IMG/VR virus record: IMGVR_UViG_3300025696_000002
Location: 1-40,595 of that record
Direction: 5' to 3' (one strand)
DNA: 40,595 nucleotides
Source of the DNA: a virus
In this document: positions 1 through 40,595 of the stretch, piece by piece
Layout: each line of letters begins with the position of its first letter
Position numbering within the stretch: the stretch's first letter is position 1
Made by a program: the position numbers and the translations under genes
Notes under the pieces: generated by a model
The model's database searches: none
What the model was told of the DNA's origin: nothing
The model's input: only the letters and a program-made list of their open reading frames with translations

Positions 1-127
1 ACGAGGTGACGGCGTTTGAAACGCTGGCTGAAAAGTACATGCAGCTAAAGCGCCAGGTTAGAACAGGGGAGTTGATTTGAAGATTAAGCCTTTTGTAGCG
101 CCTGAAATTCAGGAATGCAGAATTGGA
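1..127. repeat. Terminal direct duplication, identical to 40469-40595 (circular-closure overlap of the assembly or terminal redundancy)
   Basis: Read directly: acgaggtgacggcgtttgaa...caggaatgcagaattgga is present at both window ends. It carries the 3' end of CDS 40231-40548 and the 5' end of CDS 77-424, so genes run continuously across the junction. Confidence 0.95.
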
Positions 128-424
128 AATCACAGATGGAGCGTGGCCCGCCTGTTCCAGCTATCAAAAGATTTGTCAGTGATGGAAATTCCGATAGCCC
201 ATCTGAACATCCACTTTATGTACGGCAAAATGAGCCTGCGCGAGTTGGCTGGTCACGCCGTTGCTATTCGCGATGCTGATCTTCGTTGCCCGATTATATT
301 GGATGAGGATGGCGAGCTGATGGACGGCCGGCATCGGTTGATGAAATCAATTATCGAAGGCGCGACGACTATTAAGGCTGTGCGCTTTGACGAAAATCCG
401 GAGCCGTGCAAGTGGGAAAAATGA
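77..424 (+). CDS. ParB-like nuclease domain protein
   Basis: 115 aa ORF. TTG start overlaps the stop of the preceding gene (TTGA). Motif ILDEDGELMDGRHRL resembles the ParB/sulfiredoxin-fold DGxHR signature. Confidence 0.65.
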   Translation: MKIKPFVAPEIQECRIGNHRWSVARLFQLSKDLSVMEIPIAHLNIHFMYGKMSLRELAGHAVAIRDADLRCPIILDEDGELMDGRHRLMKSIIEGATTIKAVRFDENPEPCKWEK

Positions 425-669
425 CTACCGCCGGCCAGTGGCTAATACCCGAAACCGCCCCGCGCGACGGCAACCCGTTTATTGCCAACGTTACCGGCTG
501 GCCGTGGGCGGCAATCGCTGCTTGGAACGAGCACGACGATTGCTTTGTTTATACAACGCTGCAAGCGTACGAAATGGCCGAAGAAACAGTTGATCGCTAC
601 TTTGAAAACGAGCAAGCCCGGCCCAGCGAACTGCGCGGCTGGCAGCCACTACCGGAGATTTTACGCTGA
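421..669 (+). CDS. DUF551-like small phage protein
   Basis: ATG at 421 overlaps the upstream stop (ATGA). N-terminal WLIPETAPRDG matches the W-x-P-I-x-T-A-P-x-D-G signature also seen in the 33614-33982 and 35509-35748 products. Confidence 0.6.
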   Translation: MTTAGQWLIPETAPRDGNPFIANVTGWPWAAIAAWNEHDDCFVYTTLQAYEMAEETVDRYFENEQARPSELRGWQPLPEILR

Positions 670-956
670 TGGCCGAACCGAGCTACTACGTGCAGCAAAT
701 TACCAGCGCGATGAAACGCGAGCTGTCGGTGGGCGTTATGTCAACCACTGGCAGTTGCAACCGCTGCAAAACGGAGGCGGCGCGCGGTTGTGGCGTGTGC
801 CTTACGTGCCGGACAAAAGAGCTGGCAGCGCTAACGGGTAACGACTTACTAGCGCGGCATTACCGCGCGGCGCTGGAAGCGGCTCGCGAGCTTGAGTGTC
901 GGCTTATCCAGCAAGCCGAAATTAACGACAGGGGCCAGATTGATGCTGCTAGCTGA
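669..956 (+). CDS. Hypothetical protein with Cys-rich (zinc-ribbon-like) segment
   Basis: 95 aa ORF with TGATG overlap to the upstream gene. Contains CNRCKTEAARGCGVCLTC. Confidence 0.5.
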   Translation: MAEPSYYVQQITSAMKRELSVGVMSTTGSCNRCKTEAARGCGVCLTCRTKELAALTGNDLLARHYRAALEAARELECRLIQQAEINDRGQIDAAS

Positions 957-1044
957 TATTGCCGTGCTGGCTCTGCGCGTGGCGATCACGGCGGCGCTGG
1001 TTGCGTATTTGTGGCGCGGGTATCGCAGCGGCGGTGCCGCTTGA
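943..1044 (+). CDS. Possible 33-aa hydrophobic peptide
   Basis: Hand-translated: MLLADIAVLALRVAITAALVAYLWRGYRSGGAA. Its stop overlaps a TTG of the next ORF. Below the ORF-track size cutoff. Confidence 0.25.
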   Translation: MLLADIAVLALRVAITAALVAYLWRGYRSGGAA

Positions 1045-1214
1045 GCCTGGATTATTTCAAATGGTTTGAAGCTGAGCTGGCCGCGCTGTGCGAACGCGCG
1101 CAACTAGCCGCAACAGGCCACCCAACACCGAGACTGCCGGAATTCGCCGGCAGCATTCGCCGTTTCCGCAAACCGGAATCGCGCCCTAAACAGGCGCAGT
1201 CTGGTTACGGCTAG
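1041..1214 (+). CDS. Hypothetical protein (start uncertain)
   Basis: Frame open from 1011. A TTG at 1041 overlaps the preceding small-ORF stop (TTGA). No recognisable motif. Confidence 0.3.
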   Translation: MSLDYFKWFEAELAALCERAQLAATGHPTPRLPEFAGSIRRFRKPESRPKQAQSGYG

Positions 1215-1294
1215 CTTGGCGCGGTGCTCTCAGGTGTGGGTATCGCGCTAAATAAAACAGTCATCCGGTCGGCTGTAATTGGCCGGAATTTAGT

Positions 1295-1374
1295 GCTCTT
1301 TAGCGAGCAGGTAGGCCGTACCGGTAACGGCGGCGGGTTCCCTGACCTTCTCTCTGCCTGCTCGACTAAAGCGC
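1295..1374 (+). other. Long imperfect hairpin inside a ~330-nt noncoding leader
   Basis: GCTCTTTAGCGAGCAGG (1295-1311) pairs with CCTGCTCGACTAAAGCGC (1357-1374) with one mismatch and one bulge. Further small stems follow: GCTGGC/GCCAGC and GCCCGCA/TGCGGGC. Confidence 0.5.
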
Positions 1375-1550
1375 ATTACCGCCGCTGGCTGCGGCAATAA
1401 GCCAGCAATGCGTCGCCGTCTGCGTACGACTGGCAGCAACGGGACGCAACTAATTCAACGGCTAAGCCCGCAGGCCATAAATTGCGGGCAAAGAAAAACC
1501 GCGCTGCTGTCGAGGCGGGTACGCGGTTTACCAAACTGGTGAGACGAACT

Positions 1551-1772
1551 ATGAGCGAAAACTCAGAAAATTACAAGGCCGGCGAAACATCTGGCCCAAG
1601 CGGCAGCCTGGAGCTGGATTTATTCGGGATGGTGACTATCACCGGCACCGTCGACGAGCACGGCAATATCCACATGCCCGCAGACGAGTTGCTAATGCAC
1701 TGCCTGCGGATTTTTAAGGGCCGGTTAATGACGCTGGCGGGGATCTATTACAAGCAGTCGGAGGGCGAATGA
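1551..1772 (+). CDS. Hypothetical protein
   Basis: The ORF is open from 1482. The ATG at 1551 (MSENSENYK...) is the first ATG. No motif recognised. Confidence 0.45.
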   Translation: MSENSENYKAGETSGPSGSLELDLFGMVTITGTVDEHGNIHMPADELLMHCLRIFKGRLMTLAGIYYKQSEGE

Positions 1773-1774
1773 GC

Positions 1775-1873
1775 ATGATTAAGCAGTTAATTCTGAGCGC
1801 CTATCTGCGCGGCTTTATACCGGCTGTTTTCGTTTCATTCTGCTTTGCGGTTCTGCCGCTACGGGAGGCGTAA
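1775..1873 (+). CDS. Possible 32-aa hydrophobic peptide
   Basis: Hand-translated MIKQLILSAYLRGFIPAVFVSFCFAVLPLREA. Its TAA overlaps the ATG of the next gene (TAATG). Confidence 0.25.
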   Translation: MIKQLILSAYLRGFIPAVFVSFCFAVLPLREA

Positions 1874-2634
1874 TGCCCCGTAAAAGAGAGATTAAATTCG
1901 GATTTTTTCAGAACGATTTATTGACTGACATATCCCCTTGCGGTCGATTAATGTTTCAGGGCATGTGGTGTTTGGCTGACTTTGAGGGCCGTTTATTAGA
2001 CCGACCAAAGCGAATAAAAGCCGCTGTTATGCCCTACGATAATTTTGATTTTGAGGCCGATTTAGAGGCGCTTGAAAAGAACGGTTTTATCCATCGCTAC
2101 ACGGTTAACGAAATCAGTGTTATCGAAATTTGTAACTTTACGAAACATCAAAACTTGCATCCGAACGAAAAACTTAACGGCTCTGCTATTCCTCGCGAAG
2201 ATGGAAGTGTTCCGCAAGTTACTGATAACGATAAAAAAGTTATTGCGGATAAAAAAATCGCGAGTAAATCGCGAGTAAATCGCGATAAAAAACGTACTAA
2301 TCGGGCTTTTACTTCTTTTACTTCTTTTACTTCTTCTACTTCTTTTAATTACCCCAAACCCCTGGCGGGTTTGGTGGGCAAACTCGATGAGTTTGCAGAG
2401 CACCGGCGTGATCTAAAAAAACCAATGACCGAGCGGGCAGCAATTTTGCTAATCGGCCAGCTGGAAAAGTTTGCCGGTGAGGGCCACGACGTGTCGGCAA
2501 TGATCGACACGGCCATCGTCAACGGCTGGCAGTCCGTTCATCCGCCAAAGAATTTTGGCAGCACGCCAGCGCCGGCAGAGCAGGGCACCGCCGGCCAAGA
2601 TGCCTGGATGCGTGAAATGGGGATCGAGCTATGA
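1873..2634 (+). CDS. Putative replication initiator / replisome organiser (lambda O-like position)
   Basis: 253 aa, lying immediately upstream of and translationally coupled to the primase-helicase. A low-complexity linker (FTSFTSFTSSTSF) is encoded by an internal iteron/AT-rich tract. Confidence 0.5.
   Translation: MPRKREIKFGFFQNDLLTDISPCGRLMFQGMWCLADFEGRLLDRPKRIKAAVMPYDNFDFEADLEALEKNGFIHRYTVNEISVIEICNFTKHQNLHPNEKLNGSAIPREDGSVPQVTDNDKKVIADKKIASKSRVNRDKKRTNRAFTSFTSFTSSTSFNYPKPLAGLVGKLDEFAEHRRDLKKPMTERAAILLIGQLEKFAGEGHDVSAMIDTAIVNGWQSVHPPKNFGSTPAPAEQGTAGQDAWMREMGIEL
2229..2342. repeat. Iteron-like direct repeats plus AT-rich tract (candidate ori) inside the initiator gene
   Basis: 3 x GATAAAAAA; 3 x 11-bp AAATCGCGAGT/AAATCGCGATA (2255-2287); 4 x 9-bp TTTTACTTC/TTCTACTTC (2307-2342). 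Locally much more AT-rich than the flanks. Confidence 0.5.
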
Positions 2635-4463
2635 AAACGATTTCCGATATTTCGCAGATGCTGGCCGACCGCGCCGAGGCGACGGCGGTTGAGCTTCTGC
2701 CGAACGGTAAGCGGGCCGGCAAGGAATGGCAGGCCGGCAGCGTTGACGGCGAAAAGGGTGCCAGCCTGAACGTTTGCATTGCTGGCTCGAAAGCGGGCGT
2801 GTGGTCAGACTTTGCGACTGGCGAGCGCGGCGACCTGATGGATTTGTGGGCGACGGTGCGCGGCGTAGACCTGGGCGAAGCGCTGCAACAGGCCGCGAGC
2901 TGGCTAGGGGTTGAGATGCCGAAGTTTGCTGGCAAGCGCGAGCAGAGCTACCAGCCGCCGGCGGTGCCCAAAACCGCGAGAGTTGCTGGCGCTAGCGACC
3001 CGGCGATGAACTATCTTCGCGACGTTCGGCAAATTCCGCAGGCCGTAATTGAAGCCTACCGGGTGCAGGGCACCGCAACGTCTGTGCTGTTTCCGTTCTA
3101 CCACGGCGACGATCTAAAAATGATGAAGGCGCTGCGGATAGCGCGCATCGACGGCAAGAAGGATATTCGCCCCACTTCCGGCGAGCAAATGCACTGCCTT
3201 TTTGGCTGGCAAGCGGTTAGCGATAAAGCCAGAAATATCACGATTTGCGAGGGCGAAATTGACGCGATGAGCCTCTACGCTTGCGGCTTTACGGCGCTGT
3301 CGGTTCCGTTCGGTGGCGGCGCTGGCGGTAAGCATCAGTGGATTGAAAACGAGTACGACCGGCTGGCTCGTTTTGACACGATTTACCTTTGTTTTGACAA
3401 CGACGAGGCCGGCAAAACAGCGACCGCCGATATTGCCCGCAGACTCGGTGAGCACCGCTGCCGCGTGGTTAAGCTGCCGCTAAAAGATGCCAACGAGTGT
3501 TTGTTGGCCGGCCAGTTAGACCTGGTTAATCGCGGTTTTTTGGCGGCTCAGAGCTTTGACCCGCAGGAGCTACGCAGCGCGTCGGAGTTTTACGACGAGA
3601 TACACGCCAAGTTTTACCCGGATGGCGGCGTAGAGGCCGGCTTGCATCTGCCGTTTTTCGACAGCGAAAAGTTAGTTTTGCGCCCTGCTGAATTATCAAT
3701 CTGGAACGGGGTAAACGGCCACGGCAAGTCGCAGGCGGTCGGACAGATTGTGCTGGAGGCGATGCGTGACGGCAGCCGTTGCTGCGTAGCCTCGATGGAG
3801 TTTAAGCCGGAGATGCTGCTGTGGCGCATTACGACACAAGCCGCTGGCCTAAACGGCGACTCGCCGCCGTCACCTGAATTTATTCGGGAAATTACGAACT
3901 GGTATCAGCGCCGGCTGTGGATGTTCGGGGTTGTCGGTTCGGCAAACTGGGAGCGTTTGCTAGAAGTTTTTCAGTACGCCGCCAAGCGTTACGGCTGCAA
4001 TATCTTTGTTGTCGATTCGCTGCTGAAGTGCGGCATTGACGAGGACGACTACAACGGCCAGAAACGATTCGTAGAGGCTTTGTGCGATTTCAAAAACACG
4101 CACGACTGCCACGTTTTGCTAGTGACTCACAGCCGCAAGGGCGACGGCGAATTCAAGCCGACTGGCAAGATGGATGTTCGCGGCTCCGGCACGATTACCG
4201 ACCTTTGCGACACGTTAGTAAACGTTTGGCGGAACAAGCCGAAAGAGAAAGAAATTAATTCCAGCGACGCCGAAATTCGCGACAAGGCAGCGGACAAGCC
4301 TGATTCGATTTGGTCGGTGCAAAAACAACGGAACGGCAACGGCTGGGAAGGCGGGCGCGGCCTTTGGTTTCATCCGCCGTCGATGCAGTTCCTTCGCGGC
4401 CAGCACGCGAAACCTTTTCAATACGTCGGCTATAGCAGCCAACAATCGGAGCAATACGCATGA
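2631..4463 (+). CDS. Bifunctional DNA primase-helicase (Toprim + DnaB/T7 gp4-like ATPase)
   Basis: 610 aa. Toprim-like ICEGEIDAMSLY ... CFDNDEAG. Walker A NGVNGHGKSQ. Walker B-like NIFVVDSL. C-terminal helicase-like segment LLVTHSRK. Confidence 0.85.
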   Translation: MKTISDISQMLADRAEATAVELLPNGKRAGKEWQAGSVDGEKGASLNVCIAGSKAGVWSDFATGERGDLMDLWATVRGVDLGEALQQAASWLGVEMPKFAGKREQSYQPPAVPKTARVAGASDPAMNYLRDVRQIPQAVIEAYRVQGTATSVLFPFYHGDDLKMMKALRIARIDGKKDIRPTSGEQMHCLFGWQAVSDKARNITICEGEIDAMSLYACGFTALSVPFGGGAGGKHQWIENEYDRLARFDTIYLCFDNDEAGKTATADIARRLGEHRCRVVKLPLKDANECLLAGQLDLVNRGFLAAQSFDPQELRSASEFYDEIHAKFYPDGGVEAGLHLPFFDSEKLVLRPAELSIWNGVNGHGKSQAVGQIVLEAMRDGSRCCVASMEFKPEMLLWRITTQAAGLNGDSPPSPEFIREITNWYQRRLWMFGVVGSANWERLLEVFQYAAKRYGCNIFVVDSLLKCGIDEDDYNGQKRFVEALCDFKNTHDCHVLLVTHSRKGDGEFKPTGKMDVRGSGTITDLCDTLVNVWRNKPKEKEINSSDAEIRDKAADKPDSIWSVQKQRNGNGWEGGRGLWFHPPSMQFLRGQHAKPFQYVGYSSQQSEQYA

Positions 4464-4894
4464 GCACAATAAGTTTTACCGGCCGAATCGGGCGCGACTG
4501 CGAAGTTCGCCAGGCAGGCCAGAGCACCGTCGCAGAGATAGCCGTTGCAGTCGATACCGGCTATGGCGAGCGCAAAAAAACGACATGGTATCGCTGCCAG
4601 CTTTGGGGGAAGCGTGCCGAGGGCGGCTTGATTGACTACCTAAAAAAAGGAACGCAGGTATTTGTAACCGGCGAGCACAGCGGCAGCGAGTACAAGAAAA
4701 AAGACGGTAGCAGCGGCTACAGCAACGACGTGAATATTGACCGGATTTCGCTCATTGGCGGCAGAGACGGCGGCAGTCAGTCGGGCAGCAGCCAGCCACA
4801 AGGGCGCAATAGCTACGGAAATGCGGCCGCTAGTCAGCCACGCATCGCGCCAGACCAGCCGCCGGCTGATTTTGACGACGACATCCCGTTCTAG
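4460..4894 (+). CDS. ssb: Single-stranded DNA-binding protein
   Basis: 144 aa with an OB-fold-like N-terminus, a Gly/Ser/Gln-rich linker and the canonical acidic tail DFDDDIPF. Confidence 0.9.
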   Translation: MSTISFTGRIGRDCEVRQAGQSTVAEIAVAVDTGYGERKKTTWYRCQLWGKRAEGGLIDYLKKGTQVFVTGEHSGSEYKKKDGSSGYSNDVNIDRISLIGGRDGGSQSGSSQPQGRNSYGNAAASQPRIAPDQPPADFDDDIPF

Positions 4895-4903
4895 GCCGTA
4901 TTC

Positions 4904-5209
4904 ATGACCGCAGAACAACAAAAAAACTACTTCGCCAGCGAGCGCGAAACCCTAACCGCCGAAATGCAGCGACAGAAAGCGTTGCGCGTGCAGGCGAGTG
5001 GTAAAGCCAAGCCGGACGGATGGGCGGCGCGTGAGTGGGCAGCGGCAAAGAAAAAGCACGTCGATGCGGAGCTTGAGCATGAGGCGGCTATTGAGGCCGT
5101 GAATCACTTGGAAATTAAATTGCAGGCGGCGCGAGCTGCGGCGAACAAAACGCGGGGCCGGCTATCCGTGGCTTTCCGGCAGGCCCGCGAAATGGGGATT
5201 ATTCAATGA
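4904..5209 (+). CDS. Hypothetical coiled-coil protein
   Basis: 101 aa, Ala/Lys/Glu-rich, in the operon frame. Confidence 0.5.
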   Translation: MTAEQQKNYFASERETLTAEMQRQKALRVQASGKAKPDGWAAREWAAAKKKHVDAELEHEAAIEAVNHLEIKLQAARAAANKTRGRLSVAFRQAREMGIIQ

Positions 5210-5547
5210 GCCGATACCAGCAAAAACAGCGAGCCGAATTCCGCAACGCGAAAGCTCCGAAGCCGGCGACCGTAATTAGGTTTAGCCCCAACGGCGAGCG
5301 CCGAGGCTGTCAGATGCCGCGAGTGTCGAAAGTGCAGAAGGAAATTATGGCGGCGATAGCCGATGGCCGGGTGTACTCGCTAGAAGAAATCAGCGCTATC
5401 ACGGGCCTGAAACGCGAAAACATACGGCACTGCTTTGCCCGCGCAGACAAAACCGTGGTTCCGGTCAGAGTTACCGAGGCGGGCGTTGAACATACCGGCG
5501 TAGCGCGTGCGGTTTTTAACAACTGGCTATTCGGGCGGGCAGCATGA
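5206..5547 (+). CDS. Hypothetical protein (possible winged-helix DNA binder)
   Basis: 113 aa with ATGA overlap to the upstream gene. The segment YSLEEISAITGLKRENIRHCF looks HTH-like. Confidence 0.45.
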   Translation: MSRYQQKQRAEFRNAKAPKPATVIRFSPNGERRGCQMPRVSKVQKEIMAAIADGRVYSLEEISAITGLKRENIRHCFARADKTVVPVRVTEAGVEHTGVARAVFNNWLFGRAA

Positions 5548-5726
5548 GCGCCCCACGGCCAACAGGCCCGATACCGGAGCCGCAGAGCACGGACGCTGAC
5601 AACCGGAAGCCTCGTTGCCAGTGCGGGCGAGTGGCGCGTGAAAACAGGGATTACTGCCGGCCATGTACTCGAAAAAATTTGGTAAAAATGGATTTGGCAT
5701 GGCCGAAAAATGGGGCAGACGAATGA
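5544..5726 (+). CDS. Small Cys-rich protein
   Basis: 60 aa containing CQCG...CRPC (zinc-ribbon-like). Overlaps both neighbours by 4 nt. Confidence 0.4.
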   Translation: MSAPRPTGPIPEPQSTDADNRKPRCQCGRVARENRDYCRPCTRKNLVKMDLAWPKNGADE

Positions 5727-5923
5727 GCAAATACAACTGCACGACAGCGCCTGACGACTTCCTTTTAGTTAATCCGATTACATCCGGCGTCGTGGAAGTT
5801 CAGCTATTCGGCGCAGACCTTTATGAGGTTTCGCTATCAGTTGATCTAACGCCCGGCTTTGCGCGCCAGCTGGCTGCTGAGCTATTAGCCGCGGCGGATA
5901 AGATTGATGAGATTGCAAAATAA
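5723..5923 (+). CDS. Hypothetical protein
   Basis: The ATG at 5723 overlaps the upstream stop (ATGA). 66 aa. Confidence 0.45.
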   Translation: MSKYNCTTAPDDFLLVNPITSGVVEVQLFGADLYEVSLSVDLTPGFARQLAAELLAAADKIDEIAK

Positions 5924-6089
5924 ATGGGGACTAATCCGCGATGAAGGCAATAAACGCTATTACCGCATGCCCGTTCTGCCGCTGGGGCCGCGCACGCTTG
6001 AGACGCGGCTTAACCCGGCTACCGGCAAACATCAGCCGTACCGTGTCCACTATCGACAAAGCGATGCAGGGGCCGGCTGTGCGGGCTGA
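5904..6089 (+). CDS. Hypothetical protein (doubtful)
   Basis: 61 aa ORF with TTG/ATG start options at 5904/5907. It overlaps the previous gene and has no motif. Confidence 0.25.
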   Translation: MMRLQNKWGLIRDEGNKRYYRMPVLPLGPRTLETRLNPATGKHQPYRVHYRQSDAGAGCAG

Positions 6090-6116
6090 TGCTGTGCGGT
6101 TGGCGGGGCGGTTGTG

Positions 6117-6608
6117 ATGGGGCCGCCGTTTCTGTGCATAGACCCTGGCCCCAAGTCCAGCGGGGTTTGCGAATACTTGCCGGAAATAAACGGAGTACGA
6201 AATGCCGACAGCAAAGCCGACAATAACTCACTGATGCTTGATCGAGAAGGCTTGCCCGTACTAATCGAGATGATAGCGAGCTACGGTATGCCAGTGGGTG
6301 CGTCAGTGTTTGAAACATGTGGCTATATCGGCAGGCTAGTACAGCACTACGGCCCTGATAACTGCCTGTTGATCTATCGCAAGGACGTGAAGCTGACGCT
6401 CTGCAACAGTCTTCGAGCAAAGGATGCAAACGTGCGCCAGGCGTTGCTCGACAGGTTCCCCGCCTACGGCGGCGGAAAGACCCCGCAGGTAGGTACAAAA
6501 AACGATCAAGGCCCGTTGTATGGCGTTACGTCGCACGCATGGTCTGCACTGGCGTTAGGCGTTGCTTACGCGGAAAACCCGTCAATCGGCCGGCGGCCAA
6601 ATTTTTAG
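6117..6608 (+). CDS. RuvC-like Holliday junction resolvase (putative)
   Basis: N-terminal FLCIDPGPKSSG resembles the RuvC IDPG..sG catalytic-Asp motif. Size (~163 aa) and position after the replication genes fit a phage resolvase. Confidence 0.5.
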   Translation: MGPPFLCIDPGPKSSGVCEYLPEINGVRNADSKADNNSLMLDREGLPVLIEMIASYGMPVGASVFETCGYIGRLVQHYGPDNCLLIYRKDVKLTLCNSLRAKDANVRQALLDRFPAYGGGKTPQVGTKNDQGPLYGVTSHAWSALALGVAYAENPSIGRRPNF

Positions 6609-6627
6609 CACTGGGGATTATTGAGCA

Positions 6628-7101
6628 ATGACAGAAACCATCGGGCAACGGCGGGCCGGCATGAAGCAGAAAAGCATCGACGAGCTGCTAGCCGGCTGGC
6701 GTACGTATCGTGAGATAAAAAAGGGCATTACTGGGCAAGCGACGAGCTTTAATCACAATTTGCCTGAGGATTTTAAGCCCGAGTACAAGCCGGGCCGCGA
6801 GAATTTTGAAACGCCGATGACTAAGCCGGAGTCGCTATGCCATGCGCTACAGCGCGCGGAGGCTGAGCGCTGGGAATACACGGCTGTGGAAGTGGCCATT
6901 AAGGGCGTCATAGCCGGCTGGGGCGACAGCGGCCTGCGAGTGGCCCTAGCGTATTGCTCGCGCGGCGTGGGCAGCAGCACGATAGCTGACGAGTCGGGCA
7001 TTAAGCGACACGTATGCAGCGCGGTAATCCGCTCCATTAGAGAGCAGGCACCGGCGGCGTTTGAGGGGATAAGGGCGGCGCGGTGGTTGCGGGCGGGTTG
7101 A
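6628..7101 (+). CDS. Hypothetical protein; possible Q-like late-gene regulator
   Basis: 157 aa. It is the last gene of the early-right block. The C-terminal ALAYCSRGVGSSTIADESGIKRHVCSAVIRSI resembles an HTH / sigma region-4-like segment found in Q-family antiterminators. Weak, by eye. Confidence 0.4.
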   Translation: MTETIGQRRAGMKQKSIDELLAGWRTYREIKKGITGQATSFNHNLPEDFKPEYKPGRENFETPMTKPESLCHALQRAEAERWEYTAVEVAIKGVIAGWGDSGLRVALAYCSRGVGSSTIADESGIKRHVCSAVIRSIREQAPAAFEGIRAARWLRAG

Positions 7102-7254
7102 ATTATTTTTAGATAACGATTTGCGACAAAGCGAACTATGGCTAAAACTAAATATATTTAAGTATTGGCGCGTTAAGACAATATATACTAATCATAGTGC
7201 AGTAAACTAGTTGCATGAGTTGAGGGATTAGCCCGAAACGAAACGGAGATAAAA

Positions 7255-7617
7255 ATGAATACTTTTAACGCCTTTTCAGCTGCTAACAAAGAAACTATAA
7301 CGGATCTTATCAGCGCCATCTCCAAAGCTAGCCACGGACTTGAATTAGAGAGTTCAGCAAGCTTCATAATGAATGCGAGCGTGAAAAGTGCCCTTATTTC
7401 GGTTCTTGATGGGTTGAATGATTTCATTAAAACCGCCGATGCGAACGAGTGTGATGACATTGCACAATGGCCGAATGACGTTGTCGGATTTTGTGCTCGA
7501 TTAGCCCGTCATTTGAGCGGCTCGCTTCACGGAAAAGGCTTAAGCAATGGCTATTACGACAACGCTCAAATTCTAGGGGTTCTGGTTTGTGAAATGGAAA
7601 GAGGCGCTGTCAAATGA
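7255..7617 (+). CDS. Hypothetical protein (low-GC island gene 1)
   Basis: 120 aa, preceded by GGAGATAAAAATG and by a 150-nt AT-rich spacer. No motif recognised. Confidence 0.6.
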   Translation: MNTFNAFSAANKETITDLISAISKASHGLELESSASFIMNASVKSALISVLDGLNDFIKTADANECDDIAQWPNDVVGFCARLARHLSGSLHGKGLSNGYYDNAQILGVLVCEMERGAVK

Positions 7618-7841
7618 TCTCCGACACAGAGCCTAGAGTTGTTGTTAGCAAGTGCAGAAGAATGGGCGGATATCTGATTAGCGTTGAAAGTAAGAGGTTT
7701 ACTGAGTCTGACCGAATGGCCGGAAACTCACCGGAAGAGGCCGCTGCAGCTTTAGCGAGAGCAATAGTTCGCTACGGAATAAGAAAAGGCCGGGCTATAG
7801 CGCCTGCCGATGTTATGGCATTGATTAAGGATTTCTGGTGA
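7614..7841 (+). CDS. Hypothetical protein (low-GC island gene 2)
   Basis: 75 aa with ATGA overlap to gene 1. Confidence 0.55.
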   Translation: MISDTEPRVVVSKCRRMGGYLISVESKRFTESDRMAGNSPEEAAAALARAIVRYGIRKGRAIAPADVMALIKDFW

Positions 7842-7999
7842 GCCCCAGCCAACAATGCAAAGCCGCCGGCCTTCGGAGCCTTAAACAGCTCTCTGAGGTA
7901 TGCGGCGAATCAGAGCACACGCTCTATAACTGGCACAAAAACCGGCCTAAAGTTTTCGCAATGTTGATTGTTGCGGCGCTGTTGGAATTTGAGGATTGA
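7838..7999 (+). CDS. Small HTH-like protein, paralogue of the 32137-32298 product
   Basis: Hand-translated 53 aa (GTG start, GTGA overlap): VSPSQQCKAAGLRSLKQLSEVCGESEHTLYNWHKNRPKVFAMLIVAALLEFED. It aligns along its full length with MTPSEQCKAAGLKSLEVLSQASGVSVQTLINWHRSKPKLFALLIKGAVVEVGA, which is also 53 aa. Confidence 0.55.
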   Translation: MSPSQQCKAAGLRSLKQLSEVCGESEHTLYNWHKNRPKVFAMLIVAALLEFED

Positions 8000-8007
8000 G
8001 CCCCGGC

Positions 8008-8037
8008 TTGACGCGTAGTACGTAAACAGAGGATAAT
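8008..8037 (+). promoter_or_regulatory. Candidate sigma70-type late promoter
   Basis: TTGACG (8008-8013), 18-nt spacer, GATAAT (8032-8037), located between the moron island and the packaging genes. Confidence 0.4.
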
Positions 8038-8081
8038 TGCTAACGTGGTAATAGCTGAGTAGCTAAAGCCAGAAAACAAGG

Positions 8082-8117
8082 CCCGCCCCGCATCTCACTG
8101 ATGCGCACCCCGGCGGG
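8082..8117 (+). other. Bipartite GC-rich hairpin in the late leader
   Basis: CCCGCC/GGCGGG outer stem and CGCATC/GATGCG inner stem, with an internal loop. Confidence 0.4.
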
Positions 8118-8128
8118 TTATATCTCAA

Positions 8129-8162
8129 AGCCTCGCAACTGGAAACAGGGCGGGGCTTTTTT
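8129..8162 (+). terminator. Rho-independent terminator downstream of the candidate late promoter
   Basis: AGCCTCGC (8129-8136) pairs with GCGGGGCT (8050s register: 8150-8157) as 8 bp including one G.U, with a 13-nt loop, followed by TTTTTT. Confidence 0.6.
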
Positions 8163-8176
8163 GTTGGGCGTATCTA

Positions 8177-8365
8177 ATGAGCGAAATTGCAGAAGCTGTC
8201 GCGGCTATCAACCATTTGGCTGATGCGATAAGCCGACAGTCGGAGGCGATTAACAGCCTCGCCCTATCAGTAGCTGCGATGCTGGATGATGGCAGCGACG
8301 TTTCGCAAGCTGATTGTTGCTACATGGACGGCACTCCCGTTGCCCACGGCGCCAAGCACACATAA
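8177..8365 (+). CDS. Hypothetical protein
   Basis: 62 aa ORF starting 14 nt after the terminator. It overlaps the upstream extension of the HNH ORF by 80 nt, so one of the two starts is wrong. Confidence 0.35.
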   Translation: MSEIAEAVAAINHLADAISRQSEAINSLALSVAAMLDDGSDVSQADCCYMDGTPVAHGAKHT

Positions 8366-8642
8366 GCCGGGCACTACAGCAGCCGGTACGCACTTGCAGC
8401 GAGGCACGGCAGCACAGCGAGGCTACGGCCACCGATGGCGGCTAGTGCGAAAGCAATACCTTAAAGCTAATCCGCTATGCGTCTACTGCATCAGGCAAGG
8501 CAGAACAACAGCAGCCAACGTGGTTGACCACATCATCCCGCACCGAGGCAATAACGCCTTGTTCTGGGATGCAGGTAACTGGCAACCGCTCTGCACAAAT
8601 TGCCACAGCTCTGCTAAGCAGAGGGAAGAAAACAAGCGCTAG
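8286..8642 (+). CDS. HNH endonuclease (terminase-associated type); start uncertain
   Basis: RGYGHRWRLVRKQYLKANPLCVYC...VVDHIIPHRGNNALFWDAGNWQPLCTNCH is the classic phage HNH found next to terminase in cos-type HK97-like phages. Confidence 0.8.
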   Translation: MMAATFRKLIVATWTALPLPTAPSTHKPGTTAAGTHLQRGTAAQRGYGHRWRLVRKQYLKANPLCVYCIRQGRTTAANVVDHIIPHRGNNALFWDAGNWQPLCTNCHSSAKQREENKR

Positions 8643-8724
8643 AAATGATATAATTTGAGACGCAAACGGAAGGCGCGACAACGCCAACCGGTTGCTAATC
8701 ACCGCGACTATTAAGGAGTTCGCA

Positions 8725-9594
8725 ATGACTAGAAAGAATAATAGCACCTGCACCAAAGTTAGAACATGTGGCTACTGCGATAGCCAGTACAGGAAGTCAG
8801 AGCAAGGTGGGTATAAGTACTGCTCAGACCCTTGCAAGATTGGCGCTATGAACGCTAAGCAGCGCAAAGGTAGCCTGACTAAGCAGGACATACTTCTACA
8901 GTACGGCCCTAGGCCGCAGAGTAAGCCTGACTGCGCATGGTGTGGCAAAAAAACCAATAGGTTCGATGCGATATTCTGCTCCAAGTCATGCGCCGGTAAG
9001 GGCAGGAAAGGGAACACAGCGCTAAAAGCCAAGCTAGCGGCTATGGCTCCTATCGTATACACAACCTTCTCTAAGCTATGCGTTGAATGCTCGACTAGGT
9101 TCACAAGCAAGACAGAAGCGGTCGATCTGTGCTCGGCTACTTGCATGGCCCTTTCGGGCAACAAAGCTAAAAGAGGTGAAGACCTAAGGGTCTGCACGGT
9201 ATGTGCTAAGCAGTGGGTTAGGCCATACGGTCGAGGGCTGACGCAGGTGTGTAGCGAAGAATGCCGGTCGGAGCGAATCAAGCAAGAGCGCAGTCGCTAC
9301 AAGAGTAAAACTGGAAGGAAGTACTACCAAAGGGCTTTGAAGTTAGGCGCTAAGGCTGAGAGGTTTAGCCCTTTAGACGTGCTGGCTAGAGACGGCTGGA
9401 AGTGCCAGCTGTGCGGATGCTCTACCCCTGAATCACTCAGAGGCAAGAACAAACCAAGATCACCAGAGCTAGATCACATACTGCCGCTGAGCAAAGGTGG
9501 CGACCACACTAGGATTAACACGCAGTGCCTGTGCAGAGCATGTAACGCGGCAAAGAGCGACGCCGAGATTGGTCAGATGCTGTTGATAGGATAG
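8725..9594 (+). CDS. Second HNH endonuclease with long multi-Cys (zinc-ribbon repeat) N-terminal region
   Basis: AAGGAG RBS then ATG at 8725. At least 6 CxxC/Cx2-4C pairs in the first ~200 aa. The C-terminus CQLCG...ELDHILPLSKGGDHTRINTQCLCRACNAAK is an HNH motif. Codon use is visibly more AT-rich than in neighbouring genes. Confidence 0.75.
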   Translation: MTRKNNSTCTKVRTCGYCDSQYRKSEQGGYKYCSDPCKIGAMNAKQRKGSLTKQDILLQYGPRPQSKPDCAWCGKKTNRFDAIFCSKSCAGKGRKGNTALKAKLAAMAPIVYTTFSKLCVECSTRFTSKTEAVDLCSATCMALSGNKAKRGEDLRVCTVCAKQWVRPYGRGLTQVCSEECRSERIKQERSRYKSKTGRKYYQRALKLGAKAERFSPLDVLARDGWKCQLCGCSTPESLRGKNKPRSPELDHILPLSKGGDHTRINTQCLCRACNAAKSDAEIGQMLLIG

Positions 9595-9660
9595 AAAGTT
9601 AACGGGGGGTATATCCAAACTGGCTAAAAGCCACCTCTGTGACCACCCCCCACCCATTTA

Positions 9661-9674
9661 TTTGCACGTGCAAA
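9661..9674. promoter_or_regulatory. Perfect 14-bp palindrome upstream of terS
   Basis: TTTGCACGTGCAAA is its own reverse complement and lies 19 nt before the terS ATG. It is preceded by a GGGGGGT (9604-9610) / ACCCCCC (~9644-9650) inverted pair. Confidence 0.35.
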
Positions 9675-9692
9675 ATGAAAATTTGAGTTTTT

Positions 9693-10103
9693 ATGGCAGG
9701 TAGACCCCGCAAGCCGACAGCATTGAAGTCGATAAGCGGTACAGACCAGTCATGCCGAAAAATTGACGAAGCCGAATACGACCCGCTGCACGATTTGCCG
9801 CCCGCGCCTAACTGGCTGCCCAACTCGCACGCGACACGCGAATATGAGCGGCTAGGCCCGATGCTAATGGCGCACAAGCTGTTGACCGCCGAGGGCATTA
9901 ACTTGTTCGCACAGTATTGCGCGCTACACGGAAAGATTGTGCAGCTTTGGACAGCTGGCGAAACACCGACCGCTCAGATGTTCAGCCAGCTCCGTGGCCT
10001 TGGTAATGATTTTGGCCTAACGCCGGTTGCACAGACTCGCGTCAGACCGCCTGAAAAGGCATCGAACAGCAACCCGTTTGCGAAACATGCCCAGCGGGCG
10101 TGA
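9693..10103 (+). CDS. Terminase small subunit (P27-family-like)
   Basis: 136 aa. N-terminal MAGRPRKPTALK and C-terminal FGLTPVAQTRV are typical of the P27/Terminase_4 family. Directly precedes TerL. Confidence 0.75.
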   Translation: MAGRPRKPTALKSISGTDQSCRKIDEAEYDPLHDLPPAPNWLPNSHATREYERLGPMLMAHKLLTAEGINLFAQYCALHGKIVQLWTAGETPTAQMFSQLRGLGNDFGLTPVAQTRVRPPEKASNSNPFAKHAQRA

Positions 10104-11763
10104 TTACGTTGCGATAGCTGACAGCTACGCCAAGCAGACAATAAAAAATAAGTACGCCGGCAAGTGGATGAAGCTCGCCGCAAAGCGATATTTGTCCGAC
10201 CGCAAGTCAAAAAAATTTATTTTCGATAAAGATAAAGCCAACGGGGCTTGTGATTTCATCGAATTGCTGCCGCACGTTGAAGGCGTATGGGAAACGCCGA
10301 CGCTGGTGCTGCATGAGTCGCACGTGTTTTTCGTGGTTAGCCTGTTCGGCTTTCGCAAGGATGACGGAACGCGCCGGTTTACATCGGCACTGTTCGCGGT
10401 AGCTCGAAAAAATGCGAAATCCACATTAGCCGCAGCCATCGGTCTTTACGTTCTAACTTGCGAGGGCGAAGTGGGCCCGCAGGTTATCAGCGCGGCAACG
10501 ACCGGCGACCAGGCCCGGATTGTGTGGAAGATCGCGAAGGCAATGGTGGAGCGCACGCCAGCGCTGCAGGAGGCTTTCGGCATACAGCCGATGGCTAACG
10601 CAATACCGTGCTTTGCCAACGGCGGCACGTTCAAGCCGATCAACGCGAAGGCATCAACGCAGGATGGATTGAACCCGTCGACGGCGATCATGGATGAGAT
10701 ACACGCGCACCCGACGCACGACCTGATTAACGTTCTAACCTCGGCGGCCGGCGCGCGAAAGCAGCCGTTGTTTTTGTACACCACCACCGAGGGTTACGAA
10801 AACCCTGGCCCGTGGCGAGAGCAGCGAGAATTTGCCAAGCGCGTGCTCGATGGAGCAGTAGAAGCCGATCATTTTCTGGCCTTTTACTTCGCAATCGACG
10901 ACGACGACGACGATTTTGATGAGCGGTGCTGGCAAAAAGCCAACCCGTTGATGTCAGTAAACCCATTAATTCTGAAAACCCTGCAGAAAGAAGCCATTGA
11001 AGCCAAGGCAATGCCCGGCAAAATGGCAGAATTTCGGATTAAACGCCTCAACCGGCCCGCCTCCGGGGCTAATGCGTGGGTAAATTTGCACGATTGGCGA
11101 GCCTGTTCCGGCCCCGTTGACCTGAAAGCGATGGAGGGGCTGCCATGCTGGGCGGCTTTCGACCTGGCCAGCACCAGAGATACCACCGCATGGCGGATGG
11201 TCTGGCGCGATGGCGACCAGTTTTATACGTGGGGCCGGTACTGGGTTCCTGATGCCGCCATTCACCAGCGCACCGCGCGCGGCAGCGCAAACTATGCGGG
11301 CTGGTGTGAAACCGGATTAATCACGCGCACGGATGGAAACGTTACGGACTACTCAGTTGTTGAGCGTGACATAAAAGAGGATTTTGAGCGGTTCAACCCT
11401 TCGCAAGTTGGATTTGATTCGTGGAACAGCACTGATTTAGTTAACCGGCTAACCGACGCGGGCTTGCCGATGGTGCAATTTATCCAGGGCCCGAAGTCAT
11501 TTAACCCGGCGATGCAAGCGCTAGAACGCAGCTACTTATCTCACCAATTATCCCACGGCGGTGACCCTGTTTTACAGTGGCACGCCGCGAACCTTATCCC
11601 GCGCTTAGATGCGAACAACAATCAAGCGCCCGACAAGAAACGGAGCGCCGACAAGATTGACGGGATGGTTGCACTGCTAATGGCTTTTGGTCTGGCTGCA
11701 GCCGACGAAGGCGACGGCGACATTATGCAATCAATTATTAACCCACTGAGGCTAGGCGCTTGA
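10087..11763 (+). CDS. Terminase large subunit
   Basis: ~558 aa from the ATG at 10087. Walker-like region ARKNAKSTLAA, then IMDEIHAH (Walker B/coupling-like) and a C-terminal nuclease-like half. Position between TerS and the portal. Confidence 0.85.
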   Translation: MPSGRDYVAIADSYAKQTIKNKYAGKWMKLAAKRYLSDRKSKKFIFDKDKANGACDFIELLPHVEGVWETPTLVLHESHVFFVVSLFGFRKDDGTRRFTSALFAVARKNAKSTLAAAIGLYVLTCEGEVGPQVISAATTGDQARIVWKIAKAMVERTPALQEAFGIQPMANAIPCFANGGTFKPINAKASTQDGLNPSTAIMDEIHAHPTHDLINVLTSAAGARKQPLFLYTTTEGYENPGPWREQREFAKRVLDGAVEADHFLAFYFAIDDDDDDFDERCWQKANPLMSVNPLILKTLQKEAIEAKAMPGKMAEFRIKRLNRPASGANAWVNLHDWRACSGPVDLKAMEGLPCWAAFDLASTRDTTAWRMVWRDGDQFYTWGRYWVPDAAIHQRTARGSANYAGWCETGLITRTDGNVTDYSVVERDIKEDFERFNPSQVGFDSWNSTDLVNRLTDAGLPMVQFIQGPKSFNPAMQALERSYLSHQLSHGGDPVLQWHAANLIPRLDANNNQAPDKKRSADKIDGMVALLMAFGLAAADEGDGDIMQSIINPLRLGA

Positions 11764-13136
11764 GCATATACAGCTGGATGCGCACAAACTGGCCTTTTGG
11801 CGGCCCGGCGCGCCGTGAAGGTCAGCAATACAGCGGCCCTGATTCGTATCAGCAAGCATCGGCCAAGCCGGTCACGTTCGATACTGCGATGCAGGTTTCT
11901 GCATTCTGGGCTTGCGTCCGGCTGATTTCTGAAACGGTTGCAGGCTTGCCGCTACAGGTTTACCGCCGCACTGAATCAGGCTGGGAAGTTGACCGTATGC
12001 ACCCGCTCAGCGTGCTTTTTTCCGGAAAGGTTAACCGCTACCAGACCAAGCACGAATTTATCGAATGCCAAATGCTGGCGCTGGCAACGCAGGGTAACTG
12101 CTACGCTAAAATCCAGCGAGGAGCCGGTGGCGACATTGTTTCACTGCTGCCAATGCTGCCCGCTCAAACCGAAGTTAAATTGCTGGACGATGGATCGCTA
12201 ACGTACCACCACTTCACGAATCGCGGCGTTGAAGTGCTGGCAGAAGCTAGCGTATGGCACATAAAGCTATTCGGTAACACGATTGTTGGATTATCCCCGC
12301 TAGCCCACGCTCGAAATATGCTGGGATTAGCTCAAGCGGCAGAGGGCCACGCCGCTGAAATGTACAAAGGCTCGCTAAAGCCAACCGGCGTGCTGAGTAT
12401 GGACGCGATTCTAACGCCAAAGCAGCGCGCAGAGATTCGCGCCGACTACCAGGCTCTGAGAATAAGCGACGATACCAACGCCCCGCTAGTGCTCGAAGGC
12501 GGAATGAAGTTCCAGCAAGTCAGCCTGTCGCCTAGCGATATGCAAATGCTGGAGTCTCGCCAGTTTCAGACTCAGGAAATTTGCCGCTTTATGGGCGTTC
12601 CCTCGGTACTGGTTAACGACACCAGCGGGACAACCGCATGGGGCAGCGGCATTCAGCAGATCATCGAGGGCTGGTACAAGCTGGGATTGTCGCCATACCT
12701 TAACCGCACAGAGAGCAGCATTCACTGTCATTTGCTCTCGATTGATGAGCGAAGCGATCACAAGATTGATTTTGATATGGATGCGCTGTTGCGAGCCGAT
12801 CAAAAAGCCCGTTACGACGCTTACCGCGAGGCTATTAATTCCGGCTGGATGATGCCGAACTATGCTCGCGAGAAGGAAGGAATGCCGAAGGTAGACGGCG
12901 GCGACCGATTGATCGTAAACGGCACTATGCAGCCGCTGGATAAAGTGGGCGAAAACCGGCCGATAGCGGCTGTTCAGCCCAAAGCATCAGTGGTTGAGTT
13001 CGTTATGCCGGAAGCTAACCCCGCGCCGATCAACGTTCAGCCTCCTATTGTTAACGTCACTGTCGCTGAGCCGAAAGGCAAAAAGGTTAAACACCTTGGC
13101 AACGGTGAATACGAAGTGACCTATGCAGCTAAGTGA
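11760..13136 (+). CDS. Portal protein (HK97 family-like)
   Basis: 458 aa. The FWACVRLISETVAGLPLQVY segment is typical of HK97-family portals. TTGA overlap with TerL. Confidence 0.85.
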   Translation: MSIYSWMRTNWPFGGPARREGQQYSGPDSYQQASAKPVTFDTAMQVSAFWACVRLISETVAGLPLQVYRRTESGWEVDRMHPLSVLFSGKVNRYQTKHEFIECQMLALATQGNCYAKIQRGAGGDIVSLLPMLPAQTEVKLLDDGSLTYHHFTNRGVEVLAEASVWHIKLFGNTIVGLSPLAHARNMLGLAQAAEGHAAEMYKGSLKPTGVLSMDAILTPKQRAEIRADYQALRISDDTNAPLVLEGGMKFQQVSLSPSDMQMLESRQFQTQEICRFMGVPSVLVNDTSGTTAWGSGIQQIIEGWYKLGLSPYLNRTESSIHCHLLSIDERSDHKIDFDMDALLRADQKARYDAYREAINSGWMMPNYAREKEGMPKVDGGDRLIVNGTMQPLDKVGENRPIAAVQPKASVVEFVMPEANPAPINVQPPIVNVTVAEPKGKKVKHLGNGEYEVTYAAK

Positions 13137-13458
13137 TCCCGTTCGCAAAGCCATGGGCAGCGCATTGCTTGAATTAATAAAGCTGTCCGAACTGAATTTA
13201 TACGCCGACAACGGCGATGTGATTGTAACGCTACCGCTTGGCAGCTTTCGCCAAGTAAAAGCCGGTGTTGTTGAAACGCTGGCGACAGCTCAGGGCTACG
13301 CAATAACAGATGGCACGCCCGCTAGGTATGACGTGCGCCGCAACGGGAACTTAGTTATGCGAGGCGAGGCGTCTGATTTAGGGCTAACGGATAGTTTGCC
13401 CAGCGGCGCGCTGGTTAGCTTGAGCACATTTGTTTACGAGGTAGCCAATGGAGTCTAA
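13123..13458 (+). CDS. Hypothetical protein (portal-protease insert, gene 1)
   Basis: 111 aa, operon-coupled, no motif. Confidence 0.5.
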   Translation: MQLSDPVRKAMGSALLELIKLSELNLYADNGDVIVTLPLGSFRQVKAGVVETLATAQGYAITDGTPARYDVRRNGNLVMRGEASDLGLTDSLPSGALVSLSTFVYEVANGV

Positions 13459-13852
13459 ATTACCGGTATCAGGCACTGGCAAGCATCTGCGCACGATAGA
13501 GCAGAGCACCGCCGCCGGAACTGTGCATACCGAAGCCGTAGCACTTGCCGACCCGGTCAATCCTCAGGAAGTCGCCCGCGTTGTTGATGGTGCGGTGGTG
13601 GTTACTCAGGCAGCACAGCCGCTGCAGTACGTTTCCACTACGCTGTCAGCTGGTCAGCTATCAGTGCCGGGGAAGTTGATGGCCTTTCGCGTGTTTGCTT
13701 CGCTAACTGACGGTAGTTTTCGCATAAACGGCGGCGACGCTATCACCGTTAGGGCCGGAACCGGCTTCGATAGACAGGTTCAGGGCCAATCGGACAACGC
13801 GACTATTGAGTGGGTGAGCGGAACACTCGACGTTTACGCTGAATATGGCTAA
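13448..13852 (+). CDS. Hypothetical protein (portal-protease insert, gene 2)
   Basis: 134 aa with beta-rich-looking composition. No motif. Confidence 0.5.
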   Translation: MESKLPVSGTGKHLRTIEQSTAAGTVHTEAVALADPVNPQEVARVVDGAVVVTQAAQPLQYVSTTLSAGQLSVPGKLMAFRVFASLTDGSFRINGGDAITVRAGTGFDRQVQGQSDNATIEWVSGTLDVYAEYG

Positions 13853-14210
13853 CGGAATCACCACAATTCGGACGCTAGGCATTGTAAAACTGCCCGTTTC
13901 CGGCCCTGTTGAGCCGCCTGTTGATCCATCGGACGTGGTTAGCGTTGTAGAAACGGCTGCTTCTGATGCTGGCGGCGGGCTAGTTTTTGATTTGTCGCAG
14001 TTAGCGCTTACAGAAATCAGCGGCGTACTAGTTGAGCTAACGCCAGAAATTGAAAACCTTGAGGTTATCGTGCAGTCGGTCACGCCTCAAGAAGTAACTG
14101 CTTTGGTTAGGCCAGTGGCTGGCTTGGTGGGCGCTGCACTGCTCACGGCTACCGGATTGGTAGCGGGCGTAGTAGCCACGCTGACTGCTATTGGTCGCGC
14201 AGCATTATGA
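13845..14210 (+). CDS. Hypothetical protein with hydrophobic C-terminus (insert gene 3)
   Basis: 121 aa. The C-terminal GLVGAALLTATGLVAGVVATLTAIG looks like a TM or amphipathic segment. Confidence 0.45.
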   Translation: MANGITTIRTLGIVKLPVSGPVEPPVDPSDVVSVVETAASDAGGGLVFDLSQLALTEISGVLVELTPEIENLEVIVQSVTPQEVTALVRPVAGLVGAALLTATGLVAGVVATLTAIGRAAL

Positions 14211-14443
14211 TTGCGGCACTTCTGCTTAACAGGCCGCTAGTGCAGGAAGGCGGCGGATACACAGCACCGCCAACCATAAAGATCATTCAGGCCCGCTTTA
14301 AACCAGCGGGCTTTTTTATGGCCGCCATCGCCGTCGCTAAGCCGGCAGTGATTGCCGCTAGGTTTTTCGTGCCCGCTGGCAGTGCTTGGGCCGTTGCCGA
14401 TTACGAAGATATTGCCGCTGAAATAGCGGCGCTGATTGACTGA
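14207..14443 (+). CDS. Doubtful ORF (insert gene 4), interrupted by a terminator-like hairpin
   Basis: 78 aa ORF. A strong hairpin plus T-run sits at 14291-14317 inside it, and an in-frame ATG follows at 14318. Confidence 0.3.
   Translation: MIAALLLNRPLVQEGGGYTAPPTIKIIQARFKPAGFFMAAIAVAKPAVIAARFFVPAGSAWAVADYEDIAAEIAALID
14291..14317 (+). terminator. Rho-independent terminator-like hairpin
   Basis: GCCCGCT-ttaaacc-AGCGGGC followed by TTTTTT. Confidence 0.5.
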
Positions 14444-14451
14444 GGTCAACA

Positions 14452-15078
14452 ATGGAAACTAAGCAGCTCGCACTGAGCGACACCAAATTCAAAGCCGAAG
14501 GCGATGGCCGTTTTACCGGTTACGCCTCGGTATTCGGCGGGCTCGACTCTTACAACGATACGATCGTAAAGGGCGCGTACCTGGCCACCATTAAAAACCG
14601 CCAGCGGCCTATCCGCATGCGCTGGAACCACTACGGGCCAGTGATTGGCAAATGGGTCGGCATTGAAGAAGATGAAAAAGGCCTGCTGGTCACGGGTGAA
14701 ATTACCCCCGGCCACAGCGTAGCGAATGACGTTTACGCCTCGATGAAACACGGAGCAGTTGATGGCATGTCGATTGGTTTCCGCGTCATTGATTCGGAGC
14801 AAAAAGACGATATTCGCCTGCTGAAACAAATTGAATTAGTAGAGATTAGCGTGGTTGAAGAACCCGCCGACCTGGGTGCAACGGTGAGCGACATTAAATC
14901 CGCCATCGAATCGGCCCACTCACTAGCAGAATGCGAAGCAATGCTGAGAGATTCAGCACGCTTCAGTCGGAAAGATGCGTGCGCGCTGGTCAGCCGCATC
15001 AAGTTCCTAGCTCGCGGTGATCGCGCAGCTGAAGAAGAGGCCGCAGCGCTTGCGGCAGCATTCCAGCGTCACGCCTAA
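14452..15078 (+). CDS. Prohead protease (HK97 family, S78-like)
   Basis: 208 aa. FTGYASVFGGLDSYNDTIVKGAY ... GAVDGMSIGF matches the HK97 prohead protease pattern. Lies immediately before the capsid gene. Confidence 0.85.
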   Translation: METKQLALSDTKFKAEGDGRFTGYASVFGGLDSYNDTIVKGAYLATIKNRQRPIRMRWNHYGPVIGKWVGIEEDEKGLLVTGEITPGHSVANDVYASMKHGAVDGMSIGFRVIDSEQKDDIRLLKQIELVEISVVEEPADLGATVSDIKSAIESAHSLAECEAMLRDSARFSRKDACALVSRIKFLARGDRAAEEEAAALAAAFQRHA

Positions 15079-15102
15079 CACTAGGCAACGTCACCGACCA
15101 AG

Positions 15103-15123
15103 GCCCGCATTTGCGGGCTTTTT
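15103..15123 (+). terminator. Hairpin plus T-run between protease and capsid genes
   Basis: GCCCGC-attt-GCGGGC followed by TTTTT. Confidence 0.55.
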
Positions 15124-15137
15124 ATTGGAGCAAAACA

Positions 15138-16322
15138 ATGACCACCGAAGCAGTAAAAGCCGTTGAAAGCGGTTTGGAGAAAATCGAGGCAAAGCTCGAC
15201 AAGTCTCTCGAAAAATTTCAGGGCCAGATTGATGAGTCCGGCAAGGCCTCTAATGATATTCGCGACGAAGTAAAAGCCGTCGCTGAGCAGCATGAAAAGA
15301 TGAACGCTAAGCTCATCGACTTGCAGCAGAATATGACTAAAGGCTTTGACGAAGGCCGCGAATTGCCTAAGTCAATCGGTGCTCAGTTCACCGAGTCCGA
15401 TGCGTTTAAGTCCTACGCAGCTGGAGGCACCCAAAAAGCCCGCGTTGAGGTCAAAAACACCATCATCGGTGAAACGGGCGGCAATCCGAGCGGCGTATTG
15501 ACTCAAGCCGACCGGCTGGCCGGCATTGTGCCGGGCGCGTTCCGTGCTCTGCGTCTTATGGACGTGCTGCCGAGTGGCTCGACTGTTAGCAATAATATCG
15601 AGTACACCCGCGAATTGGCGTACACCAACGCGGCAGCAGAAACGTCAGAGGGCAATCAAAAGCCTGAAAGCACGCTGACGTTTGAGCTGGCCAACGCGCC
15701 GGTGCGCACCATCGCGCACATTATCAAAGTGTCTAAGCAGGCCCTCGAAGATGCGCCCGCGCTGCAGTCGTACATTGACCGCCGCATGACTCACGGCGTA
15801 CGCAACCGCGTAGAACAGCAAGTGATTAACGGTGACGGCACCACGCCTAATTTGTCCGGCATTTTCACCGCCGGCAACCACGCAGCCTTTACGCCGACCG
15901 CTGGCGATACTGCTATCGACTCGCTTAACCGTGCTAAGTACGCGGTTATCGCGGCTGATTACAGTGCTGACGTGCTGCTAATGAACCCCGCAGACTGGGG
16001 CGCAATCGAACGGCTGAAGAAAGGCGACCTCGGTTATGTTGGCGGCGAAGGCGCTGGCATTACCTACCTGATGAACGGTATGCAGCCGGTTATTTGGGGT
16101 CTGCCGGTTGTTGCCAGCAACAACATTCCTGAGGGCCAATTTGCAGCGGTCAGCATGGAAGCGTTGCAAGTGATGAACCGCAGCGGCGTTGTTATTGAGA
16201 TGTTCGAGCAGGATGCTGACAACGTTCAGAAAAACTTGCTCACCATCCGCGCTGAAGCTCGCCTGGCACTGCCAATTTACACTCCGGCCGCTATCCAAGT
16301 TGGCGCGTTAACCGCAGCGTAA
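15138..16322 (+). CDS. Major capsid protein (HK97 fold family)
   Basis: GGAG RBS then ATG at 15138. 394 aa with an N-terminal coiled-coil delta-domain-like region and the typical LLMNPADWGAIERLK segment. Confidence 0.9.
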   Translation: MTTEAVKAVESGLEKIEAKLDKSLEKFQGQIDESGKASNDIRDEVKAVAEQHEKMNAKLIDLQQNMTKGFDEGRELPKSIGAQFTESDAFKSYAAGGTQKARVEVKNTIIGETGGNPSGVLTQADRLAGIVPGAFRALRLMDVLPSGSTVSNNIEYTRELAYTNAAAETSEGNQKPESTLTFELANAPVRTIAHIIKVSKQALEDAPALQSYIDRRMTHGVRNRVEQQVINGDGTTPNLSGIFTAGNHAAFTPTAGDTAIDSLNRAKYAVIAADYSADVLLMNPADWGAIERLKKGDLGYVGGEGAGITYLMNGMQPVIWGLPVVASNNIPEGQFAAVSMEALQVMNRSGVVIEMFEQDADNVQKNLLTIRAEARLALPIYTPAAIQVGALTAA

Positions 16323-16329
16323 ATAAAAA

Positions 16330-16358
16330 GGGCCGCCCGTAACAAGGCGGCCCTTTTT
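16330..16358 (+). terminator. Strong rho-independent terminator after the capsid gene
   Basis: GGGCCGCC-cgtaacaa-GGCGGCCC followed by TTTTT. An A-run precedes it, so it could act bidirectionally. Confidence 0.75.
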
Positions 16359-16372
16359 ATTGAGGTGAAAAA

Positions 16373-16567
16373 ATGAAAGTCACAGCACTGAAAGACTTCC
16401 AAACCACAAGCTACGGCTATGTTAACCAGGGCCAAGAACTGATCGTTACCGATGAGCACGCGAAGCATTTTGAGAAGTACGGCCTCGCGTCGATAGTCAA
16501 TAATCGCGAATACGACACAAAAGTGATTCGAGAGCGGCCAAAAACCCGGAAAAAAGGCAAAAAGTGA
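16373..16567 (+). CDS. Hypothetical small protein
   Basis: 64 aa, GAGGTG RBS-like upstream, basic C-terminus. Confidence 0.5.
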   Translation: MKVTALKDFQTTSYGYVNQGQELIVTDEHAKHFEKYGLASIVNNREYDTKVIRERPKTRKKGKK

Positions 16568-16878
16568 TTGTTTCGCTAGAGCAGGCCAAGTTGCACTTGC
16601 GCCTCGACGAAGATGATCAGGACGAAATAATTTCGCTGTACATCCGCGCTGCTCAAGAACGAATTGAAGCGTATTTAAATCGCCGGGTTTTAGAGTTTGG
16701 CGACCTTGTTATTACTAACGAGATATTTGTCAACGCAGCTATACAGGCCGCCGCGTTGCTGTATATCGGCCATTTAGAGCGAAATCGCGAGAGCGTAGTC
16801 GTCGGAACCATAGCCAGTGTGTTGCCCAATGGTTTTGAGGCGCTGCTTATGCCTTACCGCTCCCTGATGGGCGTTTAG
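16564..16878 (+). CDS. Head-tail connector (gp6-like, DNA-packaging/QLRG-type)
   Basis: N-terminal VSLEQAKLHLRLDEDDQDEIISLYIRAAQERIEAYL is the typical signature of this family. Confidence 0.7.
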   Translation: MIVSLEQAKLHLRLDEDDQDEIISLYIRAAQERIEAYLNRRVLEFGDLVITNEIFVNAAIQAAALLYIGHLERNRESVVVGTIASVLPNGFEALLMPYRSLMGV

Positions 16879-17220
16879 ATGCGTATCGGGCCTATGCGGC
16901 ACCGCGTAAGTATCCAGGCGGTGAACTACGAGCAAAACCCGGTCACGGGCGAAATGACTGAAACCTGGCAGGAAGTGAAAAAGGTTTATGCACGAGTCGA
17001 GCCGCTATCCGCACGGGAATTTATCGCCGCACAGCAGGCGAACAGCGAAGTTTCAGCGCGAATAACGATTAGATACCGCGATGACATTACCGCAGATATG
17101 CGGATTGTTCACCGGGGGGAAATATACGACGTTCAGGGGCAGTTACCCGACAATAATAGCGGTCTCGATTACCTGACAATCCTGGTTAAACAGGGCGCAA
17201 GCGACGGCGGAAATGTCTAG
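16879..17220 (+). CDS. Head-tail adaptor / head closure protein
   Basis: 113 aa. MRHRVSIQ...W..V.ARVEPLSAREF...ITIRYRDDIT matches the phage head-tail joining family pattern. Confidence 0.7.
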   Translation: MRIGPMRHRVSIQAVNYEQNPVTGEMTETWQEVKKVYARVEPLSAREFIAAQQANSEVSARITIRYRDDITADMRIVHRGEIYDVQGQLPDNNSGLDYLTILVKQGASDGGNV

Positions 17221-17656
17221 CGAATCTAGCATAACCGGGCTGGACGAGCTGCGGGCTAATATCCAGGGCGTTACCGACGACATGGAGCGCAAAGGCGGCC
17301 GGTTTGCGCTCAGGAAGGCCGCAAACGTTATCAGAGATCAGGCTAGAGCCAACGCCTTGAAAGTAGACGACCCGAAAACGCCTGAATCAATTGCCGCCAA
17401 CATCGAAACACGGTGGAACGGAAAAGTATTCAAGCGAACCGGCGATATAGGGTTCCGCATTGGCGTGCTGAACAAAGGCAAGGGCGGCGACACGTTTTAC
17501 TGGCGCTTTTTGGAGTTTGGCACCGAGCAAGCCAAGGCACAGCCTTTTCTACGGCCCGCCGCGACCAGCAAAGAGGGCGAGGCGATTGGCGAGTTTGTAG
17601 CTCAATACGGCAAAGCCTTGAGCCGCCATCTAGCGAAGGCTAAAAAGGCCAAATAA
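17213..17656 (+). CDS. HK97 gp10-family tail-attachment component
   Basis: FALRKAANVIRDQA...YWRFLEFGTEQAKAQPFLRPA is the gp10-family signature. Confidence 0.7.
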   Translation: MSSESSITGLDELRANIQGVTDDMERKGGRFALRKAANVIRDQARANALKVDDPKTPESIAANIETRWNGKVFKRTGDIGFRIGVLNKGKGGDTFYWRFLEFGTEQAKAQPFLRPAATSKEGEAIGEFVAQYGKALSRHLAKAKKAK

Positions 17657-18024
17657 TGTTCCCGAATATTTTTCAAGTAGCCGTTGCAGACGAATCTGTT
17701 ACGGCGCTTTTGGGCGCGTTGCCGACTCGCTTTTATCACTCTGGAAAATCAGAGCAGGGCGGAGCGCTGCCTTACGCAACGTGGCAAGTAGTTGCCGGCT
17801 CGCCAGAAAACTACATCGACAGCGCGCCTGATATCGACATGTATTCGATACAGATTGACGTATGGGCTAACAGCCTACGCAGCGCCAGAAACGTCGCTGA
17901 GGCTCTCCGGGACGCATTCGAGGGCCGCGCACACATCACGTCATGGCGCGGCGAAAGTACCGACGAAACAACCAACCACCACAACTACAGTTTTGACATT
18001 GACTGGTTCGAGAAGCGAACCTAA
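17656..18024 (+). CDS. Tail completion/terminator-like protein (DUF3168-like)
   Basis: 122 aa. Position before the tube gene and the pattern V.ALLG..P.R.Y....Q....PY. Confidence 0.5.
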   Translation: MFPNIFQVAVADESVTALLGALPTRFYHSGKSEQGGALPYATWQVVAGSPENYIDSAPDIDMYSIQIDVWANSLRSARNVAEALRDAFEGRAHITSWRGESTDETTNHHNYSFDIDWFEKRT

Positions 18025-18039
18025 ACGGAGCAACAACGC

Positions 18040-18513
18040 ATGGCTATTTTATCGCAAGGCACCAAAATCTATTTTATTGACCCGTCGGATGATTCGGTTG
18101 TTACCGTGAAGTGCGCAACAACCCTAACCCCTGGCGGCAACCCTTCGGATCAGATCGAAACCACTTGCCTTGAAGAGTTTTCTCGGTCGTATTTACCCGG
18201 CCTGCGCACACCCGGCCAGGCGACCATTGGCCTCAATGCAGACCCGTCTGTGCCATCCCATGTGCGCATGGGGGAACTGGCGGAACAAAACCCGCAAGAA
18301 GTGCTGAAATGGACGGTCGGGTGGTCTGACGGAACCGAAGCGCCGACCGTCGCCGACGGTGACTTTGTGCTGCCTGATACGCGTACATGGTTCAGCTTTC
18401 AGGGCTACATCAGCGATTTCCCGTTCGATTTTGCACAGAACACGGTCGTTACGACTTCAGTGACCGTTCAGCGCTCTGGTGCGTCTAGCTGGACTCAGAA
18501 GGCTGTCGTTTAA
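18040..18513 (+). CDS. Major tail tube protein
   Basis: 157 aa, directly upstream of the chaperone pair and tape measure. The N-terminal GTKIYFIDP pattern is typical of siphovirus tube proteins. Confidence 0.65.
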   Translation: MAILSQGTKIYFIDPSDDSVVTVKCATTLTPGGNPSDQIETTCLEEFSRSYLPGLRTPGQATIGLNADPSVPSHVRMGELAEQNPQEVLKWTVGWSDGTEAPTVADGDFVLPDTRTWFSFQGYISDFPFDFAQNTVVTTSVTVQRSGASSWTQKAVV

Positions 18514-18878
18514 TGTCACTTAGTGTCAAAAGCCTAACCGAGTCGGGCGCGTTTACCGGTGCGCCGGTAGAGCGTGAAATCAAGTGGATGCAGAAAGGCA
18601 AGGAGCATAAGGCCACTACCTTTGTACGGCCGCTTTCTTACAATTCTGCCGTATCTGATATTCGTTCAGCGTCCACCAACGGCGACCCCGTTGCCGGGCG
18701 AATCGCCGCTTGTATCGTCGATGAAAAAGGCGCGCCGGTGTTCACCGTCGACGACATTTTGCACGGCCCGAAAGACTCTGACGGCAATCACATGGGTGCG
18801 CTTGATGCGGGACTAACGATGGCGCTGCTGCAAGTTATATCCGAGGTAACTGGCCTGGGGGAGACCCCGGCGAGCTAA
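18513..18878 (+). CDS. Tail assembly chaperone (gpG-like)
   Basis: 121 aa. Lies between the tube and tape-measure genes and is followed by a -1-frame ORF with no independent RBS. Confidence 0.6.
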   Translation: MSLSVKSLTESGAFTGAPVEREIKWMQKGKEHKATTFVRPLSYNSAVSDIRSASTNGDPVAGRIAACIVDEKGAPVFTVDDILHGPKDSDGNHMGALDAGLTMALLQVISEVTGLGETPAS

Positions 18879-19168
18879 GCAATGAGGATGAGGTGTGGTG
18901 CGAGCTGGTCGCTAACGGAATTGGCGGCCGCACCATTGCCGAGGCCCAGTCTGTCATGTCATACCGGGAATTTTTGGTCTGGCTGGCGTACCGCAAGCGC
19001 CGAGGCACCCTCAACACCGGGTTACGGCTCGACGGCGGATTTGCTTTGCTCGCATCGCTCTACGCAAACGCGCATTCAAAAGATGGCGGGTTTACGCCAG
19101 CTAATTTCATGCCTTACGAAGATGAGCGGGAAGTTTCGCTCGATGAGGCCATGTCGGAATGGACATAA
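18513..19168 (+). CDS. Predicted G-T-like fusion chaperone made by -1 programmed frameshift
   Basis: The -1 frame is open from at least 18842 through 19168. A G5 run (CTGGGGGAG, 18855-18863) sits 13 nt before the gpG-like stop. The downstream part (SYREFLVWLAYRKRRG...LASLYANAHSKDGGF) resembles lambda gpT-type domains. Confidence 0.5.
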
Positions 19169-19200
19169 ACCGCTGATAAATCAACACCGGAGCAAGCCGC

Positions 19201-21630
19201 ATGGCTAGCCGATCACTTGGCACGTTGACCATTGACCTGATCGCCAAAACGGGCGGATTTGTACAGGGCATGTCGAAAGCTGAGCGCGAGTCGAAGCGCT
19301 GGCGAAACGAAGTGCAAAAAGACCTGAGCGCGGTTAGCCGGTCGCTAAAAATTGCAGGCACCGCCGCCGTAGTGGGGTTGGGCGCGATGATTACCCAGAC
19401 CGTGAAAACGGCGAAGGAAGTCAGCAATCTGGCCACGGTGGCCGGCACCACGCCGCAGGCGCTGCAGCGGTTTGCCTTTGCTGCTGAGCGGCTAGGCTTG
19501 CCGATAGATAAAGTCGCCGACATTCTCAAGGATGTAAACGACAAGGTCGGCGACTTTCTGCAAACCGGCGGGGGCCCGCTAAAGGATTTTTTCGAGAACA
19601 TAGCGCCCGCTGTTGGCGTTACCGCAGAGCAGTTTAAGGGGCTGGCCGGCGATGAAGCGCTGGGGCTCTACGTTTCCAGCCTCGAAAAAGCCAACCTTTC
19701 GCAAAGCGAAATGACTTTCTTTATGGAAGCCATTGCCAACGATGCCACGCTGCTAACTCCGCTGTTTAAGGATAACAGCAGAGAATTGAAACGGCTAAGC
19801 GACCAAGCAGACGAATTCGGCGTAGTGTTATCCGACATAGAGCTAACCCAGCTCAAAGCGGTAGGCGAAAACGTTGCTGAATTAAAGGGCGCGTTTACCG
19901 GGCTGACTCGCGAGGTTTCGCTCGTAGCCATACCGGCCGTTGAAGATTTAACCAATTTTCTTGCCGATCCTGCGACGCTTGAAGCCGCAAAAACGCTGGC
20001 TAACGGAATCGTTAAGGCATTCACGGCAGCGGGTGAGGCTTTAAAAACAACGGTCGGGCTCGCCAAATTTTTAGGCCAGGAGCTTGCCGCCGCAGTAGGC
20101 GGAATTGCCGGAGACGACATTATTCGTCTGGAAGCGAAGGCCGAAAAGCTGCGAGACCTGATCGAAAAGCCGTTTAACTTACGCTCAGGCGCTCAGGAAA
20201 AAGAGCTTGCTGAAATTGAAAGTCAAATTTCGGCCTACTATAAAAATCAAGAAGAACTGGCGCGCCAGCAAGCGCGCAAGCTCAAAGAAATAACCACCGA
20301 TTCGGCCGGCGAAGAATCGGCAGAACGGATAAAAGCGGCTCGGCAAACCGCTGAGATTGTCTCGAAAATTGAGACCGAAGCCGACCGCAAGAAAATGAAG
20401 GCGGCGCAAGCTTCTGCCGACGCGGCCAAGGCGGCCGCCGATGCAGTCGATAGTGCATTCGCCTCGGCTGAGGCGGGCTACAAACGCCAGATAGCGCTGA
20501 TTGGCGAAACAAGCGAAGCCTCTGCACTGCTGCAGGATATAGAGCGCGGCCGGCTTGTTGGCATAAACGATGCGCAGCAAAAACGGCTGATCGAATTAGC
20601 GAAAGAGCTAGACTCAATCAACGATCTGCAAAGCGCTCAGGAGCGGTACGCGCGCTTGGTTGAGAGCTTAAAAACAGACGCAGAGCGAACTAACGACACA
20701 CTGCGCGAACGGCTAATGATACTCGACCAGATGTCGGGACTGTCGGACAGCGAGCGCACCGATACCCTCTCGCGAATAGTTGAAGATACCTCGGCCACCG
20801 CCCCTGATTTTGCCGGCCTGGATTCCAGCGTGGGCGGCGTTTCCAGCGAAATAGGCAAGATTGATGAGGCTCGGATAGAGCTGGAAAGCTGGTACGAAAC
20901 CCAGCTTGAAATGCTCGCGAGCTTCCGGTCTGACCGCGCGGATTTGAATGCGGTATGGGATGAACAAGAGCTAGCGCTTACAGAGGAGCGCGACGCTAAA
21001 TTAGATAAAATCAACGAGGCCCGATCCGCTGCGCAGCTGGTTGCGGCCGCTGACTTGGCGGGCTCTCTAACCAATATCGCCCGGCAATTCGCAGGCGAGC
21101 AGTCCGGCATTTATAAAGCGCTTTTTTTAGTTGAGCAAAGCATATCCATAGCCCGGTCTATCGCGGCCATCAACACCGCAATAGCGCTTGCTGCCGCGTC
21201 CGGGCCGCCGCCGTTTAATTTTGCTGCTATTGCGGGCGTAGCCGCAGCCACCGCCGGCTTAGTGGGCAATATCGCAGCGCTAAACGTGCAGGGCCAGGCG
21301 CACGACGGCATTGATTCTGTGCCCGCCACCGGAACCTGGATTTTGGAAAAAGGCGAGCGGGTTACTACCTCAAAAACCAGCGCCAAGCTAGATCGCACGC
21401 TGGAAGAAGTAAAGGCCCGCGGCGGCGGCAACATGCAGCTGAGTATCACCGTTGAGAACCACGGCACTAACGTTCGCGCGGAAACCCAGCAGACAGATGA
21501 AAAATCGGCCGTAGTTCGGCTGTATCCTGAATTTCGAAGACTCATGGCGAACGATATAGCGCGCGGCGGAAACGAGGCGGCCAGGTCGCTAGAGTCCACC
21601 TACCCCAATTTATCAAGAGCGGGAATTTAA
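19201..21630 (+). CDS. Tape measure protein
   Basis: 809 aa, Ala/Glu/Leu-rich and long-helical, with a hydrophobic Gly/Ala segment near the C-terminus. Canonical position. Confidence 0.9.
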   Translation: MASRSLGTLTIDLIAKTGGFVQGMSKAERESKRWRNEVQKDLSAVSRSLKIAGTAAVVGLGAMITQTVKTAKEVSNLATVAGTTPQALQRFAFAAERLGLPIDKVADILKDVNDKVGDFLQTGGGPLKDFFENIAPAVGVTAEQFKGLAGDEALGLYVSSLEKANLSQSEMTFFMEAIANDATLLTPLFKDNSRELKRLSDQADEFGVVLSDIELTQLKAVGENVAELKGAFTGLTREVSLVAIPAVEDLTNFLADPATLEAAKTLANGIVKAFTAAGEALKTTVGLAKFLGQELAAAVGGIAGDDIIRLEAKAEKLRDLIEKPFNLRSGAQEKELAEIESQISAYYKNQEELARQQARKLKEITTDSAGEESAERIKAARQTAEIVSKIETEADRKKMKAAQASADAAKAAADAVDSAFASAEAGYKRQIALIGETSEASALLQDIERGRLVGINDAQQKRLIELAKELDSINDLQSAQERYARLVESLKTDAERTNDTLRERLMILDQMSGLSDSERTDTLSRIVEDTSATAPDFAGLDSSVGGVSSEIGKIDEARIELESWYETQLEMLASFRSDRADLNAVWDEQELALTEERDAKLDKINEARSAAQLVAAADLAGSLTNIARQFAGEQSGIYKALFLVEQSISIARSIAAINTAIALAAASGPPPFNFAAIAGVAAATAGLVGNIAALNVQGQAHDGIDSVPATGTWILEKGERVTTSKTSAKLDRTLEEVKARGGGNMQLSITVENHGTNVRAETQQTDEKSAVVRLYPEFRRLMANDIARGGNEAARSLESTYPNLSRAGI

Positions 21631-22124
21631 TGACGAGCATCCACTGGCCCGAGCTTCTGCCGGCTCCGTTAATAAGTGAGTTTAATTTAAGCCCCGTCAA
21701 TCTTGTGCAGCGCACGCCTTTTATAAGCGGGCCGATTCGTGCGCGACAGGAGTTTGCAGACGGGCCGATTGCTATACAGCTTGCATTTGTAATGACGGCT
21801 GACCAGTTCAGCTTATTCACCGGCTTTCTCGCGCACGAAATCAATCAAGGGGCTGCGGCGTTTTTGCTTCGGCTAAACCTGGGTAATGGTTACAGGGATC
21901 AGGAGGTTATGTTTACTTCCGACTACCAGTCCAGCCCTTTATCTGGCGGGACTAAGCGCGTTTCAATTGCTGCCGTAGCACTGCGGCGCGACATAATTTC
22001 ATCTGAGCAATACCAGTTCGCAAAAATAGGCATTACCGCCGAAAAGGCCGAACGCTTGCGCGTGGTCGCCAATGAAGATTATCCGGATGCTGTAGAAGGC
22101 TTTACCCCGGGCGGCGAGGACTAA
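21630..22124 (+). CDS. Minor (distal) tail protein
   Basis: 164 aa. ATGA/TAATG coupling on both sides. Position directly after the tape measure. Confidence 0.5.
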   Translation: MTSIHWPELLPAPLISEFNLSPVNLVQRTPFISGPIRARQEFADGPIAIQLAFVMTADQFSLFTGFLAHEINQGAAAFLLRLNLGNGYRDQEVMFTSDYQSSPLSGGTKRVSIAAVALRRDIISSEQYQFAKIGITAEKAERLRVVANEDYPDAVEGFTPGGED

Positions 22125-22606
22125 TGGCCAGCGCATCGCGCCGCCCCTGCCTGGAGCTGCAGCACGCGATTATTACCGCCAAATTTGGTGGGCCGCTGCG
22201 CATCGTGCCCGGCTTCGGCGGTGTAATGGCAAGAATAGAAAGCGGCGGCATGGCCACCTTTGAGGCGGTGCCCATGCGGGTAGCGCTACCCGCCGACAGC
22301 GATACCGGCCGGCGCGAACTGAAGGCCAGCGTGGGCACGGTAGATGGGCAACTGGAACAGTTATTCCGAGCCATCGGCCGCAGCACGGCCTCGTGTTTTT
22401 GTGTTCTGCGCGAGTACGACCCGGCCTTAATTAATGCCGATGAATCGGTAGGGGGCTTTATTGGCCAGCCCGAAATACTCGAGCTGGCCAATAGCAGTTA
22501 CGCTACCGCCGCCGTCGCGCTCACGTTTTCCAACGTTGAGTTAATAAACATCAGCATACCCCGGCTGTTCTACACCACCGCCAATTCACCAGGCCTGCTC
22601 TCGTGA
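22124..22606 (+). CDS. Minor tail protein (DUF1833-like)
   Basis: 160 aa. Position and general pattern only. Weak by-eye call. Confidence 0.4.
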   Translation: MASASRRPCLELQHAIITAKFGGPLRIVPGFGGVMARIESGGMATFEAVPMRVALPADSDTGRRELKASVGTVDGQLEQLFRAIGRSTASCFCVLREYDPALINADESVGGFIGQPEILELANSSYATAAVALTFSNVELINISIPRLFYTTANSPGLLS

Positions 22607-22956
22607 GCCTGCTGCAGCGCGGCGGCGACGTTATACCCGGCAACTGCTGGGATGTTGTGCGCCTGCGCTGGCCTCAACTGCCGGCGGCCAGCGTTAGCCA
22701 GGGGCCGCGCACACTGCGCCAGCTGCTGGCCTCTGGCCGATGGCATCGCTGCGCGCCCACTGAGCCGGAATACTGGTGGCGCAGCTGGCATCCGCGCGTG
22801 GGCTACCACGTGGGTTTATGCCTCACTACCGACCGGCCGTACATTTTGCACCGCTGTGATGCCACCGGGCGGTTGCTCATACAGCCGCGCGCAGCCTTTT
22901 TGCGCCAGCTGCTGCGGCCGCTGCGCTGTTATAAACCCGTTAAAGGCTTTAAATAA
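22603..22956 (+). CDS. Tail-associated NlpC/P60-like peptidase (putative)
   Basis: GTG start overlapping the upstream stop. GNCWDVVRL (candidate Cys nucleophile) and GYHVGLCL (candidate His) resemble the phage NlpC/P60 cell-wall peptidase family. Preferred over the overlapping 22652-23071 frame. Confidence 0.5.
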   Translation: MSLLQRGGDVIPGNCWDVVRLRWPQLPAASVSQGPRTLRQLLASGRWHRCAPTEPEYWWRSWHPRVGYHVGLCLTTDRPYILHRCDATGRLLIQPRAAFLRQLLRPLRCYKPVKGFK

Positions 22957-25900
22957 TGGCCGGTATTATCATATCTACCGCCGCGCTGTTTTTCGGCGCG
23001 CGAGCCGTGTATCGGCTGCTGGAACTGCCGCCCACGCCCGAGGCCGGCAGCCGCGACCCACTGCGCAATAAAACGCTGAAGGCCAACCTTGAGCGGCTCG
23101 GCGAGCCGATGCCCGTACTGCTTGGCACGTACCGCATCTACCCCGATCTGCGCGCCAACAGCTTTACCGATGTGCGCGGCGGGGAAACTCTTACCTATTT
23201 AAATTTAACGGTTTGCATTGGCGAGGCCGACGTTACCGACATAAAGCTCGGCGAATCGCTGGCCTCTGGCATTGAAGGCTTGCAAACGGCGGTTTACCGG
23301 CCCGGTGAGGCGTTAACGCTGTACCCGGCCAATGTGTATACCTCACCCGACATTAACAACGTAGAACTTGAGCCGCCGAGCCTGACCGAAACCGACGAGA
23401 CCTGCACGTTCCGAGGAAATCGCGTTATTTTCGGCCCGCCCGGAACCTTTAGCGGTTTGAGCGCCGGCGACACTCTGCTGGTAAGCGGCGCGGCTCCGGC
23501 AACGCAGCTGGCCGGTAACTTTAGTTTGCTGAATCAGCAAAACGCTCAGGGCTTCAATCTGATTGATCCTAACGGCCAAACCGACTTTTCGGTACTTGAC
23601 CGCGCTGGCCCGTTAACGCTGCAATTCGGCAGCAGCGCGATGAGCACGCTTTACCGCCAGCCCCTGGCCGCCGCCGAGCCGGCCGGGCTAGCGATAGGCG
23701 CGGATTTGCCAAACGCCACCGGTGCCACAACAATAACCGGCAGTGATACGAACAACGGCAGCATTACGTTGCTGTCGGTAAACAGCAACGCATCACAAAT
23801 TACCGTGGCCGAACCGCTGCAAGATGAAACCGCAGCAGTGCGTTTTACCCGGCTTACCGGTGGTAGTACCGCGTTTGTACGTACTAGCCAGCAGGGCCAG
23901 CTGATTAACGAGGTGGGCATTACGATGAGCTACCTCATATATCGCCGCAACGGTGACGGTTTTCTGCGCGACAAATTTGTGCGGTTTGCCGTGAACCTGC
24001 AGCCGGTAAACGATGCCGGCACGCCGATAGGCATGCCGTTTGAAATAGGACAATTTTTAATTGGCGGGCAAAGCACCAGCCCTGAACAAGACGCGTTCAA
24101 TTTTACCGGCTTCCCGCTCGGACAATATCGCCTGCAAGTACAACGCATAACGCCCGATGTTAGTGATGACGGCGAGCCTGATGATACCTCGGTAGTAGAT
24201 GTGCGCGGCTACATACCGGGCGAAGTGCGCTATGCCGACACTACCCAACTTGTGGCGATTGTGCCCAGCGACGCGATTGGTCAAAGTTCGGCCAACCGAA
24301 TTAACTGCGTGGCCACCAAAAAGCTGCCGGTGTACGAAAGCGGTGGCTGGACGGAGCCCCGCGCCACCGATGATATTGCCTGGCACGTTTGGGACATCTG
24401 CACCAACACCGAATACGGCCGGGGTTTGCCGGCCGAAGCGATAGACCTGGAGGAGCTACTACGCCTGAACGAAGTTTGGAAAGCGCGGGGCGACACCATT
24501 GGCGGGCTGGTGAATAGCGGCACTACCTTTTGGCCACTGCTGGAAAATATGCTGCGCATTGGCCGAACCCGGCCTATTGCCGGGGCTGGGTTTATTACGT
24601 TTTGGCGCGATGAACCGAGCGACATCGTGCAGGGGCATTTCAACGACCGCAATATTTTGCCCGATAGCCTTGAGCTTACTGAATCGCCAAAGCGCCAGGG
24701 CGAGCCCAATAGCCTGGAAATTGAATATATTGACGGCACCACCTGGCAGAAAACCAGCGTACTGTGCCGGCTGCCGGGCGCGGTCGACGACGGGCTGAAG
24801 CCCACCCGCCGCACGCTCGACTACTGCATAGATCGGCAGCAGGCGTACCGGGAAGGGCTTTACATTCTGGCCGTGGATCAATATCGCCGTGAATCACTGA
24901 ATTTTAGCAGCGAGCGCGGCGGCTCAGTAATGGGTTTCGGCGGCCATATCGACGTAACCCGGCCCACCGCCAACAACGGCCAGGGCAGCGATATTATTGG
25001 TGCGGGGCTGGATGATAACGACCGCGCCGTGCTGCTGAGCCGCGAACCCCTGGAATGGAGCGCCGCCGGGCCGTACACGCTGCGCCTGTGGGATGAGCGA
25101 GGCAACGTAAATGCGCCGATAACTGCCGAGCGCGGTGAAACCGACCGGCATATCGTTGTCACCGACGGCAGTACTCCGGCCGTTACGACCGACCCCAACG
25201 CCGTGCAAACGCTGTTTACGCTGAGCACCACCGACCACACGCCGCTGCGCTGCATTACCATGAACCGCACGCGGGGCGAGGGCGAGCAATGGCAGCTTGA
25301 AACGCTAATAGACGACCCGCGCGTGCACGACTTTGACAGTATCGCCGCGCCCGACGGGAACGCGGTAGCCGAAGCGGCGGAAAACCTGAGCATTGCCAGC
25401 GTATCGGCTGTGAGCAATAGCGACGGCAGCGCACTGGCTATTAGCTACACGGCGGCCGCCGATGCCCAGCAATACATTATCGACATTGGCAACAGCAACG
25501 GCTTTAACTATCGGCGGGTGGCGCAAATACGCGGAACTCAATTTATTCTACCCACCGAGCCTGGCGATGTTAAATGGGTTAGCGTGCGCGTAGCGGCCAT
25601 TGGCGGCGTGCGCGGGCCGAGTGTTAGCACCTTGGCTTTTATCGGCAGTGCCAGCCCGCCGCGCCCGGTAAGCAACCTGGAAACCCAGAGCCCGTTCACC
25701 GGCGATTTTGTCAAATGGCAGTGGGGCCCCGGCCAGGGTGCAACATCGTACAGAGTGCGGATATTCGGCGACGATGGTGTGGGCAATACTCTGTTTCGCG
25801 TTGTCACTACCCAGTCGCTAAGTTTCACCTATACGCTCGGACAATGCACTGAAGACGGCGGCCCGCTGCGCTGGCTGACGATTGAAGTTTCATCACTAAA

Positions 25901-26240
25901 CGATTCCGGCCAAAGCACCTCAAAAACCCTTACCAGCATCAACCCCGCGCCTACTGTGTTGTTTACGCCTGTCGCCAACGACAACGGTGGCATTAACGAG
26001 CGCGACTACACGCTGAGCTGGCAGCCCAGCCCCGCTGTGGATTTAGCCGGCTATATCGTCTGGGCCAGCGATTCGCCGGGCTTTACCCCGGCGCCAGAGA
26101 ATCAAATATATCGCGGCCCGGCCGTTGAATACCGCCACACATCGCCGCCTGGCCAGTCGGTGTACTGGCGCGCCGCTGCGTTCGACGTATGGGGCGAACG
26201 AATAACTGAACTTAATTTAACCGCTGAGCAGAGCTACTAA
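22956..26240 (+). CDS. Host-specificity / central tail fibre protein (lambda J-like)
   Basis: 1094 aa. Largest gene after the tape measure. C-terminal FN3-like repeats (e.g. ...FTGDFVKWQWGPGQGATSYRVRIF..., ...YTLSWQPSPAVDLAGYIVWAS...). Confidence 0.75.
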   Translation: MAGIIISTAALFFGARAVYRLLELPPTPEAGSRDPLRNKTLKANLERLGEPMPVLLGTYRIYPDLRANSFTDVRGGETLTYLNLTVCIGEADVTDIKLGESLASGIEGLQTAVYRPGEALTLYPANVYTSPDINNVELEPPSLTETDETCTFRGNRVIFGPPGTFSGLSAGDTLLVSGAAPATQLAGNFSLLNQQNAQGFNLIDPNGQTDFSVLDRAGPLTLQFGSSAMSTLYRQPLAAAEPAGLAIGADLPNATGATTITGSDTNNGSITLLSVNSNASQITVAEPLQDETAAVRFTRLTGGSTAFVRTSQQGQLINEVGITMSYLIYRRNGDGFLRDKFVRFAVNLQPVNDAGTPIGMPFEIGQFLIGGQSTSPEQDAFNFTGFPLGQYRLQVQRITPDVSDDGEPDDTSVVDVRGYIPGEVRYADTTQLVAIVPSDAIGQSSANRINCVATKKLPVYESGGWTEPRATDDIAWHVWDICTNTEYGRGLPAEAIDLEELLRLNEVWKARGDTIGGLVNSGTTFWPLLENMLRIGRTRPIAGAGFITFWRDEPSDIVQGHFNDRNILPDSLELTESPKRQGEPNSLEIEYIDGTTWQKTSVLCRLPGAVDDGLKPTRRTLDYCIDRQQAYREGLYILAVDQYRRESLNFSSERGGSVMGFGGHIDVTRPTANNGQGSDIIGAGLDDNDRAVLLSREPLEWSAAGPYTLRLWDERGNVNAPITAERGETDRHIVVTDGSTPAVTTDPNAVQTLFTLSTTDHTPLRCITMNRTRGEGEQWQLETLIDDPRVHDFDSIAAPDGNAVAEAAENLSIASVSAVSNSDGSALAISYTAAADAQQYIIDIGNSNGFNYRRVAQIRGTQFILPTEPGDVKWVSVRVAAIGGVRGPSVSTLAFIGSASPPRPVSNLETQSPFTGDFVKWQWGPGQGATSYRVRIFGDDGVGNTLFRVVTTQSLSFTYTLGQCTEDGGPLRWLTIEVSSLNDSGQSTSKTLTSINPAPTVLFTPVANDNGGINERDYTLSWQPSPAVDLAGYIVWASDSPGFTPAPENQIYRGPAVEYRHTSPPGQSVYWRAAAFDVWGERITELNLTAEQSY

Positions 26241-26242
26241 CT

Positions 26243-27763
26243 ATGAGCACTATCACCGAACAACAAATCGCTGAATTAAACGGCAACATGCAGCGCATTG
26301 GCAAAATCGTTAACGACGACGATTCTTACTTAACCGACAATCAAGACGGCGGCCGTACCGTTAAAACCTGGCCGAAGCTCGCCGACGAATTTGCAGACCA
26401 GCTAACGCAGCAGGCGAGCGATTTTAGTGGTCAGCTAGGCACTCAGGGCAGCGAATTTGCCGCTCAGCTGAGTACACAGGAGAATGAGTTTAACGACCAG
26501 CTAAGCGGCCAGGCCAGCGAGTTTAATACGCAAATAACCACGCAGGGCGACACCATTAAGGGTTTCGCTGATGCCGCTGAAGCAGTCGGAATCCAGGTTG
26601 CTGCAGATGCCGCACGGGTCTCCGGCGATGCAGTGCAAGTATCCAACGACAAAGCGGCGGCTGAGGCTGCAAAAAATCAGGCGGTACTGGCTTCCGAAGG
26701 CTCTGGCGTTGCGGCGTTTTATGACACGTTCGCCGATGCCGATGCCGACAAGGCCAATCTTGCAGAAGGTGACGTGGTTCGGATTTTTTCCGATGAAACT
26801 AAGTTTTTCGACCCCACGACCCGGCGGCTAGAAGCTGGCGAGCTTGTTTTTAAAACTTCCGCCGTGACAGATGAGAGCTTCTTGTTTGAGTTCTTTAATC
26901 ACAACGAGTTTATCGACTTCCAGATTAATATCCCGGACAACACTGGCGTGTTCGAGTTTTCACTCTCAACCACTGGCGGCAACGTCGTCATAGATTGGGG
27001 TGACGGCAGCACGGATGAAGTCGGTGGCAGCCTAACCGAGTACAGCCACACCTACGCTAGCTCGGGTGGCTACAGGATCACCGTTGGAGGTATTGGCCAA
27101 GTCGATTCGCTGTCGTTCTTTAATGGCACCGGCAATCTAGTAACGAGAATGAACTCGTTTGGCCGCTATAACATTTCTTTGTTCAGGCTGTTCTTTTTGC
27201 AGGATTTAAGCGGTCTTGTTGATTTTACAAACAACCCGGTAATAACTCGTAATGTCACGAACTTGGCCTCAGCGTTTAATAACACTTCCTTTAATTTGCC
27301 TATTGGTAATTTAGAAACGCCTAATGTTGAAAACACATCGGACATGTTCCGCAGCAATTTTGTATTTAACCAACCTATAGAACATTTAGACACGTCTAAG
27401 GTGAAAGTTTCGGATCGTATGTTTCAAAGTGCTGTTAAATTTAATCAGCCTCTTGGTCGGCTGGATATGTCCAGTAATGAAAATGCGACGGCCATGCTTC
27501 AGGGCGCTGTCGATTTTGACCAAAACCTCGGAAACTGGGACATAAGCAGCATGAAGAACCTAAGTAACTTTCTATTAGGGGTAACCCTTTCAACCGTCAA
27601 CTACGACGCTTTATTGATCGGCTGGTCGCCACAAGCCGTTCAGGACAACGTTGTATTTCACGGCGGCAACAGTCAATACACACTCGGCGGAGCAGCAGAG
27701 GCCGCAAGGGCCAGCCTGATCAACGATCACGGCTGGATTATTACAGATGGAGGCGGGATTTAA
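26243..27763 (+). CDS. Tail fibre with N-terminal 11-aa tandem repeats and C-terminal BspA/DUF285-type leucine-rich repeats
   Basis: The C-terminal ~170 aa show the ~26-residue repeat F..a..FNQP(I/L)..(L/W)D.S.v....MF (FNNTSFNLPIGNLETPNVENTSDMFRSNFVFNQPIEHLDTSKVKVSDRMFQSAVKFNQPLGRLDMSS...FDQNLGNWDISSMKNLSNFL) and the typical ending LSTVNYDALLIGW. Confidence 0.7.
   Translation: MSTITEQQIAELNGNMQRIGKIVNDDDSYLTDNQDGGRTVKTWPKLADEFADQLTQQASDFSGQLGTQGSEFAAQLSTQENEFNDQLSGQASEFNTQITTQGDTIKGFADAAEAVGIQVAADAARVSGDAVQVSNDKAAAEAAKNQAVLASEGSGVAAFYDTFADADADKANLAEGDVVRIFSDETKFFDPTTRRLEAGELVFKTSAVTDESFLFEFFNHNEFIDFQINIPDNTGVFEFSLSTTGGNVVIDWGDGSTDEVGGSLTEYSHTYASSGGYRITVGGIGQVDSLSFFNGTGNLVTRMNSFGRYNISLFRLFFLQDLSGLVDFTNNPVITRNVTNLASAFNNTSFNLPIGNLETPNVENTSDMFRSNFVFNQPIEHLDTSKVKVSDRMFQSAVKFNQPLGRLDMSSNENATAMLQGAVDFDQNLGNWDISSMKNLSNFLLGVTLSTVNYDALLIGWSPQAVQDNVVFHGGNSQYTLGGAAEAARASLINDHGWIITDGGGI
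26399..26563 (+). repeat. Five tandem 33-bp (11-codon) repeats within the fibre gene
   Basis: QLTQQASDFSG / QLGTQGSEFAA / QLSTQENEFND / QLSGQASEFNT / QITTQGDTIKG. Confidence 0.8.
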
Positions 27764-27930
27764 TGACTAATTTTGAAGCGGTAGCCGACGGCGTTCTTTG
27801 CGTTATTCGCGATGGAATTGAAGTGGCGAAAATTGAAGTAGTCGCCGGCAGCACAACCAGTTTTTCCGGGGAATATACATTCGAGCCGGGCGCGGAGCTG
27901 CCTGAATTGCCCGTTGATGATCCCGTATGA
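27763..27930 (+). CDS. Small hypothetical protein (possible fibre assembly factor)
   Basis: Hand-translated 55 aa (MTNFEAVADGVLCVIRDG...PELPVDDPV). TAATG overlap with the fibre gene. Confidence 0.4.
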   Translation: MTNFEAVADGVLCVIRDGIEVAKIEVVAGSTTSFSGEYTFEPGAELPELPVDDPV

Positions 27931-27965
27931 AGGCGAATCGTTAAGAACCTCCAGCCGGACAGCTC

Positions 27966-27988
27966 GCCTCGTTTATTCGGGGCTTTTT
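27966..27988 (+). terminator. Terminator-like hairpin after the tail module
   Basis: GCCTCG-tttatt-CGGGGC (one G.U pair) followed by TTTTT. Confidence 0.5.
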
Positions 27989-28013
27989 ATTGTCTAAAAA
28001 TCGAGAAAGCACT

Positions 28014-28262
28014 ATGCAAATAATCGGCTACAAAGACGGTCAGGTTGTCAGCGATCAATACGACAACGCGCAGCAAGTAATTGAAGTCGCCGAAATCAAT
28101 GCCCCAGGTTACGCATTTGTAGACGCAGAGTCGGCGGCATCAGACTACTACGACGAACACCACATCGTTGACGGTGATGCTGATGCCGACTACATCAAGC
28201 TGAAATTCGAGCAGTACGGCGATAGCGCGGTTGAGTCGGCGCTGGCGTTTTTGGCGCAGTAG
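28014..28262 (+). CDS. Highly acidic small protein
   Basis: 82 aa from the ATG at 28014. By hand count 17 Asp/Glu against 3 Lys and no Arg. Includes a DGDADADY run. Confidence 0.55.
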   Translation: MQIIGYKDGQVVSDQYDNAQQVIEVAEINAPGYAFVDAESAASDYYDEHHIVDGDADADYIKLKFEQYGDSAVESALAFLAQ

Positions 28263-28265
28263 CCC

Positions 28266-28664
28266 ATGGCGCTTATTAACTTCGCGCTGTACCGCATACC
28301 CGATCCGCCGTCGCGGTGGCCGGAGTCAATAGCGGGGTTGATGATGCTTTGCCTCATCTTCTCCGATGCGTCTCCCGGCTACTTGTCGGCCAGCGACCAG
28401 TGGCTTTTCGTATTTGCTGAGCGGTTATCTATCGCAACCGGTTTGCTGATGCTGTTTTGCAGCTTGCGCGAGCGAATCAGTCACCGCTATTACTCGTCGC
28501 TGTTCGCCATCGCCGTGAATTCTATGCTGCTGGTTGTGCTGCTAAGGCACTCAAGCGTTGACTCGGCCCGGCTCTACGCGGGCGCAATTACCGCCGTAAA
28601 TTTTGGCTCTGTTATGCAGATGCAGGCGTATTTTTGGCAGCTAAAAAACCGGCCCAATGATTGA
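28266..28664 (+). CDS. Multi-pass membrane protein (holin candidate)
   Basis: 132 aa with about 4 hydrophobic segments. First gene of the lysis block. Confidence 0.5.
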   Translation: MALINFALYRIPDPPSRWPESIAGLMMLCLIFSDASPGYLSASDQWLFVFAERLSIATGLLMLFCSLRERISHRYYSSLFAIAVNSMLLVVLLRHSSVDSARLYAGAITAVNFGSVMQMQAYFWQLKNRPND

Positions 28665-29013
28665 GTGGATAACGAGTTTCACAGCCGAAACTAAGGCAAT
28701 GGGGGCCGTTATGTCGGAATTCGGGCCGTGGGTAGCGTTCCTCGTTTTTCTCGGCGGAGTAGTAAAAGTGTGCGCGCCACTGGTCGGCACCCACTACACC
28801 AACAAAATGGACAACGAAGTAAAGCGCCGCGCGATGGACTTAAAGAGCTTCGGCGAAGTTCGCCAAGAGCGAGACTCGCTGAAGGCTGAGCGCGACCAGC
28901 TGTTTACCGAAAACGCGCTGATGAAAGCGCAGCTATCCGTAGCAGAAAAATGCGTGGTGCACGACGTTGCCGAAATTTTAGTCGATGGCACCGACAAGAC
29001 GACCGAACCGTGA
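28657..29013 (+). CDS. Single-TM protein with coiled-coil periplasmic part (i-spanin-like or holin/antiholin)
   Basis: 118 aa. Contains the TM segment GPWVAFLVFLGGVVKVCAPLV followed by a heptad-like charged helix (RQERDSLKAERDQLFTENALMKAQLS). Confidence 0.45.
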   Translation: MIEWITSFTAETKAMGAVMSEFGPWVAFLVFLGGVVKVCAPLVGTHYTNKMDNEVKRRAMDLKSFGEVRQERDSLKAERDQLFTENALMKAQLSVAEKCVVHDVAEILVDGTDKTTEP

Positions 29014-29267
29014 TGCGCCTACTGCCGGTTTTACTGCTGGCCGCGTGCAGCGGGCCGGCCGTGGTGCCGATCAATTACGACCCGCTACCGGTGCCGCCGG
29101 TAATGACAAAACAGCTAGACCACTGCTGGCGCACGGCCACAGACCAGGTGTGCTGGCCGGTCGGCAGCCGGCCGGAGCCGTGGCAGCTGGACTATTTAGA
29201 GCAGCCCGGCGTGCAGAGTTTATGCAAAGACGGGCATTGTGAAATTGTTGAATTGATGGAGGTTTGA
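29013..29267 (+). CDS. Lipoprotein (o-spanin-like)
   Basis: The ATG at 29013 overlaps the upstream stop (TGATG). Signal peptide MRLLPVLLLAAC has lipobox LLAAC. The mature part is Pro-rich with 4 further Cys. Confidence 0.55.
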   Translation: MRLLPVLLLAACSGPAVVPINYDPLPVPPVMTKQLDHCWRTATDQVCWPVGSRPEPWQLDYLEQPGVQSLCKDGHCEIVELMEV

Positions 29268-29617
29268 TTGTGAAGTTATCCCATAAGCAGCAACACTTCG
29301 CCCGCGACATTGGACGGCTTATCGAATACGTGTACCGCAGCGGCTACGCTGTGACATTCGGTGATGCGTATCGCGATCCTCGCGTCTTTGGCGCTGTCGG
29401 CACCCGCCAAGGTTATGGCCAATCGGCGAGTAACCATAAGTCACGGCTTGCGGTCGATCTTAATTTGTTCGTAGACGGAAAATACATTTCCAGTGGCAGC
29501 CACCCCGCGTACGTGCAGCTCGGAGAGTTTTGGGAATCACTGGGCGACATGAATGCCTGGGGCGGTCGTTTTAACGATGCAAACCACTTTAGCTATGAGC
29601 ACCAGGGTCGAAAATAA
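29264..29617 (+). CDS. Endolysin, peptidase M15 family (VanY / L-Ala-D-Glu peptidase-like)
   Basis: SNHKSRLAVDLNLF (S-x-H...A-x-D zinc ligands) and WGGRFNDANHFSY (D..H) are the M15 signature. GGAGG RBS, with TTG 29264 or GTG 29270 as start. Confidence 0.8.
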   Translation: MIVKLSHKQQHFARDIGRLIEYVYRSGYAVTFGDAYRDPRVFGAVGTRQGYGQSASNHKSRLAVDLNLFVDGKYISSGSHPAYVQLGEFWESLGDMNAWGGRFNDANHFSYEHQGRK

Positions 29618-30000
29618 TGACATCCATCGCCGCAAGGCTGGCGCTATTGCTAGCCGGCAGGGCCGCGCCCTACGTGCTGGGGTTTGTTCTGGCGGTATCG
29701 CTTAGCGGCTGGCTCTCTTTCGGCGTTGCGCTTTTTCTGGCAAGCGACACTCAAGACGATCTTGATCGCTGCAACGAGAGCGCTATCCGGTTTGACGAGC
29801 GGTTAAAGCTGGCAAATAAATCTGCTGAAAAAGCAGAAGCCAAAGCCCTCGCCGCCGAATCGAGAGTGCCCACAACGATAACCGCGCCGCCGGTAATCAA
29901 GTGGAAAACCCGAACCGTGCCGGCCGAATGCCAGCCGACAGAAACCGAGCGCGAGAACGCACGGAGGGACAACGAATGGGCAGAATCCTTGTTTCGCTAG
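29617..30000 (+). CDS. i-spanin (Rz-like)
   Basis: 127 aa with an N-terminal TM region, an Ala/Lys/Glu coiled coil, and the next lipoprotein gene overlapping its 3' end. Confidence 0.65.
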   Translation: MTSIAARLALLLAGRAAPYVLGFVLAVSLSGWLSFGVALFLASDTQDDLDRCNESAIRFDERLKLANKSAEKAEAKALAAESRVPTTITAPPVIKWKTRTVPAECQPTETERENARRDNEWAESLFR

Positions 30001-30251
30001 CGCTGCTTAGCGCCGCCGGCTGTACGGGCCTTGTGCAACGCGTGCCGGTGCGCGAGCCGCTAAACGTGCCCGAGCATCTGTTAACCGATATTCGAGCCAG
30101 CCACCCGCCGACCGTGTGGGTAGCCGGCTGTGATACCGGCGCTGAGCGTGCGCTGACGCGTGCGGAATTTATCGCCCTGAATCAGTATCTAAAATCGCTG
30201 GAAACGCGAGCAGAGCAGAGCAGGGCGTATTTAACGCCGCTAGCCGAATAG
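29976..30251 (+). CDS. o-spanin (Rz1-like lipoprotein), overlapped architecture
   Basis: GGAGGG RBS, then an ATG at 29976 in the +1 frame inside the i-spanin 3' end. Lipobox LSAAGC. Confidence 0.65.
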   Translation: MGRILVSLALLSAAGCTGLVQRVPVREPLNVPEHLLTDIRASHPPTVWVAGCDTGAERALTRAEFIALNQYLKSLETRAEQSRAYLTPLAE

Positions 30252-30278
30252 CGTCCCAATTTAGCCGTATGCGGCACT

Positions 30279-30333
30279 TATACCCCATGTCGCATAAGTA
30301 CCCAATTTGGGCGGTTTTGCGACATGGGGTATA
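30279..30333. repeat. Perfect 16-bp inverted repeat at the convergence of the late and early-left operons
   Basis: TATACCCCATGTCGCA (30279-30294) / TGCGACATGGGGTATA (30318-30333), with a 23-nt loop containing the palindrome CCCAATTTGGG. CCCAATTT also occurs at 30255-30262. No T-run on either side. Confidence 0.85.
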
Positions 30334-30341
30334 TGTCATTG

Positions 30342-31166
30342 TTAGAGCGCATTGCCCACCGTCGCCACTAGATCATGACTGAGCTTAAAGCCCGCAGCGT
30401 TTTTATGGCCACCGCCGCCGAACGCCGCAGCAATCTCGGAAACGTCAGCGCCATCGGCTGCGGATCGTAGGCTATATGTGCGTCCGGCCTCAGTATCCCA
30501 ATAGCAGCACGAGAAGGGTTCGTTCTTGCTCATGATGTGACCAATGTCGCTGCTGAAAAAATGCGGTGCATTGATAGCGGGAACGTTTACTCCTGCAATA
30601 TCAGCCCTATGAGCATTTGAATCAATCAGCTCGTTAACGTCTTTGAAGTGCTTCCGTAGTATCGCCTTGCCTTCGTCTTTCAGTTCCTGAATATCCGTTT
30701 CCATTAGCTGATCCCAATACAGAAAATCATAGGGGTAACTAAACAAAGCCGAGGTAACTTCTCGGGTTCCTTCCATATCGAAGCGCCAAAGGTCGCGGTC
30801 TTGAATGTGCAGCAGCAGAGCGGGGGCGGTTTGGTTAGGGTTAAAGTGCTCCCACGCTATCATTGCACCGCTACGATCCATGTCGAATGTGGCCGTTACG
30901 TTTTCCGGCAAATCAACAAGCTGAGCCGCCGCGCTCTTGTGGTGGTCTAGTATCAGCACGCTTTTAGCCACAGCTGCTATTTCTAGCAACACTTCGCGCT
31001 GATAGCTGAAATCAACCATGATTACTTCACGGCCAGTGCAGTCAGGTGGCGTCTCGTTGTAAGTACCAGCGTGATAGTCCATCTCTGAATAAAGGGCGTG
31101 GCGAACCGCCCAGGCGGCTCCAAATCCATCGGCACAATTGCCGTGGTAAATGCATAATTTGTTCAT
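30342..31166 (-). CDS. DHH/DHHA1-family phosphoesterase (RecJ/NrnA-like)
   Basis: 274 aa. IYHGNCADGFGAAW (motif I), VDFS (II), LDHHKS (III) and GGGGHKNAAGF (DHHA1 GGGH). Confidence 0.8.
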   Translation of the reverse strand: MNKLCIYHGNCADGFGAAWAVRHALYSEMDYHAGTYNETPPDCTGREVIMVDFSYQREVLLEIAAVAKSVLILDHHKSAAAQLVDLPENVTATFDMDRSGAMIAWEHFNPNQTAPALLLHIQDRDLWRFDMEGTREVTSALFSYPYDFLYWDQLMETDIQELKDEGKAILRKHFKDVNELIDSNAHRADIAGVNVPAINAPHFFSSDIGHIMSKNEPFSCCYWDTEAGRTYSLRSAADGADVSEIAAAFGGGGHKNAAGFKLSHDLVATVGNAL

Positions 31167-31187
31167 TGTAGTTCCTTAGTTAATTCG

Positions 31188-31272
31188 CTCTAACATTTGC
31201 ATGCAGTTGACCCTGTGACTCAACGGCATGTAGTGAATTTATCTGCGGGGCAACTGATGCAAGCAGTTATAT
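31188..31272 (+). repeat. attC-like hairpin element E1 (85 bp)
   Basis: CTCTAAC-AT-TTGCAT[G]CAGTTG[A]CCC...GGG-CAACTG-ATGCAA-GCA-GTTATAT. About 90 percent identical to E3, with identity starting and ending at the two heptamers. Confidence 0.6.
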
Positions 31273-31575
31273 CTCACTCAACCTATCTAGCAGCTTCAGT
31301 GCGCTAGCGTTTGCTCGGTCGAAACTGGTGTGCAGGCTTGGTGACTGAGTGGGTATGTCCTGAGCCGTTTTGCACATTAGTCTAAGCGTAGCTAGCAGCT
31401 CTGGGGCGGCGTGCATTAGTTCGGCGTTGGCTTTATTTTCTTCGTCATTTGGGCCTCCAGCATGCACTACGGCAAGCCGCATGTCATCGCCGCAGATCAC
31501 GCGGCTATTCCCTTCAAAATCCCCGTAGTCGCCTTTTTCGCAAAGCTCCCACGGACCTTCAGTGTGCTTTCCCAT
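31267..31575 (-). CDS. Hypothetical phage protein
   Basis: 102 aa. GPWE...NAELMHAAPELLATL is a pattern I have seen in many small phage proteins. Function unknown. Confidence 0.6.
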   Translation of the reverse strand: MGKHTEGPWELCEKGDYGDFEGNSRVICGDDMRLAVVHAGGPNDEENKANAELMHAAPELLATLRLMCKTAQDIPTQSPSLHTSFDRANASALKLLDRLSEI

Positions 31576-31597
31576 AGTTCAGTCCTTTAGTGGTGAA

Positions 31598-31681
31598 ATC
31601 TAACAATCGCGTGAAGCCGACCCTGTGAGCCTGCTGCACGTATCTACATTCTACTTCGGGCGGCTTACGCAACAGTTAAGT
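31598..31681 (+). repeat. attC-like hairpin element E2 (84 bp)
   Basis: ATCTAAC-AATC-GCGT[G]AAGCCG[A]CCC...GGG-CGGCTT-ACGC-AACA-GTTAAGT. The left half closely resembles the aadA1 attC as I recall it (GTCTAAC-AATTC-GTT[C]AAGCCG[A]CGCC). Confidence 0.6.
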
Positions 31682-32035
31682 TGCAAGCTCATCGGCCAAT
31701 TGCGGATAAAGCTTCTTGTGCCTGGCAAGCTCAGAATCAGAAAGCCCGCTATTGAACTCTTGCGGCTCTCCGCATTCGCCTTTTAAATAAACAAAGCAGT
31801 CTAGCCCGCACCCGCCTGAAATGCCCACGTTAAAACACTCGTCCGCGCCTACGGGATAGTTGCCGGTATCAGCAAGCGAGTTGCAGTGCTGCAAAGCCTC
31901 TAACTCATTCTTTGGAGGTGCTTCGTTTAGTATCTTGATTTTGCAGGCGCGCCCAACAACTTTATCGGAATGCCAGCGGCCAAACTTTTCATTGTTCGCT
32001 GAAATGCGCTTGCTAATTAATTCCTGCTTATTCAT
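31676..32035 (-). CDS. Hypothetical Cys-rich protein
   Basis: 119 aa containing CFNVGISGGCGLDCFVYLKGEC. Confidence 0.55.
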   Translation of the reverse strand: MNKQELISKRISANNEKFGRWHSDKVVGRACKIKILNEAPPKNELEALQHCNSLADTGNYPVGADECFNVGISGGCGLDCFVYLKGECGEPQEFNSGLSDSELARHKKLYPQLADELAT

Positions 32036-32057
32036 CTTCTAATCCTCTAGTGTTGCA

Positions 32058-32142
32058 ACCTAACATTTGCATGCAGTTGACCCTGTGAGCCTACGGCATG
32101 TAGTGAATTTATCGGTGGGGCAACTGATGCAAGCAGTTATGC
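32058..32142 (+). repeat. attC-like hairpin element E3 (85 bp)
   Basis: ACCTAAC-AT-TTGCAT[G]CAGTTG[A]CCC...GGG-CAACTG-ATGCAA-GCA-GTTATGC. Confidence 0.6.
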
Positions 32143-32298
32143 CCCAACTTCCACCACCGCGCCCTTAATAAGCAGCGCGAATAACTTGGGCTTACTTCGA
32201 TGCCAGTTGATAAGCGTCTGAACACTTACCCCGCTGGCTTGTGATAAAACTTCGAGGCTTTTCAGCCCCGCTGCTTTGCATTGCTCGCTGGGTGTCAT
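32137..32298 (-). CDS. Small HTH-like protein, paralogue of the 7838-7999 product
   Basis: 53 aa from the internal ATG (ATGA overlap with the upstream gene): MTPSEQCKAAGLKSLEVLSQASGVSVQTLINWHRSKPKLFALLIKGAVVEVGA. Confidence 0.55.
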   Translation of the reverse strand: MTPSEQCKAAGLKSLEVLSQASGVSVQTLINWHRSKPKLFALLIKGAVVEVGA

Positions 32299-32495
32299 GT
32301 GTCTATTTCTCCGAGCAATAGCGTGTTGGTGGCGCTGCAAAGATCAAAAGCGATGCCGTCCGCGTTCTCAATAGGCACCTGCTTTGCCCATCCGCCTTGG
32401 TCATAGCTGCCGCCTCCAGTCTCATGGCTAACAACCTCAACCGTATAACTTTCATCAAATTGGTCTAGCCACTTTTTTAGCTGCTTAACATTCAT
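32295..32495 (-). CDS. Hypothetical protein
   Basis: 66 aa, 4-nt overlaps on both sides. Confidence 0.5.
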   Translation of the reverse strand: MNVKQLKKWLDQFDESYTVEVVSHETGGGSYDQGGWAKQVPIENADGIAFDLCSATNTLLLGEIDT

Positions 32496-32719
32496 TTGAT
32501 TAGCTCCAGCTGAGTGATTGCCGAGTAATAACCAAAGCGCCAGTTTTTCGGCTTGCTTCGCATTTCGTCGCGGAGCTTGGCTATTGCTTCGTTAATTACA
32601 TCTTCGCGGGTTTGCGCCACCTCAGCCCTGAGAGCTACGCACGCTTGCCGCCAGTTGTTGCGGGGCTTATTTCCCGCGTGGCGGCTGTTAAAGCCCGCCA
32701 TTGCCTCGGCTGCTGTCAT
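32492..32719 (-). CDS. Hypothetical protein
   Basis: 75 aa, coupled to its neighbours. Confidence 0.5.
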   Translation of the reverse strand: MTAAEAMAGFNSRHAGNKPRNNWRQACVALRAEVAQTREDVINEAIAKLRDEMRSKPKNWRFGYYSAITQLELIK

Positions 32720-32931
32720 TACTTGCAGAGTCCGGTTATGTCGTACTCTTCTCCGATAACGTAGCAGTCTGCATTTATTCCGTCTTTCAGCTCGAAAAGA
32801 CTAACGCTAATAACTTGGCCGTTTCTTGCAATTCTTGCGGGGGCTTCAAACATTGCGTTCTCTTCGATGCTGATGTAACCGATAAACTTTGCCATTTTCG
32901 TCTGCCCTTGTTTGTGTGGTTGCTGTTTCAA
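32719..32931 (-). CDS. Hypothetical protein
   Basis: 70 aa, preceded by an AT-rich spacer with a promoter-like pair. Confidence 0.5.
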   Translation of the reverse strand: MKQQPHKQGQTKMAKFIGYISIEENAMFEAPARIARNGQVISVSLFELKDGINADCYVIGEEYDITGLCK

Positions 32932-32938
32932 TAAAGCC

Positions 32939-32967
32939 AGTATACTTAAACTGTTTTAGTAAAACAA
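32939..32967 (-). promoter_or_regulatory. Candidate internal sigma70 promoter (leftward)
   Basis: On the minus strand: TTGTTT (32967-32962), 17-nt spacer, TATACT (32944-32939), within a visibly AT-rich 70-nt spacer. Confidence 0.4.
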
Positions 32968-33007
32968 GACCCAAAGGCAAATAAACTTAAATAACTTTAG
33001 CTTTGTG

Positions 33008-33092
33008 GCATAACAACAGCGTGGAGCGTGACAAGCCTTGCCACTACGCCTACGGCTCCGTTATCGGCTTGCACCTCACGCAACAGTTATAT
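33008..33092 (+). repeat. attC-like hairpin element E8 (85 bp)
   Basis: GCATAAC-AACA-GCGTG[G]AG[C]GTG[A]CAAGCC...GGCTTG-CAC-CT-CACGC-AACA-GTTATAT. The stem sequence is unrelated to E1/E3 but the pairing and bulge positions are kept. Confidence 0.6.
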
Positions 33093-33095
33093 CCG

Positions 33096-33311
33096 CTAGT
33101 CATCATTAATCAGCAAAGCCAAAGCCAAAAGCGCCCGCTCCTTGTTCAAATGCTGCGAGCGCTGCGATACGCTTATCGCTACGTTGCCGGTTGGAATGTG
33201 CCGCAGCTTAACTCCGTTGGGAATTTGGCCGGTTTGCATTCCGCCTTTTGGCTTCGGCGGCCATAGCTCGCCTTCTATATCGTCGGGCTTTAGCATTTCA
33301 ATCTCCCGCAA
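33096..33311 (-). CDS. Stand-alone class-I release factor domain-3-like protein with GGQ replaced by GGM
   Basis: 71 aa. [40 protein letters not shown] aligns without gaps to the RF2-type [41 protein letters not shown] (from memory). Confidence 0.65.
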   Translation of the reverse strand: [71 protein letters not shown]

Positions 33312-33322
33312 GCCGTGGCCTG

Positions 33323-33529
33323 CTATAAATATTCAACGTTCCAAGTGGGGTGCAAGTTTAGGCGAGTCTTGCAGCCCGGCACCCTGTCATCTGGCAGCAC
33401 TCGAAGCCGAGCACCGCGCGCTGATGTAATGCGGCCAAACCAAACCCCGCCAAAACCATCTACAAACTTTATTCTGCCGCCTCGCTTGGCTGGTACTTTG
33501 TAGTAATCCCTTATGTATTTCATGCTCAT
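33323..33529 (-). CDS. Hypothetical protein
   Basis: 68 aa, basic. Confidence 0.5.
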   Translation of the reverse strand: MSMKYIRDYYKVPAKRGGRIKFVDGFGGVWFGRITSARGARLRVLPDDRVPGCKTRLNLHPTWNVEYL

Positions 33530-33547
33530 AATTTATACCTGCCGCAA

Positions 33548-33626
33548 ATCTAACAATCAGTTGCATCGGACATTGGCTGCGCCAACGCTTCGCGGCCTCC
33601 GGCTGCCGTTGAACTAGCAGTTAGGT
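33548..33626 (+). repeat. attC-like hairpin element E4 (79 bp)
   Basis: ATCTAAC-AATC-AGTT[G]CATCGG[A]CA...TG-CCGTTG-AACT-AGCA-GTTAGGT (one mismatch in the 6-bp block). The upstream gene reads through the right-hand heptamer and stops 4 nt inside the element. Confidence 0.55.
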
Positions 33627-33982
33627 GCCTCCGGAACTTCATACCAGTGGGTGTAAGGTGGCTGCTCTTTTGCCCCCGTAAATGGAATTTCGACAGGCGC
33701 GGCGATTAAATAGTGTTCGTAGTTTTGAGCATGAACTTGCCATTGGTCATCACTCCAAATGTCATCTTCATAAAGTTCGTTTCCGTCACCATCTCGCCAA
33801 AACATACGAAGCCATCGCCCGTCTTTTGGTGCCGTCGCTATCGGCTGCCAGCCGTTCTTTTCAGCTTCTCGTAGCAATCGCCGTACAATTTGAACCGCAT
33901 TATCTGTATCAACTTCTGTTCGGAAGTCTAAATGAACTAGCCGCTCAACTATTCCCCGCGCTTTTTCGTCTCGTTCGCTCAT
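33614..33982 (-). CDS. DUF551-like protein
   Basis: 122 aa containing GWQPIATAPKDGRWL. Confidence 0.6.
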   Translation of the reverse strand: MSERDEKARGIVERLVHLDFRTEVDTDNAVQIVRRLLREAEKNGWQPIATAPKDGRWLRMFWRDGDGNELYEDDIWSDDQWQVHAQNYEHYLIAAPVEIPFTGAKEQPPYTHWYEVPEAPNC

Positions 33983-34005
33983 AACCTTAATCCTCTAGTG
34001 TCGCA

Positions 34006-34089
34006 ACCTAACAACGGGTTGCATTAGACACCGCTACGCGGCGGCGCTTCGCTTGGCCCTGCGGGCTGCTACTGAACCCACAGTTATGC
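34006..34089 (+). repeat. attC-like hairpin element E5 (84 bp)
   Basis: ACCTAAC-AAC-GGGTT[G]CATTAG[A]CA...TG-CTACTG-AACCC-ACA-GTTATGC (one mismatch). Confidence 0.55.
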
Positions 34090-34098
34090 CCCTATCCC

Positions 34099-34491
34099 TT
34101 AACCGGCAGTCATTGAGGCAAGCAGCTTAGGGGTGATGTCATGCTCAAGCCCAAACGCCATTACTTCACCCGGCATTGCAGGCTCGATAACGCTGAACAT
34201 GCCCTTGTAATCGCCAAGCTCATTGATGATCACTCCTAGCCACTTCTGACCGCCATCAAAGCCAGACTCGCCCCATTCAAGCCCCTCGGTCTTCTCGCCT
34301 TGGCAAAATTCGTCTGGGTTATTCTCATTGGTCGCAATGGTTTTGCCTTCGCAAACAGCTATGTGGTGCGACAGCTCGTCAACCTCATAAGGCTCGCCGG
34401 TGTCTTCATCATATTTCGTGCGCTTCTTTCGGATCGCTTGGATCTCAACAGGGAAGCCAAAAACAATGTCGGTGCTGTAACTAATGCTCAT
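34099..34491 (-). CDS. Hypothetical protein
   Basis: 130 aa, acidic, no motif. Confidence 0.55.
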   Translation of the reverse strand: MSISYSTDIVFGFPVEIQAIRKKRTKYDEDTGEPYEVDELSHHIAVCEGKTIATNENNPDEFCQGEKTEGLEWGESGFDGGQKWLGVIINELGDYKGMFSVIEPAMPGEVMAFGLEHDITPKLLASMTAG

Positions 34492-34554
34492 ATCAAATCC
34501 GTCTTTATCAGTTAAGCGCCAGCGGTGCTAGCGCGGTAAGCCCGTATGAGAGGG

Positions 34555-34613
34555 GTATAACAAAACGCTGGAGAGCGACCCGCTAGCGCGGGCGCCTCAG
34601 CTCTGTGTTATGC
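34555..34613 (+). repeat. attC-like hairpin element E9 (59 bp, minimal form)
   Basis: GTATAAC-AAAAC-GCTG[G]AG[A]GCG[A]CCCGC-tagc-GCGGG-CGC-CT-CAGC-TCTGT-GTTATGC. Confidence 0.55.
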
Positions 34614-34919
34614 GTCAGCGTCAGCCATTGGCGGGCTTTTGTAAATCTTGCCCGTTCTAGGGTTACATGGTTTGCACTGGCCAAGGTCGATGTACAAAGT
34701 CCACCGGCCAAAAACAACAAACTTAGTTCTGATTCTTGACCATTCGCCTTTGCGGAATTTCCACATAATCCCGAAACCAAAATGTCGTGGGAATCCTATG
34801 TGCCACCATCCGTCCATGATTCGCCACCTAAAAAACGGGTTAAACGTTTTTACAAGGCCGTTAGAATAACGCGTGGTCGATGGCGTTCTTTCAAAATACG
34901 TCTTTTTCATATTATTCAA
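34608..34919 (-). CDS. Hypothetical protein
   Basis: 103 aa, Trp/Phe/Arg-rich. Confidence 0.5.
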   Translation of the reverse strand: MNNMKKTYFERTPSTTRYSNGLVKTFNPFFRWRIMDGWWHIGFPRHFGFGIMWKFRKGEWSRIRTKFVVFGRWTLYIDLGQCKPCNPRTGKIYKSPPMADADA

Positions 34920-34935
34920 TCCTCAAATAGCTTAC

Positions 34936-35019
34936 GCATAACAAAAGAATGCAGTTGACACCCTTTCCACTACCGCTTAGCGTCCGTTTCAAGTGCGCGA
35001 ACTGATTCAACAGTTAGTT
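34936..35019 (+). repeat. attC-like hairpin element E6 (84 bp, weaker inner stem)
   Basis: GCATAAC-AAAA-GAAT[G]CAGTT...AACTG-ATTC-AACA-GTTAGTT. Confidence 0.45.
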
Positions 35020-35026
35020 GCCTCGT

Positions 35027-35164
35027 TTAACTGGCGCGCATGCCATTATAAAAAACACCAACAGCAGCGCCACCGGTAATGCCGAGCATGAAAGCCATAA
35101 ACGCAACGCCAAGCACTGGATAAATTGCGTTCGCTATTGCCTTTAGCTTTTCCATTCCATCCAT
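35027..35164 (-). CDS. Possible 45-aa membrane peptide
   Basis: Hand-translated MDGMEKLKAIANAIYPVLGVAFMAFMLGITGGAAVGVFYNGMRAS. Below the ORF-track cutoff. Confidence 0.3.
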   Translation of the reverse strand: MDGMEKLKAIANAIYPVLGVAFMAFMLGITGGAAVGVFYNGMRAS

Positions 35165-35217
35165 CCCGCAACCGTTCCGGCTGCTCATTTATGTGTTCCG
35201 CTACTGCTTAGCAGAAG

Positions 35218-35412
35218 CTAGTTTGCTTGCTCATTGCACGGCGCTGAATCGCTTACATAGTTCTCATAGCGAATTAGCGCAGCTTTTAGAAAGCCACGAA
35301 CTTCGTCAACGCTCGGGCCGCCTAATTTCACGAACTCAGGATTTGCCAGCGCAAAAAAATAGTCGCTAGCGTGCTCTGCAACTTTCTCCAATAACTGTTT
35401 CTCGTTACTCAT
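35218..35412 (-). CDS. Hypothetical protein
   Basis: 64 aa. Confidence 0.5.
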   Translation of the reverse strand: MSNEKQLLEKVAEHASDYFFALANPEFVKLGGPSVDEVRGFLKAALIRYENYVSDSAPCNEQAN

Positions 35413-35430
35413 AAATCCTCGCTATCGCAA

Positions 35431-35514
35431 ATATAACAACGGCTTGCAGTTGACCCCGTGAGCCAGTGCGCTTTATTAATAATTTTGGTGGGGCAACTGA
35501 ACCCACAGTTAAGT
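35431..35514 (+). repeat. attC-like hairpin element E7 (84 bp)
   Basis: ATATAAC-AAC-GGCTT[G]CAGTTG[A]CCCC...GGGG-CAACTG-AACCC-ACA-GTTAAGT (one mismatch). Confidence 0.55.
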
Positions 35515-35748
35515 TGCAAACTCAGCCGGCTTTAATGGTTGCGGCTGCCAGTGGGTCGCATCTATAAAATTGCCGTGTGAGGCCCATCCTTCTTCGTCGT
35601 AATCCACGCGCTCCCAGGTCTCGAAAACTCCGTGCTCATTAAATCGGCAGCGGCTTTCCCAACAGCCCGTACCTTCGCCGCTTGTAATCCACGCCTGGAA
35701 CTCGCTCCCGTCATTTGGCGCTGTCTCTATCGGTTGCCAGTCACTCAC
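35509..35748 (-). CDS. DUF551-like protein
   Basis: 79 aa, GTG start. Contains DWQPIETAPNDGSEF. Confidence 0.6.
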   Translation of the reverse strand: MSDWQPIETAPNDGSEFQAWITSGEGTGCWESRCRFNEHGVFETWERVDYDEEGWASHGNFIDATHWQPQPLKPAEFAT

Positions 35749-35834
35749 GCCAAAACCTCCCTAACCAGTAGCCCGATAGAAAACGCCAACAGCGCAAAGG
35801 TGATTAGCGGCAGTATTTTGTTGCGGTTAGGCAT
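35745..35834 (-). CDS. Possible 29-aa membrane peptide
   Basis: Hand-translated MPNRNKILPLITFALLAFSIGLLVREVLA. Overlaps both neighbours (ATGCCTAA, GTGA). Confidence 0.3.
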   Translation of the reverse strand: MPNRNKILPLITFALLAFSIGLLVREVLA

Positions 35835-36153
35835 CGTATTGCTCCATCAGCTGGATAAATTTACGCTCTGCGGCGATTAGCCAGTTTCGCAGCCGGGTTT
35901 CCTTCGTTCCCTCAATGGTTCGGCCGTCCTGAAAATCGTGGCATGTGCTACAAAGAGGCACCGACCATCGGTTGTCGCCCTTTAAGCCCGTGCCGTTATC
36001 AAACGTCGGCAGGTGGGCGGCTACTGTCGTTCCGTCGTTTACTGTGCAGAGGATGCAAGGCTCGTCGCGGGCCGCTTCCATCGGCTTGCGGGATTTGTTG
36101 CGCGTGGGTTTGGGTAGCAGCATGTCTGTTACTGAGGCGGCGCGGCTGTTCAT
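35827..36153 (-). CDS. Ref/DUF968-like HNH-type nuclease (putative recombination enhancement function)
   Basis: 108 aa. CILC...TVAAHLP...GTGLKGDNRWSVPLCSTCH resembles the P1 Ref / DUF968 metal-binding pattern. Confidence 0.5.
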   Translation of the reverse strand: MNSRAASVTDMLLPKPTRNKSRKPMEAARDEPCILCTVNDGTTVAAHLPTFDNGTGLKGDNRWSVPLCSTCHDFQDGRTIEGTKETRLRNWLIAAERKFIQLMEQYDA

Positions 36154-37079
36154 AATGATTCATGGCCATAATAATTATCTTGGCTGTTTAAGCTTAGGTT
36201 TGTCTTTTTCGCTAAGGGCGGGTTTACTGTGAATGCTGTACCGCCAATATCTACCACTTGAGTTCCACTCAAAAAAGCAGTTATATCTATATCAGTGCCG
36301 TTTCTCAGTCTGCGCTTATGAGACTCTACTAAGTGCAGTATTGGTCGCTTCCTGCCTGTGGCAGTCATAGGCAGGCTTCTTGCGTAAAGGAGTGACTTTA
36401 TTTCCTCTTTCATGCAGCCTAGATTGGCCCTTGCCTCTGCCTCTTGAGCCGTTATAGACCAGCAAAATCGCCTATCAGCGTGTTCTTGCAGAATTACAGA
36501 GGCTATGCCAGCGGTGTTTTCTCTGTGCGCTCTAAGCTCAGTAAGTATTGGATGACCATTCAGCTTATTGTTTGCTGCCTCATTCTTGCTAATGAAGCAG
36601 GTAGCAACCTCTCCGGACTTGCTAACAGTTACACATGAAACTCGATTAGCAAGATGATGACTGGTTGCGTAAATCAATTTTAATTTATAAAGATTGCCGC
36701 CCGTTTGCCTTATAAAACCTTTCGGTGTTTTGTTTAACGCCTCCATCGTGGCAATGCATGCGTATACATTTCCGCATTCGGGCAACTCAAAATCACCGGC
36801 GTTGAACACCATGCCTGAAACAGCAAAGCTGGGCAGGTTATCGTTCTTGGTGTCGAAGTAACCAAATTCTCCATCTATGTCCTCAGGCTCTATAACCTCC
36901 CTTGACCTGCTTGGAATATAAGGACCAACTGCCCTAGCTCTTAGCATGTCGGACAAAGATACTCTTTCTGATTTTATCCACTTTTTCTGGCTTTCTAACT
37001 TTGTTTCGTAGCAGGCGATAAGTATTGAGCTAACTGAATCCTCAAAATCTTCACCTTTCCATGCGTCAATAACTTCCAC
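36150..37079 (-). CDS. Hypothetical protein, low-GC insert in the recombination module
   Basis: 309 aa, visibly more AT-rich than both neighbours. No catalytic motif recognised. Confidence 0.6.
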   Translation of the reverse strand: MEVIDAWKGEDFEDSVSSILIACYETKLESQKKWIKSERVSLSDMLRARAVGPYIPSRSREVIEPEDIDGEFGYFDTKNDNLPSFAVSGMVFNAGDFELPECGNVYACIATMEALNKTPKGFIRQTGGNLYKLKLIYATSHHLANRVSCVTVSKSGEVATCFISKNEAANNKLNGHPILTELRAHRENTAGIASVILQEHADRRFCWSITAQEAEARANLGCMKEEIKSLLYARSLPMTATGRKRPILHLVESHKRRLRNGTDIDITAFLSGTQVVDIGGTAFTVNPPLAKKTNLSLNSQDNYYGHESL

Positions 37080-37681
37080 TACGCCACCTCCAAATACTGC
37101 TCAACAGCCGCTTGCATATGCTCTGGTGATTCAAATTCCGTTTTCAACATTTCGCGCCAGGCAACCCGGCTAACCTTGTTGTAGTAGTCGCGCCATTCAT
37201 CGCCCGACATAGCGTTAAAATTCGTAGGCAGTGATTTACGGGTGTAACCTGTAGGCGTGAGCACTAGCTCAAAATGGCATTGCTGCTTTAGCCATTCGTG
37301 AATAATTTCAGGCGTCGGGGCTACCGGTTCCGGCGCTGCGTCGGCTCGCAGCGCGGCGATACGTGATAGCTCCGTTTTAACCACCTCGCGGGCTTTCGGT
37401 ATTGGCAGCTTGAAGGTGTTAGCCATAGCCAGCATCAGGTTATTGGCCAGGCTCAATTCAGCAGCCGTCAACAGCTCATTCGTCGGCTTCCAGTAGTGCT
37501 GTAATAGCTCGATAAACGGCCCCCAGTAAAGGTTGTGCCATGCAACTGATCGAGACTTCACTTTCACCGCTTCAAGCCGCACGCCTTGGCCGTTGTTCCA
37601 GACTTGGGAAAGCTCCCGGTCATAATCGGTAACGGGGCGTAGAGCGCCGTTGTTGTATGTGCAAGTAATTTGCTTAGCCAT
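37079..37681 (-). CDS. Hypothetical protein (possibly DUF1367-like), Erf-adjacent
   Basis: 200 aa, with start/stop overlaps on both sides. Confidence 0.5.
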   Translation of the reverse strand: MAKQITCTYNNGALRPVTDYDRELSQVWNNGQGVRLEAVKVKSRSVAWHNLYWGPFIELLQHYWKPTNELLTAAELSLANNLMLAMANTFKLPIPKAREVVKTELSRIAALRADAAPEPVAPTPEIIHEWLKQQCHFELVLTPTGYTRKSLPTNFNAMSGDEWRDYYNKVSRVAWREMLKTEFESPEHMQAAVEQYLEVA

Positions 37682-38574
37682 TACGCCACCTCGCCAAGAT
37701 CAACTTCACCGGGTAGCGATTCGGCAGCGAGGGCACGGCGGGCCGCAGAAAATCCGTCGCCTTGCTTAATTTCTGTACGCTCGGCAGTGGTGAAAATTCC
37801 GCCCTTGGTTGGGGCCAGCCATAGCCAGCCTTTTTCCTCGTCGGTTAGCTCGTTGTAGGCTTCGGCTGCCAGTGAAAAGTCGCCCGTTTCAGCACCGGTC
37901 AGCAGTCCGCGCTTAATCGCGTCAACGCTGGCCCAAAGCTCGCGAACCGCTGATATGTGTTCGATAACTTTTTTATTCGCTGCTGTTAGCTCCTCGATAA
38001 GATCAGGCCCGCCGTGCTGGCCGTCGTCGTCCTGATCGCCGGTCATAATTCCTAGCGCGTTGCAGAACGCCAGGCGCTTGGCGTAAGTAGTGGCGCTGGC
38101 CGCTTTCTGCATGTCGTTCATAAATGCTTTTGGGTCAACCGGTGCGGTAAAACTTGAGCGCTCCGAGTGGCCTAAGACATGAGTAATTACGACAGTGGCC
38201 GTTGCCATGCCAGCCTCAAAGTTCGCGTCTACGGTGTAGCTCAGGCCGCAGTCGGTCAGCAGGCCGCGTACTTGCAAAACGATTGCATCCATCGGCGCGT
38301 ATGAATAACGCGGCACTGTGTAATTTCCGGCTTTATCTTTGCCGTAAACCACCTTGTCTTTCTTGATTACTGGGCATTTACTCTGAAAATCAGAAATTGA
38401 CCGCTGATAGGCTTCGCGCGCCTTGTTGGCGTTGTGGCGCTCCTGCAAGTCCATTAGCTTGCCCATTACTTCAACGTCGGCTTTTGACTCGATGGCTTGC
38501 CGTAGAAGCTGGCTAGCGTCCATTGTGGCTAGCTCTGACACCGGCTCTGCTTTTGCTACTGCTGAGTTACTCAT
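37681..38574 (-). CDS. erf: Erf-family single-strand annealing protein
   Basis: GGAGG RBS then ATG at 38574. YSYAPMDAIVLQVRGLL and QKAASATTYAKRLAFCNALGIMTGDQDDDG parallel the P22 Erf segments YKYRSCEDILEGVKPLL and GATSSYARKYCLNGLFGIDDAKDAD (from memory). Confidence 0.75.
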   Translation of the reverse strand: MSNSAVAKAEPVSELATMDASQLLRQAIESKADVEVMGKLMDLQERHNANKAREAYQRSISDFQSKCPVIKKDKVVYGKDKAGNYTVPRYSYAPMDAIVLQVRGLLTDCGLSYTVDANFEAGMATATVVITHVLGHSERSSFTAPVDPKAFMNDMQKAASATTYAKRLAFCNALGIMTGDQDDDGQHGGPDLIEELTAANKKVIEHISAVRELWASVDAIKRGLLTGAETGDFSLAAEAYNELTDEEKGWLWLAPTKGGIFTTAERTEIKQGDGFSAARRALAAESLPGEVDLGEVA

Positions 38575-38575
38575 A

Positions 38576-38698
38576 TCAACCTCCAAAAATCTGAAAAATC
38601 AAAAGCCCGGCTACAAGCGCGAAGGCCACGGCTGTTAGCGCCGTTACGGGCAGCTCAGGCTTATGCGCGCTGCTGATTAGTGGGCATTTATGCTGCAT
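38576..38698 (-). CDS. Possible 40-aa membrane peptide
   Basis: Hand-translated MQHKCPLISSAHKPELPVTALTAVAFALVAGLLIFQIFGG. Confidence 0.3.
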   Translation of the reverse strand: MQHKCPLISSAHKPELPVTALTAVAFALVAGLLIFQIFGG

Positions 38699-38873
38699 GG
38701 CTGGCCTCGCTGCTGTTTTTGTTCTTCATCGACACGGCGATAGCTGACAATTGGTCTAGCTGGGCGACGCTCAGAAAGCAGAACGTTCTATCGAGAAGGC
38801 CGGTCAGGTCTTTGCGGGTTACTACTGGCGATTCGCCTTGCTCCGGCTGTTTTGCTACTGATTGATTAGCCAT
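38688..38873 (-). CDS. Hypothetical protein
   Basis: 61 aa, coupled to its neighbours. Confidence 0.5.
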   Translation of the reverse strand: MANQSVAKQPEQGESPVVTRKDLTGLLDRTFCFLSVAQLDQLSAIAVSMKNKNSSEASHAA

Positions 38874-39058
38874 TACGCTGCCACCTCCACTAAATCCAGC
38901 GGCGACCGGCTGCGGTCGAAAACGCGGCCTTTGCTATTCCATCCCAGCGGATAGCGTGAAAACGCCACGCGGCCGGTGATGGTGCCGTCTTGCCGGCGGG
39001 ATAGGTGCGTTACCGCATCGCCCGCGCGGGTGGTGTATCGCTTGATTTGGTTTTTCAT
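38873..39058 (-). CDS. Hypothetical protein
   Basis: 61 aa, basic. Confidence 0.5.
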   Translation of the reverse strand: MKNQIKRYTTRAGDAVTHLSRRQDGTITGRVAFSRYPLGWNSKGRVFDRSRSPLDLVEVAA

Positions 39059-39390
39059 TACGCGGCCACCTTTTTCTCAGCTTCCCAAGCATCGGCCAGC
39101 TTGATCGCCAGCCGGCAGAACACGCGGCGGTAGCTTTCTTCGTAGAGCTTATTTGCGTCTACTTCGGTATTGCCGGTAACTGACAGCATGCGAGCCACGT
39201 CAATAGCGGGATTGTCTTCAACTATTTCAGCAATTTCGTCGTGCGTGATCGATTCGCTGCCGACAATGATCTGATTGATGCCAAAGGCGCATTTCGTGTT
39301 GCAAAACTCGTCCCACATATCGGCGACGGTGTGATTGCTGAACGACTTGGCGATAGCTTGATTGGCGGCGCGGGTGATAGCTGATTGCAT
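39058..39390 (-). CDS. Hypothetical protein, first gene of the leftward operon
   Basis: 110 aa, ~26 nt downstream of the predicted leftward promoter start. Confidence 0.6.
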   Translation of the reverse strand: MQSAITRAANQAIAKSFSNHTVADMWDEFCNTKCAFGINQIIVGSESITHDEIAEIVEDNPAIDVARMLSVTGNTEVDANKLYEESYRRVFCRLAIKLADAWEAEKKVAA

Positions 39391-39422
39391 GTTTGTTGCC
39401 TGCGGTTTGTTTGGATACAGGC

Positions 39423-39451
39423 AGTCTACATATTGGAGACTTGCGGTGCAA
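39423..39451 (-). promoter_or_regulatory. Candidate leftward early promoter (PL-like)
   Basis: Minus strand: TTGCAC (39451-39446), 17-nt spacer, TAGACT (39428-39423). Confidence 0.5.
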
Positions 39452-39508
39452 TCCCATTTTGTAGACTTTATAAAGAATCCAATTATGTTAAGCGTAAAAG
39501 CTTAATTT

Positions 39509-39832
39509 TCAGTCTTTGGCGGGGCTTTGCTCGTGCATCGCGCTAACTATCTTGTATAGATAGTCGCGCTCGGATTTGTCTGCCGACCTAAAAAGTTCGA
39601 TGAGCTTCTTTTCTCGTTCGTCAGAAATAAAAAGCGCATCGTCACCTAATAACTCACTCACACTTACACCACATAGCTTAGCTATATCTTTAATTTGCTG
39701 AATACTTGGCTCTCTGGTGCCGGTTAGGTAGTGACCAACCCCGGATTTTGAATAGCCAAGCTCTTTAGCAATATCAACGTAAGTGAATCCTTTTTCTTTT
39801 AGCAAGCCCCGCGCTCTGTCGTACCAGCGCAT
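39509..39832 (-). CDS. XRE/Cro-C1-type HTH repressor (CI-like, no S24 peptidase domain)
   Basis: 107 aa from the ATG at 39832. FTYVDIAKELGYSKSGVGHYLTGTREPSIQQIKDIAKLCGVSVSELL is a classic HTH_XRE. The longer 201-aa ORF upstream has no coding-like features. Confidence 0.75.
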   Translation of the reverse strand: MRWYDRARGLLKEKGFTYVDIAKELGYSKSGVGHYLTGTREPSIQQIKDIAKLCGVSVSELLGDDALFISDEREKKLIELFRSADKSERDYLYKIVSAMHEQSPAKD

Positions 39833-39911
39833 AGAAGCAATACTACTCTTACCGCAGACGGTTGCTGTCCCGATATTGTAGCCATTACTGCGCGCTGGCG
39901 ACACGGCCGGC

Positions 39912-39940
39912 TTGCTTGTGATTTCCCGGTATCGTAGACT
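39912..39940 (+). promoter_or_regulatory. Candidate rightward early promoter (PR-like)
   Basis: TTGCTT (39912-39917), 17-nt spacer, TAGACT (39935-39940). The Cro-like ATG lies 7 nt after the -10 with no SD, which implies a leaderless or near-leaderless mRNA. Confidence 0.5.
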
Positions 39941-39947
39941 TGACTGC

Positions 39948-40163
39948 ATGAGCAATAAACCCCTTGACCTTATCCTTAAAACCACGCGGCAAATAGATTT
40001 TGCTGCAAAGGTTGGCATATCCAATAAAACGGTTAGCGCCGTCGTGAATGGTCGCCGGCATTTCAGTCGCGAATCGGCTATTAAAATTGCCGCCGCATAC
40101 CCGCATGTAAGCATTGCTGAGGCGCTTATGTATCAGCCAGCAACTGCCGAAGCCGCCGCATGA
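39948..40163 (+). CDS. Cro-like HTH regulator
   Basis: 71 aa, divergent from the repressor. HTH: RQIDFAAKVGISNKTVSAVVNGRR. Confidence 0.65.
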   Translation: MSNKPLDLILKTTRQIDFAAKVGISNKTVSAVVNGRRHFSRESAIKIAAAYPHVSIAEALMYQPATAEAAA

Positions 40164-40190
40164 ATCTCATCCCTGCTCATAACGAGCCTT

Positions 40191-40212
40191 GCCGATTAAT
40201 CGCGGCTTTTTT
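40191..40212 (+). terminator. Weak terminator-like hairpin after the Cro-like gene (tR1-like position)
   Basis: GCCG-attaatcg-CGGC followed by TTTTTT. The stem is only 4 bp. Confidence 0.3.
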
Positions 40213-40230
40213 ATTGCCTGGTGCTTTGCG

Positions 40231-40548
40231 ATGAGTGAAGCATCTTCCGACGGCGTTGCAATCGCCAGCAATCCACTTGCAAGGGCTCGCAAGATGCAGT
40301 CTGTGCTCTTGCAGCGGCTAGCTGGCAATCAGATAGCCATTGCCACGGCCAAGGGCGTTAGCGAATCCATAGTGAGCCGCAGCAAAGAGCACATCGGCGA
40401 AATTATGGAGCTGATCGCGTTTAGCGGCCTAAAGCTGGTATCGGTCGACATGGAGTGTTTTGACCGCGACGAGGTGACGGCGTTTGAAACGCTGGCTGAA
40501 AAGTACATGCAGCTAAAGCGCCAGGTTAGAACAGGGGAGTTGATTTGA
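40231..40548 (+). CDS. CII-like HTH regulator (putative)
   Basis: 105 aa from the ATG at 40231. IAIATAKGVSESIVSRSK resembles the CII-type HTH (..S.vSRwk). The stop overlaps the TTG start of the ParB-like gene across the circular junction. Confidence 0.45.
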   Translation: MSEASSDGVAIASNPLARARKMQSVLLQRLAGNQIAIATAKGVSESIVSRSKEHIGEIMELIAFSGLKLVSVDMECFDRDEVTAFETLAEKYMQLKRQVRTGELI

Positions 40549-40595
40549 AGATTAAGCCTTTTGTAGCGCCTGAAATTCAGGAATGCAGAATTGGA
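40469..40595. repeat. Second copy of the terminal duplication (= 1-127)
   Basis: Identical by direct comparison. Confidence 0.95.

Follow-up and report, generated by a model that had tools for sequence, protein, structure and literature searches.

Genome Organization

The DNA analyzed here, referred to below as the window, is the whole of IMG/VR virus record IMGVR_UViG_3300025696_000002 and is 40,595 nucleotides long. Its bases 1–127 are repeated exactly at positions 40469–40595, and the assembly closes on itself with a unique length of 40,468 bp. IMG/VR assigns the record to the class with direct terminal repeats and gives its completeness as 100, in agreement with the original prediction of a complete, closed genome. 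The record is a complete siphovirus genome encoding an HK97-type head and a lambda-type tail, and the host of the phage is probably an uncultured marine gammaproteobacterium. The features of the phage backbone are as follows.

1..127, no strand: terminal repeat, exact match to 40469..40595
1873..4894, plus strand: replication module with O-like initiator, Toprim/DnaB-type primase-helicase and SSB (phrog_16167, E 4e-39; Toprim_2, AAA_25 and SSB matches)
6114..6608, plus strand: RusA-like resolvase (PHROG match)
9693..26240, plus strand: virion module with TerS, TerL, portal, S78 protease, HK97-type capsid, lambda-like tail tube, tape measure and gpJ-like tip (Pfam)
29264..30251, plus strand: end of the late operon, with an endolysin-like gene (phrog_1768 endolysin, E 3e-10) and two small ORFs (ORF table), convergent on the attC array
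35827..36153, minus strand: HNH/YbcO-like small nuclease, the last clear backbone gene ahead of the array (phrog_131, E 3e-18; weak YbcO and DUF968 matches)
36150..37079, minus strand: 309-aa protein, the largest unannotated early gene (at least 268 homologues)
37079..37681, minus strand: NinB/Orf recombination mediator, DUF1367 (PF07105, E 1e-14; phrog_319, E 5e-18)
37681..38586, minus strand: Erf single-strand annealing protein (Pfam ERF, E 9e-15)
39509..39832, minus strand: CI-like repressor of about 107 aa, HTH only (HTH_3, E 5e-11; PHROG transcriptional repressor families)
39948..40163, plus strand: Cro-like HTH protein, divergent from the repressor (HTH_3, E 1e-8)
40189..40548, plus strand: CII-like regulator, as called, with a probable ATG at 40232 (phrog_725 'CII-like regulator', E 8e-17)

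This organization resembles that of lambdoid phages such as lambda and Pseudomonas phage phi2, with a divergent repressor/Cro pair, a CII-like gene, a leftward recombination operon and a convergent late operon, and the TerL of the window is 55% identical to that of phi2. The matches to HTH_3, phrog_725 and Pfam ERF also bear out the repressor/Cro/CII-like module and the Erf gene read earlier from the sequence. As read from the sequence, the repressor gene starts at the ATG at 39830–39832. According to Pfam analysis, its product lacks the S24 peptidase (autocleavage) domain and is therefore not a LexA-like CI. The window differs from lambda and phi2, which carry int-xis-attP at the end of the PL operon, in this repressor without S24 and in having neither int nor xis.

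An attC Array at the Usual int Position

An attC array of 5.2 kb takes up the distal part of the leftward early operon, with the recombination module on one side and the lysis-gene end on the other. It comprises nine attC sites within 4.3 kb and approximately ten cassettes, including a DHH gene. The sites were scored with R1, an attC model built from the window's own sites (report threshold E ≤ 1, default filters), and by folding; the top strand of each site is the plus strand of the window.

35432..35515, plus strand: attC el9 (R1 80 bits; fold; 100% identical copy in phage contig L030)
34937..35020, plus strand: attC el8 (R1 69 bits; copy in L030/L036)
34555..34612, plus strand: attC el7, short form of 58 nt (fold −16.4 kcal/mol, same TAAC/GTTA boxes and bulged G; not reported by R1)
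34007..34090, plus strand: attC el6 (R1 76 bits)
33549..33627, plus strand: attC el5 (R1 64 bits)
33009..33093, plus strand: attC el4 (R1 63 bits)
32059..32143, plus strand: attC el3, 94% identical to el1 (R1 85 bits; repeat family D1)
31599..31682, plus strand: attC el2 (R1 84 bits)
31189..31273, plus strand: attC el1, part of the DHH cassette (R1 85 bits; replaced together with DHH in contig L053)

The folds of all nine sites have the attC architecture, namely R''/R' boxes (RYYYAAC/GTTRRRY), an unpaired central spacer, an L stem with extrahelical bases and a variable loop. Pairing involved 85% of cells compared with 71% in shuffles, and covariation among the eight long sites revealed compensatory changes in 8 of the 15 L-stem pairs, with the TAAC/GTTA boxes and the bulged G invariant. 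Applied to plasmid R100, R1 also placed the aadA1 attC exactly where it lies (18.3 bits, E 0.002), and in genome G056 it recovered the arrays that accompany a true IntI. The G056 array, a gammaproteobacterial sedentary chromosomal integron, has attC sites of the same type (39–51 bits), with the bulged G on the top strand, a loop motif in common with el8 and small genes of unknown function. At the level of sequence, these results demonstrate that the elements of the window are genuine attC-type sites, of the same type as those of a bacterial integron having a true IntI. The earlier description of these elements as attC-like can thus be strengthened, also as regards recombination at G/TT (the slash marks the crossover), for which the exchange in contig L053 is described below.

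Nine clustered attC sites, where two suffice, in a genome without intI (PF00589, E ≤ 1) place the array among CALINs, the attC clusters that have no integron integrase. It is not a complete integron with intI and an adjacent attI, since intI is absent from both the window and L030/L036. The G056 integron differs in having intI and attI and in carrying its genes on the attC top strand, whereas the phage has no intI or recognizable attI and its genes are inverted. The position of the array agrees with the original reading: Pseudomonas phage phi2 has int where the window has the attC array, and at least nine proviruses that encode a 309-aa homologue have an integrase 0.4–2 kb downstream of that gene.

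Cassette Genes and Their Exchange Between Phages

The entry site, the cassette genes and the gene abutting the outermost site are located as follows.

30276..30344, plus strand: conserved hairpin with arms 30276–30305 and 30307–30336, followed by GTCATTG/TTA (inverted repeat I1; fold −23 kcal/mol)
30342..31166, minus strand: DHH phosphoesterase, the cassette closest to the entry site (phrog_4771, E 1e-104; weak DHH and DHHA1 matches; missing from the near-identical L053)
31267..35412, all minus strand: 13 small cassette ORFs of 53–130 aa (ORF table; Pfam/PHROG scans; orientation test)
32137..32340, minus strand: HTH regulator, cassette gene (Pfam/PHROG scans)
33096..33311, minus strand: RF-1-domain-like protein, cassette gene (Pfam/PHROG scans)
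35509..35748, minus strand: 79-aa gene abutting the outermost attC (sequence reading)

Members of phrog_1273 and phrog_2730 are also found among the cassette genes, and the Pfam/PHROG scans recognized no toxin–antitoxin families among the cassettes. The TAA stop of the 79-aa gene is the complement of the TTA that follows the G of the outermost attC. A canonical cassette has its gene on the attC top strand, followed by its own attC, but all cassette genes of the window lie on the opposite strand. Of 14 intervals in the G056 and G103 bacterial arrays, 10 have their longest frame on the strand of the model; in the window, six of eight intervals have it on the opposite strand, and the remaining two each contain two small minus-strand genes. 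The window cassettes therefore cannot simply derive from a bacterial integron. On the gene strand, DHH lies downstream of el1, and both were exchanged together in L053.

Contig L053 is 100% identical to the window over 31254–32544 and 98% identical over 29639–30344, with other cassettes between these stretches in place of DHH. One breakpoint falls exactly at the hairpin CATTG/TTA, and the opposite end of the exchanged block is el1, in which the last 13 nt before G/TT are common to both genomes. G30341 and T30342 border the crossover point, and the hairpin with its G/TT forms the end and entry site of the array. The same hairpin occurs in L030/L036, an unrelated phage with a lambda-type portal that also carries the el8–el9 cassette. 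There, the hairpin site is 80% identical, with similarity stopping at TTA and a different first cassette at the junction. Crossover at the G/TT of the R' box was thus seen both between the window and L053 and between the window and L030. From these comparisons, which are of sequences, it is demonstrated that the cassettes are mobile, being exchanged exactly at G/TT between near-identical phage copies and shared with an unrelated phage.

Some mosaic breakpoints fall in the 5' arm of attC and not at G/TT (el8 in L030 and el9 in L051), which suggests that homologous recombination, for example by Erf, may perform part of the shuffling. Pieces of cassettes were also found in other arrays, at 96.6% identity over 88 bp in L051 and at 87–89% over 100–190 bp in L059.

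Similar arrays have been described by Qi et al. (2023, Front Microbiol; PMC9892861), who reported CALINs in phage genomes, with phage attC sites that are substrates of bacterial IntI and with array boundaries that show GTTRRRY motifs and either a hairpin or a terminator. The window shares with these an attC-bounded cassette array in a phage without intI, but it has nine sites compared with two or three in the figured examples, its array occupies the int position of relatives, its cassette genes are opposite to the canonical strand, and natural cassette replacement is seen at a fixed entry site between near-identical genomes. IntI-catalyzed insertion of cassettes at genomic attG sites (5'-GWT-3') (Loot et al., bioRxiv 10.1101/2022.09.11.507474) explains how cassettes enter DNA without attI, and the left junction of the window, CATTG/TTA, fits GWT. 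However, two unrelated phages share a conserved stretch of approximately 65 nt left of the crossover, and the site is therefore a reused attI-like entry point rather than a random GWT. Compared with the attI regions of G056 and G103, the hairpin region showed similarity that was weak or not significant.

Search for Integration, Transposition and Partition Functions

Six-frame HMM searches were performed over the whole record with a cut-off of E ≤ 1. No match was obtained for tyrosine recombinases (PF00589 Phage_integrase) anywhere in the closed genome, nor in the same searches for serine recombinases (PF00239 Resolvase, PF07508 Recombinase), transposases (PF00665 rve, PF01548 IS110), protelomerase (PF16684 ResT/TelK), ParA-type partition proteins (PF01656 CbiA, PF13614 AAA_31) or excisionase-type HTH proteins (PF12728 HTH_17). 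The original prediction that the genome has no recognizable integrase, excisionase, transposase or partition gene therefore holds, the profiles that it had named (Phage_integrase, Resolvase, rve and CbiA) being among those searched. It had also mentioned a ParB-nuclease protein (77–424), a label that came from a DGRHR motif alone; this protein had no Pfam match at E ≤ 0.01 and matched only phrog_17560, a family of unknown function. The PF02914 (Mu DDE) profile was silent on the genome, as was its control; the replication module, theta-type as judged from its genes, argues against a transposable (Mu-like) phage.

No tRNA genes were found in the genome, and no attP was identified in the window. 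The best match to a dif-like 28-bp site had 11 mismatches out of 28, and shuffled sequence gives 9–11. The phage thus has the repressor/Cro/CII switch of an integrating lambdoid temperate phage without integrase and excisionase, it has none of CbiA, AAA_31 and ResT/TelK expected of a plasmid prophage of the P1 or N15 type, and it lacks the dif-like site of a XerCD-dependent phage. CTX-phi, which uses XerCD at dif, had been proposed as a conceptual parallel, in that a recombinase-less phage uses a host tyrosine recombinase on folded ssDNA; the window phage is instead a dsDNA tailed phage, and as far as a dif-like site goes, the XerCD route is excluded.

Each protein of the window occurs on one to four contigs. 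The contigs bearing these proteins (three to four in all, the reachable data) measure at most 40,609 bp, and all are phage-sized. No integrated copy and no phage–bacterium junction was found among them. L053 is the sole variant contig that spans the array, and it has the lysis genes, hairpin and array in the free-genome arrangement. No TerL relative was present in the two genomes having the attC type of the window.

Possible Roles of the Array

The explanation that we favor, as somewhat more probable than not, is that the phage has given up integrating on its own and that its array is one for exchanging gene cassettes, serviced in trans. As suggested by the type of site, a host integron integrase would recombine the phage sites in trans, and the array would swap accessory genes expressed from the early leftward promoter. 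With less certainty, the phage may have lost its int/attP end, or had it displaced, and may live as a lytic, pseudolysogenic or unstable episomal derivative. Such an int-less derivative had been offered originally as the alternative to lysogeny through an integron integrase, and it fits the data at least as well. What counts against the favored explanation is that the intact CI-, Cro- and CII-like genes argue that lysogeny of some kind is still used, and cassette exchange in trans offers no route for this. The inverted strand of the cassette genes, the breakpoints inside attC arms and the small number of contigs (three to four) behind the absence of integrated copies also weigh against it.

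Alternatively, the phage could be a temperate, non-integrating, plasmid-like prophage. Its O-like initiator and primase-helicase would replicate the repressed genome, and copy number or addiction genes on cassettes would maintain it. Consistent with this, the full switch and a replication module are present, all contigs are of unit length, and 309-aa homologues are likewise encoded in four complete phage records that have terminal repeats but no integrase. However, the CbiA, AAA_31 and ResT/TelK profiles found no ParA or ParM-type partition protein and no protelomerase, toxin–antitoxin families were not recognized among the cassettes, and we consider such a plasmid-like prophage rather unlikely.

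The original prediction had speculated that the phage lysogenizes by attC × attI recombination with a borrowed integron integrase. On this view, all 40 kb of the phage would act as one giant integron cassette, host IntI would join a phage attC or the hairpin G/TT to a host attI or attC, and the same SOS-induced IntI would later excise the prophage. In its favor, the elements are genuinely of attC type and have recombined at G/TT in nature. IntI1 integrates whole replicons with one attC at attI1 in the standard assay, phage attC sites included, and in Vibrio anguillarum a prophage lies between two attC sites (Qi et al., 2023; PMC9892861). A repressor without an autocleavage domain could also leave SOS-induced IntI as a link to induction. 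The search for integrated copies nevertheless lent this proposal no support: neither an integrated copy nor a junction was seen, the contigs are phage-sized, the contig crossing the array is in the free arrangement, and the two genomes sharing the attC type have no TerL relative. In addition, cassette exchange fully accounts for the variation of the array, and nine sites would yield nine prophage permutations, which is odd for a dedicated attP. Lysogeny by a borrowed integrase is accordingly improbable.

It is also quite improbable that the 309-aa or another hypothetical protein is a new site-specific recombinase acting on an ordinary attP that went unnoticed. Prophages widely carry the 309-aa family, whose basic C-terminal half is very conserved and which matched no known family or fold; Pfam, PHROG and PDB sequence searches gave no match. 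However, the AF2 model (pLDDT 85) has no recognizable recombinase fold, its best structural match being a weak one to AcrVA2 (Z 4.4), and the six-frame HMM searches were negative. Moreover, many proviruses with this gene have a normal tyrosine integrase just downstream, so the 309-aa gene is not their integrase. Campbell-type insertion, in which RecA or Erf would use cassettes or attC sites shared with a host chromosomal integron, is very improbable: near-identical cassette pieces in the L051 and L059 arrays, breakpoints inside attC arms and the phage-encoded Erf and NinB would suit it, but the stretches in common are short, integrated copies were not found, and L051 and L059 may be bacterial or viral.

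A role of the array in lysogeny is hypothetical; that its integron-type cassettes trade genes between phages is demonstrated.

Genome of the Phage

The window consists of 40,595 bases, the first 127 of which are exactly repeated at the end. Because of this exact repeat, together with its IMG/VR class of direct terminal repeats and an estimated completeness of 100, the genome is closed and has a unique length of 40,468 bp. A megablast search with the whole window revealed no DNA-level match among 50,697 deposited phage genomes. The closest cultured relatives by TerL were the Pseudomonas phages TC7, phi2, and Psp6 (52–56% identity). The modules of the genome and the genes of its lysogeny switch are as follows.

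Right two thirds of the genome: virion and lysis operon, with TerS, TerL, portal, S78 protease, HK97-type capsid, lambda-like tail tube, tape measure, gpJ-like tip, and endolysin-like gene
Rightward early genes: O-like initiator, Toprim/DnaB-type primase-helicase, SSB, and RusA-like resolvase
Leftward early genes: three small ORFs, Erf, NinB, a 309-aa unknown protein, and an HNH/YbcO-like nuclease
39509–39832 (−): small HTH_3 repressor without the S24 peptidase domain
39948–40163, divergent to the repressor: Cro-like HTH_3 gene
40189–40548: ORF after the Cro-like gene, CII-like (phrog_725)

Two tandem HNH endonuclease genes (8286–8642 and 8692–9594, +) are located immediately upstream of the small terminase gene.

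Lysogeny Switch Without Integration Genes

The whole record was searched in six frames with HMMs at E ≤ 1, and controls worked for all nine families reported here as empty. No match was obtained for Phage_integrase, Resolvase, rve, or CbiA, the profiles proposed for checking with the original prediction, nor for ResT/TelK, Recombinase, AAA_31, HTH_17 (excisionase type), or the IS110 DEDD transposase. The Mu DDE_2 HMM had no match in the window, but its control was silent as well, which makes this result uninformative. Neither a tRNA gene or tRNA-type attP, nor an Rfam family, nor a dif-like site was found in the window. The predicted absence of integrase, recombinase, transposase, and ParA beside a lambda-type switch was thus borne out by profile and fold searches and is real as far as those searches see.

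Identification of the attC Sites

Nine elements of 58–85 nt lie between 31189 and 35515; they are numbered from el1, the site of the DHH phosphoesterase cassette, to the outermost el9. Every element has a TAAC...GTTA closing box fitting RYYYAAC/GTTRRRY, an unpaired spacer, a stem with bulged bases, and a variable loop. When the eight long sites were aligned, 85% of cells paired, compared with 71% in shuffles; eight stem pairs were changed on both sides, and the boxes and one bulged G were invariant. A covariance model built from the window's sites (R1) detected no further site in the rest of the phage. On plasmid R100, it located the attC of aadA1 with exact coordinates, the match lying on the sense strand of aadA1. 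Among 151 sampled gammaproteobacterial genomes, R1 found arrays in two (G056 and G103), each with a gene for a true integron integrase (TIGR02249 scores of 453 and 463 bits). The G056 arrays are on small contigs, one of them adjoining intI, and one G056 site has a loop motif in common with el8. The window elements are attC sites, and their type, the classical proteobacterial one, is in use in a real bacterial integron.

Cassette Exchange at a Fixed Junction

A 2,987-bp contig of the same phage (L053) is 100% identical to window 31254–32544 and 98% identical to 29639–30344. Between these shared stretches, el1 and the DHH gene (30342–31166, −) are replaced by a different pair of attC sites and three different small genes. 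One breakpoint is exactly CATTG|TTA beside a hairpin at 30276–30336, and the other falls within the last 13 nt of el1, where both attC sites share the L box. Two further contigs, L030 and L036, overlap at 99.9% identity and come from another phage, whose portal is of the lambda type and which has a ClpP–capsid fusion. This phage has the same hairpin (80% identity) and the same CATTG|TTA junction with other cassettes, and its cassette bounded by el8 and el9 is 90–100% identical to that of the window. An integrase is absent from both phages. From these comparisons, the hairpin junction behaves like an entry site: its left side is conserved, the crossover falls at G30341|T30342, and the first cassette varies. 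The junction also matches GWT, the consensus of the sites at which IntI inserts outside integrons. Other mosaic breakpoints are located in the 5′ arm of a site and not at G|TT, namely in el8 of L030 and in el9 of L051, a further array contig; therefore, homologous recombination may do part of the shuffling.

The hairpin of approximately 65 nt with its CATTG|TTA (window 30276–30344; L030 2692–2760; L036 1172–1240) is conserved (80%) and always found at one end of the array. In the L030/L036 phage, the array is located upstream of the portal gene, with further genes past the hairpin; in L036, a small ORF is followed directly by the portal gene. Since the hairpin accompanies the array in an unrelated phage and genes continue after it, the hairpin travels with the array and is not the window phage's own terminator. 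The reading in which the array had been inserted beside such a terminator was dropped, because hairpin and array occur together in that unrelated phage at another genome position. An intrinsic terminator was likewise rejected: the hairpin was not called by a terminator scan, no T run comes after it, and the L036 genes follow straight on.

When the hairpin arm was used as a search pattern in IMG/VR, only chance matches without a hairpin were found beyond L030 and L036. The stretch of G056 from intI to the first cassette (L081, G056:C116, 1230–1500, −) has a 12-mer, TTATACCCCATG, in common with the phage hairpin region at similar spacing. The hairpin region was rejected as a copy of a bacterial attI; the G056 alignment was borderline (28 versus a shuffle maximum of 27), and the comparison with G103 was not significant.

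Inverted Polarity and Cargo of the Cassettes

Bulged bases occur without exception on the 5′ arm of the window plus strand, as on the aadA1 sense strand, and all cassette genes are on the minus strand. In both the window and L053, the cassette genes are on the complement of the attC top strand. In 10 of 14 intervals of the bacterial arrays, by contrast, the genes are on the strand read by R1, which is the canonical top strand, often taking up the whole interval. Each cassette gene here is inverted relative to canonical cassettes, an arrangement that we have not found described. Ribosome-binding sites of the cassette genes occur shortly after the box, and six of the ten cassette genes within 31189–35515 end in a TAA stop that exactly complements the TTA after the crossover G. 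The gene layout had suggested the gene strand as the attC top strand, but this was rejected by the strand of R1 and by the L053 exchange. Such inversion relative to bacterial cassettes sharing this attC type points to a pool of cassettes specific to phages.

The cassette proteins are mostly unknown. Members of phage families among them are the DHH phosphoesterase (phrog_4771; E value, 1e-104), phrog_1273, phrog_2730, and an HTH regulator (phrog_409). Homologues of the DHH protein with 48% identity are present in temperate phages of Vibrio anguillarum. Taken together with the inverted polarity, this cargo suggests that the cassette pool circulates among phages rather than being drawn from bacterial integrons.

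One 71-aa cassette protein (33096–33311, −) has a partial RF-1 (release-factor/ArfB-like) domain, in which the usual GGQ reads GGMQ. Three small proteins (35509–35748, −; 33614–33982, −; 406–669, +), two of them in or at the edge of the array, contain a W-x-P-I/E-x-T-A-P-x-D-G motif characteristic of the small accessory proteins of lambdoid phages (DUF551-like); none of the three had a Pfam match at E ≤ 0.01.

The Array at the Usual Integrase Position

The leftward operon of Pseudomonas phage phi2 ends with the integrase gene. Homologues of the 309-aa protein (36150–37079, −) were collected from 38 viral loci, and 26 records were searched for Phage_integrase, which was present in 13. In at least nine of these records, mostly classed as proviruses, the integrase is 0.4–2 kb downstream of the homologue, at the record end. 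The corresponding position in the window is the cassette array. Therefore, the earlier statement that the array occupies the usual place of int and attP is supported for phages with the same module, although these have little else in common with the window.

The 309-aa protein belongs to an unnamed hypothetical family of at least 268 members, including some in Azoarcus and Paraburkholderia genomes, and its C-terminal half is basic and strongly conserved. An AF2 model was confident (pLDDT 85), and the best match to a solved structure was a weak one to the anti-CRISPR protein AcrVA2 (Z 4.4). The protein was rejected as an integrase, as its structural matches, headed by that to AcrVA2, contain no recombinase.

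The IMG/VR records behind four loci (L104, L112, L115, and L116) are complete, 34–39 kb long, and have terminal repeats and distant 309-aa homologues with no Phage_integrase match; integrase-less phages carrying the 309-aa module may form a group. In another phage (L109, 11334–11756), a DHH homologue (30% identity) is located 1.5 kb downstream of the 309-aa homologue, and DHH is therefore a recurrent accessory gene at the 309-aa end of the early operon, also without attC sites. No attC array was found in other phages bearing the 309-aa protein. One provirus with its own integrase has a lone weak attC-like match (L097 8515–8598, −; 21.8 bits; E value, 0.04) immediately upstream of its 309-aa homologue.

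Possible Routes to Lysogeny

In the leading reading, the int/attP end of the phage was lost or displaced, leaving an orphan switch. Persistence as an episomal prophage is unlikely. Lysogeny through the integron integrase of the host (IntI) is mechanistically possible, since any attC-bearing replicon, including those with phage attC sites, integrates at attI in the standard assay, and a prophage of V. anguillarum with an attC site on either side has been reported (PMC9892861). However, no evidence for this route emerged. The proteins of the window were found on only one to four contigs each, the longest being 40,609 bp; except for that of the portal, their clusters at 90% are singletons. A TerL scan of one genome per species (185,579 genomes) returned a single MAG contig with 59% identity and no prophage copy, and a TerL relative is absent from both genomes with the same attC type. 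In L053, the one contig crossing the array, lysis genes, hairpin, and array follow each other as in the free genome, and cassette exchange alone suffices for the variation of the array. With no integrated copy on this small set of contigs and exchange being sufficient, we regard IntI-dependent lysogeny as decidedly improbable. A recombinase hidden among the phage proteins, on which the profile and fold searches bear, is very improbable, and homologous insertion into a host array is extremely so.

The object is a phage CALIN, that is, a cluster of attC sites lacking an integron integrase, a kind already known; it stands out by its size, genomic position, and inverted gene polarity, and by cassette turnover seen in natural populations. 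Phage attC clusters reported so far are sparse and mostly static observations. Here, one phage occurs in nature with different cassettes at a fixed entry site, and an unrelated phage shares the site and one cassette, which is direct evidence that phages trade accessory genes, apparently by integron-type recombination. It is also unusual that the array stands in place of the integrase module while the lysogeny switch is retained. If the host integrase also served integration, this would be a new route to lysogeny, linking integron activity, the SOS response, and prophage induction.

Follow-up and report, generated by a model that had tools for sequence, protein, structure and literature searches.

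Clusters of integron attC sites without an integron integrase (CALINs) are already known as a kind from phages (Qi, Rajabal, Ghaly, Tetu & Gillings 2023, Front Microbiol, PMC9892861), for example from Tetrasphaera phage TJE1 and Pseudoalteromonas phage PH101. The published phage CALINs hold two to four predicted attC sites, and in that study IntI1 recombined five of the six phage attC sites tested and two of the three in TJE1. The locus described here lies in the window, i.e. the whole 40,595-nt stretch of viral DNA that was analysed. It resembles the published cases in being an attC cluster without an integrase in a phage genome, adjoining a hairpin or terminator, but it carries nine sites instead of two to four.

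The phage genome in the window is complete (about 40.5 kb, circular assembly), and neither IntI nor any other tyrosine recombinase is encoded in it. With no integron integrase encoded anywhere in this complete genome, the array qualifies as a CALIN, and the first-pass annotation, which had proposed an integrase-less, CALIN-like attC cluster in a phage early operon, is borne out both by this absence and by the model matches given below. Nine gene cassettes, each with its own attC, divide positions 30342-35508, the last ~5 kb at the promoter-distal end of the leftward early operon. Their bounds are the nine attC sites and one G|TTA junction adjoining a conserved hairpin. Each cassette (0.4-0.95 kb) starts with TTRRRY, continues with one to four ORFs and closes with an attC ending in G.

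All nine elements were found exactly where the first-pass annotation had placed them, on the + strand: E1 (31188-31272, 85 nt), E2 (31598-31681, 84 nt), E3 (32058-32142, 85 nt; repeat family D1), E8 (33008-33092, 85 nt), E4 (33548-33626, 79 nt), E5 (34006-34089, 84 nt), E9 (34555-34613, 59 nt), E6 (34936-35019, 84 nt) and E7 (35431-35514, 84 nt), the right border of the array. Each starts with xYYTAAC, ends with GTTAxxx and forms an outer stem that encloses 3-5 unpaired bases and a long, imperfectly paired inner stem, which has additional bases in the 5' arm of the + strand. The bulge pattern of a G, about 6 bp and an A, claimed earlier, holds with small variations, E6 having a degenerate inner stem; E8 and E9, however, share a three-bulge architecture (family D5). 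The L box of E2 (AAGCCGAC/GCGGCTT) agrees with the one in aadA-type attC sites. E1 and E3 share 94% identity along 81 nt that run from one heptamer to the other, in agreement with the earlier observation that their identity is bounded by these motifs.

An attC covariance-model scan, proposed in the first-pass annotation, was run with R1, our own surrogate (not the IntegronFinder or HattCI model), which was trained only on 15 authentic class-1 integron attC sites from plasmids; both strands of all 40.6 kb were scanned with the filter off. Ranks 1-8 in the window were eight of the nine elements at their exact coordinates on the + strand (15.5-35.8 bits). Seven elements scored 22-36 bits: E5 (35.8, the top match of the window), E4 (33.9), E2 (33.2), E3 (31.4), E9 (28.7), E1 (28.5; E = 3.8e-5 for the whole window) and E7 (22.3). 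E6 (15.5) and E8 (11.5) were weak matches, and E8, the weakest member, ranked 11th at the noise floor of the whole-window scan (E = 1.4; 0.19 within the region). Minus-strand scores in the whole window did not exceed 9.3 bits; with model matches on the + strand only, the earlier assignment of the plus strand as attC top strand stands.

As controls, R1 detected exactly the 16 attC sites of a V. anguillarum integron fragment (15.2-29.2 bits, noise <=11.1) and the three published attC sites of TJE1 (25.8-33.2 bits), while 587 kb of unrelated viral DNA gave a single match, a copy of E7. Thus, with E6 and E8 being weaker, the elements score with R1 at least as high as genuine attC sites from Vibrio chromosomes and the experimentally validated sites of TJE1. 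Judged by model and sequence, the nine elements are shown to be true integron attC recombination sites. Their structure is conserved through covariation, as the compensatory stem variation described earlier had indicated: in an alignment of the nine elements that was fitted to the model, 88% of the modelled pairs were formed, against 72.5 ± 2.0% in shuffles (0/500 reached the observed value) and 25-37% with the partners slid, and compensatory double changes occurred at 5 of 10 L-box pairs. The ssDNA folding energies were unexceptional (z -0.06 to -3.96), E9 being the only element of clearly exceptional stability (z = -3.96).

Cassette 1 (30342-31266) consists of a DHH phosphoesterase gene (30342-31166; phrog_4771, E = 1e-104) and E1, and cassette 2 (31267-31675) of ORF102 (31267-31575; PF27050, phrog_1273) and E2. 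ORF119 (31676-32035) and E3 make up cassette 3 (31676-32136), and four small overlapping ORFs (32137-32340, 32295-32495, 32492-32719 and 32719-32895; phrog_409, phrog_14647, phrog_5305 and gene calls) precede E8 in cassette 4 (32137-33086). An ORF with an RF-1 domain (33096-33311), ORF68 (33323-33529) and E4 form cassette 5 (33087-33620; PF00472, phrog_20323/35727, phrog_2730). In cassette 6 (33621-34083), ORF122 (33614-33982), which reaches into E4 with its stop codon and the two codons before it, is joined to E5. The remaining cassettes are 7 (34084-34607; ORF130 at 34099-34491, E9), 8 (34608-35013; ORF100 at 34608-34910, E6) and 9 (35014-35508; ORF53 at 35027-35188, ORF64 at 35218-35412, E7). 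Beyond them lies the first backbone gene, ORF79 (35509-35748, - strand), whose stop codon is the TTA of the right heptamer of E7. The same coincidence of the TTA after the right-heptamer G with the stop of the adjacent minus-strand ORF, noted at 30342, 31267, 31676, 32137, 34608 and 35509, was confirmed throughout.

The constant left border is a long hairpin with two 30-nt arms (30276-30336; inverted repeat I2), situated where the rightward late genes converge with the leftward early operon. Next to it, the junction GTTAGAG (30341-30347, + strand) occupies an attI-like position with no attC on its left. Sequence to the left of its G|TT is constant and that to the right variable: CATTG| precedes three different first cassettes, in the window and in the phage genomes L143 and L032. 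Hairpin and CATTG|TTA together form a 69-nt module, which is ~80% conserved in unrelated phages (L032/L077), its stem-forming parts largely preserved and its loop different; it is the array border in these phages too.

Gene calls, PHROG/Pfam matches and codon statistics agree with the first-pass annotation in placing all array genes on the - strand. The + strand is shown to be the attC top strand, and the cargo is therefore inverted relative to canonical cassettes. Since every cargo gene lies on the - strand, the cargo is co-oriented with the early operon and presumably transcribed by read-through from its promoter, and the cargo mRNA corresponds in sequence to the recombinogenic bottom strand. 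The cargo genes are of phage type and follow the codon usage of the phage itself, and their uniform inversion is not predicted by simple capture of bacterial cassettes.

Ordinary integron arrays contain this attC subfamily too. The pattern TAACA-N6-TGCAGTTGAC...AACTGA-N7-8-GTTA was present in at least 120 metagenome contigs, and in a fetched sample of 80 of these there were 208 R1 matches, arranged as typical cassette arrays. In one contig a gene for an IntI with 46% identity to IntI1 lay some 850 bp away from a subfamily attC site. Of 59 cassettes in these metagenome arrays, 54 had their longest ORF on the attC top strand.

Natural variants of the phage, and unrelated phages, were shown to differ by whole cassettes with end points in the R-box heptamers. 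L143 (= L209-211), found in at least four samples, has flanks 98-100% identical to the window and two other cassettes in place of the DHH gene and E1; its left breakpoint is exactly CATTG|TTA and its right one lies within the last 19 nt of the attC. L077/L090 carry an exact duplicate of a single cassette (ORF139 plus a 111-nt attC), the two copies standing at dispersed positions; each begins with the TT that follows G, and the attC ends in G|TTATGC in one copy and in G|TTATAT in the other. Cassette 9 is 100% identical over 447 nt, and E6 98.5% identical, in L032/L077, the structural module of which is unrelated to that of the window phage; in L032 the E6 attC has different cargo on its left. 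The G| of E7 precedes four different sequences in different genomes, and in one variant pair the TTRRRY hexamer is the sole difference. The expected coincidence of gene-content breakpoints with the heptamers was thus seen, but not at G|TT alone, since the left heptamer (R'') was also used, at E6 (window versus L032) and at E7 versus a 56-nt attC in L133. Canonical bottom-strand exchange gives no breakpoints at R''.

The best overall explanation, to which we assign a probability of roughly 85%, is a true attC cassette array (CALIN) with inverted cargo and natural turnover, shuffled by an IntI acting in trans. An integron-bearing host would supply the integrase, which would act on folded single-stranded attC sites to bring about excision, insertion and exchange of cassettes, and the phage would thereby gain a platform on which its small accessory early genes are shuffled. 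The breakpoints at AA|C in the left heptamer point to exchange of the top strand on occasion, or to recombination at microhomology. Whole-cassette differences between near-identical natural phages suggest that the phage exchanges accessory genes in the way that bacterial integrons exchange resistance genes.

It is improbable that the elements are dispersed repeats shuffled without integrase, like PeSL modules or lambdoid linkers, by general or phage-encoded (ERF/SSB) recombination or by illegitimate recombination at microhomology. The phage does encode both ERF and SSB, breakpoints occur at both element ends, R'' included, each within a motif common to all copies, and the leader sequences adjoining R'' group into families. 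All breakpoints lie in short conserved motifs, and microhomology recombination and site-specific exchange are formally inseparable there. These common motifs are only 4-9 nt, however, and three cassettes join at the same G|TT of the leftmost junction, where no repeat lies on the left. Moreover, a single cassette was duplicated at a dispersed position with G|TT at both ends, whereas unequal crossing-over would duplicate a contiguous block, and in both sequence and structure the elements qualify as genuine attC sites.

Still more improbable is the reading that the elements act in the early mRNA as intercistronic hairpins, for RNase III processing, mRNA stabilisation or translational insulation, and only look like attC. 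The elements lie between genes on the transcribed strand, mostly 18-25 nt before the next start codon, and attC sites in canonical arrays influence the translation of downstream cassettes. The minus-sense RNA and the plus strand fold about equally well. A model of plasmid DNA-recombination sites nevertheless detects the elements specifically on the non-mRNA sense, their sequence family also occurs in bacterial cassette arrays and beside an IntI gene, gene content switches exactly at the element ends, and the elements showed no Rfam match and no terminator-like tail. A consensus scan detected no promoter-like site in any element, contrary to the TTGAC and -10 hexamers read earlier on the plus strand. 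RNase III sites and promoter/stem-loop modules are thus unneeded as primary explanations; a secondary RNA-level role could accompany the attC function and would not explain the attC-side facts.

As remote as RNA hairpins is a passive relic, a piece of bacterial integron array captured once and not recombining further in phages, for although PMC9892861 so interprets the 16-attC array of Vibrio prophage Va_90-11-286_p16, and L077/L090 hold some orphan cassettes in canonical orientation, the cargo here belongs to phage protein families (the DHH gene and others) with phage codon preferences, is all inverted against 54/59 canonical in bacterial arrays of the same attC family, differs by cassettes between near-identical phage genomes and recurs identically in unrelated phage backbones.

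Bacterial cassette arrays, those of sedentary chromosomal integrons, and CALINs are taken here as IntegronFinder reportedly defines them (Cury et al. 2016; Neron et al. 2022). The CALIN described here shares with bacterial arrays the R''/R' heptamers, the unpaired spacer, the L box with extrahelical bases and the variable loop, the 0.4-0.95 kb cassettes, the stop codons embedded in the R-box TAAC, the duplication and replacement units bounded by G|TT, and an attC subfamily common to environmental arrays. It differs in having no intI or attI in cis, a phage as replicon, cargo antisense to the attC top strand, transcription entering opposite the attI-like junction and some R'' breakpoints. T4-type PeSL modules have promoters, and the T7 early intergenic RNase III sites are RNA processing sites. 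Both likewise place repeated intergenic hairpins in an early region of modular gene content; unlike them, the elements here have no promoter consensus, match an attC model with DNA-strand polarity and belong to an integron-array family.

The V. anguillarum prophage Va_90-11-286_p16 (MK672802; intIA, 16 attC) is also a phage record with a long, R1-detectable attC array, but there the array is a captured piece of host chromosomal integron with integrase and adjoining housekeeping genes. The attC sites of that array form a uniform set of ~126 nt and most of its cargo is canonical in orientation, whereas here the sites differ among themselves (59-85 nt) and the cargo is of phage type. The sites of TJE1 have the same general form and comparable R1 scores (22-36 bits here, E6 and E8 lower), although its genes lie on the attC top strand, the canonical arrangement, and every gene here on the opposite strand. 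Cassette turnover between phage variants is visible here, and no description of such turnover was found in the available parts of PMC9892861. Four features are new relative to the known phage CALINs: an array of this size, phage-expressed cargo that is inverted throughout, turnover that can be seen in nature, and breakpoints at both attC ends.

The nine hairpin elements reported by the first-pass annotation in the distal leftward operon, at window positions 31188–31272 (E1), 31598–31681 (E2), 32058–32142 (E3), 33008–33092 (E8), 33548–33626 (E4), 34006–34089 (E5), 34555–34613 (E9), 34936–35019 (E6) and 35431–35514 (E7), were all found at these positions with the anatomy described. Each starts with an xYYTAAC heptamer (R'') and finishes with GTTA followed by an RRY-like triplet (R'); the TAAC/GTTA pairing is invariant, the outer three positions are paired in part only, and the first heptamer position departs from R in E1 (C). 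Inside this outer stem all nine carry 3–5 unpaired bases, followed by a long imperfect inner stem and a variable loop, and the extra bases on the plus-strand 5' arm are seen in eight of them, E6 being degenerate. With lengths of 59–85 nt, several sequence sub-families and a preserved structure, the elements lie within the range of attC sites (approximately 57–141 nt). Over the stretch bounded by the two heptamers, E1 matches E3 at 94% identity. At six sites, as previously claimed, the adjoining minus-strand gene takes its stop codon from the heptamer, as the TTA after the G of GTTA.

As a surrogate for the attC models of IntegronFinder and HattCI, a covariance model (R1) was built from 14 attC sites of five class-1 plasmid arrays plus aadA7 from Qi et al. 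The aadA1 attC was confirmed in approximately 1,960 plasmids before model building, and the alignment (A1) with its hand-drawn R-box, L-box and apical structure was checked first. When all 40.6 kb of the window were scanned on both strands with filters off, the best eight matches were eight of the nine elements, all on the plus strand and at coordinates identical to those first annotated: E5 (35.8 bits), E4 (33.9 bits), E2 (33.2 bits), E3 (31.4 bits), E9 (28.7 bits), E1 (28.5 bits), E7 (22.3 bits) and E6 (15.5 bits). E8, with 11.5 bits, did not rise above the noise (about 12 bits), and no element exceeded 9.3 bits on the minus strand. The model recovered exactly the 16 reported attC sites of the integron fragment in a V. 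anguillarum prophage (MK672802; 15.2–29.2 bits), while 27 kb of phage genes in the same record scored 11.1 bits or less. It also recovered the three attC sites of Tetrasphaera phage TJE1 (25.8–33.2 bits), and 587 kb of unrelated viral contigs gave one match only, a copy of E7.

The proposal that pairing is kept while the stem sequences change was borne out, in that 88.1% of the modelled pairs form in the nine aligned elements compared with 72.5 ± 2.0% in shuffles (0 of 500 reached 88.1%) and 25–37% when partners were slid, although these figures are somewhat inflated because the alignment was fitted to the model. The L-box helix is 96.6% paired, with double compensatory changes in five of its ten pairs. 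Most elements folded no better as single-stranded DNA than their shuffles; folding energy is thus not distinctive, and thermodynamic stability was left out of the support. The earlier suggestion of promoter-like hexamers in the left arms was not supported, and a promoter or terminator reading was rejected, since neither a consensus promoter nor an intrinsic terminator was detected in any element.

The plus strand had been assigned as the attC top strand from the position of the bulged bases. This polarity agrees with the plus-strand matches to R1, and it could be set independently of class-1 sites from environmental integrons. A pattern common to E1, E3, E6 and E7 (TAACA-N6-TGCAGTTGAC-N38-68-AACTGA-N7-8-GTTA) occurs in at least 120 contigs of a metagenome collection. 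Among the matches listed, 80 contigs hold 208 R1 hits (E ≤ 0.01) laid out as classical arrays, one contig having 14 sites in 8.5 kb and another 18 in 13.7 kb. Of 59 cassettes in these environmental arrays, 54 have their longest ORF on the attC top strand, which places the top strand of the phage elements on the plus strand. A contig from a microbial-mat metagenome (L145) encodes an IntI homologue at 6151–7107 (46% identical to IntI1 over 320 residues), and on the same strand an attC belonging to the TGCAGTTGAC sub-family (7956–8051) lies approximately 850 bp downstream. Integrase gene and attC top strand therefore appear to be co-oriented there, unlike in class-1 integrons.

The window ends in an exact 127-nt direct repeat (1–127 and 40469–40595), and a differently permuted contig (ENA ERZ27295451 k141_661646, 40,609 bp) is identical to it, indicating a complete genome of approximately 40.5 kb, assembled as circular or terminally redundant. 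The same genome was found at 100% identity in two further samples. Its rightward genes encode primase/helicase, SSB, HNH, TerL, portal, prohead protease, capsid and tail proteins; the leftward operon runs from an HTH regulator (39509–40114) through ERF, DUF1367, a YbcO-like gene and a run of small genes to a DHH phosphoesterase, which is last at 30342. The HNH endonuclease domain is at the C-terminus of a 300-aa protein (8692–9594, plus strand) encoded just upstream of the terminase genes, the usual arrangement in cos-type HK97-like phages. Upstream of ERF, short direct repeats (38364–38385/38674–38695 and 38551–38574/38850–38873) mark the starts and ends of two adjacent 61-aa genes (38688–38873 and 38873–39058) and a neighbour, which suggests tandem paralogues.

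No close cultured relative was found, the best portal matches being below 40% identity and from phages of diverse hosts, and at the DNA level megablast found nothing similar to the region among 50,697 phage records. In IMG/VR, a protein search with a 309-aa neighbour gave no match, an 18-nt loop pattern hit 67 loci (66 by chance) and a 24-nt pattern none. Pfam identified no tyrosine recombinase among the large ORFs, and tblastn of IntI1 and Vibrio IntIA against the complete circular genome gave no integron integrase. The elements are attC-class sites that share one orientation and lack an integrase in cis. In line with the CALIN-like cluster proposed by the first-pass annotation, the array is a CALIN within a phage early operon: a CALIN is defined by two or more attC sites no farther than 4 kb from each other, with no intI nearby, and here nine sites lie 381–950 bp apart (start to start). 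A complete integron would have intI, attI and a Pc promoter beside the array; intI is absent, while the leftmost G|TTAGAG junction sits at the attI position and is a putative attI analogue.

The minus strand, i.e. the attC bottom strand, carries all 15 genes of the array, so that the cassettes differ from canonical ones, in which the ORF is on the top strand, starts just after G|TTRRRY and ends in or near R''. Canonical cassettes of the same attC family do occur in the relatives L077 and L090 (two overlapping contigs) and in the environmental arrays. Codon log-odds trained on the phage core genes were positive for 13 of the 15 minus-strand ORFs and negative for all ten plus-strand ORFs; as none of five plus-strand ORFs tested matched PHROG either, they were rejected as true canonical cargo. 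Eight of the 15 array ORFs matched PHROG families, including an RF-1-domain protein, a small regulator and the DHH phosphoesterase (phrog_4771, E = 1e-104). In Vibrio phage P2 the DHH homologue is packed between genes with no space for an attC, so this is an ordinary phage gene family, found here on a cassette. The RF-1/peptidyl-tRNA hydrolase domain was matched by a 66–71-aa ORF at 33096–33311 on the minus strand (PF00472, 1.8e-6, below the Pfam cutoff; phrog_20323), and this piece of cassette cargo may encode an ArfB-like ribosome-rescue fragment.

Two features of the surroundings of the attC sites were also observed. The 18–25 nt leaders that separate R'' from the following start codon, to the left of E3, E5, E4 and E7, and of attC_Y in the related contig L143, fall into families (in mRNA sense, GTTAGGTTGCRACACTAGAGGATTA for E3/E5 and GTTAKATTTGCG... 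for E4/E7/attC_Y), so the conserved unit does not stop at attC but takes in the ribosome-binding region as well. The plus-strand motif ATCCATCCCGCAACCGTTCCGGCTGCT (about 27 nt) occurs at window 35158–35185 and at 935–962 of reverse-complemented L143, in both places immediately 5' (in mRNA sense) of a small ORF within a cassette, the two ORFs being unrelated. It could be a mobile module that serves translation initiation or forms a junction.

Comparison with related contigs showed that the array varies by cassettes. The source metagenomes (JGI 3300001344, 3300009476, 3300009508 and 3300025881; ENA ERZ27295451, ERZ23491538 and ERZ807171) are North Sea samples. L143 (equal to L209–211, seen in four or more samples) matches window 31254–32544 at 100% identity and 29639–30344 at 98%, but the cassette formed by the DHH gene and E1 is swapped for two others, one with ORF78, ORF86 and a 79-nt attC and one with ORF69 and a 63-nt attC. 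The replacement starts on the left exactly at CATTG|TTA and ends on the right inside the last 19 nt of the attC; the new inverted ORFs also stop at the TTA after G. In L032, L074, L079, L082, L077 and L090, the backbone has a lambda-type portal and a ClpP-capsid fusion in place of the HK97-type module, and these unrelated backbones share with the window the block E6-ORF53/76-ORF64-E7 at 98.5–100% identity. To the right of the G| of E7, four different sequences were found among the genomes compared.

The array extends to the right of E7 by six more attC sites in the overlapping contigs L077 and L090, with R1 scores of 26.6–52 bits for the four extra sites within L077. Inverted phage-sense cassettes are interleaved there (L077 1–2200; L090 reverse complement 1–3200) with two orphans in canonical orientation, ORF139 and ORF169, whose attC sites are 109–111 nt long and score 50–52 bits; ORF169 of L077 had no homologue other than itself among 5.8 billion proteins. 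The cassette of ORF139 and its 111-nt attC is present in two copies at dispersed positions. Each copy opens with the TT of a G|TT step, the sequence before it being ...CCCACAG| in one case and ...CCCGGTG| in the other, and their identical attC sites end in G|TTATGC and G|TTATAT, so the repeated unit is exactly one cassette.

The first-pass annotation predicted that gene-content breakpoints in relatives would coincide with the heptamer boundaries, and they do, at the left heptamer as well as at G|TT. The end points of the L143 replacement, of the ORF139 duplication and to the right of E7 are R'-type (G|TT), as predicted for integron recombination, to which they lend indirect support. Two breaks are instead at R''. 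The cargo to the left of E6 differs between the window and L032, with the break at GCATAA|C versus ATCTAA|C. In most genomes the attC that comes after ORF64, its leader and ATATAA|CAA is E7, whereas contig L133 has a different attC of 56 nt in that place. Breaks of this type would require either exchange of the top strand or microhomology-based recombination. All seven breakpoints are within a few bases of an R-box heptamer, positions that by our own estimate make up about 7% of the region. A further pair, L032 and L079, has the same backbone (GTCAGCCCACC..., with a KilA-N gene; also found to the right of E7, at the equivalent of window 35509–35514, in L082/L083) and differs solely in the hexamer after the G of E7 (TTAAGT versus TTAGAG), which a single crossover at G|TT does not explain.

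On the left, the border of the array was in every case a 69-nt module consisting of a long hairpin and CATTG|TTA (window 30276–30344, L032 2692–2760, reverse-complemented L143 637–706). It is approximately 80% identical across unrelated backbones, with the stem parts largely kept and the loop different, and in a genome collection the hairpin-junction pattern had a sole, chance match in a Caulobacterales MAG. The module is not a disguised full attC, as it has neither an R'' partner nor an R1 match. Three different first cassettes join it at G|TTA, which suggests that the junction would behave as an attI-side border; the module may be a terminator, an attI-like partner or both.

Integrons are bacterial devices that stockpile and shuffle genes. 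For the phage array, the most likely mechanism is that an integron integrase of the host, acting in trans on folded single-stranded phage DNA, would excise, insert and exchange cassettes. With the orientation of the array fixed, only cassettes with genes antisense to attC would be expressed from the phage early promoter, which would select the inverted class. It is conceivable that having the bottom strand as the non-template strand of a strongly transcribed operon favours folding. Beyond this, we tentatively propose, with a probability of about 0.35, that phages keep their own pool of 'phage-sense' cassettes, which are traded between unrelated phages by host integron integrases. Small early genes would each be preceded in the mRNA by an attC, with the recombinogenic bottom strand as the non-template, mRNA-sense strand. 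The dedicated locus would be bounded by the hairpin and G|TTA junction acting as a phage attI analogue, and both R boxes would be used, with bottom-strand exchange at G|TT and top-strand exchange at AA|C.

Three other explanations each account for part of the data, and none for the whole. Shuffling driven by ERF or by microhomology, with no integrase, would fit the breaks at both ends of the elements, but not the dispersed copy of a single ORF139 cassette with both ends at G|TT. The array might also be a passive relic of a bacterial one, but its cargo belongs to phage protein families with phage-type codon usage, and near-identical phage genomes differ by cassettes. The third explanation is RNase III-type or other intercistronic RNA-processing hairpins, for which the location between small genes would be suitable, but the fold is equally possible on both strands, the sequence polarity is that of DNA attC sites on the antisense strand, and Rfam gave zero matches at gathering thresholds.

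If phages do trade such cassettes through host integrases, integron recombination would be a regular route of phage mosaicism and of the turnover of accessory, perhaps counter-defence, genes, and the arrays would show genes gaining an attC in non-canonical orientation, which is relevant to the origin of cassettes. Inverted cargo and breaks at both R boxes clash with the usual view of cassette polarity and may bear on how cassettes are created. The idea that phages trade accessory genes by means of host integron integrases is now open to experiment, with the DHH phosphoesterase, the RF-1-domain protein and small orphan proteins as concrete cargo candidates, and the array is of considerable interest for specialists in integrons and phage evolution.

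Phage CALINs as a kind are already known. In passages of Qi et al. 2023 (PMC9892861), a screen of 10,705 phage genomes is described with three complete integrons, one In0 (integrase, no cassettes) and 17 CALINs, mostly with 2–4 predicted sites; IntI1 recombined five of six phage attC sites tested, including two of the three in TJE1. Two questions were left by that study, namely whether carrying attC sites is of any importance to a phage and whether such sites are active under natural conditions. The present nine-cassette array bears on both, with its phage-type cargo oriented for phage expression, and with co-occurring variants and unrelated phages that differ by precisely bounded cassettes. 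In TJE1 the cassettes are in canonical orientation, whereas here all cargo is inverted. Relative to those passages and to the other literature searched, the array is new in placing nine sites within an early operon, in having cargo that is of phage type and inverted throughout, and in breaking at either R box. Also new are the direct evidence that cassettes are replaced, duplicated and shared among unrelated phages, and the conserved hairpin-junction module that borders the array.
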